A stretch of DNA of 64,000 nucleotides from Isurus oxyrinchus (taxonomy: Eukaryota): positions 620,001 to 684,000 of the forward strand of contig JANJGN010000153.1 of NCBI GenBank assembly GCA_026770705.1, read 5' to 3'. The translations under genes and the position numbers were made by a program. Every line of letters starts with the position of its first letter. Position 1 is the first letter of the stretch. The notes beneath the pieces were generated by a model. The model was not told where the DNA came from and made no database searches. It worked only from the letters and a program-made list of their open reading frames with translations. This document shows positions 1-64,000 of this stretch, piece by piece.

Positions 1-120
1 CCCTGTTTTTATTTTCCATTCCTCTCGAAATAAATGACAACATTGCGTTTGTCTTCCTAACTACCGACTCTGCCTTAGGTTAACCCTAAGAGAATCCTGG
101 ACTAGGACTCCCAAGTCCCT
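1..120 (-). mobile_element. CR1-type LINE fragment (RT region), truncated at window edge
   Basis: The sequence ttccattcctctcgaaataaatgacaacattgcgtttgtcttcct...ggactaggactcccaagtccct resembles the antisense of the CR1 RT 3' region (compare the + strand copy at 5900-6760). Confidence 0.55.
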
Positions 121-1021
121 ATTCCTAACTCTGACCTCGTACTGTGCGGCAGGAGCCCCGAGTTCTCCAGAAGCATGAGCGGGAATGCTGGCAGGACTGT
201 GGGACTTTAGTCCTATGAACGCACTGGTGGAGCTGCAATTGCTGGCTGAATGCAGCGAGGGTAAAAGGTCTCATAGTGAAGGTGCTAAAAATTGTGATTG
301 GGCTTAAGAGTTTTAAGAACAACATCGATTCACGAGAAGAAAGATTTGCGAGCCGAGAACAGAGGTATGTTTTTATTTTAATAAATAACCAAAGTGGAGA
401 TAAGGCAGTTTTTATTTTGCAAGGAAAATTGTCATGATCAGTAATTTCCTGCATTAACGGCAGCCAATTCAATTATAGCTTTCAAAAGGAACTTTAATTA
501 AAGCCGTGAGAAAGGGGTTTCCACAGACAATGGGCAGTTGCAGTGACGAGCTGAATTTGGTAGCTCTCCAATTGAACAACTACAGATATAACAACCTAAT
601 AGCCTCCTGCTGTGCAGCAAACTCTGATCCTATCCAAACAGCATCCGCTTGAACTGTGCCTCATCTATCATTTGATATTCATCAGCCTGAACCTCAGAGG
701 CTGAGCCTTATTCATTCCCTGATACAGGAAACAGCAGAGAAACAAGCACAGCTGAGCCTAATTGTGCTGACAATTTGTTTTTCAGACAATTACTCTACAC
801 CTGATCAGCGACCACCTCTGGTTTCAATCCATGGATTACGAGATGGTCAAAGGGTATTCCATTGTAATGCATGACTATTTGTTCCCGGAATGTGGGCTTC
901 ACTTGCACAACCAGAAGGCCTGAGCCTTCACAAGATACTTTGAAAGTACGTTGGGCTAGGCATCATGATTCGCTGCAGTCCTAGCGGTGGAGTGCTCGAC
1001 AATACAGGATGGAAATGAAAC

Positions 1022-1740
1022 AAACATCAAACATTAAACATCAGGACAATGTTCTTACAGAAGGTTCCAGAACATCAGCATTTTGAACATCAGGACAATG
1101 GTAATACAAAAGGTTCCAGTGCATCAACACAATAAACATCAGGGCAAGGATCATACAGAAGGTCCCAGTGCATCAACACATCAAGAATCAGGACATTGAT
1201 CACACAAAAGGTCTAAGTAATCACATTAGATCTGAGGGCAAGGATTATTCAGAAGGTCCAAGTCCGTCAATAGATTAAATAACAGGAGAACGGATCATTC
1301 AGAAGATCCCATTACATCAATACATTGAACATCAGGAGAAGGGGCATTCAGAAGGTCCAAGTGCATCAACACATTAAACATCAGGCCAAGGATCATTCAA
1401 AAGTTCCAATGCATCATCATACTAAATGTCAGGACAAAGATCATTCAGCAGGACCCAGTACATCAACTCGGTGAATATCAGGACAAGGATCATTCAGAAG
1501 GACCCAGTACATCAACACATTGAATATCAGGACAATGATCATTCAGAAGGACCAAGTGCATCAACACGTTAAACATCAGGACAAGGCCCCTACAGGTCTC
1601 AGAGCATCAACACATTGAGCATCAGGGCAAGTAGCATACAGATGGTCCCAGTACAACGATACATTAAACATTAGGACAAGGATCATACAGGAGGTCCCAG
1701 TCCGTAAATACATTGAACTACAGGACAGGGATCATGCTGG
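1022..1740. repeat. Minisatellite, 49-bp unit, ~14-15 diverged copies
   Basis: Unit approx. acattaaacatcaggacaaggatcatacagaaggtcccagtgcatcaac; tcagg recurs at 1041, 1090 and 1139 (period 49). Confidence 0.9.
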
Positions 1741-2244
1741 GATCAACCTGCACAGTGTATAAGAGATAAAGGGTATATTTCAAAATGCTCCATGATATTT
1801 TCTGCTTGCGTTGCGAAATTATACTCTCATCGTTGAGAATAGGGACTACATCCTGTGAAAGAAGTTAGCATTGATTATTTGACCTCGTTCTATATATGCC
1901 ACTTGTGATACTACAAAAGATTTGCATGCCATGCTTTTAAGCATATTGTTGAATCTCTCAGGCTGTCTCTTCCTATCACATGCCCTTTATTCCCTGATTT
2001 GTACTTGAGCATCTAGGTTCAGTTGTTCGAAAGTCATCAGCTTGATTCACGTAATTCGGTTGTTCTGTGCATCCATGATGCATATGTGTGCAGCTGAAAT
2101 TGTATCAGTGATGCCCCGTCCACTTTCTTCAGATGCAGTGGGGCAGGAATGTCGAACGAACTCTGGTCTTCTTGAAGCCAGGTCAACAAGCATTCTGAGA
2201 AAAACCATGGAGATTCAACATATCTGCATTGTACACTGTCCAGG

Positions 2245-4570
2245 TAGCTGGAAACGGACACCCCCTCCTGCTGCTTTCTAGCGTACTGACCTCTACCTCA
2301 TGGAGGCTGAGCATCAACTCGCAGACACTTCCTCCTGCCTCTCCCTGGACCAGTTACCCACCACTGAACATCAATCCATTGTTTCCAGGACGGTCACTGA
2401 CCTATTCCCCTCTGGAGGTCTTCCTCCCACAGCTTCCAAACTGTTAGTCACCCAAAATCGGATGGCCCGCTTCTACCTCCTACCCAAAATCCACAAACAG
2501 GGCTGTCCTGGCAGCCCGATCGTGTTAGCCTGTACCTGCCTCACGGAACTCATTTCTTGTTATCTTGAATACCTTCTTCACCCCTTGTCCAGTCCCTTCC
2601 CACCTACATCCTTGATTCCTCTGACACCTTACGTCACATCAACAATTTCCAGTTCCCTGACCCCAACCGCTTCCTCTTCAAAATGGACGGCCAATCACTC
2701 TGCACCTCCATCACCCACCACTATGTTCTGAGGGATCTCAGCCTCTTCCTCTAACAGAGTCCCAAACAATCCCCATCCACCACTACTCTCCTCCGCCAGG
2801 CTAAACTTGTTCTCACACTGGCAATTTTTCCTTTAACTCCTCTCACTTCCTTCAAATAAAAGGTGTGGCTATGGGTACCCGCATGGTACCCAGCTATGCC
2901 TTTCTCTTTTTGTGGTATGGGGATCACAACTTGTTCCAGTCCTACTCTGGCCCCCTCCCATAACTCTCTCCAGTACATCGATGATTGCTTTGGTGATGCT
3001 TCATGCTCTCGTTGGGACGTGGAAACACCTCTTAATTTTCCTTCCAATCTCCACCCCTCCATAATTTTCACATGGTCCATCTCTAGCACTTCCCCTCCCC
3101 TCCTTGACCTTTCTGTCTAATGTTGGTGATAGACTGTCCACCAATATCCATTACAAGCCTTCCGACTCCCACAGCTAGCTCGACTACTGCTCCAAACACG
3201 CCACGTCCTGTAAGGAAGCCATCCCATTCTCTCAGTTCCTTCACCGCCGTCACATCTGTCCTGATGATGCTACCTTCAAAAACAGTTCCTCTGACATGTC
3301 CTCCTTCTTCCTTAACCGAGCTTTTCCACCCACGGTGGTTGACAGGGCCCTCAACCGTGTCCGGTCCATCTCCAGGACATCCGCCCTCACGCCTTCTCCT
3401 CCCCCCCAGAAACATGATAGGGTCCCCCTTGTCCTCACTTATCACCCCACCAGCCTCCGCATTCAATGGATTGTCGTCCACCATTTATGCCAACTCCAGC
3501 ATGATGCTCCCACCAAAAACATGTTCCCTACAGCCCGCCCTCGGTGGCACTCTACAGGGATCTTTCCCTCCGTGAAACCCTGGTCCACTCCTCCATCACC
3601 CCTTACTCCTCAACACCCACCTACTGTACCTCTCCATTCATACCCAAATATGCAACACCTGCCCCCTCTCTTCCTCACTCCTCACCGTCCAAGGGCCCAA
3701 ACACTCCTTTTAATTGAAGCAGCAAATCACTTGCATTTCCCCCAACTTACTCTACTGTATTTGTTGCTCCCAATGCGGTTTACTCTACATTGGAGAGACC
3801 AAACACAGACTGGGCAACAACTTTTGTAGAATACCTTCGGTCTGTCAGCAAGAATGACCCAGACCTCCCTGTCGCTTGCCATTTTAACAATCCACCCTGC
3901 TCTCTTGCCCGCATGTCTGTCCTTGGCTTCTGCCTTTTTCCAGTGAAGCTCTATGCAAACTGGAGGAACAACACCTCATCTTCCGACTAGGCACTTTACA
4001 GACTTCCGCACTGAATATTGAGTTCAACAACTATAGATCTTTAACTTCCTCCTCCATCCCCACCCCTTCCTGTTTCTTCCCCCTCCCTTTTGTTTTTTCC
4101 AACGATTTAGATAGATTTTCCTTTTCCCACCTTTTTCCATTAGTTTTAAATCTTTACCTTTTATGCCCTTTTAGTCTTATTTCACCCCACCCCCACTGGA
4201 GCTATCTGTACCTTGCGTGTCCTGCAACAGATTCTTAATTGGCACATTCTTTTAGATAATATCACCACCATCAACATTTCTTTGTTCTTTTGTCTGTGAA
4301 TACTTTTGGTTATCTGCTGCTATCACTGCTTGCTTGTCCCTTCAACCACACCCCTGCCAACTGTTCCCCCCACAACTCCCCTCCCCAACTTAAACCAGAT
4401 AATATTTCACCCCGTTACTATTTTTACTTAGTTCTGTTGAATGGTCATGACGACTCGAAACAGCAATTTTGTTCTTCTCCGCCGATGCTTCCAGACCTGC
4501 TGAGGTTTTCCTGGTATTTCTGTTTCTGTTTTGGATTGCCAGCATCTGCAGTTTTTTTTTTTTGTTTTTA
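2245..4570 (+). mobile_element. Penelope-like retroelement (RT + GIY-YIG endonuclease), 5'-truncated and frameshifted, with 3' terminal repeat
   Basis: ORF pieces: ARFYLLPKIHKQGCPGSPIV (2300-2731); QIKGVAMGT-like at ~2853-2880; QYIDDCFG catalytic motif (~2971-2995); DRVPLVLTYHP (3296-3829); YCICCSQCGLLYIGETK GIY-YIG signature at ~3753-3803; LPVACHFN. The 3' tail has a hammerhead-like motif and ends in cagcatctgcagttttt. Confidence 0.9.
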
Positions 4571-4699
4571 TCTCCTCCTAACTGGCCCTGACATCTCAAC
4601 TCTAAACTGGACAATTGTGAACTGAAGGATGCAAAAAATGCTTCATCAGGAGGCTAAAAAGGGACGTTCGTAGGGTAAGTGGACCTGATAGTGGCGCAC

Positions 4700-5530
4700 C
4701 AGATTATGAGGGTGCTACGGAACTGCCAGTGATGACGGTTGAGTTGTTAAAATCACGAAGGGAAACTTGAAACAATGTCACAACCCATTTTTGCAATTCG
4801 CATTTTTCGAGCTGCAGGCTTTGAATACAGAAATAATGACAACACTGCCGCTATAGATTTTTTTTGTAATAAAACTAAGTTAAACATTTATTAATACAAG
4901 AATATGTATAAGACCAAACCTATGACTGCAAATTTGCTACTCCAATAACTCAGAAATTCCCCCTACTAACCTGACTCTCAGTTAGACCCCTGCTAAGGCA
5001 AGAGGAAAAACACACGGACAGCCACATTCATAATGATTTCCCTTCAGGTCTGGGGCCTTGCAGACAGATGTGAGGTTCTCAGCTTGGAGGTTTTAGATCT
5101 TAGAAGCCCTCCTGATTGTCCTACAATCACTGCATTCTTTGCACATGTTTTCCTCTTTGAATACGATGTATCATTGTAACTACAATATATTAACTTTAAC
5201 CTTCTAACAATAAAACCCTCCCATGATACTTAATTTACTAAGAAGCTTTGAAAAAAATAATTTTCTGAACCTCAGCTGTTTAGGCATAAAATGTCAGCAG
5301 CTCTATTGAATACCAGCTTTAAGAATGCAAATTGCCCCATTGAACTTTCATCTTCTACTTTCCTGTATTTATTTAATTACCCTTTCATAGTTACGTCTCT
5401 TATATACGCCATGGCCTCTAGACCAGCTGTTTTTAACCGAAATGAGACACACACAAACGCACACACACACGCACACTCATAGACATAGATGTCAGAATAC
5501 TATATGCTCAAATAATTTCCAATAACATTA
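4700..5530 (-). mobile_element. LTR-like repeat (Gypsy-type solo LTR), copy 1
   Basis: Aligns by eye with 11200-12070 (aagggaaacttgaaacaa/gagggacacttgaaacaa, acccatttttgcaa, ttcgagctgcagg, gcctctagaccagctg). The reverse complement matches 52468-53190, which precedes Gypsy gag/protease sequence. Confidence 0.6.
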
Positions 5531-5539
5531 TAGACATAA

Positions 5540-6765
5540 TTATATTTTTGACAAGGGGCAGAGAGAGGTTAGATAGGGGAACACTTTTTACACCAGTAGA
5601 AGCGTCAATAACCAAGGCACATTGGTTTATGTTAAGAGGTAGAAGGCTGCGAGGGGAGTTGAGGTGATGATTGTCTTCATCGGAGAGTGGTGGGAGTTTA
5701 CAACACATTACCTGAAAGAATGAGTTATAATTGTGTAACATTTATGAAGTATTTAGATATTCATTTGAATTGCCATATCTTTCAGGGTTATGGGCCAATG
5801 TCTGGAGAATGTGATTAGTGCAGCCAGATCTTTGCTGACCGGCACGGACATGTTGGGTGGAATGTCCTCCTTCTGTACTGGAAACGCCTATGAACCAATT
5901 AGACTAAATATGTGAACATACATATCATTATCTCCATTATAATGTGGGCAAAAGTGACATTGTCCACTTTGCCTGTAATTTGTTTTTAAAAAGCTAGTCT
6001 CTAAATGGTGGGAAATTGCTACTCTGAGATTCAGAGCGGTCCAGTTTTAGTAGTGGATGAAAAACAAAATTCCCTTTGCAAGTACCGCAAGTAATTAACA
6101 AAGACAACAGAATGTCATCGAGTAATATGAGGAGAAATTGATACAAAAAGGAAGGGAGGATATGCTTCCGTTGTACAGGGCACTGGTGAGGCCATTTATC
6201 GTGTATTTTGTACCGTACTGGAGTCCTTATTTCATGAAAAAATGATGTAAATAGGTTGGAAGGATTTCAGATTGGATTTATCAGACTAATACCTGGAAAG
6301 GCCCTGTTGAACTATGAGGAAAGGCTGGATAGGTGAGGCGTGTGTCCAGTGGAAATTAGAAGATTAAGAGGTGACATCATTGAGACATTCAAGATCCTGA
6401 GCGGCCATCGCAGGGTCGATGTGAAGAGGATGTTTCCTCTTGTTGGAGGATCGAGAACAAGTGTCACTGTTTAAAAATAAAGGTTCCTTTATATCAAAGG
6501 GGAATGAGAATGTTCTTGTTTAATGCCAAACAATCGTATGTCTTTGAAGTGCTCCACCTTAAAAGGTGGTGGAAACAGAGTCTTTGGAAATTTTTGAGGG
6601 AGGGGTAGATAGATTCTTGACTAAGAAGGGAGGTGAAAGGTTTTCGTAAGTAGGCAGGACTGTCTGGTGGAGGTAACACTCAGGTCATCCGTGATCTTAT
6701 TGAAAGATGCAGCACTCTTGAGGAGCCTTGTGCCCCATGCTGCTCCAAATTCCTATGTTCATATG
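5540..6765 (+). mobile_element. Two adjacent CR1 LINE 3' fragments (5540-5895; 5900-6765)
   Basis: Decayed CR1 RT C-terminus (LYRALVRP.L.Y...YWSPY; RRLRGDIIETFKILSG) followed by typical 3' UTRs ending in cctccttctgtactg and tgctccaaattcctatgttc. Confidence 0.8.
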
Positions 6766-8029
6766 TTGATAAAATGTGCTGACTGTTCCTTGAAATGTTG
6801 CTGCATTGACCTTAAAGGCTGGGATACTTGTTACCAATCATTCTGAATTGCCACCAGGTGTCAGTGGGAATCCTTCAAGTCTCGGGTTCCAATGCCTTAA
6901 TGATGCGCCAGATAATGGAATACTCAAAAGCTACATTTCTGTTTCGCTTGATATGGATTGTCAACATGTGTTAAAGACGTGTGGGTCGAGAATGGGCCTC
7001 TTCATGTCACATGAAGACACTTCGGAGAAAATACATACTCTGAGAGAACTTTGCCCTTGAATTGAAGGACAGTGAGTGAAGAGCAGTGTGGAGAGCGATG
7101 CTAAGGTTGGAGTACCGAATGCCAGTATATGAGACATCGATAACTAGAGGAGCATGACCCCAGATTCTTCCTAATAATAGTACACTTGATATGAGGAATT
7201 TTTTGTTCATGTAGCGAATGAGTGGCATAACAGATGCGCAGCCTGATAGGTTATTGGTTATTGCCTCTCTATCTCTCTCTCTCGATCTCGATCTCTCCCT
7301 CTCTCTATGTCTTTCTCGAATACGTTTAAGACAACATCCTTGCTTTTGGGCTCCATGTGCCAATTCATGAAGGTAAGGACACTGCGTAATGTAAAACCCA
7401 CTCGCTCAGCCTGAGTGACAGATATACGCGCTGTGATCCCTCTGCTCCAAAATTCCCTTAGAATTCCAAACTTTAATGTTTCTCTGTGGCCTTCGTTTCT
7501 AACATGAATCAATTCTCACTTTTCTGCATGAAATGTCATCTATCACCTGTCTGCCCATTCCACGAATGTCTCTGCCCTTTGGAATTTCCCCATGATCTTC
7601 ATCACAGTTACATTCTACTTGTCTAAAAACAATAAACATACATTCACCACGGAACTATCTTTCCTGTCACTCAGGCTGTTGGCATCCATTTGCTCTTTCT
7701 TCTTTTTCCATGAGCTGCAACTTTCAAAGATGTGTGACACTTAGCACAGGCCTTTCAGCGGCCCATGTACACAACATCAACAACATTACCCTCATACACC
7801 ATTTTTGTCACCTCAGCTGAAAACTGCAGCAAGCTTGATAACACAGTTTTTCCTAAACCAATCCCTGCTGGCTTTCGTATATTGACTTGCCTTGTTACTT
7901 GTTATTCAATATGTCCCTCAGCATCCTTTGTGGAATCGTTCCCACCACTGGGGATAAATTGACTGCGCAGTACTTGATAAGTAATATTTGCACATTTTTT
8001 TGAACAAGGGTCAAATTTATAGGCATTTG

Positions 8030-8420
8030 ATTTAGAAGGAAGGTTAGGCAATTCGGCCCATTTGAGACTGCTCTACTGCTGATACCCTAGGACACTCTAG
8101 TCAGTGAAGAATTATCTACCTCTGCATAAAGATTGTTCAATGGCCCTTCCAGCAGAACTGTCTGAGGAAGGAGTTCAAAGAATCACAATCCCATAGAGAG
8201 AAACATTAAACCTCATCTCCGTCCAAAATGGGCGACCACATTTTTTGAATCTGTGTCTATTAGCTCTAATCTCGCACAGTACGTGACCATCCTCCCAGCA
8301 TCCAGCATTTAACCCACCCCGCTCCCCCTTAGAATTGTATAAGTTTCAATGAGATATGGTCCCATTTTTCTAAATCCCAGAGGATAAAGACCCAGTCTGT
8401 CTCGTCATTAACATTTGCAA
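8030..8420 (-). mobile_element. CR1 LINE 3' fragment
   Basis: Antisense CR1 3' end (ggcaattcggccc..., gagttcaaagaatcacaatccc..., cctcatctccgtccaaaatgggcg). Confidence 0.6.
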
Positions 8421-8799
8421 ATCACCTGGAAACACTTCTCTATCAAAGTGAAGGTAGCCTAGCTAAGACCTTCTCCTTATTAATGTTCCTTGGTAAGGAC
8501 AGATGGTAATCATTTAATATACTAGGAATGCCTCATGTAACCGTGAGTAATGTTTCTTTTTTGCCCATCATCAGCGCCACTCCTAGTATGACTCTTTTTC
8601 CATTTGTATGCAGTATTTGAGATTCCCTTTTATATTAACGAATGCTCATATTTTTAGACATCGTAGCTGACCTCTCTTAGTTGCTTCTTCAATCCACAAC
8701 CTCTCCTTTCACTCGTTCGACCACCGCCACCAGCAACGCGCCCCAAGCCCCCAACCCACCGCCCCCACCTCGCATATCACCAACAATTCCAAATTAAGT

Positions 8800-10450
8800 C
8801 TGTATGACTTTTGCATTGTCTGTCTGATATCTGTTGTTCAGCAAGCTTTTCCGTCATCACCTCTATCGACTGTTTCCTTTCTGCTACAGCAGCCTCTGGA
8901 TTTTTTCCCCAAATGAGTTTGCTGGCCTGAATGGGGCTGTCCCAGCAGCTGAGCGGGGGAAAGGGAGTAAGGTGCCAAGTGCACATAGGGATGGATTCCC
9001 TTATACTTTGTAGACCAATTGAGAGCGAGGTGTTCTACAAAGCTCATCACGGGATGCAGGATCTAGTAGTCGCCATCAACTTAGCACCCTCGGGTCCCAA
9101 ACTTTTCGTGACCCTGTTAAACAGTGTTTGACGTCAGACGCACCCTGACCGACAATCTAATCTGTGGAGGGTTTTGGTCGAATTGAAGAATGCTCACGGG
9201 ACTGAGAGAGTAGTGGCTGCAGAGGAGACAATGTTTTGCTCTTTGGAGCTTCGGGCAGTTTCAGATAATTGTGGATGTGTGCTCCCTTTTCCTTCCCACG
9301 CATCTTGGAAATGTTCAATTATAGAAGCTTCAACTGCCCAGTGTCTTAAACCTCTGTGCTGCTGGACAGCTGTACTCTGTGCACTCGGTGCGTCTGGACT
9401 GCTGTACAAACAATTGTGTGAACGCTCTAACCCAGTTAAAAATCTGTTCCGAGATGAGAAGCGCGATGCAAAATGACAAGAATCTATGTGCTAAACCTAC
9501 CGCTTTGAATAAGTGACTGAACTGAAACAATGACATGTTTCGAAGTTCCCACCACATTCTATCAAATCCTACAATAACTCTGTAATAAGAAGGCTTCTTT
9601 GTCGGCAACGTTAATTCCAGTATGATGTGCTCTGGAGCAGGTCAGCAGAGAATTAGATCAACAGAAATGATAAACTCAAATTGTAAAACTTCTGATGACA
9701 TTGAAATGGTAGCTTTTTTGTGTTGTATTAATATTAACAGAGGATGGAAGCAAATTTATTGGTATGTACACTCATCCGTTATATAGCCACTGGAGTTCAG
9801 TAACTCCTAATTAATCTCACGAGCCCAGAACACAATGACTGAGAGTGAACATTCCATTGCATCTGGATGGAGAACATCAGCTGACTTCTTGCAGAGGTAC
9901 CAATGCTGAAGTTATCAATGTATAATCATTCCACGCACCAGCCTCACAGCCTATTCTTCCTTCTGACGATGGCAAGAGGCAGTTATGCAGACGATACTAC
10001 AAAAATCATGATAGCTTTAATCGAAAACGAATGGAACAACCACTGTTGAAATGTAAGCACATTGTCTACGAAATAGGCTATAATCTGTTCCGAAAAAGAG
10101 CAAATAGGGATGTGCAACAATTCACTCCATCCAATGAAAAGGGTTATATGTACTTTAATATCATGAAGAAAAGGGTGGTAAAAGGAGATTGGGGATATTT
10201 AAAGTTGGCAATCCAGCTTTTAAAAAAAAAAGATTAGAACACCAAGTATGCCCAGGGAACAAAGCCACGCGGCCAAACTGAAACACCAGACAATGCCTTC
10301 AGCTGGAATCATTACACCACCTAGGCCAAGGTAATTTTTTTTAAAAAAGCTGCCCACCTATTGCAGCAGCTGCAATGAAACCAAGGTCTGCATTAGAGAT
10401 GACAATTGGATCCCGACTGCGTCATTCCCTTTAGCACATCTCAATTTATC
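8800..10450 (+). mobile_element. Highly decayed DDE-transposase-like fossil (DUF6729-type, possibly Dada superfamily)
   Basis: Short motifs in the order I recall for this family, across frames: VDQLRAR (~9010), STLG, E*WLQRRQC (~9207), FH.HL...GTSA (~9850-9882), YTT*, YCSSCNE zinc-finger start (~10360). No intact ORF. Confidence 0.35.
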
Positions 10451-10619
10451 TTCATTAATTAAAATGACTCATTTGCCGGACTTGAGTCCAAAATCTTTTT
10501 TATACTCAGAGAGCAAATGGAAAATGAAAAATCCGATCACAAAAAATAACTTCTAGAGACTTAATAATTGGAAAAGGGAGAAAGTTTCACTTTTCATTGA
10601 TTTTTTAAATATTTTTCAT

Positions 10620-10970
10620 GAGATGGGGAGGCCAGTATTTGTTGTTCAATGCCTTGAACTGCATGGCTTGTTCGGCCATTTCAGAGGGCAGTTTAGAGTC
10701 GACCCCGTTGCTGCAGGTTTGGAGGCACAGGCAGGCGAGGGCAGGAAAGGAAACCCGATTTCCTTCCCTGACTATATCAGTGAACGAAAAATGATTTTAC
10801 TCACAATAAGTTACAGTTGCAAGGCCGCTATTGCTGGTACGAGCTTTAAATTCAAGATATATTATGGAACATAAATTCCACCAGCTGCCTTACTAGAATT
10901 TGAACGCATGTTCCCAGAGAACTAGATTGCATCATTAGTCCAGTGGTACTAACACAAAGGCACTGTCTCT
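10620..10970 (-). mobile_element. Shark tRNA-derived SINE (HE1-like)
   Basis: Shares blocks with the other copies (ggccatttcagagggcagtt, gatttccttccct, ttccaccagctgc, gaatttgaac). The antisense B-box lies near the right end. Confidence 0.7.
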
Positions 10971-11199
10971 CTTTGCCCTGCTGCCTGAAGTCATCACTGG
11001 GCTAAGTGCCTCCAATTTTAAGATTGTTGCCTTTTGTCCTTCATTACAACAAAAAAAAAATCATTTCTCTCTTTCCTTCACTGTCAGCATCTCTAACGAA
11101 CAAAATCAGTTGAACATGATTAGCCATTATTCTGTAATCATGCAGGGGACGGAAGAAGTGACGATGCACCGATCCCAAAAAAAAGGAATCATTTCCTCC

Positions 11200-12070
11200 A
11201 GGGATTACGACACAGCCAATGGCAAAGTCTGAGTTGCTCAAATTCAAGAGGGACACTTGAAACAACTATCATCACCCATTTTTGCAAATTGTATGTTTCG
11301 AGTTGCAGGTTTTGAATTCAGTAGCAATAAGTCCACCAATTACCAATAGCATTGTTAAACAAACTTAATTAAGCATGTATTAATGCAATTAAAATCATAA
11401 GCACATACACATGTCAACACAATTACCATTATATTAACGCCATAAATCCTCCAATTAATCTTATTGTCAGTTAACTCCCGACCAGTAAATCTCGTAGATA
11501 TAAAGCGGGATCTGGCAGAGCACACGCTGGACAGTGACACTGAAGATCAGATTATTTTCAGGGTTGGGCCTTTGCAGATAGGCTTGAGGTTTAGTGGCTG
11601 GAGGCTTCTCAAACCTGATGGATCTTAAAATGTGTGTAGCTTACACATGCTCTATTTCGTCCTTTATACCTATCTTTCTCATTGAATGTAAATGTTCCAT
11701 TGTATGACTAGGTTTTTAACCATAACCCCTTCAAAAAATAACATCATATGATTCCATAAATTTTAGAGTTAAGCTAAAAAAGAATAAAATATTTTCTTGG
11801 CATCTTCTGGCTAGGTGTAGGATTTCACTCATTCTTTGGAGCATTTTATTCAAAAAGGCAAATTGCCACAATTAACAAATATGTTTCTAAATTTCACCAT
11901 GTTTATCTAGTTACCATTTCAAATTTGCTCCTTTCGATTCAACAAAGCCTCTAGACCAGCTGACTTTGATCCAATTCGCCATACACAGACACGCGCACAG
12001 ACACAGGCACCACTCAGCTCTAATTTTAAAAATATAATAAAATTGCAGACACTAATCTCTTCATGACAAC
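11200..12070 (-). mobile_element. LTR-like repeat, copy 2
   Basis: Homologous to 4700-5530; ends in tcatgaca (TG start on the minus strand). Confidence 0.6.
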
Positions 12071-12779
12071 GGGGATTGTGCTAATGAAGCTGTGCTGCGT
12101 CCCATCTAATAACATTCTACCACTTGCTGAGTGAGGACCACAGAACTGAATGCAAAGCTCCTAATGAAGTTGTGGCAAATCTAAATGATACTGAAAGAGA
12201 ACTGACTCACTCATGGTTAAACACAAATTTCTTCCGAAAACTCTCTCAGTTCTCTGAGAATTCCCGAGCATTTGTAGCTGTCAACTGGTCTTCACTGGTG
12301 TGTACATGGACACGTGAATAATTTGTCTCCCAAATAGACTCTGTTCTCTCATCATTAAGAAAATGTTCAGACTGTAACTTATTAGAATCACAGCGGAGGC
12401 CTCACATTCACTCACAATGGACGTCAGTTGCCAGAGTATATTGAAATCCCTATTTGTCTGCTTGGTGTTAAGGATCCTAAACCAACCAACATAATATATT
12501 TGCGTACATTGTTCAGTGCTATCGGCACAACTGTATGTATGAATGCATATGGAATTCAATGCACGGTAAGAATGACGTCCATGTAATGAAAGTGAATTAG
12601 TGATTTGTCGAAAATTATATAACCTGGAAAAGCAGCCAATGTGCACATGTTACTGAGGAGATAACTGAAACATTTTAACTTTGACAGTTTTCCTTTTTAG
12701 GCAGACTGGTCCTCCTGCACCAGACTGTGAGATATTTTGATTTATGGGTTTTTGATATCCACACAAGTCAGTTATCTAT

Positions 12780-13360
12780 TTTTCCCATTCATGTGGGCAT
12801 CGCTGGCTGGGCCATTCCTATTTGCCGTATGGAACGCGGGCCTCACTGGCCATTACAGCTGACATTTAACAGTCAACCATATTGTTGTGGATCTGAATTG
12901 ATAGGCATATCCGACGAGGAAACAGCAGATTGGCTCCCTAAAGGACATTAGTGAATCAGATGAGTTTTTACAACAATGTCATCATTAGACGAGTAAATGC
13001 ATTTTTTTAAATTAAAAAGAAATATCTTCTTCCAAAGTGGGGTTCGAACCCGGATCCCCATGGCCTTAACCTGAGTACCTACCGTGATAAAATAAAAGTA
13101 AATTAGCCTGGATGCTGTAAATCAGAAACAATAACAGAAAATGCTAATATAACTCAACAGGTCTAACAAATTCTTGGAGGGAAGTAAAAAACGAGTTAAC
13201 ATTTAATGCAACAGAGCTTGATCTGACGAAGAGTCATAAGGACTCTATACTCTATTTTTTTCTCTCCACAGATGCTATTAGTCCTGATGAGTCTCTCCAG
13301 CATTTTCTGTTTCTGTCACTTGTAGTGCTAGTCCAATAAAAATATCACTCCACCACTACC
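12780..13360 (-). mobile_element. SINE interrupted by a Penelope-derived inverted insertion (~13088-13318)
   Basis: The SINE body at 12780-13085 (gtgggcatcgctggctgggcc...ctaaaggacattagtgaatcagatg...ggggttcgaaccc) resumes at ~13320 (ctagtccaat...accactacc). The insert has a minus-strand then plus-strand Penelope tail. Confidence 0.7.
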
Positions 13361-13452
13361 TGCACCTACTAACATTTAAATTAATCAAGTTAGTGGTTTA
13401 TTGAGCTGCAATTAATATCCAGAATTCCCCACCCTAGGAGGTCTGTGCTTTG

Positions 13453-13458
13453 TATAAA
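13453..13458 (+). promoter_or_regulatory. Candidate TATA box of GPCR copy A
   Basis: TATAAA followed by caggggg, 83 bp upstream of the exon 1 ATG. A similar TATTTATAcgggg lies upstream of copy B. Confidence 0.4.
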
Positions 13459-13535
13459 CAGGGGGTGCCTTTTTTACACTTCTGTGTAAAACTGCAGTGC
13501 TAACGCACCACTGAAAGATAGAATAAAACACAGAA

Positions 13536-13605
13536 ATGGAACAATACATAATTCTGCAGATTGCCAATGTCTTCTACCATATTCTAGCCATCCTGGGGAC
13601 ACCTG
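13536..13605 (+). pseudogene. GPR139-like GPCR copy A, coding exon 1 (N-terminus and start of TM1)
   Basis: MEQYIILQIANVFYHILAILGTP+G aligns with copy B exon 1 (ISLIQVGYFPILALVGVS+G). Phase-1 donor GT at 13606 (gtcaga, weak). Its nearest compatible exon 2 is the disrupted one at 33305. Confidence 0.7.
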
Positions 13606-13819
13606 GTCAGATGGAGAATCGGCTCGAATCGGTGTTCACGCAAGTGGTAAAATCATTTATTGATTTAAAGTTATCAGCTCCCACTATGGTGTCTGGGCGG
13701 ATAATTTGTTCTCCACCATTCAATTTGATGTAAACAGGAGTTCTTCCAAAACTATGTTGCTCCAATCATGATTTCATAAATTGCCCCTGTGCCCTCTGAG
13801 ACATTACTTCCACTGCTTG

Positions 13820-14135
13820 GGTAATCGAAAATACGGGGGCAAAGCCTCAGAAATGGAGCCAATAATTTAGACCTGAAATGTGGATGAATATCTTCACTCA
13901 AAAGCAAGTAAGCCTTTAGATTTATCTAGCCCAGATTGCTGTGCAAGCTCCATCCTTGAACACATTTAAGTCAGGAATAGAGCGATTTTTGTTCTCTCGG
14001 GGTAAAAAAAAGGATATGGGGATTGGGGGTGGGGGTGGGAATTGGTTTTGAGGCCAAAGATCAGCCATGATCAGATTGATTGATGGAGCAGGCTCGATTG
14101 GCTGTATAGTCTACTCTTGATCCTTTTAGTTGTTT
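13820..14135 (+). mobile_element. CR1 LINE 3' fragment
   Basis: tttagacctgaaatg...tcttcactca, agatcagccatgatc, gatggagcaggctcga, ctactcttg: a typical CR1 3' end. Confidence 0.7.
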
Positions 14136-14439
14136 ACTTGCTTTCTTAGTTAAAATGCATTGTTTATGAGTGCAGAGGCGGCTGCCAATTAAGATTGTCA
14201 CCTTCCTTTCATGTGCTTCCACGAGCTCACCCTAAAACAGTGAATCTCCCGGACACAAAACCATCCAAAATATCAATTCTGTTTTTGGCAGACTTCCGCG
14301 TCCATCAATGATCCATTTCACAAAGATTGGTGACTCAGGTTTCAAAGTGCCACTCCCTAAGCCCTGAATTCCTCTGAGTAAACTGTTGTGTGTGTCTCCT
14401 TAACTTCTCAAATTATGTTGATTACTTGCCTCAGGATTC

Positions 14440-14750
14440 CTTGCCTCTAACAGGGCTACAAGAGCATGTCAGAGGCTGGGAATCCTGTGTTTAGGAGCTC
14501 ACATTATGACTTCCTAAAGCCTCCACACTAATTACAAGGTACATCGTGTCATCGAATACGTTCAAAATTCCTGAATGTGTGCAGCTCCCACAACAACGAA
14601 GAAGCTAAAGATAACAAACGGCATAGTAATCCAATCGATTGGCAGTCCTTCCACTAGCAGTCCCTTCATCCACCTCTTCCAAACAGTGGCACCAGTCTGC
14701 AACACCTAAAAGTTGCACTGTAGGATCTTATCACGGCTCCTTAGACAGTA
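14440..14750 (+). mobile_element. LINE fragment (same family as 27380-31110)
   Basis: ggctacaagagcatgtcagaggctgggaatcctg matches the antisense of ~27880-27912 (ATRAxQxLGxL). Confidence 0.6.
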
Positions 14751-15820
14751 TATAATTTGAATGGACTCTATTTGTTGCAGTGTGCTGTTCAACTGGTTTC
14801 TATTCTCTAAAGTGTGCTGCTAAATATACCCTAATTGCTATGGTGTGTTGTTTGATTATACTCTCTTCTCTGTATTATGCTGTTTGAATAGACTCCATTT
14901 GCTGTCACGTGTCGTTTGAGCAGACCCTATTTGCTATAGTGCGTTGTTTAAATATACTCATTTTTTTTTTCAAATTGTGCTATTTTAATTGACTCTATTC
15001 CCTGTGGTGTGTTGTTTGTATGGATTCTATTTTAAATCGTGTGTGGTTTAAATAGACATCACTTGTCATATGTTCTTGTTTATGTAGTTTCATTGCTGCA
15101 GTGTGCTGATATTTTGACCCTAATTACTATAGTGTGCTCTTTAGGCAGGCTTTACTGGCTGTAATGGTGCTCTATGTATTGATTATATTTGCTAAAATGT
15201 GCAGCTTTTACAGACTAATTATTTACATTCTGCTGCTGTATAGGCTCAATTTGTAATAGTGCACTGTTCAAATATCCACTATTTCCTATAGTAGTTTGAA
15301 TAGACTGCATTTGCTCTGGTATTCTGTTCAAAGTGACTATGTTTGTCATCGTGTGATTTTTAATTGGACTACTTTTGCTGAACTGTCTTCTTCATATAGA
15401 CCCTATATTCAGTAGTGGATTGAATGAGCTCTATTGGCTAGAGTTTCTTGTTCAACAAGAATATATGTGCTGCAGTGACTTGGTTAAGTATACACAACAT
15501 GTCTTTTATCATTTTGTAATTACATTGTATTTTTTGTCACTGTTGAAACAAAAGATAGTTGTCATTGTTGCCATACAAGATGATGGTGCTATAGTGCACT
15601 GTTTATATTGACCCTTTTTTGCCAGAGTGCCCTGCTGAATGGTTTGTTTTCTCCAATGCGTTGGGTGAAAACTGAAATCTCCTTCGTCATTGGTTAAATA
15701 AAGCTTTATTTGCAATGGTGCTCTGTTTAGGGAGGTTCTTGTTTCGCGGTGTTACTCTTTGTACATAGACTTTGGTTGCTCTAGTGGTTCTTCATAAATA
15801 GTCTGCATTGCAGTGCGCTG
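14750..15820. repeat. Degenerate minisatellite, ~32-bp unit, roughly 30 copies
   Basis: Unit approx. tgtgctgtttaaatagactctatttgctatag; tgtgct/tgtgtt recurs at 14781, 14813 and 14844. Confidence 0.8.
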
Positions 15821-16099
15821 ATGAATAACTTCTCAAATACCAGCTGTTAAGCTGATAAGCACTTATTAGACAACATAAGTTCTGCCAGGACCTGTGCAGC
15901 TAGATACAGACAAAAAGCTTCTGGTCAAGGACCTGCCTTCCAAATTGGAGAACAAAAGACAGTAAAAGGGGGGAGGGGGAGAAAGAAAACAAGGGATGAA
16001 CTGTGATTGGGCAGATGACAGGAGAGGTCACATAACATAAATCATCCTTAGCAAAGGGAAGGGAGCAGTTCGAGTTATCAAGTTTTTAACTTGGGATTT

Positions 16100-16460
16100 C
16101 AGAGAAATGGCCATCGCTTGGCAAGGGCAGTAATTCTTGTCCATCTTTAAATTTCCTAGAACTGAAGGGGTTACCAAGCCATTTCACAGGGAAGCAAATG
16201 ATCAACTCCATTGCTGTGCCTCTGGAGTCACATGTAGGCCAGACCAGGTAACTTGAGCAGATTTCCTTTCCTAAAGGACATAAGAGAAACAGTTGGGTTT
16301 TTACGACACTCAATGACAGCTTAATGTTCCTTATTCCTGAGGCTCGCGTTCTGAATTTAAATTTCACCAAACGCTGGGGTAGGATTTGAACCCAGTTTGA
16401 AAGTGGATTAGCCTGTGTTAATAGAGCAGTAAGGCTATGATTTTTCCACCGCCTCCGCAC
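16100..16460 (-). mobile_element. Shark SINE
   Basis: ctggagtcacatgtaggccagaccaggtaa...gatttcctttcctaaaggacat...ggatttgaacccag. Confidence 0.75.
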
Positions 16461-17004
16461 AGCAAGGAAGAGAAGAAGGTAATTCTGTGCTGTAAGGGTG
16501 TGAAGAGGAGAATCATTATCATCAGTTTCTGCAAGTGACATCATGACAAACAAGGTGAAGCCAGGCAGAGGTAAAAATGATAGACCCAAAATGGTAGATT
16601 GAGTTTACATTCTGAAACAGGTAAAATTGAGGTTGAACACAGAAGTTCATAAAGTATCTACTGTAACAATGAAGTGCTGTCCCAAATTGAGGTCAAAGCC
16701 TCACTGGAACAATTCTCCAATCTATATATGGGAGTGTCAGTGAGCGAGCAAAGCAGGGAAGTAAAACTGCCTGAAACCACAACTCCAAGTCATGCTTGCA
16801 GAGTGGATGTGTGCCATAAAATTGTCGCCGGATCTGCCATTGTTTCCCCACTGCAGGGAATGCCATATTTTCGTCATGAACACAGTTTTCTAATTTGAAA
16901 GAATTACAGCTAAATCTCTACATAACCTGCTGCAGTGCACATGTGATTTTTGCATTGGTCAGTAACAATGTCATACAAACATTATTTTTTCATAGGCTCT
17001 TTCA

Positions 17005-17380
17005 CTGCAGGTGGGTTTTGCAGACAAGGGCAGCGCTTGGTGCGAATCCCTAATTGCACTTGAACTGAGTTGGCTTGCCAGGTCATTTCAGAGGGCAACA
17101 AAGAGTCAAGGACATTTTTTTGCGTCTGGAGTCACATGTCGGCGAGACCAGGTAATGATGCCAGATTCAAGATCAAGAAGGAGTGTAAAAAAACCATGTG
17201 GGTTTTTGTGAGATTTCCTTGATGGTGTCCACAACTGAGATTAGCATCCGAATTCCAGATTATTTCCTGAATTCAAATTCTGCCACGTTCTACTCGAACC
17301 TATGTCCCCAGAACAATAGTCTGGGTCTCTGGCTTCCCAGCCCAGTGACAACAATTATACCACCATCCCCCGCTCCGCCC
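17005..17380 (-). mobile_element. Shark SINE
   Basis: ccctaattgcacttgaactgagt...atttcagagggca...tctggagtcacatgt...tcgaacctatgtccccagaac. Confidence 0.75.
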
Positions 17381-18199
17381 ACTTGCACACACAATGTAAA
17401 ATTCTGAGCAGCAGTTGCCCACTGTGGCCTTTGCAGCCTCTCCACCATGGAATAAAGTCATGGATGATCTGCTTGCAAACTCAATCCCACATTCCCCTCT
17501 ACACCGATAGCCTTTCACCCCTTGTTAATGAGGAAAATATCTACGTCGGCTGTAAATATATTCAAATACACTGCTTCGAAAGCCTTTTCAGTAAGCTGGC
17601 TCCAAAGCCTCACAAGTCTCTGAGAGACAAAATGTCTCCTTATTGCTGTCCGAAAAGGAAACAGGAAACTGCAAAGAATGTAGATAGGTTAAGAGAGTGG
17701 ACAAGGATCCGGAAAATGGAGTTTAATGTGGGAAACAGTGAATGATTAATTTTCTGCAGACTACAGGTATAAAGTGGAAAGGCACGAAGCGGAATGCTGA
17801 CTTGAAGAGGCAGTTGAGGCACGATGGATTGAATAGCCTCCTCCTGCATGGTAATAATTGTATGCAACTGTAATTCTTTGCTGGTTGCCGCATTTGTTCA
17901 ATGGAACATGTGTGGTGATAGAGCCTGCAGAATATTCAGTGTGTGAAAACAGAAATACCAAGATTTGTGTTGAATAGAACAGTTGCAAAGTGTGATGTCA
18001 GTCATGGCTGCTCCAGCAATTTATGCCAGAAACAGAAAATATCAAGTGGAAAAAAGTGGAGCTGGCCATTTTGAAAAATGTAGGCACAATGGCTATTCGT
18101 AGGCCAAGCTTTGCAGGAAATTAACAGCCATGTGCATCGGGATGTTAAAGGAGATGGATAAGGAGCAGGAAGGAGACAGAGGCCATAGCATCTACACAG

Positions 18200-19530
18200 G
18201 ATTTGCTGGGATTAAAGCCAATACCTGGAATTGACAGAAGCACAATTCTACAGGAGAAAGAGGCTCTCAGGTAGATTGCCAGTGTTATCTAATGCATGAT
18301 TGCATGTCCAAAACCTTACCATTACCCATGTACAGGGGTGGCATTAATTTGAACTGCTCTAATTCCTCGTCTCACCACCCATCCATTAGCAAAAAGCTCT
18401 TTTCGATTTTTGAGTTCCCCCATTTAATTCGTGGCGTATTTTCTCCAAACCTACAGTGTTGCAGTGATCCAATCCTTGACTAGAAATCACACAACCTACT
18501 TGGGGTAAGGGTGGAAAAAAGGGTTATTCATTTTAGACAGACACACAATGTGTCAAGGGGCCCCACAACATTCAAAGCCGACCATTCCGAACAACTACAC
18601 CCCATCATCTTTGGATTCATAAATTAAAAGAGTGAAAAGAGATATAATAGCTACAAGGAAAAGACCACATGTACATTAAGAATTATTGCATTAAAATACC
18701 TCAGGCTCCAGAATCCGGAATACCATTCTATAGCACTTTTCAGAGGTTCGCTGTGTGGAACCGATATGCGGCGAAAATCTGCTCCAGTATTACAGACTTA
18801 CATGGTGAGTGAAAGCATTTAGAGATGAATCAGTCTTCTTAGTAAAACCTGGTACAGACGTACAGAAAGTCCAGCAGAAAACAGTGCAGATCAGGACAAG
18901 GAGATTTGAACCTAGACAGATAGCTGTTTCATCTGGTCCTTCTGATGGATGATGGTAAACAGATGTAGGCTGCAAGCCTGGAGTCCTGTTGTACTTCCGG
19001 CATTGAACTGCGACTGAAGGCGGATGCCTGAGAAATGTATAGGAACAGCATTTGGAACAAATCAATTTTCAGTGTCGTGGCAGGGTGGACTCAGAAAAAA
19101 ACTATTCAGCTAACGAGGCAGCGTGTCGAAACCAATTTTCTTTTGAACAGATAACTTTAGAATCATTAGCACAACATTCAAATGGTCCCAATGATGCTAA
19201 GCATTTGTGGTATCGTGGCTGGGATGTTTACACAATGAAAGGCGTGTAATACTTTGAGGAATTTGAGGAGATAAGTTGTGCCAATTATGAAACTGATCAG
19301 AAACCTCCAGAACAACCAGCATATGGTCAGCTGCCGTTGCTTAATCCATCGAGCCATTTGTGAAAAACGGTATGTAAACAAGAGAGTAAGCAGTCCATAT
19401 TTCTCTTTAAGAGCATTGTCCCTCGTTGTGCTTTCTTAGTGAGGCAAAAACATCAACACCGCTCCTCTGACATGCCCTCTCCATTACTTTGCCATGTGAG
19501 ACAGAACTTGACAGGCCATCTCTACCTGAA
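18200..19530 (+). mobile_element. Probable Academ-type DNA transposase fossil, interrupted by a Harbinger element and possibly resuming at ~24600-24790
   Basis: Motifs across frames: RSGQGDLNL (cf. RAxRxGDWxLH), CIGT..HLEQIN...GGL....NEAA.RNQF (cf. IGADHALEQINRxMKVxGGLxGITxNxxARxxFFL), SIVPR (cf. SVVPRSLF) and KTSTPLL. Many stops. Confidence 0.5.
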
Positions 19531-19534
19531 CAAT

Positions 19535-22500
19535 TGAACGGAAATTTCGAAGTCCGGGGACGGCGGGTGTGATGGGGGCTTGCTCGGGTATTATGACGTG
19601 TATCTGCTTCACGGTGGCAGGAATCCAGGTTGCAAAATCCCACACAGCCCGCAGAAGTCTGACTGCATTTCCAACCATGGGTCGGTGGGGAGCCAATTGT
19701 ATTACACCAGCGTATTATTAAAAGGCCATTCCACCAGGATCTTGGTCCCCGCATCATCTGGACACATCGGCGGAAAGCATGCGACGTGTTTAACATCATC
19801 ACGCAGGCGACCTGCACTTGTCGCCCTTTACTTTGGGAGAACTAAGGTGAGTGAGCAGCAGCGTTCTTCACAGCTTCCCCGTTGTTTACAGGGATCTTGG
19901 CGCTGATGTAGGGTTGGGCTGTGTTGTGCAAGTGACTCCAGTCCCGGGAGGTGGGGGCTGCGTGGTCAGTGTGACTGTGAGCAATTGCTAAATAGCCGTG
20001 CAGGCTCCTGCCGCAGGTTCATGGGTGGAACGACTGGCCAGTTTTGGGGGCAACTGCTTGGGGGTGGGGGCGCCGGTGTGTGGCGTAGGCTGAATATGCC
20101 ATGGGGCATTTTCTATGCATCCTCAGACGGGGATGCTGAGGAGTTGGGAGGTTCACGTGCTGACCTGGTGTTGCACCACACGCACAGGCAATCGAGGTTT
20201 GAGATAGTGTAAGCAAGAGAAGTGACCAAACATTAGGGGGCGCCTATATAAACTGACCATGGCTCTGCAACTGACACAGATCAGGCGTAGACGCAATGAA
20301 ATGATTGGGTTCGGTCTCCTTGATGTCCCGCTCATGCAAGCCATACAGAGGCATCAAAGGACCATCAAGCATTCCATACCTCACAGCCCCACTCCCTACC
20401 TGCCCGGTGAAAACTTCGAGTCCGCCACCATCTTATTGCAACGTGGAGAAGTTGGGCTGCAATCATTGTCCAACGTCCTCGTCAACATTGTGCATGTAGC
20501 CGTCACTGCTGGGGCGCTCGCAACCACTTGTAATTTCGGCATGCTGCTTGAACCTGTGCCCTCCACCCATGTCACGGGCTGACAAGTCAGCCATAAAGCA
20601 CACTCATCTCTGGCCATCCGAGAGGTGACCAGTTCTCTCTACAGGAAGCTTTAAGGGGAGGTCACACAGGACCAGGAAAGGTGGAAAGAACCGCTATGAT
20701 ATCTATGTCTCTCTCGTACATGCTGCAGGAGGACCATGTCATTATCATAGATCCTGGTGTCCTAGTTTAATATCTGATAGTCCACAGAGACTGTTGAAGA
20801 TGGTGAATTGAGTGATTGAGGCGCCTGGCCACAAAGGTTCAAGAGAAGCAATCCCATGAAGAAGGAAGAACAGGATTTCTCACACATGCTGTCCAGTAGT
20901 GACAGCGAGCCCTGGCTGTTCGATGCCCTGCAGCGCCCATAGGCTGCCTGCTATTCCTGCAGGTTACTGAGACCCAGTGTCAACGGTGGCTGCACATATC
21001 TAAGGACCTGTTAGCTCACATCTGCCATCTACTGCACGCCAGGCGCCATGAGCAAGGAGGGCAGCCACTGCCACGATCTGTAAAAGTGATCGTGGCAAAG
21101 AAATTGTTTCCCTGTGGCACCTGTTAGCGCTGCACATCTGACCTCTGTGCGATTTCACATCCCCCATCCACAAATATTCCCCCGAAATCATCTATGCAAA
21201 CTTCTGCAAGAGAAACAATTTTGTGCATTTTTCCAGGAACCAGGGCAGCGAGATGCAAGCGCCAATGAATTTGCCCTGATCTCGGGCTTCCAACAGGAAC
21301 ATGGTACAATTCAATGCACGCATGTGTCCCTCATGTCTCTGTCGCTACATGCAATGGACGTCATCAACCACAAGGGTTTCCAATCACCGAATGTGAAGCT
21401 GTTACCAAAAGCAAGCCTGCAAGGTTGCAATTGACTTTCATGAAGTGCACACAATACGTAAAACCTGAATCACTCGTAGTTCCCTGCGGTCTTCCAGCGT
21501 CTACATACGCTGCAGGGTTGGATCCATGGGGACAGGAGCTACCTAAAGAGTGGTGCTTTATGACACAGAGGCTGATTCGAGAGCCTGCAGCAGAGTGATG
21601 CTACAATGCATCTCATGCAGCAGCTCGCGTATTGGTGGAGCAAACCATTCAGCTGCTGAAGATTCAGTCCCTGGTTTCTGGATCTGTCCGATGGAGCGCT
21701 GCAATGCACTGGGCAGAGCGTGTCACGTGTCATTTTTGTTTTTTGTGCCCTTAACAAGGTGGCCTTACAACGGGGTGAGGAGGCGATGGAGGAGTTGCCC
21801 ATCTCCTTCAATGAGGAAGGCACTGACGGGGATGAGATGAGGAGATCCTCGGTGTTGATGACGACAGGGAAAAGGCTATTGCATTGTCTGGATTAGGCAG
21901 GCACACTCGGCAGGTTCTCATTGTTTCCAGTTTTGTCGAGGATGATGACGACATGCACTGAAGGCCATGTGGCTGTGAGCATTGTGGTCGTCAGTCTCAT
22001 CCTGCAGGAACCTGCCGAGGCCCTCCCTGAGTCTGCAAAACCTGTATCTCTGCAGGGTCAGCCACCCAGGCTTGGTCTAGGTTAAAATTTGATTCTTCTA
22101 TCTGAGAGGGTGAGCAACATCAGGATGGTTAAATTGTCTCAAAATCAGAACTTCCCTCACCCCGCCGTTCGCATTGATCCGACCTTGTGGCGGTGTTCCG
22201 ATGGATGGATTTCATGGTTGTAGGAGTGCAGCTGCCATACCCTCGGCTCAACCATCGGCCACCCACGAAACTTTCCTGTTCCTGGTCTTTTACTCTTCTT
22301 TCCCTGCTGCACTTTATCTCGTACAACAGCTCAGATGATCTTGTAGCTGCTGCCTCTGTTCACTATAGTGATGACCAGTGACACGTGGCTGATTATAGTC
22401 GGTATCCCATCCGAAAGCATTGCCGAGGTCATGGTCACCAGGGACTCATACATACAAAGTGTACGAATTCTGAACTCCTCAGGGTACCGAGTCCGATGGA

Positions 22501-24600
22501 CTCATAGCAGCTGCTGTGACTCCAAATAGGAACCTCAAATTGGGCCTCCAGAGTCGCTGTCTTACTGCTGTGTTAAGTATCTGTGTGACTGTCCACCCGC
22601 ACTCCAGGGGGACTGCCTTTGACGCCTTCTCCTGCACACGGTGCCATGCTGGTCCCACAGTGCTTAGTTCCTAGGCCCACACATGTAGCCGCTGGAGTGT
22701 CAGTCTCTGTGCTGGTGCCTGGTGAGCGAGGTATTGATGATGGTGCATCCTCGGACACATCAAGCTCCTCCTTGTATCCTAGTCCTTAATGCTTTCAGAT
22801 GGGGTATAGGGGTAGGGTTTCGGAGGGTGGGTTTAGGGAGATAAAAACAAGGCAGCCATGAGATGAGGTGGTGCAGAGTTTCCTCTTTCTCAGTAAACTT
22901 CTTCCAATGTTATCCTGGCACTCTGTTGCTCCCATTCACTGCCTCCCATGTTAAACGCAGTCATACCTTGGACTTAGGCTTTTCCATTTTCTACCTGAGC
23001 TACCATTTCCAAATCAAAGCGACTCCACCACACCAGCTCCCCTCCCCGCCCACCACGGGCTGCTAACGTCACCACCTGCACGTCTGCATCGACAGCACGG
23101 CCATTTGAAACTGGGAAGGGTGACCCACCGACACCAACACTGCCTGTGAATTGCATTCTGGTCGATTCTCCTGGAGAGAGGGGGTACCAACTCCCAGTCA
23201 GCCCCAGCTCTCCGGTGTTTTTCGCTCCTAAAATGACAAGAAGTAAAGGGTTACATGGTGTCTCATGGAGTTTGGAGGTATCTCACAGAGGAATACAGTT
23301 AATTATTCTCCTGGCCATCCGTTTACTGTCACATTGTTCGCTTCACCTTAGTCATAGGCACGTGATGCTCCTCTGGTGCTGCAGAGCACCATTAACACTG
23401 TACCCAACCGAGGCCTGACATGATGCACTCAACAATGCCAGTCATCATGCCAAGTAGGAACATGTCACAACTTGGCGGATTGAAGAAAGTCGCTGAAGCA
23501 CTTTCAATACACCCTCCAATCCCTCTGGTGGTCACCACTGGGTCTGATTACCTCCACAATATTCACTCAGGCTCCTTCTGTGGTGATCGGAGGGAACCTT
23601 AACCATTCAGGTAACAGGGTGACCCGCCTCTGTCTCATTCTCTCAGGAGGATGTCCAGGCCGTGACCTATGCAGCAGGAAGCTAGTGCTTCCCGGAACTC
23701 CTGGCTATTTCCTTGGCCTGTCTCAATGTGATAAGGGTTTTGTAGGTAAATCAGTCAAGGTGTGTGGTTTCCCATTCTGCCCTCCATCATTAACCTGATT
23801 GCAGGTAATTTTAGTGAGGTGTTGGGGGGTGGGGGCACGAGGGAGCTACCGCTGTGTGTGTGTCATATCTGGAAAAGGTTAGCGTCGCACAGGCTGGGTG
23901 ACCACAGCGTTGCATGGCAAGTGACAAGATGTCAAAAGCCAGGTCACAAATGCAGTTATTGCCCGAAGCCTTTGAGCAGTTTTCCTCATTTAGGTTTGTG
24001 TTCATTCTGGGGGTTAAGCATTGCGTGTGTTCAGTGTACTGCCTCACCTGAAGGGGAAAACAATCATTTTGGGCCTGTGGGTAAGGGAGGGTCCGAGTTT
24101 TGAATGAATAGTTGAGCACTTGACATGATCTCTTGCGTTCCTTGGCAGGGTGTGTTGGCAGAAACATAGAACATGTTTAGAGGTTGATGCCTTTTAGGGT
24201 TGAGCATTAATAGATTGTTACAGCAGTGTGCACAGAGGGAAAAGCAAATTGGCAGCACTGCATTTGAAAAGCAGGCACAGCAATGACTATGAGGACACGA
24301 AGGGAGATTTTCCTAATTTCGCAGCTCTAGCAGGGCAATCATTTCCCAATCATCAGTGATATGATCAGTAACTCCTGACAGTGCAATGGTCAGAATTCTC
24401 CTCCAGTGGCCTCTCAGAGTCACATTCAGACAGAAACTGTTTGCAGGGACAGGACAGGAAGAACCCAACTCCTCAACCGACCTTTTCAGGGTAGAAACCA
24501 GACCCCCTACACAGGCGGGAGTCAAGGAAACACATGTTTTTTTTTCCTGTCAACGTGCCAGGAATTGGGTCAGGATGGGCTGCGGATTTTGGATGCCAAT
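19535..24600 (+). mobile_element. PIF/Harbinger DNA transposon (decayed, possibly composite); HARBI1-like transposase remnant at ~21020-21960
   Basis: INHKGFQSPNVKL (cf. NRKGFHSLNVQL), QGWIHGDRSY (cf. GWLLGDKGY), YNASHAAARVLVEQTIQLLK...LDLSDGALQ, acidic tail. Antisense Myb/SANT-gene-like sequence at ~22400-23100; GC-rich TIR-like ends. Confidence 0.75.
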
Positions 24601-24829
24601 AATTGTTCTGACACATTCTTGAGAGGATAATGTCGCTGCCAGCTTTAATTAATCCTTCAATTCCATGTGTTCAACAATTTTGGCAACAAGCATGTTATAT
24701 GACACTTCAGCGCAAAGCTTTGGAAGCATTGCGATATTTGTAATTCCTGGCAGGAGAGACCATGGGATACATGAATAACCTAAGGGTTTCATATTCCCCA
24801 TTGAATCTGTGTCTCTCAGAAATACACAT

Positions 24830-25350
24830 CAGCCCCCACTCTCAAGTAATTTTTTTCTGACCCCTGCATTTTTCTTCTTCACATATTTATCAATTTCAAG
24901 TTATCGACCCATCAGCCATTGGACATCGCTTTTCTCTATTTGATTTATCTGGCCGTTCCTAATGTTAGTCACCTCTGCCAAACCTCTTCTTAATCCTGTC
25001 GACTCTGTGGAGAAAAAGTGCAGCTTCTCCAGGCTATCCATGTTACGTTATAGTACCACTCGCTGGAACAATGCTAGTAAATCTCTTATGTTTACTGCAC
25101 AAAGCCTCCGCATCCTTCCTAAAATATAGTGCCCGGTATTGGACACATCATATCAGGTGGGATCACACTAGGCTATTAGACAGGCTCTTCATGACTTCCA
25201 GTATTATGTACCCTATAACACTTTTTAGAAAGTCCAAGGCTCCACACACTTCATAAGGAGCTTTCTAAACGGCCTTGTCAGTTGTGAACCTGCTGTGCCA
25301 CGTTCACAGTTTTGTTCACAATCCTCAGCACCCTCTCTTCTTGCAGCCTT
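24830..25350 (-). mobile_element. CR1 LINE fragment
   Basis: Antisense RT 3' region (catccttcctaaaatatagtgcccggtattggacacat = CVQYRALYFRKD). Confidence 0.6.
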
Positions 25351-25937
25351 TATTGGTTTGGAAGATTTAGCTCGTCCTATATCTACACCTAAAAGCTCCT
25401 ACAAAGCAACCTGGCACAAATGCCGTTGTAATTAAATGTTGGAAAGGCTGAAGACATTCTTTAACGTATCCACTGCAAACTCTGTTTCCCAAAATGCAAT
25501 CCCTGCAGACTCCCTGCTAACTGTCTCAGACAGAACCAGACTGTTCAAAACATGGGTATCATGTATTCACACCATCACTAAGTACGGCTATTTCCACTTC
25601 CGTAACATGACCGTACTTCACTACGTAACACAGTGCACCCATTCCTGTAGCTATCATGCATGTCTTTGCAACGCCCACAATTGGCCATTACAACGCATTT
25701 CTGCATCGTCCCCCACATTCCAAAATCCATAAGACTGAGGTCCAGCAAAATTAAGCTACTGGTTTCATAACTGTCAACAAGTCACGTTTCCCTATCATGC
25801 CTGTGTTCAGTGACTTACACTGTCTCCTGTTCTATCAACATTTAACCTCCAAATGCGTCTGAGTGTGAGTACCACAATGGAAAGGTATCCTCTCACTTTC
25901 CTCTGCTCACTGACAATGCATTCATTCTCAGACCCTA

Positions 25938-27378
25938 CGTGTGTGTTTGTTGTGTGTGTGTGTGTGTCATTGTGTGTGTGACTGTTTGTGTGGTGTGCAC
26001 CAATGGGCCTATGTGTGTGTCTCTTGCATGTGTTTATATGTGCTTGTGTGTGCATGTGTTTGTGTATGTGTGTCGGTGTGCATTAGTGTGTGTGTTTCTA
26101 TGCGTTTGTGTATGCGCGTGTGATTAGAGTGTATGTGTGTGAAAGTGCGAATCTCTGTGTATGTGTGACTTAGCGTATATGTGAGTTACTAAGTTGAGTA
26201 CGTGTCTGTGTGAATTTGTTTCAGCAGGTTTGGGTGTCAGTGTGTGTCTGCATGTCCTTGTGAGTACTTGAGTGTGCGATTGCATATGTTTGTGTCTATA
26301 CATATATTTATTTCATGTGTTAGTGTGAATGGGTGCATCTGTGTGAATCTCTGTGTACGTGTACGTGAAAATGTTTGTGCGAGTGAGAGACAGATATGAA
26401 ATGTGTGTGTGTCAATGTTTGACGGTGGCTGGGAGTGTGTGTCTGTGTGTGTGATGCTTTGTTTGCTTGAATGTCTGTGCATGTGTGTGACATAGATTGT
26501 GTAGTGTGGCTTGGTACAAATGAGATTTTCTAAGTTCGAATTTGTGTATATGTGCTTGCTTCTGTGCAGGTGTGGGTCTGAATGTGAGTTTGCATCCCTG
26601 TGTAGAGCTTGTGCACTCGTGTCTGTGTGTTTATGCTTGTGTGTGTATATGCTTGTATGCGTGCTTGCGCGTGTGTAAGCTTGTTTGCATTTGTGTGTGT
26701 TTCTGTGTATGTGCGTGTGTTTTATGGGCATGTGAGCAAGTCCGTGCATGTATACATTCAATATCTGTGTTTGCATTGTGTGTATCTGTGCACATGTGTG
26801 TTAATGTGTAAAACTGTCTGTGTGTGTCCGTTTGTGTGTGCGTGTGTGCATGTTTGTGTGTCTGCACATGAATATTTTCCATGTGTGTGTATGTGCCCGA
26901 ATCTCTGTGAGTATTTGTGCCTGTCTCTCTATTTGTGTGTGTGAGAGAGAGAAAGAGAGAGAGAGAGGGAGAGGGAGGAATGAAATGTGTGTTTATGTGT
27001 TTGATTGTGACTAGGAGTGTGTGATGGTGTGTTTGTGTGTATGTGTGTGTGTGTGTGTGTGTTTGTGTGTGTTTGTGTGTGTGTTTGTGTGGGCATGAAC
27101 ACACCCGTGCAATTGCGTGTGCATGTTTCTGTGTGTGCATCTATTTATTCTGTGTGTATGTGTGCGTGGTTGTTTGTTTGTGTGTGCATGTATAAGTGTG
27201 AGATTAATTATCTGTCTTTATTTGTGTCTTTGTTCGTGCCTGTGTTTATGTGTGTGTGCGTGTGCATGTGCATGAGAAAGAGATGAATTTCTTGTGCCTG
27301 TGCGTGCGTGTGCATGTGTGTGTCTGTGTGAGTGTGTGTGTGTGTGTTTGTTTCTGTGCGTGCACGGATGTGTGTGTG
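25938..27378. repeat. Degenerate (TG)n tract, ~1.4 kb, with embedded GA run
   Basis: Directly visible; produces spurious CV/HT-rich ORFs. Confidence 0.95.
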
Positions 27379-27384
27379 GCTCTT

Positions 27385-30300
27385 TTTAACATTATTTCAA
27401 GGGATGTGGGCTACACTGGTTGAGCAGCATTTAATGTCCATCACTAATTTCCCTTGACAAAGAGGTGCGGATCTGTTCCCTAAATCACTGCATTCCATGT
27501 CGTCTAGGTATACCCACAGTGCTGTTACGGAAGGATTGCAGGGTTTTTACCCCGTGCCTCTGAAATGTTGGTGAGTGACTTGTAGAGGTAATTCCAGGTG
27601 CTGCTGTTCACATGTATCTGCGACCCTTTTCCTTCTGGATGTTAGTTTCGAAGAATCCGTCTAAGGAGCCTTGGTGAGGCCCTGCAGTGCATATTGTAGA
27701 TGACATTCACTGTGCTGCTACTGTGCGTCAGTAGGGAAAACTGGATTTTGTGCCAATCCAGCGGGGATGCGTTTCCCGGAGGGTGTCAGGCTTCGTGGGT
27801 GTTGTTGGAGATGCAGACATCCAGCGAAGCGGGTGGTGGACAGTATTTGAGGAATCAGGAGATGTGTTACTCGCTGTAGGTTTCCTAAGCCCTGAACAGC
27901 TCTTGTAGCCACAGTATTAATATGGTTAGCGCTGTTCAATTTTTGGTCAACGATAAACCCCAGGATGTGCATAGTGGCGGATTCAGCGATGGTAATAGTA
28001 TTTAATGTAAAGGTGTGATGGTTAGATTACCCCTTGTCCTTGAAGATATTTGCCTGGCGCTTCCCTGGTTCAAACGGGACTTCTTAATTGTGAGCCCAAG
28101 ACTCCATATTGGCCTTGTATTCCTGCATATGGAAAAACAGTGCTCAGTATCTGAGGAGTTGTGAAAGGTGCTGGGAATTGTGCAATCATAAGCGAACATC
28201 CACCCTTCTGACTGTATGAAGGAAGAAAGGTTCTTGATGGATCAGATGAAGATGTTTGAGTCTCGGACGCTGTTCTGTGGAAATCCTGTTGTAAATTCCT
28301 CCTGCTGAGATGACTGACCTCCAACAACCACAACACTGAACTCTCTCATCTATCCTTCACACGTTCTGTAATCTTCTCTTTTTTCCTACATTCATTCTTA
28401 GTTGAATCCACTCAATTTATTTTTATTCAAATAGCAATCGTTATATCCACGTTTCATCCACCTTCTGTCCCATTTTATATCGAATTTCGCCACCACTGCC
28501 CCCTCCATCCCATCATATACAAAGTCAACTTTTGCTAGTTCCATATTAGCCTTTCTTCTTCTGTTATCACGTTCTGCTTTATTACCTTGTTGCCCCTATC
28601 AGCACCTTATTTCTTTACACTAACCATTACCATTAACACGATCTTCGTCCCTTAGTTCATGACATCATTGCCATTCCCTTTTTGGTCTCCACGTGGTGGC
28701 AGTTTTCTGTCCAGCTCGAACCGCTGCAGCCCCCTTGAACACTGTATATTTCAACACATTCCCACCTGTATTCTTCTGTGAGGATGGTTCATACGGACTC
28801 CAAATTTTAACTCTGAACTTACCAAATCAGATGCTGCCAGGCTTGCTGCTTTTGTCCAGCATTTTCTGTTTTCACACCACAACCATCATCCTTTGTGTTC
28901 GCTATGAATCAAACCAGTGGAGGGATCCCCCCTAATTCTCACTGTATCCAGTGTTGCAAGGGCTCCTTTATGCCACAGTCGTTCAGGTGTGTTCCTGCCA
29001 GTCATTTGTATCTCACCTCGGGATTTCAAAACGTTTGTCCATTTTTCGAACATAGCCGTAATGAGGCCAGGATTTGAGTGACCTTTGTGAAACCTAAACT
29101 GAGCATTAGTTTGATGGTAAAAATGCACTCACTCTCATCTCAATTCAGGAGTACAGCTCTTTTGTCCATTATTGAAAAATGACTGTAATGAGTTCAGGAT
29201 CTGATTGGCACTGGTTAACTTCCACCTGGGCTTCAGTGAGCAGGTTATTGCTAAACCAATCCCACTTGACATCACTGTTATTAGCCCTTCTGTCATTTTA
29301 CTGTTAATAGAGAGTAGACTGATGGGTCGGTAATTGGCTGCATATGAGTTGTTCTGCTGTTTGTGTACGGGACACACTTGGGCAAATTTCCACCTTGGTA
29401 GCTAAATGCCAGTTTTGTGTCAGTATTGGAACAGCTTCACTAGGGTCGTTGCATGCCATGAAGAACAACCCTTCAGATATGTTGGCAGAATATTGTTATG
29501 CCCATGGCCTTTGCAGAATCCAGTGAGTTCTGCCTTCCCTCGATATCAAGTGGAGGGAACAGAATTGTCTGAATAATAGCAGCGCTGAAACTGGGGACAT
29601 CCGAATGAGGAAGAGATGGAGCAGCCAATCATCACTTCAGCCTCAGATTGTAACACATGTTTCAGCCTTAGCTTTCACATTGTCTTGCTGTGCTCCCCAC
29701 CCTGAGAGTGGAGTGATTTGTAGCGCCTCTTCCAGCAACAATTGTTTAATTGTCCACCACCATTCACGTATGTATGGGTCAGCTTAGATTTGAATCATTG
29801 ATAGTGGGATCACACAGCTCTGTCTATCGTTTAATGCTTATGGTCTTTGTCATGAAGGTTATCCTTTGTGATAGCTTCACCAGGGTGACATCTCCATTTC
29901 ATGTATGCCTGTTGCTGCTTCTGACACACACTCTCGTTCTGCTCGTTGAACCAGAGCTGATCCACTGGCATGATTGTTTTTTTTTAGACTGAGGAATCAG
30001 CCAAGCCATGCGGCTACAGGTTGTTTCTGAGTACAAAACTGTTACTGCTAATTTCCCACAGGACCACAATGATGCCGAGTCTTGTGTTGCTGAACCTGTT
30101 CGAAATCTATCCCATTTAGCACGGCGGTAGTGCCACACGATGGAGTGTATGCTCATTGTGAGGGTGGGATTTTGCCTCCAAAATGACAGTGCATTGGGCA
30201 CTCCTACTAATGTTGCAGAGAGGTGGCCATAGCTGCTGCATGGACAGTTCCACCTCATGCAGGCAGTTAGGTGAGGATGAGGCCAAATATGTTTTCCAGT

Positions 30301-31110
30301 CTTACTGGACCGCAGAACACCTGCTGCAGGCCCAGTATAGCATCTAAACCATTTGACACTTGGCCAGCTCGGTCAGTAGCGGTGATACCAAACCACTCTT
30401 GGTGAAGATCGTTGGTATCCGCAACACATAGTACATTCTGGGCCCTTGTCACCCTGAGATCTTTGCTCAAATTTTGTTGAACTGGGAAGAGCAATTATTC
30501 GTCAGCTGAGCAGGGTGACGGGGGTGGAGGGGGTGGGTTGGTGGGTGGGGAAGGGTGGCGGGCGGTGGGGTGGTGGTGTGGTATGTGTAATCACCTGCCC
30601 AATTGTGGCATGATGCTATAGGACTTCATGCATACAGTATTCGCTATTGATGGCTTGCAGGGCAACGCCCTTCCGACTGCACACCACTGCCGTCACCTCT
30701 ACTGTTTCTGTCCTACCGGTGGGATAGGATATACCCAGGGATGGTGATGGTGCTGTATGGGACATTGTCTGTCAGGTATGAATCCGTGAGGGTGGCTATG
30801 TCAGGCTCTTGCATGACTAGTCTTTGAGGCAACTGTCCGATTATGGCTTTAGCCCCAATAACAATAAGGAAGTCATTGCAGGGCTGAGAGGGATGAGTTT
30901 ACATTGTTGTTTACTGTGCACAGGTCAACTCTGTGTCAGCTTTCAGTTTCATTCCTTTATTTGAGGTTTTCAGCTCTTTGATACAACTGATTGATGTATT
31001 AACTCATTAACAGATCAACCACTTTGAAGCTGATCTGGATTCACAGATAAACGAGACCAGGTTACGATGGCAGAATGCATTCCAAAAAAGGCATTAATGA
31101 ACCAGATGTG
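27385..31110 (-). mobile_element. Near-full-length decayed LINE (endonuclease + RT, CR1/HER1-like), interrupted by a Penelope fragment at ~28340-28880
   Basis: Minus-strand ORF pieces: NVLCVADTNDLHQEWFG (endonuclease), AANYRPISLLSINSKMTEG, AQFRFHKGHS, MFAYDCTI (FADD site), ILGFIVDQKLN..NHINTVATRA. Both ends resemble parts of the local SINEs. Confidence 0.85.
28340..28880 (+). mobile_element. Penelope 3' terminal fragment nested in LINE
   Basis: Pyrimidine-rich region ending ttctgtgaggatggttcatacggactcc...cagatgctgccaggcttgctgcttttgtccagcattttctgtttt, like 4040-4570. Confidence 0.65.
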
Positions 31111-31217
31111 CGTGTCTTGGTTTTTCATCGTGCGTGTGTGTGATTGCTTAGGTCAGCATTTTTCGATGTGTTTGCTTCTATGCCACTCTGTGCCAGGGTA
31201 TGTGATTGTGTGAGTGA

Positions 31218-31264
<47 letters not shown>

Positions 31265-31575
31265 TGAGTGTGGCTGTACGTGAGTTTATGTGAGGTGAGT
31301 GGAGCAGAGGAATATATGTGTCTATGCAATATAGGGAGTGAGGGAGATAGAAAAAGTGAGTAAGATGATGAGCACATGAGCCTCTGTCCTTTTATTGTGT
31401 GCAAATGTGTGTTTGTCAGTCTGTTTGTGTGTAGGGGTGAATTCGTGTGCACCTGTGTATGCTTATGTGTGTGTGTTTTTTTTTGTGTGTGCTTTGTTGC
31501 TGCTTCTCTGTCTCTTTTTCATATGTGTTTGTTTGTGCCTGTGTTTCTAAATGCATATGCACGCACGTGTGTGTG

Positions 31576-31612
<37 letters not shown>

Positions 31613-31930
31613 CTATGTATGTGTGTGTGTATATGAGTGTGTGTCTTTTTCTGGAGGCGGGCATGTGTGNNNNNNNNNNNNNNNNNNNNNNNNNNNNNNN
31701 NNNNNNNNNNNNNNNNNNNNNNNNNNNNNNNNNNNNNNNNNNNNNNNNNNNNNNNNNNNNNNNNNNNNNNNNNNNNNNNNNNNNNNNNNNNNNNNNNNNN
31801 NNNNNNNNNNNNNNNTGTGTGTGTATGTGCCTGCATGTGTTTGTTCCAATGTTTGCGTAGACATGTGTATTTACCTGTGTGTATGTTTATTTATATGGGT
31901 GTGCATGTGTGTGCGTGTGTGTCTGTATGC
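31110..31930. repeat. (TG)n tract containing an assembly gap
   Basis: Directly visible. Confidence 0.95.
31670..31815. other. Assembly gap (146 N)
   Basis: Run of n flanked by TG repeats. Confidence 1.
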
Positions 31931-33304
31931 ATATCAGTCCAATGCTAGGAGAGGAGTCCAATTTCTTGTCTCTCCTCTGGAAGGGTGCGGACACTACAAG
32001 AGTCAGGTTTCTGTGCACCGGGACGTGCTTCGTGGTCAAATGTGAAACCGGCTTTCCCTTTTCACTCCTCTCTCACTCATCATCCCTTCCCCCACCCACT
32101 CTCCTTTCTCCCCTGTCATTGTCACATCATATCCCTCTGGAAGATGGATCGAGGAGGAGTTCACATCTTGCTTGTAACGGGAATGTTAATGTATGGAGAC
32201 ATGAAATCCAACTCGATGGTCACAGGTCAGCGAGTAAGCGTATCTTTGTAAAAGTAACCTTTACAACCGGCATTGTGCAACAGATATCTTTTGGAAACAT
32301 TGAATAACTGACAACATATTGAATATATGGAAGTCAGTTATTCTAACTAATGAAGAAGAAACTTAGGGAAAATATCCCCGTCCAAGAAAAAGAAGAACAA
32401 TGTTTGGAATCAGCTCAGGCAATTACAAGAGGCTAAAACGTTCTACCTTTTGATAAATTTCTTCATAACCACAATTTAGACTAATAGCCAGAATTTCGCA
32501 ACCTCCATTTGTCTTCAAAAAAGGAGAAAATCAAGTACCAGCTTAAGGAAGGTGATGAAGCGGCATGTTTCTCTCCCATGCTTCTGATACACTAAGTGTA
32601 TGCTACTCCTCTAGAGTCCCTCTTTTAACGTGTGTGTTTGAGTGTGTGTGTTTGTGCGTTTGTGTCTTTGAGGAATGACATCTTGCTACAGTTCCTACTC
32701 TTGTAAGCAATACATTTTAATCATTTCCTTTAATTTTTTAACTTTACAAGAAAAACTACTTAGTCACTTTTCTTAAAAACTGCCACACTGGAATGTTTAA
32801 ACACTCCTTCCCAGAAATGCATCCTGTTCTGGTTAGCAGAGAAATGGGGAAAACATCCCGATCACTTCCCTTTCCTTAACACATCCATCACCTCAGGCTC
32901 TGCCCAATCATACGTGTTCCTCAGTTCGCCCCTCGCCCCTGGGCCGCCCTATTATTGCCTGGCTCCTCTGTTAGGTTTGGGTTTCAAAGTTACGTTTGAA
33001 TCACTCCTGACTTTTCCGATCTCCAACTAATTCCCTTATTATCCCCTGGGCCCAACATTCATCCTTTGTACCCTCATCACCTCTACCGCCCGCGATAATC
33101 CTGCATCCACTTCCTCCACCCCTTCAGCTTTTGTTATTTTTCTCGGCTTCCTAAACTCGATCACAAACCTTCCCATTTGTTATTTTAGGTTCATTTTTCA
33201 CAATATATTACAGGCTGCAATAACATACAGGAACTAATCAATTAAACGAGTTGCTTTGACTAAGCCTGATGTATAATCTAATTGTTTATTTCCCGTCCAG
33301 GCAG

Positions 33305-34180
33305 CGAACTTTGTCATGCTTGTGATCCTCAGGAGCAACAGACGTGGTCTGTCCAAATGTGTAACTCAGTACCTGGTGGCCATGGCTGTGGCTGACGAAA
33401 GGTCGTTATCCCTGATGTGATAATAAGGCACATTCCATTCTTGTTTAAGGAACAGTTTTACTTCTGGAACTCCATCCACGTGTGTAATATCCACACCATC
33501 TTGCTTTATGCAGCCACAGACTGTCCTGTCTGTTTCACCGTCACTTTCACCTTTGGGGGATTTGTGGCCATGAAGCTGAAAACTGAATATTGCAGTGAGA
33601 AAATAGCCACTGTGCTTCTGGGAAAATTGATTGTGCTGAGCTGTTCAAATAACATTTTCTGTTATTTTATGATAACAGATCCATATTGGCTGATGAACGG
33701 CCCCTGATTTCTGTGATTTTGCATGGAATAACCACGAACCTCTGTTCTGGGTAGCAATTGAGTTCCATTGTGTTTTCCATTTACCATGATTCTGCTGCTT
33801 AGTGTTTTCATAGGTAAGCAGATTTTAATGAAAGGCAGAGAACACAGGAGATTCCGGGCTCACAGAAGTGGGATAATCCCGGCGATCCATAGAGTGAGAG
33901 CAGAAGGAAATCTATGCATTTTCTGTCTGTTATCTCAGCCAATTTCTTCCTGTTGTGTTCAATGTCAATTGTTTATTCTATTTGGAGACTGATGTGGAAT
34001 TTGGGCTATAAGTCGATGTATCTGTATCGTTTTGTTCAGGAAATAGGCTTCATGCTGCAGCTCCTGATTTGCTGCACAAACACTGGGATTTATGCAGTGA
34101 CCAGGCTAAGTTCACATAGCATTTAAGAATGTGCTGCAACATCTCTTCACCCGAATTTCTTCAACATATTAAACAATAAA
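33305..34180 (+). pseudogene. GPR139-like GPCR copy A, exon 2 (pseudogenised)
   Basis: Acceptor gcag at 33301-33304, then (A)NFVMLVILRSNRRGLSKCVTQYLVAMAVAD, colinear with copy B exon 2. Lesions: a 1-nt frameshift at ~33400, DRF changed to GGF with a 9-nt deletion (~33570), an in-frame TGA at 33705-33707, and further indels. GFMLQLLICCTNTGIYAVT is retained. Confidence 0.92.
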
Positions 34181-34664
34181 AAGAAAGAAATCACTGAGAG
34201 TTTCAACAGATTCTCAGTTAATTGCAGAACCACAGCGGCTGGAGCTGGAGAGATGAAGGGTGTGGAGGGGGGACAAGCTTCCAGTCAGCCGTCCTCTCCC
34301 TTTTGCCAGTTCAACTGTTCATCGTGCAACAGCCTCACAATGATTGAAAGGAAAAAATATCAGTAATAAGATATCTCTTCGCTCTCATTGGAGCTTTGGC
34401 ATCATGGAGTTCCCTCACCCTGGTTGGAGATAAATCCCCTGCCCTGGATGCATCCCCTCCAAATTGCTCTTCCATCTGTCCAGCATTCTCATTCGTCATA
34501 CTGATTCTAATGAAAATCCACAACATGGCAAAACTCCTCTTTCATTTGCCAGGTTAACGTCCATCACAGAACCCCACAAATTCCAGCAGCAAGCGAGGGG
34601 CGTAGGGTCAAGGGTAATTCTCAGTTAATTTGGGAACTGAAAAGGAAAATTAGAGATATATTTA

Positions 34665-35450
34665 TCTGAGAGGGAGAAAGAGAGAGAGAGAGAGAGATGA
34701 GAGATAAACAAACAAAGGGAGAGAGAGAGATATTCAGAGAGACAGACCTGAACAGAGAGAAGCATATGGAGTGAGTTATAGAGACTGAGACAGATAAGCA
34801 GAGAGAAAATGAGAGTCCAAGACAGCGGGAGAGAGGCAGAGAGAGACAATGCCTGTTTCGATCAAATCGGAGGCGAGCACAGTATATTTAAACCCACTAC
34901 TCCACAGGTAATACCAACAGACAGATTCACACTCTAAAATAGTCCATTGTTCACCTTCGATACTGTTAGAATAAAGGAGATGATAATCAAGCTTCGTTCA
35001 GTAAATAACAAGCATGTTTGTTAATTATAATACCAGTCCTGTTAAATACATAGGCAAAATTTGTTAACTTTCAGTATGGAATATGAAGTTATACTAACCA
35101 CTTTTACAAGATACCCAAATACTCTTTCTCTCTTTCTCTCTCTCTCTCCCTCTCTGCCACTCATACACACGTTTTGGCACCTTCACGCACACACGCACGT
35201 GTGTACATGCACAGACACATACACACACACACCAACAAATGCAACAACAAACACACACACGCACACTAACAGTCAAGTGTGCAAACACACATACACAAAC
35301 ACACACATGGATTAACAAACACACACACATTTACACCCACACGCACACACACACACAAACAGAAAAACACACATGTTAACACACACAGGCACACAAACAT
35401 AGGCAAATATACACAAACACAAACATTAACGCAAACACTCATGCACACAA
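34665..35450. repeat. GA-rich tract (34665-34850) and CT/CA-rich tract (35120-35450)
   Basis: Directly visible. Confidence 0.9.
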
Positions 35451-35784
35451 AAATGCACCAGAAGAAGAGGAATTCTCCCAAAGGTGAAAAATCACCATTG
35501 CAAGGGGGAAGCAAAGATGGAGCAATTCTTGAATGGCGTCCACTTGGCCTCCCAAAGGTAATCTTTGAAAGAACTGATGATTCCTTTCGTTCAGGCTCCA
35601 CAAATACTCATGGGATCTCAATCCCTGTAGGTCGATTACTTCGGAGTAGCTTATATTCACTTCCAGCTTTGGACTGGCTCTGGCTGCAAAAGGGCTGCTG
35701 TGCTCCTTTTGGAAGCCGTTGGTCCCTCTGCTCTGAAAGCACAGAGCCAAAGCCACTTCTTCTTTCTTAATACATTGTTTCAGT

Positions 35785-38700
35785 GGCTGGAATTCCCCCA
35801 CAATTGCACTAAACGCGCTACCGTGCTGGTGAAAAGGAGCCCTGCCCACCGACAGAAATGGCGGGTTTTCATGCCTTAACTTCCCAAGACCACCTTAATC
35901 TTTATGCATAATAAACACATTATTTCCAACTTGGCAGAACTTTGGCTCAACGTCAATGGGCTGTAACATCACCCTGGCCGTCGCCTTTACAATGCAGCCC
36001 TCAGCAAAACGCTCATCGCCACCAGCTCACCATTTCTGTTTGGAAAACAAGGCCAACAAAGGAAAAATGCCTGCAGCCTCTCTCTTCAATGATGGATCCC
36101 TCCAGATACTGCTGGAGGGCCGCCGGGATGTGCCCTACCATCCCGAGGATGTACAGCACTGTCACAAACCCAGACACTGCAGCGATCGCTGCGATGGTCA
36201 GAGCAAACGCCCGGCTGAGTATGAATGATCTCCCCGTCCCTCCAGTGTAAGTCACTCTTTCACACACACTCACAAACCCATTACTCAAACACAGGGCCCT
36301 CACTCACGTCCAATGCAAGGGACCGCAACATTGACTCTTTCACACAGGCCGCCATTGTCTTCATCCCGCACATTGGGACACTCAAAACCCACACATGCCA
36401 GGCGTACTTGTCATCTGGCCCGGCAGGAATCATGATACACTCTCACATCTCTTTCCATGATGGACAAATTGGATCACAACAGGAGGGCTACATCGCAGAC
36501 AGGAACGACTAGCTGGACATCAACGTTCTGACTGAATTGGAAAACAGAGTCATTCAGCTGGACAGTTATAACTGGGACCACTCTTGTGCTAACGATGAGG
36601 TCAGCAATGATATACCAAGTTAAGATCCAGCAGTGCCACATTCATTAGCAAACACTTATGTGTGTGATGTGTCCTCTATCATAAGCCACTCTTATGCACT
36701 GATTATTTCGCCTTGCTTTCCCAGGTATACCTGCCAAACAGCTGAGGGATTGCATGACCCAATGCCCCCGTCAAGCTCCAATGAAAAGTCTGAGGAGGAT
36801 TCTGAAGGGACCCTGCCTAAAGTTCCGTTAGAGCGCTCTCCCACGCCCTCTACCAGCGTAGAAACACACACCTGCGTGGGACGCAGGTTTAGAGAAGCCT
36901 CAGGATCATAATCTGGTGATCATTTGCCCCCTCCACAGCAGGTGGAGGCACGGATTTCCCAGGTCTCCGCATACGAAGGAGTTCTGTGAGCCAGAAAGTT
37001 GCTGAATACGAGTCAAGTGTTGAGCACCTGCACTTGGTCATCTCTCAGAAGCTGGAGCTGCAAAGGTAAGCCAGCCAACATCAGAAAGTGATGTCAGCTG
37101 CACTTCTCAAATTGTAATGCATGATGGAGGAGACCATCCATCTTCAGGCTCATGGGGGAGTGCCGGCATTGCAGCATACCGTGTCCAACACTGGCATTAT
37201 GTCGTTTACCATGGAGACCATGGACAGGGCTTCTACTCATGCAATGCTGCATGGTCTTAACTCCTTTGCTGCTGCCATAGTTGGTGTCCAGCAGACTGTA
37301 CATAAGATGGGTCCTCGGATGTATGATCTCAATCCAGCTGCCCCTTCCACTCACTGCGTCAGCAAGGGGTTCTCGGGCACACATAGGGAGGAAGGTCAGT
37401 ATGTGCACGCTCCGGGGCCATCCAACCAAATGACTCAGCGAGTGACAGGCCCATGTGCCTTCCTTCTTCCTGTAGACTATACAGATCCAGCTTCACAGGC
37501 CGAGCAGGATGCCACTGCCCCACAGCAGGGCGATGAAAACAGACAGACGACCTGCAAATCTCGGCCTCTGTGAGGATCCAGGCCAAAGTTATCACAGCCA
37601 GAGCGTCGGAGTCAGCATGCAGCCTTTAACTCCGGGATTCTGCTCCTGCTGCTGCCTGACCAGTCGCTCCCTCCTCCATTTAAACGGTCCCTGTAGGCCA
37701 TCAGGCGTGCTGCTAGGTAACTAGGATGCATGATCCTGACGTGGTCCTCCTGCAGCACGATAGAGAGCGACACGTGGTAATCATCGCTGGTCCTTTAACA
37801 AAAACCCATAATGCTTCCCAGAAAGCGCTGGTCAGCCCTCGGAATTCCAGAGAGCATTGCTCTGCCTGGGTGCCTTGTCAACATGCAGCAAAGGGGACGC
37901 TGTTACAAACAATGATGCTGAACATGCAAGGAGCTGACAGCGCCTCCAGCAGTGACTGCTACATGACCAGTGTTGGCAAAGAGGTTACACAACGTGTGAA
38001 GTCCAACTGCAGTGCAGTGCAATGAAGTGCTGGTGGATTCGAAGCCAGTGCCTGTTTGTGTAGGGGTCGGGGGGTGGGGGGGGGGGGGGGGGGGGGAAGC
38101 ATAAGACATGGAGCAGCTAATGGCACTTTGTTGCCTCTTGGATATTTAAAGGCGCGGGGAGGCAAGGAATCTGAACCAAATCATATCACACTCGCTGCAC
38201 CTGATCTGCCTCATGTGCAGATACATGGTAAAATTGTGCATGTGTCTTCCATGGGTGGCCATTTCCCTCACTTATCCTGCCCTCCACCTCTATTGACTTT
38301 AACTGAGATGCAGCACATTTACACCCCTGCCACCACCAGGGCAGCACGTTATAGCACCACCCCGCACCCTCCGCAGGCGCCTCCTTGGCTGGCAGCAAAT
38401 GCCCGAGACAGCAACCTCCACCCATCACCAGTCACCTCCGAGACTGGCCAGCACTTGCCCACAGACACTCACAACCCTCACCCTTCGCCTGAAGTACCGG
38501 GCATCAATTTACTCCGACCTCGGCGCCATTGAGTGGAGATACTGCTGCTTAATCACCGCAGATCACCCAAAGTGAAGCTGCACAGTGCACGTCACCTGTG
38601 TACTGCTGTGAAACACATCGTTATGCTGTACTGATGACATGGACAGGCGATACGGTGGATTCCATACACCTGAAGGGATGCCCTTTAAATTATGTACTAA

Positions 38701-38870
38701 TCATTGCAATTAGCCTCCCATTGACCGATGGTGAGAAACGCAGCCCGTTAGCGGTAGGCTGAGCAGAAGATCGCGACCTGCATTCACGCTGTCTTGATGG
38801 GGGCCCCACCATATTTTCCATGCCCGCCACATATCACAACCGCCGTCAGTGGGCTCAGAAGACTGCACCC
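35785..38870. mobile_element. PIF/Harbinger element: Myb/SANT-like gene remnant on + (~36050-37600), transposase-side sequence on - (~37700-38600)
   Basis: GKMPAASLFNDGSLQILLEGRRDVPYHP (cf. APRFSDxxLExLLxxVxxRRDVLYP), AIAAMVRANA..MNDL, DKLDHNRRATSQTG. 37930-37995 is the reverse complement of a homologue at 20465-20525. TIR-like ends ggctggaattcc / gaagactgcaccc. Confidence 0.75.
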
Positions 38871-39089
38871 AAAATAAGTCACTTCGTGAGAGGAGAGGCT
38901 GCAGTTGGAGCTTCGGATCAAATCACCATCTAAGGAATTGATTTTATCTTGGGCTCTGAGATGGCTGGTTCCAATTAGCCTCACCGAGACTGTTATAACA
39001 CCCACAGGAACTGAAAGTAGCTGAGGCGCGATTTGAGTAATATCCTGCGTTGTGTCTTGTCTGCTTCATGGCTAGATCTCTGGCCAACA

Positions 39090-42000
39090 ATTACGAAGCC
39101 ATAGAAGGAACTGCAGCAAACTGCAGAATGTAAAGAGAATGAGGATGACATTTCGATCCAACTACTTTAGTAGAAATGCAACAGGCTTATCCAAAGTTGA
39201 GAGCATTTGATATAACACCCTATCAGAGCTTGAATCAGAATCAGTACCTGAGTGCTCTTATTTAAAAATGCTGTGCATATGAGGAAAGGGAGGCCAACTC
39301 AAATATGAGCCAATCAGCAATTTACAATAGTTCATCCGGTGGACGTTCCATCACGAGTTGCTTACGGTGTTCCAATGGCAGTTCATGCATGCTTTAAGAA
39401 AACACAGGCTAATATGCTGAACCATATTTTATTTCCCATGGTTTCATAAAGATGTTGTTAGTTTTTGCTAAACATGACATACATGCCAATTGTGGGGAAG
39501 CCACAATCATCAATTAAAGCGCACCCTTTATTCAGTCCAATTCCAGTTTGTACAGAACCATTTAGCACGTCCTTAATAGATCCCCAGCTAAAGCAGAAGT
39601 GGGAAACAGTGTCTTTCAAAAATTATGGTAGCTCTAACAACATTTCCAATGGCAGTGCATTTCAGAAAGATCATGGTGAAAATTGTAGAGGAAAAGCCAG
39701 TCCATTTCTTTACAATATGTGAGTTTCCTCAAGAAAAGTAATCAGATCAAGGCTCATATTTTATGTCACAGATATCCAAATAAAAAATGAAAAGTTTGGG
39801 AGAGGAAAAAAGTATTTTCAGCCTTCAGCGTATTATTCACAGTCATAAGGAACTTTAACAAAATGAAATCTAACTTTAAAGACCACGATTAAAGTATATT
39901 GTAAATGATGTTCCATTTTGGGGGTAAATTCCTTCGATTTGTACTTCTAAGGAACGCCCAGAAGGAGTCCACAGCGAACACTGCTTTTGACCTGATATTT
40001 GAGGAAGCGGCAGGAGATCCAGTGAAATTAATTGAAGGAAAATTTATCAACCAAAGTTTCCGAGACGTCACATTTGACCAACGTGTCAAACTGCTGGGGA
40101 AAAACTAACCAAGCCCTGTGGGTCGGTCAAAAAACATGTAAAAATAGAAATGCACCACAAACAATGGAAGCAGGTATCTATTCCAAAACTCGAAGTTATG
40201 TTGCTGGAGGAAATGTTTGAGTATGGTGACTTTTCGCTAGTAACAAGAGAAAAGCAAGGTTCATCGGCCTTTACCAAGTCACAAAGAAACTCAAATCTAT
40301 GAATGATCTAGTGAGCACTCCAAGCAGGGGGAAATTCAACTGAATGTTTCCCGTCAATATGTTAAAGCCAAATAATGGCTGGGAAGGTAACCAGGAGAGG
40401 AATGTGTTTGCATTAGTGAAAGGAGAAAGGGGGGATATTTAATATTTCAAACCAATTGGAGAATGAACTAGAAATCGGAAATTCGAAACTCAACCCATCC
40501 AGTGGTTATATTGAACAGTTCAGAGGCCGTTAAAATTTAGATAAGAGCATAAGAAATAATAACAGCGGTAAAGCAATCGGTCCCTTGAACCTGCTCCACT
40601 ATTCAATAAGATAATATTTGATCTTCCAGTGTTTCGATTTCCATTTAGCAATGTAAGCCGGATAACCCGTGATGCCCCTGCCATATTACGCTAACTTCCA
40701 GAAAATGATTCCCAGATGTCTTATGAAAGTTAATACAAACTCATGAAACTCAATGTACAGATCGACCAAGGAAAACGGCTTTGGCCTTATATGTTGCAAT
40801 GTTGGGGATGTCACCAAAAGAGCAACGTCTACTCAGGCTTATTCCAGGGATGTTATTCTAAGCAAAGGAAGCAATGAAGTTTATGTTCGAGGATGACATT
40901 ATTCAACCGATTAACAGTACATGGAGCTCACCCCTTATAAAGGCACCTAAACCAGATGGGTCACAATGATTGTGTGTAGTTTATGGCAACGTTAATGCAT
41001 TCACATACGTGGATTCTTATTTTATTCCAGGGTTGGAAAACTGTATTGAAAATATTGGGCAAACAAGTTTCCTGATAAAAAATGAGTTATTGTAGGGGTA
41101 CTGAAAAGTCCCTTTAACAGAAGTGGCCAAAGAAACAACAGATTTTGCAACCACGAATGGGCATTTTGAACGTAATTTCATGCCTTTCGGAATGAAGAAT
41201 GCAACAGTAACATTTCAATGATTAAGCAAAAGCATTTTTGAAGGATTATTTAACAGTGTTATACATATAGTGAGAAGTTCATTGTGTTCAGCTGAGCTTG
41301 GGGGGAACTTATACAATTGAATGATGTGTATGGTCATTTACAAACATACAAATTAGTCATAAAATTTGCATAAAGTGAATTTTCCAAAACGAAAGTGATT
41401 GATTTGGATCACACTCTGTTGAAAAGGCAAACTGATTTCCGAAAAAGCAAAAATATGGGTAATCCAGGATTGACAGTGCTTAAGAATAATGGAGCGATGT
41501 TATGGTCGCTTGGCAGAAATGCATTTTATAGGACGTTTGTCCTGAATTTCACCTCGGTAAAGAAAAGCAAAAATATTTGAATGGACAAAGGATGGCCTAA
41601 GTGCCTTTGGCATCTTGAATGCTGTACTCACCACTCCACCGGCTTTAGCAGCATCACATTGTGTGAAGCCATTTAAACTAGTTTCTGATGCTAGTGAGTG
41701 TTGGAGCAGTTTTACCACAGGGCGACGAGACGGGAATTGAACGGCCAGTCTGTTAAGTTACTGGAAATGTACTTTTTTTTTACCAGGGGAAATATTCAGA
41801 AGTGAGAAGGATTATCTAAATATAGTGCTGGCAGTACAACATGTCTACTCATCCAAACGTTCTGCAGAAATTATTATTTTATAAGGATCAGAATCCAATA
41901 TCCTTCCTAGAAAAGTTTCAGAATAAGAAACCAATACTATTTTGGTTGAGTTTAAGGCCACTCCCTTCCAGTGAAAAACTCAGCCATTTCGCTAGAAGTT

Positions 42001-43120
42001 ACAGTGTAACAACTGATACTTCTTCAAGTGCAAATATGGAGGAAGACGAACACCATAATTAAAATGGACTTGTATAGAATATGATTCTTATGGAAAATAC
42101 TTGCATGTTTTTTGTAAGAACATAATTACAGCTATTGTAAAAGCTATAAGATAAGATAGATTTAGTAATGAGAGGAGATGCTAACGGGAAATGAAAATGT
42201 CTCTGAAAGCTACCTTTTCATTTCTTATCCTTTTGCGGGGTAAATGATGGGAACTCGATATTATTTTAGGCAAGCTACAATTGTGTTTGTAATGTGAAGC
42301 CTGGATTTATTTTCACTTTGGATTTTGGCGACATTCAGCCGGCCAGCCTGGGGCACTGTTTAAATGTATACATTTTAATGACTGCATTACGAATCTTGAA
42401 ATGAAGAGATTGGCTACTAAAGGTTTTGGTGATTTAGTGAAGTCACATCTAAAACAGGAAGTAGGAAATAAAACTGTGTTGTTGACTCGCAACTTGTGAT
42501 CAGGGGGAGCTGCACAGATACATGAAGACAAGGAGCCTATGACCTTGTAGTTTCAGTTGTATCAAATTGCCAATGAGTGAAGACTTGACGAAAAGGCCTC
42601 AGTTTGTCTGCAACTGGGCATGATGCCAGATTCTTAAGGAACTCGTGGATAATCCTCTAACACTAAAGGAGAGGTGAATTTAGATTGAGTGTTCTGGATA
42701 TCTAAAGGGATATACCAATTGTGCAATTGCTTCTTGTGAATGTTCAGGAGACCACTGGAAGATCTACTTCTTTACCACTGAACAGACGTTATCCTTGGTC
42801 CAAAGATAATGTTGCCTGGCCGCTGGGGTCCTGGGTTAATAAGGGCATTAGTAGGATGAAAGGGGCAGCGTGAGTTAATGCCACTTATTTCGTGGTCTCT
42901 GTAATGAAAACTTACCAAGCGTTTGGTTGCCTGGTGTAATATGATCATGATTAATTACATTTTTTTTGTGAATCTTGCAAAGTCAGATTAGGCTCCTGTG
43001 AACCTCTTTCAGTAAGGAACCCACGCTCCCAAAATAAATGATTTTTTTAAAATAGGTCATCAATCCAGGTTCCATTCTGCTTTGGAACTCTGCTTTTATA
43101 AACAGCGTGGAACACATAAA
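39090..43120 (+). mobile_element. Gmr1-type Gypsy LTR retrotransposon remnant (integrase, RT, RNase H; probable 3' LTR ~42245-43120)
   Basis: Integrase zinc finger/core (PMA.H...RKTQA; IVGKP; PIPVCTEPFSTSLID; RNAQKESTANTAFDLIF...GDPVKLI) at 39200-40300. RT (TWSSP, PKPDGSQ*LCVVY, DSYFIPGLENCIENIG, FMPFGMKNA) at 40850-41500. RNase H PFKLVSDAS at ~41670. A small antisense CR1 tail is inserted at ~40545-40680. Confidence 0.85.
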
Positions 43121-43366
43121 ACCTTCCTGTCCTCGGATATCACTCCCAGGTGCCTTTACATGTCATGGTCAGTCAAACCTCTATTCGCAGCCTTCCATCC
43201 CTTAGCGACCCACATAAATCCGATCCACGCCAAGTAAGTGTCCTACTATGTTGTGAGACAAAAATTGTTGGAATGCAAGGCGTTAACTGAACCAGTTTGT
43301 TCAGTCCCTGTAATTAACTTCAATCTCCCCGGATCCTAATTGTGTCACAGGAGGGTTTCACAATGC

Positions 43367-43374
43367 TATTTATA
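43367..43374 (+). promoter_or_regulatory. Candidate TATA box of GPCR copy B
   Basis: TATTTATA followed by cgggg, ~140 bp upstream of ATG 43509. Confidence 0.35.
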
Positions 43375-43508
43375 CGGGGCTCATTTCAAAGTGCTGTCCC
43401 CTAATGTCAGGGGGGCAGTCGCATTGAGCAGTCGCAAGAATCAACGACTCCTGAGAGGGGGAGAGAAAACATCAGAGCCTGAGAATAATAGATTGGAACG
43501 TGACAACA

Positions 43509-43683
43509 ATGAATCAGAAACTTAGAACAAAATCTTGGAATTTCACAAAAATGGACAGAAGTTTATCCTCCGGGCTTTACTACCTTTCTCAAGATCGGAT
43601 ATCATTAGCTGTTAGGATCGAGGGAGTAATTTCGTTAATCCAAGTTGGTTACTTCCCCATCCTGGCTCTTGTTGGTGTCAGCG
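43509..43683 (+). CDS. GPR139-like GPCR copy B, coding exon 1
   Basis: ATG 43509 (alternative ATG 43551); MNQKLRTKSWNFTKMDRSL...IQVGYFPILALVGVS+G; N-glycosylation sequon NFT; strong phase-1 donor G|gtaaga at 43684, compatible with the phase of exon 2. Confidence 0.85.
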
Positions 43684-44479
43684 GTAAGAACCTATATGCA
43701 ACAATCTGTTCTTTAAACCAGATTGGCTGTATTACTGTTACTGTCTCTTATATTTCAGGAAGATGGAAGTCATTTTCTACTGTTCCTGTTTTAATGATCG
43801 TTCCATATCCAGTCGCTCCACCCGCCTACCGCACCACTATCTAAGCCTGAACCATAGTGTCTTCGACCTCCATGCTCCATTTTGCCCTGAACTGATTTGT
43901 GAGCCCACACCTTTTCTATCCTTAAGCCTATCTTCTACCAGCTCTTTAGCCTCTCACCCACTATCCTCGCTGCATCAACACATCACCTGAATGATCCCTC
44001 AGCTGTGCATTTGTCCAAGCCAGACTCGGCTGTTAAAATGTTAATCTGGCCAGACAATTGCTGCTACAAACGTTCTTAAAACATACCCCATATAAAACTC
44101 TGATCTTTGTAAACTTGCCCATGCCAAATCTCATTCCACCATTATCCCTGTGCTCAAGGGCCAATATTGCTGCCAGGTCTTTCAGTCCGTCAATTTCAAA
44201 ATTCCCAATCGTGTGATTTGATCACAATTTAATCTCGCTTCTCCAATCAATCCCATGTCCAGAAACTCACACATGGTGTCCCGTGTTGTCCGGGTGTTTT
44301 CAGCATGTTTGATGCATGTCTTTGAAACACTGGCTGTACCGTCCACCAAAAAGCTGTGTTAATCACTCTCAGCTAAATATTTGTTAAAAAACACGAGGCA
44401 CCCTTTCCAATTTAATTGAAACGGGCCAGACATCTGACTGTCAGCTGAACGGAATTTGACTGACTACTGTTATTTCAAA

Positions 44480-44618
44480 ACAAAAACAGAATTACCTGGA
44501 AAAACTCAGCAGGTCTGGCAGCATCGGCGGAGAAGAAAAGAGTTGACATTTCAGGTCCTCATGACCCTTCGACAGAACTTTTTGGATTTCCAGCATCTGC
44601 AGTTGTTTTGTTTTTATC
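44480..44618. mobile_element. Short Penelope-derived insertion with inverted structure and 14-bp direct flanking repeat
   Basis: Minus-strand Penelope tail 44480-44578 plus plus-strand tail 44579-44618; actgttatttcaaa at 44466-44479 and 44619-44632. Confidence 0.85.
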
Positions 44619-46901
44619 ACTGTTATTTCAAAGTCCATTGAGGTGCTTTAGATGGTCTTCATTGTGCTGTGCTGTGAAGGGCTGCGTAAATTGAGAGAGG
44701 ATAGAGGATTTATAGGCCCAACTTTGGAAGAGGTTTTGGGGATGTAGTTACAGTGCACCTGGACCTGTACCATGACGAGCGAAATGAGCGGAGTGAATAG
44801 GGAGGGGACCGCCTGTTAACATTTGTTTTTGGGGGGGAGAGGTGTTGCACTGCTCTAAGCACCCCTGGATTGTCAGGAACACTTTACAAACGTACACCTA
44901 AAACATGTTCATAGACGGATATAACTCTGACAAAACAATAAGGTGTTACAGACCCGTGTCACCTCCTTCAACAGGACCTAGGGCCGCACACCAGGGTGCG
45001 GGAGCTGCTGTCTTTGGACACGGTGTTCACATGATCATTGAAACTGCTATGGATTCAGAACAGTCCATGCAGGAGAATAGCTTGTGTTATATTAATTACC
45101 TCCCAGTATTTTGTCTAGCTATGTATTCATTAGCTGACAGAGAACATCTCTGTTGGGTGCCACGTTTGTACATTTGCTCCCTTAACAGGGAGAAGCCGAC
45201 TGATCGGTTCCATGGCCTTCCAGGGCAGAGGGATTCACGATGGCGTACATAATTCTGCCGTGTCCCCATTAGAATGGACAGATTTAAAGGCTCAGAAGGA
45301 ATTCTGACTGAATTCACGTCCATTTGATGTATATTTATGGACAGTACATCATGTTGGTGAACATCCAATATCCTGGCGAGAGCCACAATACCTTCATTAT
45401 GAAGCAGTCGGACGTTTCCAGCATCTCCGGAGCTCCATAGGGAAGCACACAGTGGCTTTTCGTAGATGAAGGCTGCCCCGTAGGTACATGGATCAATAGA
45501 ATGCAACTTCGTCATTCCCTACCTCCAACAAAGCAGGTGAACATTACACCTCAATACCAAGAGCAATGGAGTCGCACAGGCCATTGTGGATCAGCCCGCC
45601 ACTGTGGGAAAGAAACGCTTCTCATTCCTGAGCCATTGGGATTGAACTCTCCCTTACACGCTGGAGCGGGTGGTCATGTTCATAGTGTTCTGCTGCATCC
45701 TTCATATAATCACCATCATAAGGACACAGGCATTGTCACCAGGAATCCGGAGTACACTGCAGGAGAAGAGGAGATAGTGGTAAGATATATTCTGGATGCT
45801 TTCGCCTTTGACAGGTTGTCTAGATGTGCCACTAAGAATCCAGTTTGCACATAACTTCATTTTCTGAAGTTGTACACAACATAAATTTTAGTGTTTGGAG
45901 AATGGAAATCCAACACCAAGATCGAAGGACAGGGAGACTTTTGCTCATAATAGAAACACTACAAAATAACATTTTTAAGAGACATTTTTGAAGATTTCAG
46001 GCATTAAAAGAGGCTGATAGGCTGTACATGTTGGTACATATCGTCAACACAGAGGCTCCACCACATTGTAGACTAAAAGCCAGATATTTAAAAACTCCAT
46101 TTGTCTTCAATAACCGAGGAATGAAGACCTCAGTCCTGCAATGTTTACAACCAGCACATAAAGCATATTAAGGAATGAGCTGTTCCTGTTCTACACTCGT
46201 AATAATTTAAGTATGTGGAGCATTTCTGCAAATTATTATTTTATGTGTGAGGGTGTATGAGTGTTTGTGGTGTACATGATCATTATTACTTGCATTTCGT
46301 ATTTTGTAAGAAACGGTCATTTATCATTTAATTTGAAATGATAATTCACAAGAAAGCTGTCTTCGAAATTCGTAAAATAACATCCTTGGAGAGAGGAAAC
46401 ATTCCATCACATAACTGCAGAGCCTTCCTGTCAGGAGATATGTTGAGCAAAATAATAAATTACCCCATTTCACTTATTTGCCTGAACGTAATCATCACCT
46501 CTGGCTGCTCTCACTCAAACACGTCTCCCCTATCACTCCTGAGTTCCACCATCACCCATGAGTACCACCCGTAATGGGCACGCTCGCCCGACACTCCATG
46601 CGCTGTTATCACCGCTACGCACACCGATTATCCCCCGATTACTCCTTTCCTCCTTTGTCTCGCAAATATTCCCGCTCTCCCGCAAACTCCCATCTCCACC
46701 TTATTCCCACCTCCTTATTTTAACCTTTCAATGTATCCTGCCTTCCACGATATCACAGACATTTTTTATACTATGTTTCTGGACGATTCATTTCATTACA
46801 CTGGAGGATGCTGTAACACATCTCCATCGCATCTCAATTAAACTGGCAACTTTGGTACCAGAGTGATATAGCGTTTTATTGTTTATTACCTTTCCTTGCA
46901 G

Positions 46902-47779
46902 TGAACCTGGTCACGATTGTGATACTCAGGCGCCGGAGCTGTGGCCTCTCCATTTGTGTTACCCGTTACCTGGAGGCCATGGCAGTGGCTGATCTACTGG
47001 TCATTATCCTGGACCTGATACTGAGGCATATTCCAATTGTGTTTGATAAGTATTTTTCTTTCCTGCGATCAATCCCAGTGTGTAATATCCATGCTGTCCT
47101 GCTTTATGCAGCCACTGACTGTTCTGTGTGGTTCACTGTCACTTTTACCATGGATCGATTTGTGGCCATTTGTTGCCCGAAGCTGAAAACGAAATATTGC
47201 AGTGAGAAAACAGCAGGTGTGATTCTGGGAACCATCATTGCACTGAGCAGTTCAAAGAACATTTTCTGGTATTTTTTGTTCACAGGTCAGTACTGGATGG
47301 TAAACTTCCCCTCGTTTTGTGGTTACAGAAAGGAGGTTCTGTTCAATCCTGCCTGGGTAACAATCGAGTTCACCCATCACATTCTAACACCGTGTGTCCC
47401 ATTTTTGCTGATCCTGCTCATCAATATTTTGACCATAGAGTATATTTTAGTGACCAGCAGGGCCCGCATGAGACTCCGGGCTCACAGGAGTGGGCAAAGC
47501 CCCAAAGACCCAGAGGTGGAGAATCGAAAGAAATCGATCATGTTACTCTTTTATATTTCAGCCAATTTCATCATTTTATGGGGAATGCTAATGTTGTTTT
47601 CCATATGGATCCGGATGTCTGCTTTAGGCTATAATTCACTGTATCTAGATTTTTTTGTTCTGGAATTGGGCTTCATGCTGCAGCTCCTTAGTTGCTGCAC
47701 AAACACTTGGACGTATGCTCTGACACAGACTAGGTTCAGGGAGCAGTTGTGGAAAATGTTGAACTATCCTTTCACTTAA
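46902..47779 (+). CDS. GPR139-like class A GPCR copy B, coding exon 2 (TM1 end to TM7); spliced product 350 aa
   Basis: Polypyrimidine acceptor tttccttgcag ending at 46901; uninterrupted frame VNLVTIVIL..CGLSICVTRYLEAMAVADLL, TM3 SVWFTVTFTMDRFVAIC, ECL1/ECL2 cysteines (PVCN, SFCG), TM5 P, DPEVENRKKSI, TM7 LSCCTNTWTY, helix 8 FREQL. Confidence 0.93.
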
Positions 47780-48859
47780 ATTTTTTACTTTGTTCAATGA
47801 TTAGAAGAGTTGAATATCTGACATTTCTAGAACATTATTTCACATTTTCAGCAGGGTATATGGGTCTGTCATTGGGCTGAAAGAATCAATGCGAACTTCA
47901 TGAATTTTAACATTTAACTTAACGTTTTAAGTGAATGGGGCTGGGAGATGGGGTGGGGATATTTGGGAGGTGGAAGTGGGTTTACTATCTGGAAGTATTA
48001 AATTCTAGGAGTTTCATCAATTCTCTCATTGAATTTAGCATTTCCAGCTGGCACGGGGGAGTCGGTGTAGGATGGGGGTGTCCAGTGCTTTCAAGGTGTC
48101 TTTATCAATGGAACATAATGACTCAGGGCTTCCAATATTTTATCAGCTCATTGCTCAGTTTGAAAGGAGGAAAATTTCTCTCACTGCGGGAGCAAAGAAA
48201 CCATGATGTTCTGGAATTAAAGCATTTTCTCTTATTTACAGCGGCGGGGGTGGGAAGATGGTGGTGGGAGGGTGGGGGTGTGCGGGGGCGAGAGGAGGCA
48301 CTGAATGTTCACCACTGACCTACTTCTCCCATCCCATTGGACGATTCCAAAGTCCATCGTCCCCATCCCTCACACGGGAAGGGCAGGAAACACATCTCAA
48401 GCCATTTCCACACTTCCATTGCCCACGAAACGTGGCCGTTATACTTCTCTCTCGCACTGAATGAACAGAAAACTAAGCCACTGACGCCTACTTCCAAAAT
48501 CGCCGGTGGAACTGTCCGCTGCTTCTCAGTGATTGGACATGAATCCTCCTTCCAACACATGATTGGAAGCCGAAATGGAATGTCAGAGTGCAACGTGGTG
48601 CGCTCTTGTCAGAGGAGATGTGGTCACAGCGTAGATTTAGGGTAACCAACAACGCAGTAAGATAACAAAGTGAAAGTGAGGTAACAGTGGAAATCAGTGC
48701 ATGGGCAAAACGCCAGCTCCCACTGAATGCTAGTGTTTATAACGGAAGTGGGTATCAATGCAGCACAGAAAGAGGGTGGCGTTGCAGGGGATTTGGGGTG
48801 TGTGTGTTGGGCAAGATGGCACAACTGGACCTCGATCTCCCTAAAAGAGATGCAGATTG

Positions 48860-49310
48860 ATATAGAGAGAGAAGGAGAGAAAGACGCAGGTTGCTTAACA
48901 GACAGAGAAAGACAAAGAGAGGTTGAAAAAGATATAGAAAGAGTGTGAGTGGGGGGAGAGGAAAAGGCTGATAGAGAGAGAGGTGGAGGCATTGTGAGAG
49001 GTGAACATGCTGGGCTGGAGAGTGGCAGAAAGACAGAGAGCGAGAAAGAGACAAAGAGAGAACTAGAGGCTGGAAGAGAACAACAGTGAGAAAGGGAGAG
49101 ACGTACAATAAGAGAGGGAGAGAGGGAGACATTGAGTGACAGGGCAGAGGACGTGAAAAGGAGTTAAGAGAGGGATTGAGTGAGAGAAGGACAAAGAATG
49201 AGTGAGAGACAGACAGAAAGATGTTGAGAAAGAAACAAAAACAAAATGAGAGATAACAGGAAGGTGAGAGGAAGAGCAAGAGAGGGAGAGACGGAGAGAC
49301 AAATACACAG
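48860..49310. repeat. GA-rich low-complexity tract
   Basis: Directly visible. Confidence 0.9.
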
Positions 49311-49790
49311 AAATGATCCCTCAGCGCTGACCTTACAACACTGCAGCACCCCCTCGGGTTTGAAAATTGACAGAGAAGCATGACTTCGTACTGACCCACC
49401 GATAGTGCAGCGCTCCATCAGTGCTGTCCACCTCTTTCTCTCACCCTCTCTCTTCCACTCGCCTTCCTGTTACCTCTATTTTTGTTTTTTATTTCTCAAA
49501 AATCTCTGTCTTTCACTCTCTCTCTCTCTGCACTTGTCTCACCCTATCCCTGTCTTCAACGTACAGCACACTTCCAATGCAGATCTTTCGACAATGCAGC
49601 ACTTGACCTGTACCGACCATCATGTAATTCATCTCTGCTCCAGCATTGATGCTTCTGACGGTGTCCTGCTCTCTCAGTACTGACTCTCTGGCGGTGCAGC
49701 AACTCCTCAGTACTGAAACACAGATATTGCAGTACAATTCAGTACTGGCAGTCCATCAGTGCAGAAATCCTTCAATGCTGCATTGGAATG
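49310..49790. repeat. Degenerate ~33-bp repeat (cagtactgaccctccgacagtgcagcactccct-like), interrupted by an inverted GA/CT duplication
   Basis: Recurring cctcagcgctgacc/gtgcagc/ctcagtactga motifs at 49318-49430 and 49560-49790. Confidence 0.6.
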
Positions 49791-51319
49791 CAATAGAGTT
49801 ACAGTATTCCACATAACAATAGTTTCTCAAAATATCCATCACCCAGTTAAGGTATTCTGCCAGGAAACATGCAATGTCAGAAGGGTAACCTGTCTGGAAG
49901 TGCCTTAGGAAAAGTCACTAGACTCACTGCAGTGAAAGGTAAACGAAACCATGACCCTGTGCTGCTATTGGGACGTTGAACATATCATTCTGCTCGATCA
50001 GAGAGCCATCTGGTAAAATTGGAAAGCAACATTCGAGCTGAGGGTTTGCTGTCAGGCGAGTTGGACTCGATCCCTGCTCTCAGTCAGGCCAGGACCCTTT
50101 TTCACAATAACATTGTTAGGAGAATAATGACACTAAATCAGACTATATATCACTGTTACATTCAAATACAGTCTGCCCGCTTTTGAACATCAAGTGAGCT
50201 AATCCCATATATGATGTCTTCTGGTAGCGTTTCACTGGCCTTCGATAATGACTATCACAGGCTAACCAGCTTTTAGTGACCGGGGAGGGGAGGGGGCGCT
50301 TTATTTTCGCGCTGTTGCCGTCCTCTGTGCCGCTTTCTGGTCATCCTTAATGTCCCAGTGGTGACTTTTGTGAGGATTTCTGGAGAGGGCAGCCGTGGAT
50401 TATCCCTGTAAAATCAGATTTGGAGCGGTTTCCCTCTGTCTTGATGCAGAGAATGGTGACTGTCTTTTCTTTCAAATCGACTCCAGTCTCCCGATGAGGA
50501 ATATCCAAGGGTGGTTGCCGTCCTTTTCTTAAAATCATTTCAAGCATTAAAAATAAATGGATCTTTATGTATTCTTGTGCCGTGATCGGCTGCTAATTCA
50601 TATCGATTCTTCCCTGATAAAGGAGGTACATGTTAGGGTTGAATGGAATTGGGAGCGCCCTAATTGCCAGGATATGAAAGAAATTAAAATGTGGGAGGCA
50701 GACATTCAGAAAAAGGTGGTGTCCTCCAATCCAACAGACATGAGTGATTGTGTCAACCCAGGATCTGTTCTGCAGCCTCAGCTGCCAGTTCACTAAAATG
50801 CACATAAAACCCTGATGCAGCAACATGGAACTTTATATCAAAGATTGTTGATGACGCTCAGTCAGATGGTGACTAAATTATTGAGATGTGTGTGGAAAAT
50901 TAATAAGTTGGTTTTAAGGATTAAACGGTTTGCAGATCTTTGAGAGTATAAGCAAATTCTGAGAGAGTGGGGGCCATTCACACACGCCATAATTAAAAAG
51001 TAGTTTATTCTAGGAATGGTGATCAACTAAATTAAGGGTGATGTCCCCGTGGCTAACTCAGAAAGGCAAGCGTTTTATACCTGGAAAGGAACAGTGCACA
51101 ATTAAGCCAAGATTAGCATTAGGCCAGAAGGCTGAGAAAATGTAGGCACATGCAAAACAGTTCCCAAAGAAAATTCAGTTGGAGACATTAGCGCATGCCT
51201 GGCTAGAAATGTGGCAACATACATTAAAAGAGCCTTCAAACACACATGAAACAAAAGAGGAACTAAATGTTAGTCACATTGTGGATGAGATTTGCGCATT
51301 AAGCATGGGGGACATGGAA

Positions 51320-51695
51320 ATGGCAGCTGAATGTATTTTAAACAGTAAAAGTCCCATTCACTTAGCACCAATCTGCTGAATGTATTTGAACCAGTACACA
51401 CTTATCAACACTCTGCTGAATGTATTTTAAACAGCAATAAATCTCATTCACTTATCAATGATCTGCTGATTGTATTTTCACCAGCACTAAATCTACTCAC
51501 TTATCAACACTCTGTTGAATATATTTTAACCAGCTCTAAATCCCATTCACTTATCGATACTCTGCTCAATTGATTTTAACCAGCAGTAAACCCACTCACT
51601 TGTCAAACACTCTGCTGAATATATGTTACCCAGCACGACATCCACTCAATTATCAACACCCTGTATGAATGTATTCTAACCAGCACAAAATCACA
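51320..51695. repeat. Minisatellite, ~50-bp unit, ~7-8 copies
   Basis: Unit approx. tgctgaatgtattttaaccagcactaaatcccattcacttatcaacactc. Confidence 0.88.
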
Positions 51696-52467
51696 TTCTT
51701 GGTCGGGGAATCTTATACATTCGTATATGTTAAAATTCGTGAATTAGTATACTATAGATATCCTGACTATATATGTTAACGTGCCAAGTTTATGCTGATG
51801 AATTAAAATTACTGCACAAAGATGTTAATTTATGGGGTGAGTCAGTCCATGATCAGACAGCAGTGAAAGACTGTCGTGAATAAACGGTTCTACATATTTT
51901 GCAGAGACTCAGCCAATCCGCGAGCTCTGCCCGCTGTCTGACAGGTAGCACAGTCAAGCCGGAGCTTCACCCAGGGACTCACAAACATTACCCAAAACCA
52001 CCATCTCAAAAACCACTCTATTAATTCACACACCCCATTGTTGAAAGCCACCTCATCCAATCGGAATGCTTGACCAGGTGAACAACGATTCACTCAGCCT
52101 ATCTGGTATTTCGTTGACATTCGCCTACCTCAGCCAATCAGGGAGCATCATCTCATTCCCCAAGGATTATTGAACCGTCAGCGGCCCCTGGGCGACAAAC
52201 CTGCCGATTCCTTTTGAGCATTTACAAACCAGTTCACTCGGCCCTATTTACAATAAACTCAAACCTCCATGAGGTTTATTAACTCTCTCCCTACCGAGCC
52301 ATATTGAACCTTTCCGTCTTCAACTGCTACGATCTTGCTAAGTAATTTATAATTCTCTTCCTTTGAACGATAGTGGTGAAATTATTCTGCAACCGTCCAA
52401 TTGCTTTCAAATTATTGTAAAATTTTTGTGTCCAGTAATGAAAACAATATCCTCCTTGAGGGCTTGA

Positions 52468-54205
52468 TGTTATGTATTTTAGAAATCCATTTAAACCATA
52501 TTTTACCGAATATCTAATATTTCTTGTGATATTATTTTATAGGTAGGTTAATACTGGGTTTTAGATATTTTCAGTGTGTTTGTGAGATTTAATTTACTTC
52601 CAGACAGCAATTAAATTAATAAGTCTGGAGGCCTTGAGTCAACAAAATAAGGAGGTTTTGAAATGCAAAATATGTGAACGTGGCTGAAGATTTGGAATGT
52701 GAGATGTGTAGAGTCTGCATTTTAGTTAAATCTGGGTAGTTTGAGTTTCAAAGAGGATGTTACACCTAGCCCGTGAAGACTAGCAAAGAGGTGCATTTAT
52801 TTTGTTTTTTAAAAGGTTAGCAATAACATTAGCACCATGTAATGATTTTTTGTACGGAAAAAAAGTAATGTTCGACAGATATTTGGGGAAAATGAAATTT
52901 TCAGTTAAAGGAAGAAACTTATAACAAGGATGTGGAACTTTGCAGTTAGAGGAGGCAATGTAAAATCTAACATAATGAGGAAAAGCCGCCATCGTTTGAG
53001 CATAAAGCTGCTGTCTACAGAAATCCAAGCGGTGAAAAACGCCACTTTGAATTATTCTGTCCAGGGTGATGTGTGACTAGCCGGGATGTGTTTCTTGTTT
53101 TACTGTTGCCTTAACGAGGGTGTAAATGGAAGCCAAATTAATTAGGCGTTTTAGAATTTATTATTGTGTTAATTTGTAGATGCGTTTTCTGTGTGTAATA
53201 AGGGGAGGGAAGGAGCAGGTGCAAATTCCAAGGAACAATTTATTTTTCAAAAACTAAATTGGACGGTGCTAAGGACAGAAGAGACACTCCAAATTTGAAT
53301 TGTTTTCAAAGTGATAAAGTTGGGCACAAGAAGTCAGTGTATTGGAAATCTCAGGAAAAATTCAGGGAATTAATCAGATGCAGTCAAATTTCTGGGTATT
53401 AAATTATTGTGGCTTCTGAGGTTCAGGCAGAGGAAAAAGAAGTGGGACGTTTAGTGGTAAAGAAAGGAAGAATCAATGATATGTCAAGAATGACTTGAAT
53501 GTGTTCATAACCCAAGCGTGTTCTGGGGAGCAGCTTGTGGAAATGTATAAACATTTTGTACATGATGCGGAAATCGTACACTGTGTATAGGGCAGAGCAG
53601 GAAAATATATTAGAATTTAAAGAAATACATGGGCGAGACAATCCTTAATGTTGCCAGAGAGTGATATTTGTTGCTCAGAGGATGTATTGCTAGAACAGGT
53701 GATAATAATTGGGAATCATCGAGATGCTAAGCCTAGTTCATTGTGGAAGGTACATGTTAACAGTAGGTGGAAAATAGGTGAGCTGTTTGTCTGAGGAGTG
53801 GCAAATTGCCCATTACATTGATACAGTTTGTTTTAGGTAATGTAATTCCTGGATCACAGATGTGGCTGATATCTATTGTAGTTGAGCATATGTAGAGTTA
53901 TTTTCAACCTATGTTTTGCAGAAAGAGCATCCTAGGTTCCTTCCCGATTGCATTGTAATAAGATCACAAGCTCACAGGTTGAAACATGAAGAACAGGAAT
54001 CTAAAGGTCAGGGAGAAGGTGCTGAAATTCAATTATCTAACAATGTATTTGATAACATTGTTTAGAAAGAAAGAATTGAAGATAATGAACCTGAGACGTA
54101 TAGATTAAGGTAGTTGGTAGAGTAACAGGAAAAAAGAGCCACACATAAAACAGTTGTATTAGACAACTTACCACGAAGCACAGACAGAGTGTATTGCAGA
54201 ACGCA
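52468..54205 (+). mobile_element. Gypsy (Gmr1-like) 5' remnant: LTR-like segment plus decayed gag/protease region
   Basis: 52468-53190 is the reverse complement of the LTR-like repeats at 4700 and 11200 (e.g. acacctagcc, gtctggaggc). Downstream: IQFVLGNVIPGSQM and FLPDCIVIRSQAHRLK, a protease-adjacent signature of this clade. Confidence 0.7.
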
Positions 54206-55699
54206 GTGACCATAAGGGAGATATCAATGTTAATCAGAAAGAGGCTGATGTGACTCAGAAAGCATTGTCGCAGCTAGCTGGCACACAGGCCTCAATAACT
54301 AGAATTAAATGGTCACTATGATAACAGCACAATCAACAAGGAGATCAGCCGCTGCCATTGCCATCATATAGTATGTAATGCATTGCAGAGACCATGCTTT
54401 CCGCGCAAAAGAATCACAATTGCAATTCCATTCACTGTAAGAGAGAGAGAGACGTAACATGAGGTAAACAACAAAGATGAAGATATTTTTATTTTGTTTG
54501 CAGCAAACGGTATTCAGTGCAAATTTAGTTTCTTCATGCAGTTTTCAAGTGTTTAATGCAAGCATGTTCAGCATGATTTCCAATAGCAACGTGTTTTATA
54601 TATGCATTGAACCTAGTAAAAGTGCCCAGGATGGTGAAGCGTTAATTGATTATTCATCCTTAGGGAGCAGCACCCTCAATGAATTCTGGACAGCTATTGT
54701 GCACTGAAGTATCAGCGCGTTGAGGGAAAATGTGTATTGGACTGACTGAAGGTCCAAAAAAGCCTCGGCTTGTTAAATATTAAAGGAGAAAAAGCATGTG
54801 GAAAGAACGAATTCACGTGTGAAGGTGCAATGTGGACTGTGAAATGCGGGCCCAAAATAAAGACTTAGCATAGTAGAGTTATGCTCTGGAAGATGTAGTG
54901 GTGGAAAGTGTGCCGGGTATTTAATAGATTCAGTAAGTGGTGGCAAGTTTCATTATGCAACAGGAGAGACAGCTTGAAGAAAAAACGTAGCCCTGGGCAA
55001 ATCTGGGCAGTTGGGATGGTATAGGTGGAATTGCAATCAACAGGAAATGTTATAATGGTCACTGGACTACAAAAAAGTCCCACATAGAAGAGGCTGAATT
55101 AATGTTTACTCAGGCGCCCTCATGCTGGCGTTCAATAACAATACAAAGAAGGAAGTATGTTTATGGAGACTGGTGGTGTGAAGTAGGGGTTCATGACAGA
55201 CCAGTCAGTTGTTTTAAGGCATGTTGAGTAATGTGACATTGATCGGCAGGCTGAGAATTTTCGAGGAAACGTTCAGAATGTATCTTTCGCTGATTCATTG
55301 CAGAAGGACTGAAGCAACATGTACTATGCAGGGTGGGAAGTCTGGTTTAGTCAGTGCTGATCAAGGGGCAGTTTAATCTCCAAATGAGAACAAAGCGATA
55401 TTGTCAGGCAGACTGATTATATTGGTCGGGGAATATTTATTGGCAGTTTCAGGGCAGAGTCAGTTTTGTGCATGACCACGTTTTTTTCTAGGCAGGCCAG
55501 TTTTAAAGCACATTGAATAGATATGGTAAAATGCAGGGGAATGGGAATTAGACCAAAACATGGTGAATGAGCAATTCAGAAATATTATTCGGCTGCGATT
55601 TAACTCAGAGTTTTCCAACTCAGGGCACAGGAGAGAGGTCCCTTTTTTGACCGGGTGAAGTACAAAATATTTGTTTCTGTAAGGGCAGAAAAGAATCAT

Positions 55700-57200
55700 T
55701 TTCATCTCGGAAGCTGCATCCTTGTGAAACGTTTAAAATGAAAAATTGAACACTGATTCCTGCTGGACACCAAATGTAGAAAACCCAGAGAGTAATTGAC
55801 CGTGATTTGCACATCGACTTGTGTTGGTAAAGTACTTGAAATAGCTAAGAAATGATTGGAAAAATTAGTTTGCGATTTGTTGATTACCTGATGACATAGA
55901 ACAAATCCATTTCTAAAGTAATAATTTTTAATCTAATTTTATTGTACATTTGTCGGGAACAGAATACCAGTGCATTTTAGAATTGTTTGGTAGATCCATA
56001 TTTAATTTTCTTTCAAAAAGCAGGAACTTTTTAGTGAATTCATTCAATGCTTTGTTATTATGCAGAAGTTTACAGTAATAGCATTCAATTAAAGACTGAT
56101 GATATTCACTCATCAGTATAAATGAAGCGAAATTGTTCTGATCCTTGGATGATCCTGGCTGCATCATATAAGTCATGTTGCTTATTTAAATAACCTCCGT
56201 TTGCATTTCGAGGGGTAGCATTACTCAGTGAATCTGAAGGGACAAATTTGATGCAGCCAGAAATGCAACTTCTTAATTCAAACGTTTATCAAATCATTTT
56301 GTGCATTTCAAAATTAATTACATAACACTAGACTAAATGCATATCCTTAAATTACATTGTGTGTGTAGTCCCGGTTGCAATAGCCTATCATGGATCAGGT
56401 AAGGTTTCAGAACAGCTTTCCGACTGAAATCTCCAGTGAGGCTGGAGAGGAACAGATTAGAAATGGAAAATTCACATTTTCACAATCGAGCTTTCATTGA
56501 AGTATGAAATTGTTTTAAGGTTATAGGAAATGCTGCACAGTGATGCAGAGGTGTTGCACACTGGAACTTAGGAAAACAACAATGCAATGTGGCATTGTAT
56601 GTTGATTGGATGGTGAATCAATAATTTGAATCAGATTATTTAGGCAAGTTGTTGATTAACGATTTTGACGAACTTTGAAAACATTAAGAAGAATTATTCG
56701 AATAAGGATAAAGAACGGTTTACATTTCTGGATCAGCTTGTGAGTTAATAAGCTAACTCTCATTCACAATTTTGAATAGCGATTGCAAGCATCCAATATT
56801 GATTGGCTGTGGCAGATCCCATCAGACCAATCATAACAACCTTACAGGGTCACATAATGTGCATAAACTGAGTAGGGATTTTCTGATGACCCTTAGGCTG
56901 CACTGGAAATGATGCATGTATTAGAAAATCAAAATCTATAAGAAACAACCAAAGTCCGACAGAAATGAAATTCGGCCTTCATTTGCCCTTTTACTATCCA
57001 GGTGTTAGCTGAGCAAACCCACTATTTACATCCCTACAACATGATGCATTTACACTGAGATTTAATTTGTCATTTCCATATTATCAATTCGCTTTCATGA
57101 AATATGCAAAGATGTTTAACAAAAATATCAGCACTCAAACTGTCTTGGCCATCACTGCCAATAGGGAAACTCGTTAAAAAACAATATTTTTCACAGTTAC
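55700..57200 (+). mobile_element. Possible hAT (ZNF862-like) transposase fossil
   Basis: One recognisable frameshifted motif, ILKLHCVC..RLQ*PIMD (~56340-56400; cf. IHCVAHRLELAxxD), in otherwise decayed AT-rich sequence. Confidence 0.25.
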
Positions 57201-58059
57201 ATGTTGATGCAGCCGAAGTTTGAAAAGACTAATTATATAAAATAAATCAATAAATTAACAACATATTTTCTGTTATATTTCCGAATTAAACGTTGAAATA
57301 CCCAAAAAATGAATCGGTAAATTATCAGCTGAAAGAAATATTGAACAATGTAAACAATGGTCCATTACTGTATCTATCAAATTAAGAATACAATGAAAAC
57401 AAATCCAGACGCTTTCCTGCTAAATTAAATAGAGAAATTAAAATATGTACATGCTGTGTAATTATCCATTATTTTAAACAACAACGATCTCTTCCTGACA
57501 CGTTAATAATTTGCAGTTGGGAAAATAAACTGAGACCAGGTACAGTGCACTTTGGCTCATGATCCTCTTTGGCCCATGATCCTAGACTGATCAAACAGAG
57601 AGAGATGGGGTTTTGTCCACGAGCCGAAATCCGACATCAATCCAACAGCAATGTGACCATGGCAACGGGCAGGAGGCAATGGGAGATTCAAAACTGTGTC
57701 GGCAGCCAATCGGAAGTGCAATCCTTGACCTGATGGGGACGCGTTCAATTCTGTGAATAAAAAGGCGGTAGGGGTTGGGGGTCAAGGGTGTGGAGGGGGT
57801 GTTGCAAGATGTTTGGCGCGGTTGTTTGTGGACAACATTTTCAGCCAAGCCTTTAGTGTACAAACTTGGATATTCAAGAGTGACTTGAAGGTGTATGTTC
57901 TCAGTTCGCGACCAGGGTACTGGATACTACTTAAAATAACTTAAGCATGTGAGATTAGTCTCAATCTATTCGGAACAAAGAAGTCAGCTAGGTTCATCAT
58001 TTCAATGCAGAAGGACGCATTATTCATAGATTCAGCATGATGTGGCACTTCCTCTGCTT

Positions 58060-59660
58060 GCGGTATATTGACAAGATCAGTCTTTATTCCGTTTTCTCTG
58101 TTTATTCTTGAAGGGAATGGTTTTATAGTGTTGCAGCTGAAGTGAGGCAAATCGACACACAGTGCTCGAAGAATGAGTTCCAGGTTTTTGATGCAATGTC
58201 ACTCAATTAACGGTGAATTATTCCTTGTCATTTTGGTTTGTGACTTGGAAAGGAATGTGATATTTATATTGTCGCTATGTTCTTGCCCTTCCAGGTGTTC
58301 GAGGTCAAGTGTTCGAGGATACTGGAGAAGGATATTTGCCGACATACGTAATATGTCTGGAGCGGCACCATTCCCAGATAATAACGAGGTTTCAACCTAA
58401 TGAATCTGCAAGGTAAGTCTACTTGCTTGCCAAAAACAGCGGAAGCAGCGCACAACAAAAAGTGCTAATTGGTCCCACAAACAAATAAGAAAATATCAGC
58501 CGTGAATTCCTGTCACATGCTGTCTTAAATGTTGTTGCATATTTCAAAAAACTCACTTGCAGAGGACACTCCACCCATATCCTCATCGGCAATGATTGTG
58601 GAGCTCAGCACATCAGTGCTAAAAAATTGCTAAAGAATTTGCAGCCACATTCAGGATGAAGTGAGGAGTTGATGGGTCATTCCGTCCTCATTCTGAAGAT
58701 GGCATCATCACAGGGGACAGTCTTCAGCCTATGTGATTTACATAGTATGATATGAAGAAACAACTGAAGGGGCTGGATGATGGAGAGGATATGGGTCCTG
58801 TCAGATTTCACCAATTGGATTGGAGATCAGTGTCCCTGAAAAATCCTTCCACGCCACGTTGTAATAGTACAGCTAAAATACCGGCCTTTACGCAAAAAGA
58901 CATAAGCTGTTGATTGACGCTCATTATGTGCTGTGTCTGAGCTCCAGCTCTTCGATCAGATTTGATACAGACATGGACATTGGTGCTGAACTCATGATGT
59001 GATGCGAGAGCGACTGTGCTTCATATCAATACAACATTTGTCATTTTATGGTAGCAGGGATCGGAAACGAAATTTGAGTCTATACATGTAAGGGGGTGGG
59101 GGGACTTTCTACTGATTGTAGTTTGCAGAGCACAAAGGATTTTTATTTTTGCAAGTCACCCAGCTCAGACTCTTGATATCACTGCAGGAGATGCTGAGGT
59201 CATAGTCCAGGCGCAACCACCTTAATCCACTTCATCACTGAATCTCTCTCCATCATGTGCTCAGAAGGGGTTTGGTTTTGCGGAGCGGGGGGTAGAGAGA
59301 GCATCCACTCATATTTGCGAAAACCTAAGCAAAAGTTGCGACTCAACAGATGCTGAAGAAATCTTTGCCTATGTGTAACTATCAGGACCTGGGCAACACC
59401 CAGAACTCTGCAGAAAACCGACAAGTTATATTCGCCACACACTGGCGACAGTCAATGATCATCGACAGTAAATAATTATCAAGCAAACACCCTTGTCATT
59501 TAGCCCGTCTCTCTTCTACAAGGCGCAAATCAAGAGTGTGATTGAAAAATACTACACTTGTCTGGTTGCGTTATGTCCCAATAACATTCAAGAATATTGA
59601 ATTAATCTAGGACAAAGCACTCTGCTTGATTGACAGCAGTTCCGCTACCTTAACGATTCA
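58060..59660. mobile_element. Cluster of decayed LINE fragments (58060-58400 on -, 58560-58880 and 59340-59660 on +)
   Basis: Similar to parts of the 27385-31110 LINE (gagttccaggttttt, gttcttgcccttcc, tacaaggcgcaaatcaagagtgtgattgaa, caggacaaagca-like). Confidence 0.55.
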
Positions 59661-60599
59661 AGCAGTTTATCTTTTGTAGATTAATAGTTCTTATTGCTTT
59701 CAAAGCTCATCCCAATCATAAGCCAACCTCTCAGTTAAATAACCCTATCTAAAAACGTAATTCTCAATCACATTTCGAGCCATCGCTCATTTTTTGTTGC
59801 TTTCTTAAATGCTATTGGTGCAAAACTTTTATGTTCAATGTGACGCATCTGAAACAGCCTTAAAAGTAATTGGAAATTCAATGAAATCTCATGGGATCAG
59901 GTATTACTTGGGCAAGCAAAGTCCACTGCTGATTAAGCCCTATCGGTCGTCTCAGATGATGAATGAGTGATCATCAATGGAGGAAGATTTTGGGATGGCA
60001 ATAAAAAATATACTCCACGTAGGGGGCTTCCGTGTCTATGATCAAGAGAGAATCTCTAGCACTACTAATGGCCGAGCTGGCCGCGTAATAAAGAAAGCTG
60101 CTAGACTGGGTCTTTTGCATGTGGTCAGGAAATTAACAAGATGGAAACACAAAACTGAACTCGCCCCAATAAAGTACCCACATGGATATGCTCATGGCAG
60201 TATTGATAGTATTGACCCTCACCCAGTCCCTCAGCACACAAAATCCGCCTTCACTTGGGGATTCCCTCCAACGCGTTGTGCGGCAAAAACATTCCGCTAA
60301 ATGAGGTAAATGTCAACGTGTTCAACAACTCAAAATTGGGCATTCACCAGGCGCTCTGAACAATCAGCTGCAGCAGAGTTGTGCACAAACCGGAATATGT
60401 ATTCACAAGGCTGACAGATCCCCAACACTGTATTTATCATGTGGAACATTTATGGTGATGGTTGTGATACCGATCAAGCAGCCAACTTCATTCTTCTTGT
60501 GTTGAGTTTTTGAGTTGTTGTCACTGAAATAATCCCGGCCATCTCAGTTTGTTAACCATTCTCCTAATACACGCGCCGTTGATGGTGCCCTGAATCTGA

Positions 60600-62420
60600 A
60601 TCTTAATAGATGAGATACTCTCAGTGTATTTTCTAATGTCTGACCAACTTTTCGAGGCCAACTTTTACATGGCAGCTACGGTTAAGTTTCATGTCACCCA
60701 AGGTGCCCAACAGACTGATTGTGGGGGATTGAGAAATTACAAGGCCATTGGAAAGCAATTGGAGATTTCCAACTTCGTTATGGATTTTGATTCAGCCACT
60801 GACGTGTTGAAAATGTTACTTTCTGACCGGTTTCTTCTTGAAGGCAAAAGCTGATTCAGGCTATGAGGGCGTGTGAATGTTAGTTGTACAACCGTGAACG
60901 AGAAGCCCCAATACTTCCTGAAATTACGATTGAGTTTCACTGGTGAAGCAATGGAGTATTGGAGAGCAAACAGAGTGACTGATGGGCCTCATCTCAAGCA
61001 GTGTATCATAAACACTGCCGGTCTTCTTTCCAAAATAAAAAAAAAAGTAAAATTGTCATGGTCTGTATTTGGAGACGATGGGGGTTGATTGTAAGGATAA
61101 AACGTGAGGGAGTGCGAAATGGAGAGTTCACCAGACTTACACCTTATATAATTGGGAAATAGCTGGGATTGGCCTATGTGGAGACATTGGCGAGACCGAG
61201 CCCAAGCTCTTTGGACCTTTGGTAAATAAGGAGTGATCTCACAGAAGCACAAACCTTTCTTAGAGCTTCAATGGTGTAGATGCAGGTTGGATGCTTCCCA
61301 TGTCGGGGGTGACTGAAAGCCGGAGACACAATTTCAGAACAAAAATATGATATTTAGGACTGAGGTGAGCAGAAATTTATTCACTCAGAGGGTGATGAAT
61401 GTTCAAAATTATTTCCTTTCAGCTGCGGTGGTGGTTCAACCATTGCGTATGTTGAAGGCATAAATGAGCCAATCTGTAAACATTAAATGCAACATAACTA
61501 TGAGATATTGCAAGAAAATGGCTTGAGACATGATTTCAGCCATGAGATACTTCAATAGTGGATCAAGCTCGAGCGTCCGAATGGCCAACTTCTACTCCCA
61601 TTTCTTAGGTTCCTATGTCCCTTTGTAAGCACCTGCATATGATTGCAATGTGGGCTTTCCAAAGGGACAGGAAAGTCCGAAAATTCATAATATCGATCCA
61701 CTTCAATTCTCAATGTAAATCACTTATATTTGGTAGTGTGGTTTACTGCAACAGGAAGTGGTTGGTGAGAAGTTAAATTGAGCACAAAAATGAGAATGAG
61801 ATATGTGCTCAGGTTGCATTGGTGCTTCAATATTGTACCACCTACGACTCCGTACCAATCCCCATGATGAGATAGATGTTACCGATTTATGTCCGGCGGC
61901 AGCACTTGAGAACAAAATTCTCAGCTAATGCTCCATTGCCGTAGTGAGGTAGTTATGTATTGTCTGAAGTAGCAACTTTCAGAACGTATATAAAATGGAT
62001 TCACGGGTTAACTGTAAGTGAAAAAAAAGCATGCCACCATTTTGAACAACAAGCTGTTCTTAACCGTTTGTGCCCTGACTGATAGAAATACCTCTGCTAA
62101 AACTCACAAACAAAGATCATCGGGTCATTTTCAATGTGCTGGGTGTGGAAGCTTCCAGAGCACAAACTGACTCGCACATCTGCGTTACTCCAGTGTCTAT
62201 ACTTCATGTAAATGTATTAAGGTGGTCGATAAAAGATGCTACAGAAATGAATATCTTTCAATATATACAAACAAGGAAGATAGTCGATTGTCCTCAGCAC
62301 GCAGAGCTTTATCTTTCAGCCCTGCTCTCCTTCCTGCATACTGAGCTGTAAAAAATATTGCTGCCTCAAAATGTAAGGGATTTGGCAGGGATTCCGTGCT
62401 GGCAATATTGCAAAACCGTT
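60600..62420 (+). mobile_element. Probable hAT (Buster/Charlie-like) transposase fossil split by a CR1 fragment
   Basis: FVMDFDSATDV (cf. FSLQLDESTDV), FTGEAM..W...VTDG (cf. TTGEDIF...TDGA), QCIIN..LLSK (cf. HCIIHREALVSK). After the CR1: CPQHAELYLSALLSFLHTEL (cf. dimerisation domain YPxLxxxAxxxLLPFxSTYL). Confidence 0.45.
61100..61620 (+). mobile_element. CR1 LINE 3' fragment
   Basis: aggagtgatctcacagaagcac, tttaggactgaggtgagcagaaatttattcactcagagggtg, tcagccatga, ctactcccatttctt. Confidence 0.8.
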
Positions 62421-64000
62421 GGAAACCATTAGCCAACACTTTCAATTATTTCAAGGTGAATCTTGCATTGATTTGCACAGATTGTGGTATCGACAACATC
62501 AAGCTCGGTTTGCACTTGGTTATAACATTTATTGCAGGGTCCACCCAGTTACAAAACATTCCCTACAGAATAAATAAAATGTCATCACTGGAAACTCCCG
62601 TATGAGCGATGGAGCAAAAATAAGAAATCAGGTGACGTTCAGGTTAAATTGGCATCTCAGCTTTGATCACTCTCCAACAGTAAAGAAACCATTTCACGTT
62701 ATCAGAAACGTCGTTTGAGAACAAAGTCAACATCCATTTATACATCCAATGATGTTTTTATGCTCTCACCAGGTACACCAATAGCCGCGAGAATAGAATA
62801 GTAAATATCTTCAATCTGGCGAAGTCTCAGTTTTGCCATCTTTATGAGAAGGAGACTTTCCTGCTGAGATGGATACACAGCAAATAATAGAAGGTGTGAG
62901 TTGAAACATACAAATCTCGGTATCCTTTAAATACATTTCAGAAAGAAAAAGAAACACGGTAAACCCATCGGAGAGCCAGAAGGAGATACCACATTAGTTA
63001 AACACAGAATATCGGGTTAGAACTGGCACCATAGCATTCGGAACAGGGAACAGAGAAAAACTGCCACCTTTTGCGTGCATGACGTCCTTTTGTTAACATT
63101 GCAAACCCACAGGCGCTACCATCTAGCAAGAATAGAGCAACAGATATTTGCGAATGCAACCAGCTGGAAGTTACCCTCCAAACCACTCATCGCCCTGATT
63201 TGGAAATATGTCGCCGTTACCTCGCTGTCTCTGTGTCAAAGTGCTGAACATCCAAAACAACCTACTCCACACAGACTGCAGCAGCTGGAAAAGAGAGCTC
63301 ACCACGAAATTCTGAAGGACAATTGCGGAAAGGCAATAAATGCTGGCTTAGCTAACGTTGCCCATATCCCCTGAATGGAAGGAAAATCAGCAGTGTATAT
63401 TGTTTGCCTGAGAATATGTGAATCCACGTACATGGTGCCACGAGAGATTCTGCAACAGTTTTGTAAATGGTCAGCAAATGATGAAGCATAACAAATTTTA
63501 GTCACTGTGATAAGCACTAAGAAACTGCTGCTGAAGCAGTTATACTGAGCCTGCTGGAAATCATGAGATGATACTTTCAGAGAAACTCCTATTTATATAG
63601 CAGATAAATCTCCATTAACGCATTCATACTGCCTGAAGAAATAAATTTGTTTCAGTCATTCAACAAACAGATTCTTTCAGTCGCTCTCCTTATGAGAGAA
63701 AAAATTTCAAACTGAAACGCCAAAAAAAAGGAATTACGTCTGCTGTCAAGACAATTCCGGGGTATATATACCTGAGGAACAGGTGAATACTATAGGGGAT
63801 GGTGAACAATTGTCCCAGAAATTGATGCTGAGAAATAAACTTTTATCAATTTAGATGAAATATATATATGTAAATTAAAAGGCCTGAAGCGCCAGGGGAA
63901 GTAATGCGGAAAGCACAGTTGTTTGCCACCGTTTTCTGTTTCCGGGCCCACTCCAAGCCCAAACAGGGCACATGTGGGATGCTTGTCTGTGACAATCAAG

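Follow-up and report, generated by a model that had tools for sequence, protein, structure and literature searches.

This locus of Isurus oxyrinchus raises the question of whether its GPR139-like receptor gene is an ordinary shark GPR139 with a dead duplicate or one member of an expanded receptor family. The DNA analysed (assembly GCA_026770705.1, contig JANJGN010000153.1, positions 620,001-684,000 of the forward strand) is 64,000 nt long and is called here the window. Within it lie a single intact gene and a number of disabled copies from a large unstudied family of shark class A GPCRs. An earlier note on this DNA had described a tandem two-gene pair. The intact gene (copy B) and the disabled one (copy A) were both recovered, but there is more than a pair: copies or relics number at least five and occupy the two strands, and among the exon-2 copies one in at least five is intact. 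No flanking gene was found in the 64-kb window, and simple repeats are abundant in it. The features detected, with positions in the window, are as follows.

9074..9471, + strand: copy C, an ancient and degraded remnant covering the 3' half of exon 2 (12 bits, nhmmer E 4.5e-4)
13536..13605, + strand: short-type exon 1, from its ATG to a phase-1 GT at 13606, with TATAAA 83 nt upstream
31670..31815, no strand: 146-N assembly gap inside a CA/GT-repeat tract, located 1.5 kb 5' of copy A exon 2
32415..33304, + strand: copy A intron remnant, homologous to the end of the copy B intron
33305..~34150, + strand: copy A exon 2, pseudogene of B's subfamily, in-frame AG at 33303-33304
43509..43683, + strand: copy B exon 1, ATG at 43509, 175 nt (58 codons + 1 nt), phase-1 GT donor at 43684
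43684..46901, + strand: copy B intron, 3,218 nt, inside TM1, AG acceptor at 46900-46901
46902..47779, + strand: copy B exon 2, intact, encoding the remainder of TM1 through helix 8, with TAA as its stop codon
51714..51884, + strand: copy E, stop-containing relic that spans the end of TM6, ECL3, TM7 and helix 8 (27.7 bits)
54138..54434, - strand: remnant of copy D exon 2, preceded by a phase-1 AG acceptor at 54436-54435 (22.3 bits)
62770..62839, - strand: first exon of copy D, of the short type with an open frame, ATG at 62839, phase-1 GT at 62769 (37.6 bits)

Copy B extends from 43509 to 47779 and encodes a protein of 350 aa in two exons, in agreement with the earlier description of one intact gene with a phase-1 intron in TM1. 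Exon 1 encodes a long-type N-terminus and the first half of TM1. The sole Pfam family matched is 7tm_1 (46.1 bits for a cut-off of 30.5). The AlphaFold model of exon 2 has a pLDDT of 89.1, and the 50 matches listed in a fold search are class A GPCRs (TM-score 0.59-0.74), with peptide receptors near the top and no clear best match. By the 7tm_1 profile and the predicted seven-helix fold, copy B is classified as a class A (rhodopsin-type) GPCR. Its activation motifs comprise D2.50, both cysteines (C3.25 and that of ECL2), DRF, P5.50, F6.44, W6.48, N7.49 and Y7.53; the prolines P6.50 (M) and P7.50 (T) are missing in copy B, as they are throughout most of the shark family. The intracellular loop ICL3 carries the motif D-x-E-x-x-x-R. 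In the phylogenetic tree, copy B is sister to the catshark protein P0004 (100/91) within a six-sequence clade of its subfamily (100/100), and database models often switch N-terminus at the alignment column of the exon junction in TM1. Judging from the tree position, the ICL3 motif and this junction, copy B is assigned to an expanded, unnamed shark 'GPR139-like' family.

Exon 2 of copy A is 71.5% identical to copy B over 849 aligned nt. It has accumulated six frameshifting indels, a 9-nt in-frame deletion and three in-frame stops (in 278 gap-free codon pairs with copy B), and its DRF motif is changed to GGF. About 900 nt of intron flanking the acceptor are common to both copies (62.9% over 828 aligned nt); because this homologous intron sequence lies upstream of copy A exon 2, A and B represent a genomic duplication and not a retroposition. 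The intron match stops near the CA/GT-repeat tract with the 146-N gap. A long-type exon 1 for copy A was not found at 27.0-32.5 kb, and the gap could hide it. The multiply disabled exon 2 of the earlier gene model for copy A is kept, but not the exon at 13536-13605 as its exon 1. The latter is a genuine family exon 1 (29 bits with the phase-1 GT, the best of 30 shuffles reaching 8.8) of the short type (about 24 aa), located 19.7 kb from copy A exon 2, and its best match is P0409, a member of another subfamily. Copy A exon 2 falls in B's subfamily, which has longer N-termini, with a median of 50 aa over 82 rows. This short exon 1 is thus probably orphaned or of a subfamily other than that of copy A.

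The remaining relics all outscore shuffled sequences, the best of six of which reached 7.6 bits. Copy C consists of ICL3-TM6 and TM7-H8 pieces in two frames. The exon 2 relic of copy D covers the end of TM1 to TM3, with a frameshift and stops, and lies 8.3 kb downstream of copy D exon 1; strand and order suggest that the two form one gene. A promoter motif common to the three first exons of the window was not found.

The comparison of A and B bears out the conserved TM cores and divergent loops reported previously, with 106/173 identical residues in the TM versus 18/46 in the extracellular loops (Fisher p=0.012) and 41/86 in all loops (p=0.046). The four loop motifs then quoted (VFDKYFSFLRS, LFKEQFYFWNS, FTGQYWMVNFP and ITDPYWLMNGP) are all at the expected places. 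The dN/dS values between A and B are 0.65 outside and 0.64 inside, without excess, and say little because copy A is a pseudogene.

Databases label nearly all relatives of copy B 'probable G-protein coupled receptor 139', and human GPR139 (PDB 7VUG, 9M42), the closest solved relative by sequence, is the sole solved match at E<=0.001. GPR139 is described as a Gq-coupled receptor activated by Trp and Phe (PMC6367278, PMC5430874). It shares with copy B the class A fold, the lack of a proline at 7.50, an aromatic residue at 3.33, a His at the H187 position and W6.48. An ordinary shark orthologue of GPR139 or GPR142, with a dead duplicate, would fit this label and this match. However, copy B scores 28.1 bits with human GPR139 (E 1.1e-5), below two non-orthologous lineages described hereafter (lineage 3, 70.4 bits; lineage 4, 62.1 bits), full-length queries being compared here with exon 2 only of copy B. 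Eight ligand residues of GPR139 (F109, H187, W241 and N271 in PMC5430874; E108, R244, W166 and D84 in PMC12775434) were mapped by eye, from the alignment and helix anchors: two are identical in copy B (H187, W241), one is conservative (F109->Y) and the other five, the polar contacts, are all replaced (E108->L, R244->L, N271->F, W166->L, D84->R), with P6.50 also changed to M. Copy B also differs by a longer ICL3 with its D-x-E-x-x-x-R motif, and its family has dozens of copies per shark genome where GPR139 has one. Copy number and divergence leave almost no chance to the orthologue, as the earlier note had anticipated in doubting orthology with GPR139. The shark family, known so far by an automatic label, is distinct from GPR139/GPR142, though related.

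The sequence search with copy B retained 1138 of 1702 candidates at E<=0.001, not all of them necessarily family members. The best 120 matches include 118 named shark proteins (48-71% identity), and among these 120 the horn shark is represented by 51 sequences, the sevengill shark by 25 and the whale shark by 15. The horn shark sequences form 46 groups at 95% exon-2 identity, and this size is a lower bound: at least 46 distinct paralogues in one subfamily of one species, masked by the 'probable GPR139' label. On the tree, horn shark sequences show 4 label changes versus 38.8 when shuffled, and sevengill shark sequences 2 versus 23.0, which are species-specific blooms. Not all the growth is recent, since whale shark and zebra shark copies intermix (9 and 7 changes), and one subfamily is retained across six shark orders. 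Copy number and GPR139 orthology, two of the three checks set beforehand, both left the expanded family standing, and birth-and-death evolution is upheld by the pseudogenes and relics of the window, the species-clustered copies and the many paralogues. The great expansion concerns sharks; the scope of a 'cartilaginous-fish family' needs correcting because the named matches among those listed are sharks and a probable low-copy counterpart occurs in amphibians and sturgeon. A 'relative paucity' of GPCRs is mentioned for cartilaginous fishes in PMC8455134. No description of this shark expansion was found in the literature searched. The locus analysed here is an ordinary piece of a cluster of this kind, and the interest rests with the family.

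Lineages 3 and 4 are low-copy groups also annotated 'probable GPR139'. Lineage 3 (P0244, P0272) is present in sharks, coelacanth, bony fish, amphibians, turtles and squamates, with no mammal or bird among the 120 matches listed. It belongs with copy B to a wider group and has the same short N-terminus and TM1 pattern (28% identity); unlike the shark family, it is unexpanded and stands apart as a clade (100/99) that includes shark orthologues of its own. Lineage 4 comes from amphibians and sturgeon (P0247 Pleurodeles, P0391 Xenopus tropicalis, P0418 Acipenser), with one protein per species among the matches listed and 26-29% identity to copy B. It groups with the shark family (support 95/96), although the AU test does not formally reject the alternative placement with lineage 3 (p=0.053). 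The ICL3 motif is conserved in 20/21 sequences of lineage 4 and in 115/118 and 38/41 of the shark family, versus 0/86 in lineage 3. The lineage 4 gene retains F3.33, W6.48, a basic residue at 6.51 and N7.39. Lineage 4 is the probable co-orthologue and low-copy counterpart of the shark family, and its Xenopus member would offer a tractable route to the ancestral ligand. In Table 1 of PMC5207463, the entries 'Orphan 139-like' or 'NMOGPR', given there as 'unclear', may correspond to lineage 3 or 4.

Site rates were estimated with the tree taken into account, relative to the mean of each set, and a simpler measure agreed with them; pocket positions were defined by generic numbering and not by contacts in the predicted model. 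In 34 motif-intact representatives of the family, the pocket evolves at 1.76 versus 0.97 for the other outer TM positions (p=0.006), and the cytoplasmic half of the TM at 0.53 (p=1e-8). These deep representatives (41, of which 7 were dropped) may include faulty gene models and have diverged further than the controls (tree length 18.3 versus 6.8 and 4.2). The low-copy lineages display the opposite, with pocket rates of 0.54 versus 0.79 in lineage 3 (35 of 86 sequences, p=0.007) and 0.32 versus 1.00 in lineage 4 (21 sequences, p=8e-5), so that in both the pocket changes most slowly of all parts. A fast pocket with a conserved cytoplasmic half across subfamilies is characteristic of receptor repertoires diversified for ligands. 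Among horn shark members of B's subfamily, pocket positions do not significantly outpace the other outer TM positions (0.99 versus 0.87, p=0.13) and the outer loops alone are fast (2.80); some redundancy among recent copies may follow from this. The inner TM ranges from 0.43 to 0.53x. The inner pocket of this subfamily is fixed and highly polar (D2.57, R2.61, H3.28, D3.37, K4.57, E5.39, H5.42, E7.36) with a variable rim, the first four residues being invariant in 51/51 horn shark copies.

We estimate at about 0.8 the probability that the window belongs to a tandem birth-and-death shark cluster functioning as a receptor repertoire. Its paralogues would keep a common cytoplasmic, G-protein-facing half, with variable pocket and outer loops, and would jointly recognise a wide set of small charged ligands, among which amino acids, their derivatives or short peptides are the most likely; copy B would be one functional member. 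This ligand class is suggested by GPR139 kinship and pocket chemistry, and signalling through Gq/Ca2+ by analogy with GPR139. Expression would be chemosensory, in olfactory, oral, skin or gill cells. With this outward-facing role included, the odds of the whole statement fall somewhat short of even, and the divergence pattern fits any many-ligand repertoire, immune or gut sensing included.

Immune or barrier cells (leukocytes, mast-like cells or nociceptor-like neurons) could use such receptors to detect microbial or host peptides, like mammalian MRGPRs and formyl-peptide receptors. A host-parasite arms race accounts equally well for birth-and-death and for the hypervariable outer loops of the horn shark, peptide receptors rank near the top of the fold search, and the niche is left open in sharks, MAS1-related receptors being reported among the GPCR families confined to bony vertebrates (PMC8455134). 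Nevertheless, the 64-kb window contains no immune gene, and the kin of copy B are neuronal and gut amino-acid or neuropeptide receptors, not chemokine or formyl-peptide receptors; we consider this explanation unlikely, if a serious one. Somewhat less probable are internal sensors of nutrients, osmolytes or neuropeptides in gut, endocrine or brain cells, an enlargement of the GPR139/GPR142 role. The closest solved relative is indeed a brain receptor for Trp and Phe (PMC5430874), three of its contacts are Y, H and W in copy B, and lineage 4 keeps F3.33, W6.48, basic 6.51 and N7.39, but internal ligands seldom require dozens of pocket variants turning over between species, and the low-copy relatives have the opposite rate pattern. 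A largely neutral amplification, in which repeat-rich regions multiplied a small gene and most copies decay while few matter, agrees with the proportion of intact copies in this window rich in simple repeats and with the scaling of tandem duplication with genome size reported for rays (bioRxiv 10.1101/2025.06.08.657570). It is improbable given the four pocket residues fixed in every horn shark copy, the slow inner TM and the retention of one subfamily across six orders.

Returning to the chemosensory repertoire, the shark family resembles the vertebrate repertoires (OR, TAAR, V1R, V2R, T1R, T2R), which also exhibit clusters, pseudogenes, lineage blooms and ligand-side diversification, by its many clustered copies, its pseudogenes and its lineage-specific blooms. 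Copy B is not a member of any of them (Pfam 7tm_1 alone, best solved match GPR139), and it differs by its peptide/amino-acid receptor kin, its coding intron and a sensory expression that is presumed. Cartilaginous fishes, sharks included, have few known olfactory receptors, 43.8 on average (range 20-62; PMC10869828). The top-50 list for catshark 'brain and olfactory epithelium' in PMC11979771 has zero GPCR genes, which is weak counter-evidence since known olfactory receptors are absent there too. We tentatively propose, with more doubt than confidence, that sharks possess an unrecognised further family of vertebrate chemoreceptors, derived from a GPR139-related amino-acid/peptide receptor that is low-copy in amphibians and sturgeon; it might equal or exceed the known olfactory repertoire and help to explain keen chemosensation with few classical genes. 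Expression in sensory tissue would lengthen by one the short list of chemoreceptor families in vertebrates; in immune tissue, it would reveal a new innate receptor repertoire.

Expansions that such a family would parallel are those of the nematode srw family (PMC3963977) and the Aplysia rhinophore GPCRs (PMC2700072), both rhodopsin-type receptors independently expanded for chemosensation, and GPR139/142 are reported to have an origin common with protostome FMRFamide, MIP, proctolin and myosuppressin receptors (PMC8514136). These invertebrate expansions are not orthologous to the shark family, and copy B has no Srw Pfam match. The srw receptors derived from an FMRFamide-type group. As a lead only, the protein-language-model neighbours include clusters in which 12-74% of the members carry the Srw chemoreceptor Pfam family, together with FMRFamide-receptor-like clusters.

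The four loop motifs quoted in the earlier note were all found in the window, and the gene model agrees with its description of copy B as an intact gene of two exons, with a phase-1 intron within TM1 and a product of 350 aa. The coordinates of this gene, of the pseudogene copy A and of the further relics (copies C, D and E) are listed below.

Receptor features in the window (coordinates, strand, description)
9074-9471, +, relic (copy C), scoring above shuffled controls
13536, +, short-type exon 1 (~24 aa), a real exon of the family; nearest match in another subfamily (P0409); 19.7 kb from copy A
33305-~34150, +, exon 2 of copy A; 71.5% DNA identity to exon 2 of copy B
43509-43683, +, exon 1 of copy B; 175 nt, ATG at 43509, phase-1 GT donor at 43684
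43684-46901, +, intron of copy B; 3,218 nt, inside TM1
46902-47779, +, exon 2 of copy B, completing the 350-aa protein
51714-51884, +, relic E, scoring above shuffled controls
54434-54138, -, relic (exon 2 of copy D), scoring above shuffled controls
62839-62770, -, third first exon (copy D), scoring above shuffled controls

Exon 2 of copy B matches Pfam 7tm_1 and its predicted structure has a pLDDT of 89. A fold search with this model gave a general likeness to class A GPCRs and no single nearest receptor, GPR139 being at rank 36 among the best 50 matches shown. The N-terminus of copy B (43455-43560) is similar to repeat units of 14 residues that carry N-glycosylation sequons in its relatives P0056 and P0090, and one further in-frame unit of this type, without its own start codon, is present upstream of the ATG. 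Copy A belongs to the same subfamily and is multiply disabled, as had been described. The lesions counted here in its exon 2 are six frameshifts, three in-frame stops, a deletion of 9 nt and the loss of DRF. The homology between copies A and B continues for ~900 nt into the intron upstream of exon 2, and the duplication was therefore genomic. The reported contrast between TM cores and loops also holds, with 61% of TM residues identical between the two copies versus 39% in the outer loops (p=0.012).

The arrangement is not the pair of genes first proposed: the window contains five or more clustered copies, one of them intact, belonging to more than one subfamily and located on both strands. The assignment of the 13536 exon to copy A is likewise unsupported, as this exon is of the short type, closest to a different subfamily and 19.7 kb distant. 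With a first exon-1 profile weighted to the subfamily of copy B, it obtained only 2.8 bits, within shuffle noise; it passed only with a donor requirement and a profile of 18 short-type N-termini, which contains P0409, its best match. The first exon of copy A was looked for upstream of its exon 2 and not found; it may be within the assembly gap 31670-31815, or deleted. No promoter motif shared by the three first exons of the window was found. Two candidates were excluded from the copy count: weak collinear TM4- and TM5-like pieces on the minus strand (57158-56665; 6.0 and 4.1 bits, inside the range of shuffled sequence), which may be a sixth relic lying in the presumed intron of copy D, and a stretch of ~9 bits on the opposite strand within the intron of copy B (45995-45780).

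Copy B was used as query in a homologue search, where 1138 of 1702 candidates passed. The best 120 matches comprise 118 named proteins of ten shark species, which with few exceptions bear the automatic label "probable GPR139", and two unnamed sequences that were left out before counts; among these 120, identity to copy B is at most 71% and no ray or chimaera is present. The rows listed include at least 51 from horn shark (46 groups at 95% identity), at least 25 from sevengill shark and at least 15 from whale shark, all lower bounds from one subfamily. The odd sevengill models P0002, P0003 and P0039 were left out of the 95%-identity grouping and of the position-variability counts. A library of 50% clusters gave 107 matches at E<=1e-30; identities go down to ~36%, and many of the matches are fragments. 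Horn shark and sevengill copies group by species far more than under shuffled labels; whale shark and zebra shark copies are intermixed on the tree.

Site rates were compared after classing 291 exon-2 positions by generic numbering. From the 41 deep representatives of the family, the 34 with intact motifs were used and seven were left out; a horn shark origin is shown for only P0409 and P0413 within this set. Relative to the mean, the rate is 1.76 for the pocket, 0.97 for the other outer TM positions and 0.53 for the inner TM. In lineages 3 and 4, two related low-copy "probable GPR139" groups, the pocket is on the contrary the slowest class (0.54 and 0.32, respectively) and the intracellular loops are fast. 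The pattern of the low-copy relatives is therefore reversed in the shark family, in a comparison where the deep representatives have diverged further than the controls and where rates are no codon-level measure of selection. A simpler variability measure agrees. As judged from these rates, the expanded family is one in which the ligand side has diversified and the signalling side is conserved. The subfamily of copy B has an invariant, polar inner pocket, with D2.57, R2.61, H3.28 and D3.37 present in all 51 horn shark rows. Wide variation is observed there at the rim positions 5.43, 6.58, 7.32 and 7.35 and in the outer loops; for the entire pocket the rate shows no significant excess (p=0.13).

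The best-supported account of the family is a repertoire of receptors (probability about 0.8). Many paralogues would read many small charged ligands and signal through a shared G-protein face, with Gq coupling presumed from GPR139 (PMC6367278). Parallels to such an expansion are described for invertebrate systems (PMC3963977; PMC2700072; PMC8514136). The site of action is more tentative. External chemosensation is made attractive, though not demonstrated, by the mean of 43.8 known olfactory genes in sharks (PMC10869828); it is a possibility somewhat short of even. A repertoire for immune or barrier sensing is unlikely, and one for internal sensing slightly more so. That the copies are mostly the product of neutral amplification is improbable.

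These proteins are already public under an automatic label. The literature search, with several shark genome papers outside its reach, returned no paper describing the expansion. Term searches found it unmentioned in the catshark sensory genome paper (main text; the supplement may list the family), in the whale shark paper with its 24 supplements and in the chemoreceptor review PMC12294341; it is also unmentioned in the text of a ray tandem-duplication preprint, whose supplementary tandem-cluster figure or table may list it. The GPR142 orthogroup of the whale shark paper (70 proteins, 35 taxa) is different from this expansion. The family would represent a GPCR repertoire evolving by birth and death, in a branch previously not known to build one in vertebrates.

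The sole solved match of copy B is human GPR139, at 28 bits. Eight residues are reported for the GPR139 ligand site in PMC5430874 and PMC12775434. In a visual mapping that used the printed alignment and the helix anchors, copy B retains H187 and W241, has Y in place of F109, and differs at E108, R244, N271, W166 and D84, all replaced. Lineage 4 (P0247, P0391-P0412, P0418), a conserved GPR139-related orphan of amphibians and sturgeon, resembles that site at F3.33, W6.48, a basic 6.51 and N7.39. It groups with the shark family with support of 95/96 in a tree that covers the family and lineages 3 and 4 but no true GPR139 or GPR142. The model was LG+G4 with no mixture component, a setting open to long-branch attraction. 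An ICL3 motif of the shark family is common to 20 of 21 lineage 4 rows versus none of 86 in lineage 3; in the AU test the alternative just escapes rejection (p=0.053). Lineage 4 is probably the counterpart, at low copy number, of the shark family.

Lineage 3 (P0244, P0272-P0389) is a low-copy group of sharks, coelacanth, bony fish, amphibians and reptiles. Mammals and birds are absent from the 120 matches listed, of which 34, unnamed or poorly labelled, were left out before counts. This second conserved orphan is devoid of W6.48 and P6.50 and retains R6.51. Two of its database models carry TMEM183A isoform labels, which suggests that the gene adjoins TMEM183A. The lamprey protein P0427 was rejected as GPR139, being a relative of the prolactin-releasing-peptide receptor. 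Several related amphioxus genes (P0271, P0390, P0396, P0414-P0420, P0423), some with neighbouring locus numbers, hint at a small separate tandem expansion. In a review table (PMC5207463), whose source study is Yun et al. 2015, "Orphan 139-like" and "NMOGPR" are marked unclear.

Concerning the remainder of the window, Rfam and tRNA scans gave no match, nor did eight other long ORFs in Pfam. A GC-richer stretch (2282-3826) has broken reading frames resembling a Penelope-like retrotransposon, and no Pfam match. There are two minisatellites, at 1024-1735 (49-bp unit, 14.7 copies) and at 51326-51692 (~50-bp unit, ~6 copies), the latter stopping just short of relic E. Finally, 20414-20803 and 37676-38044 form an inverted pair of ~390 nt with 64% identity and probably both derive from one interspersed repeat.
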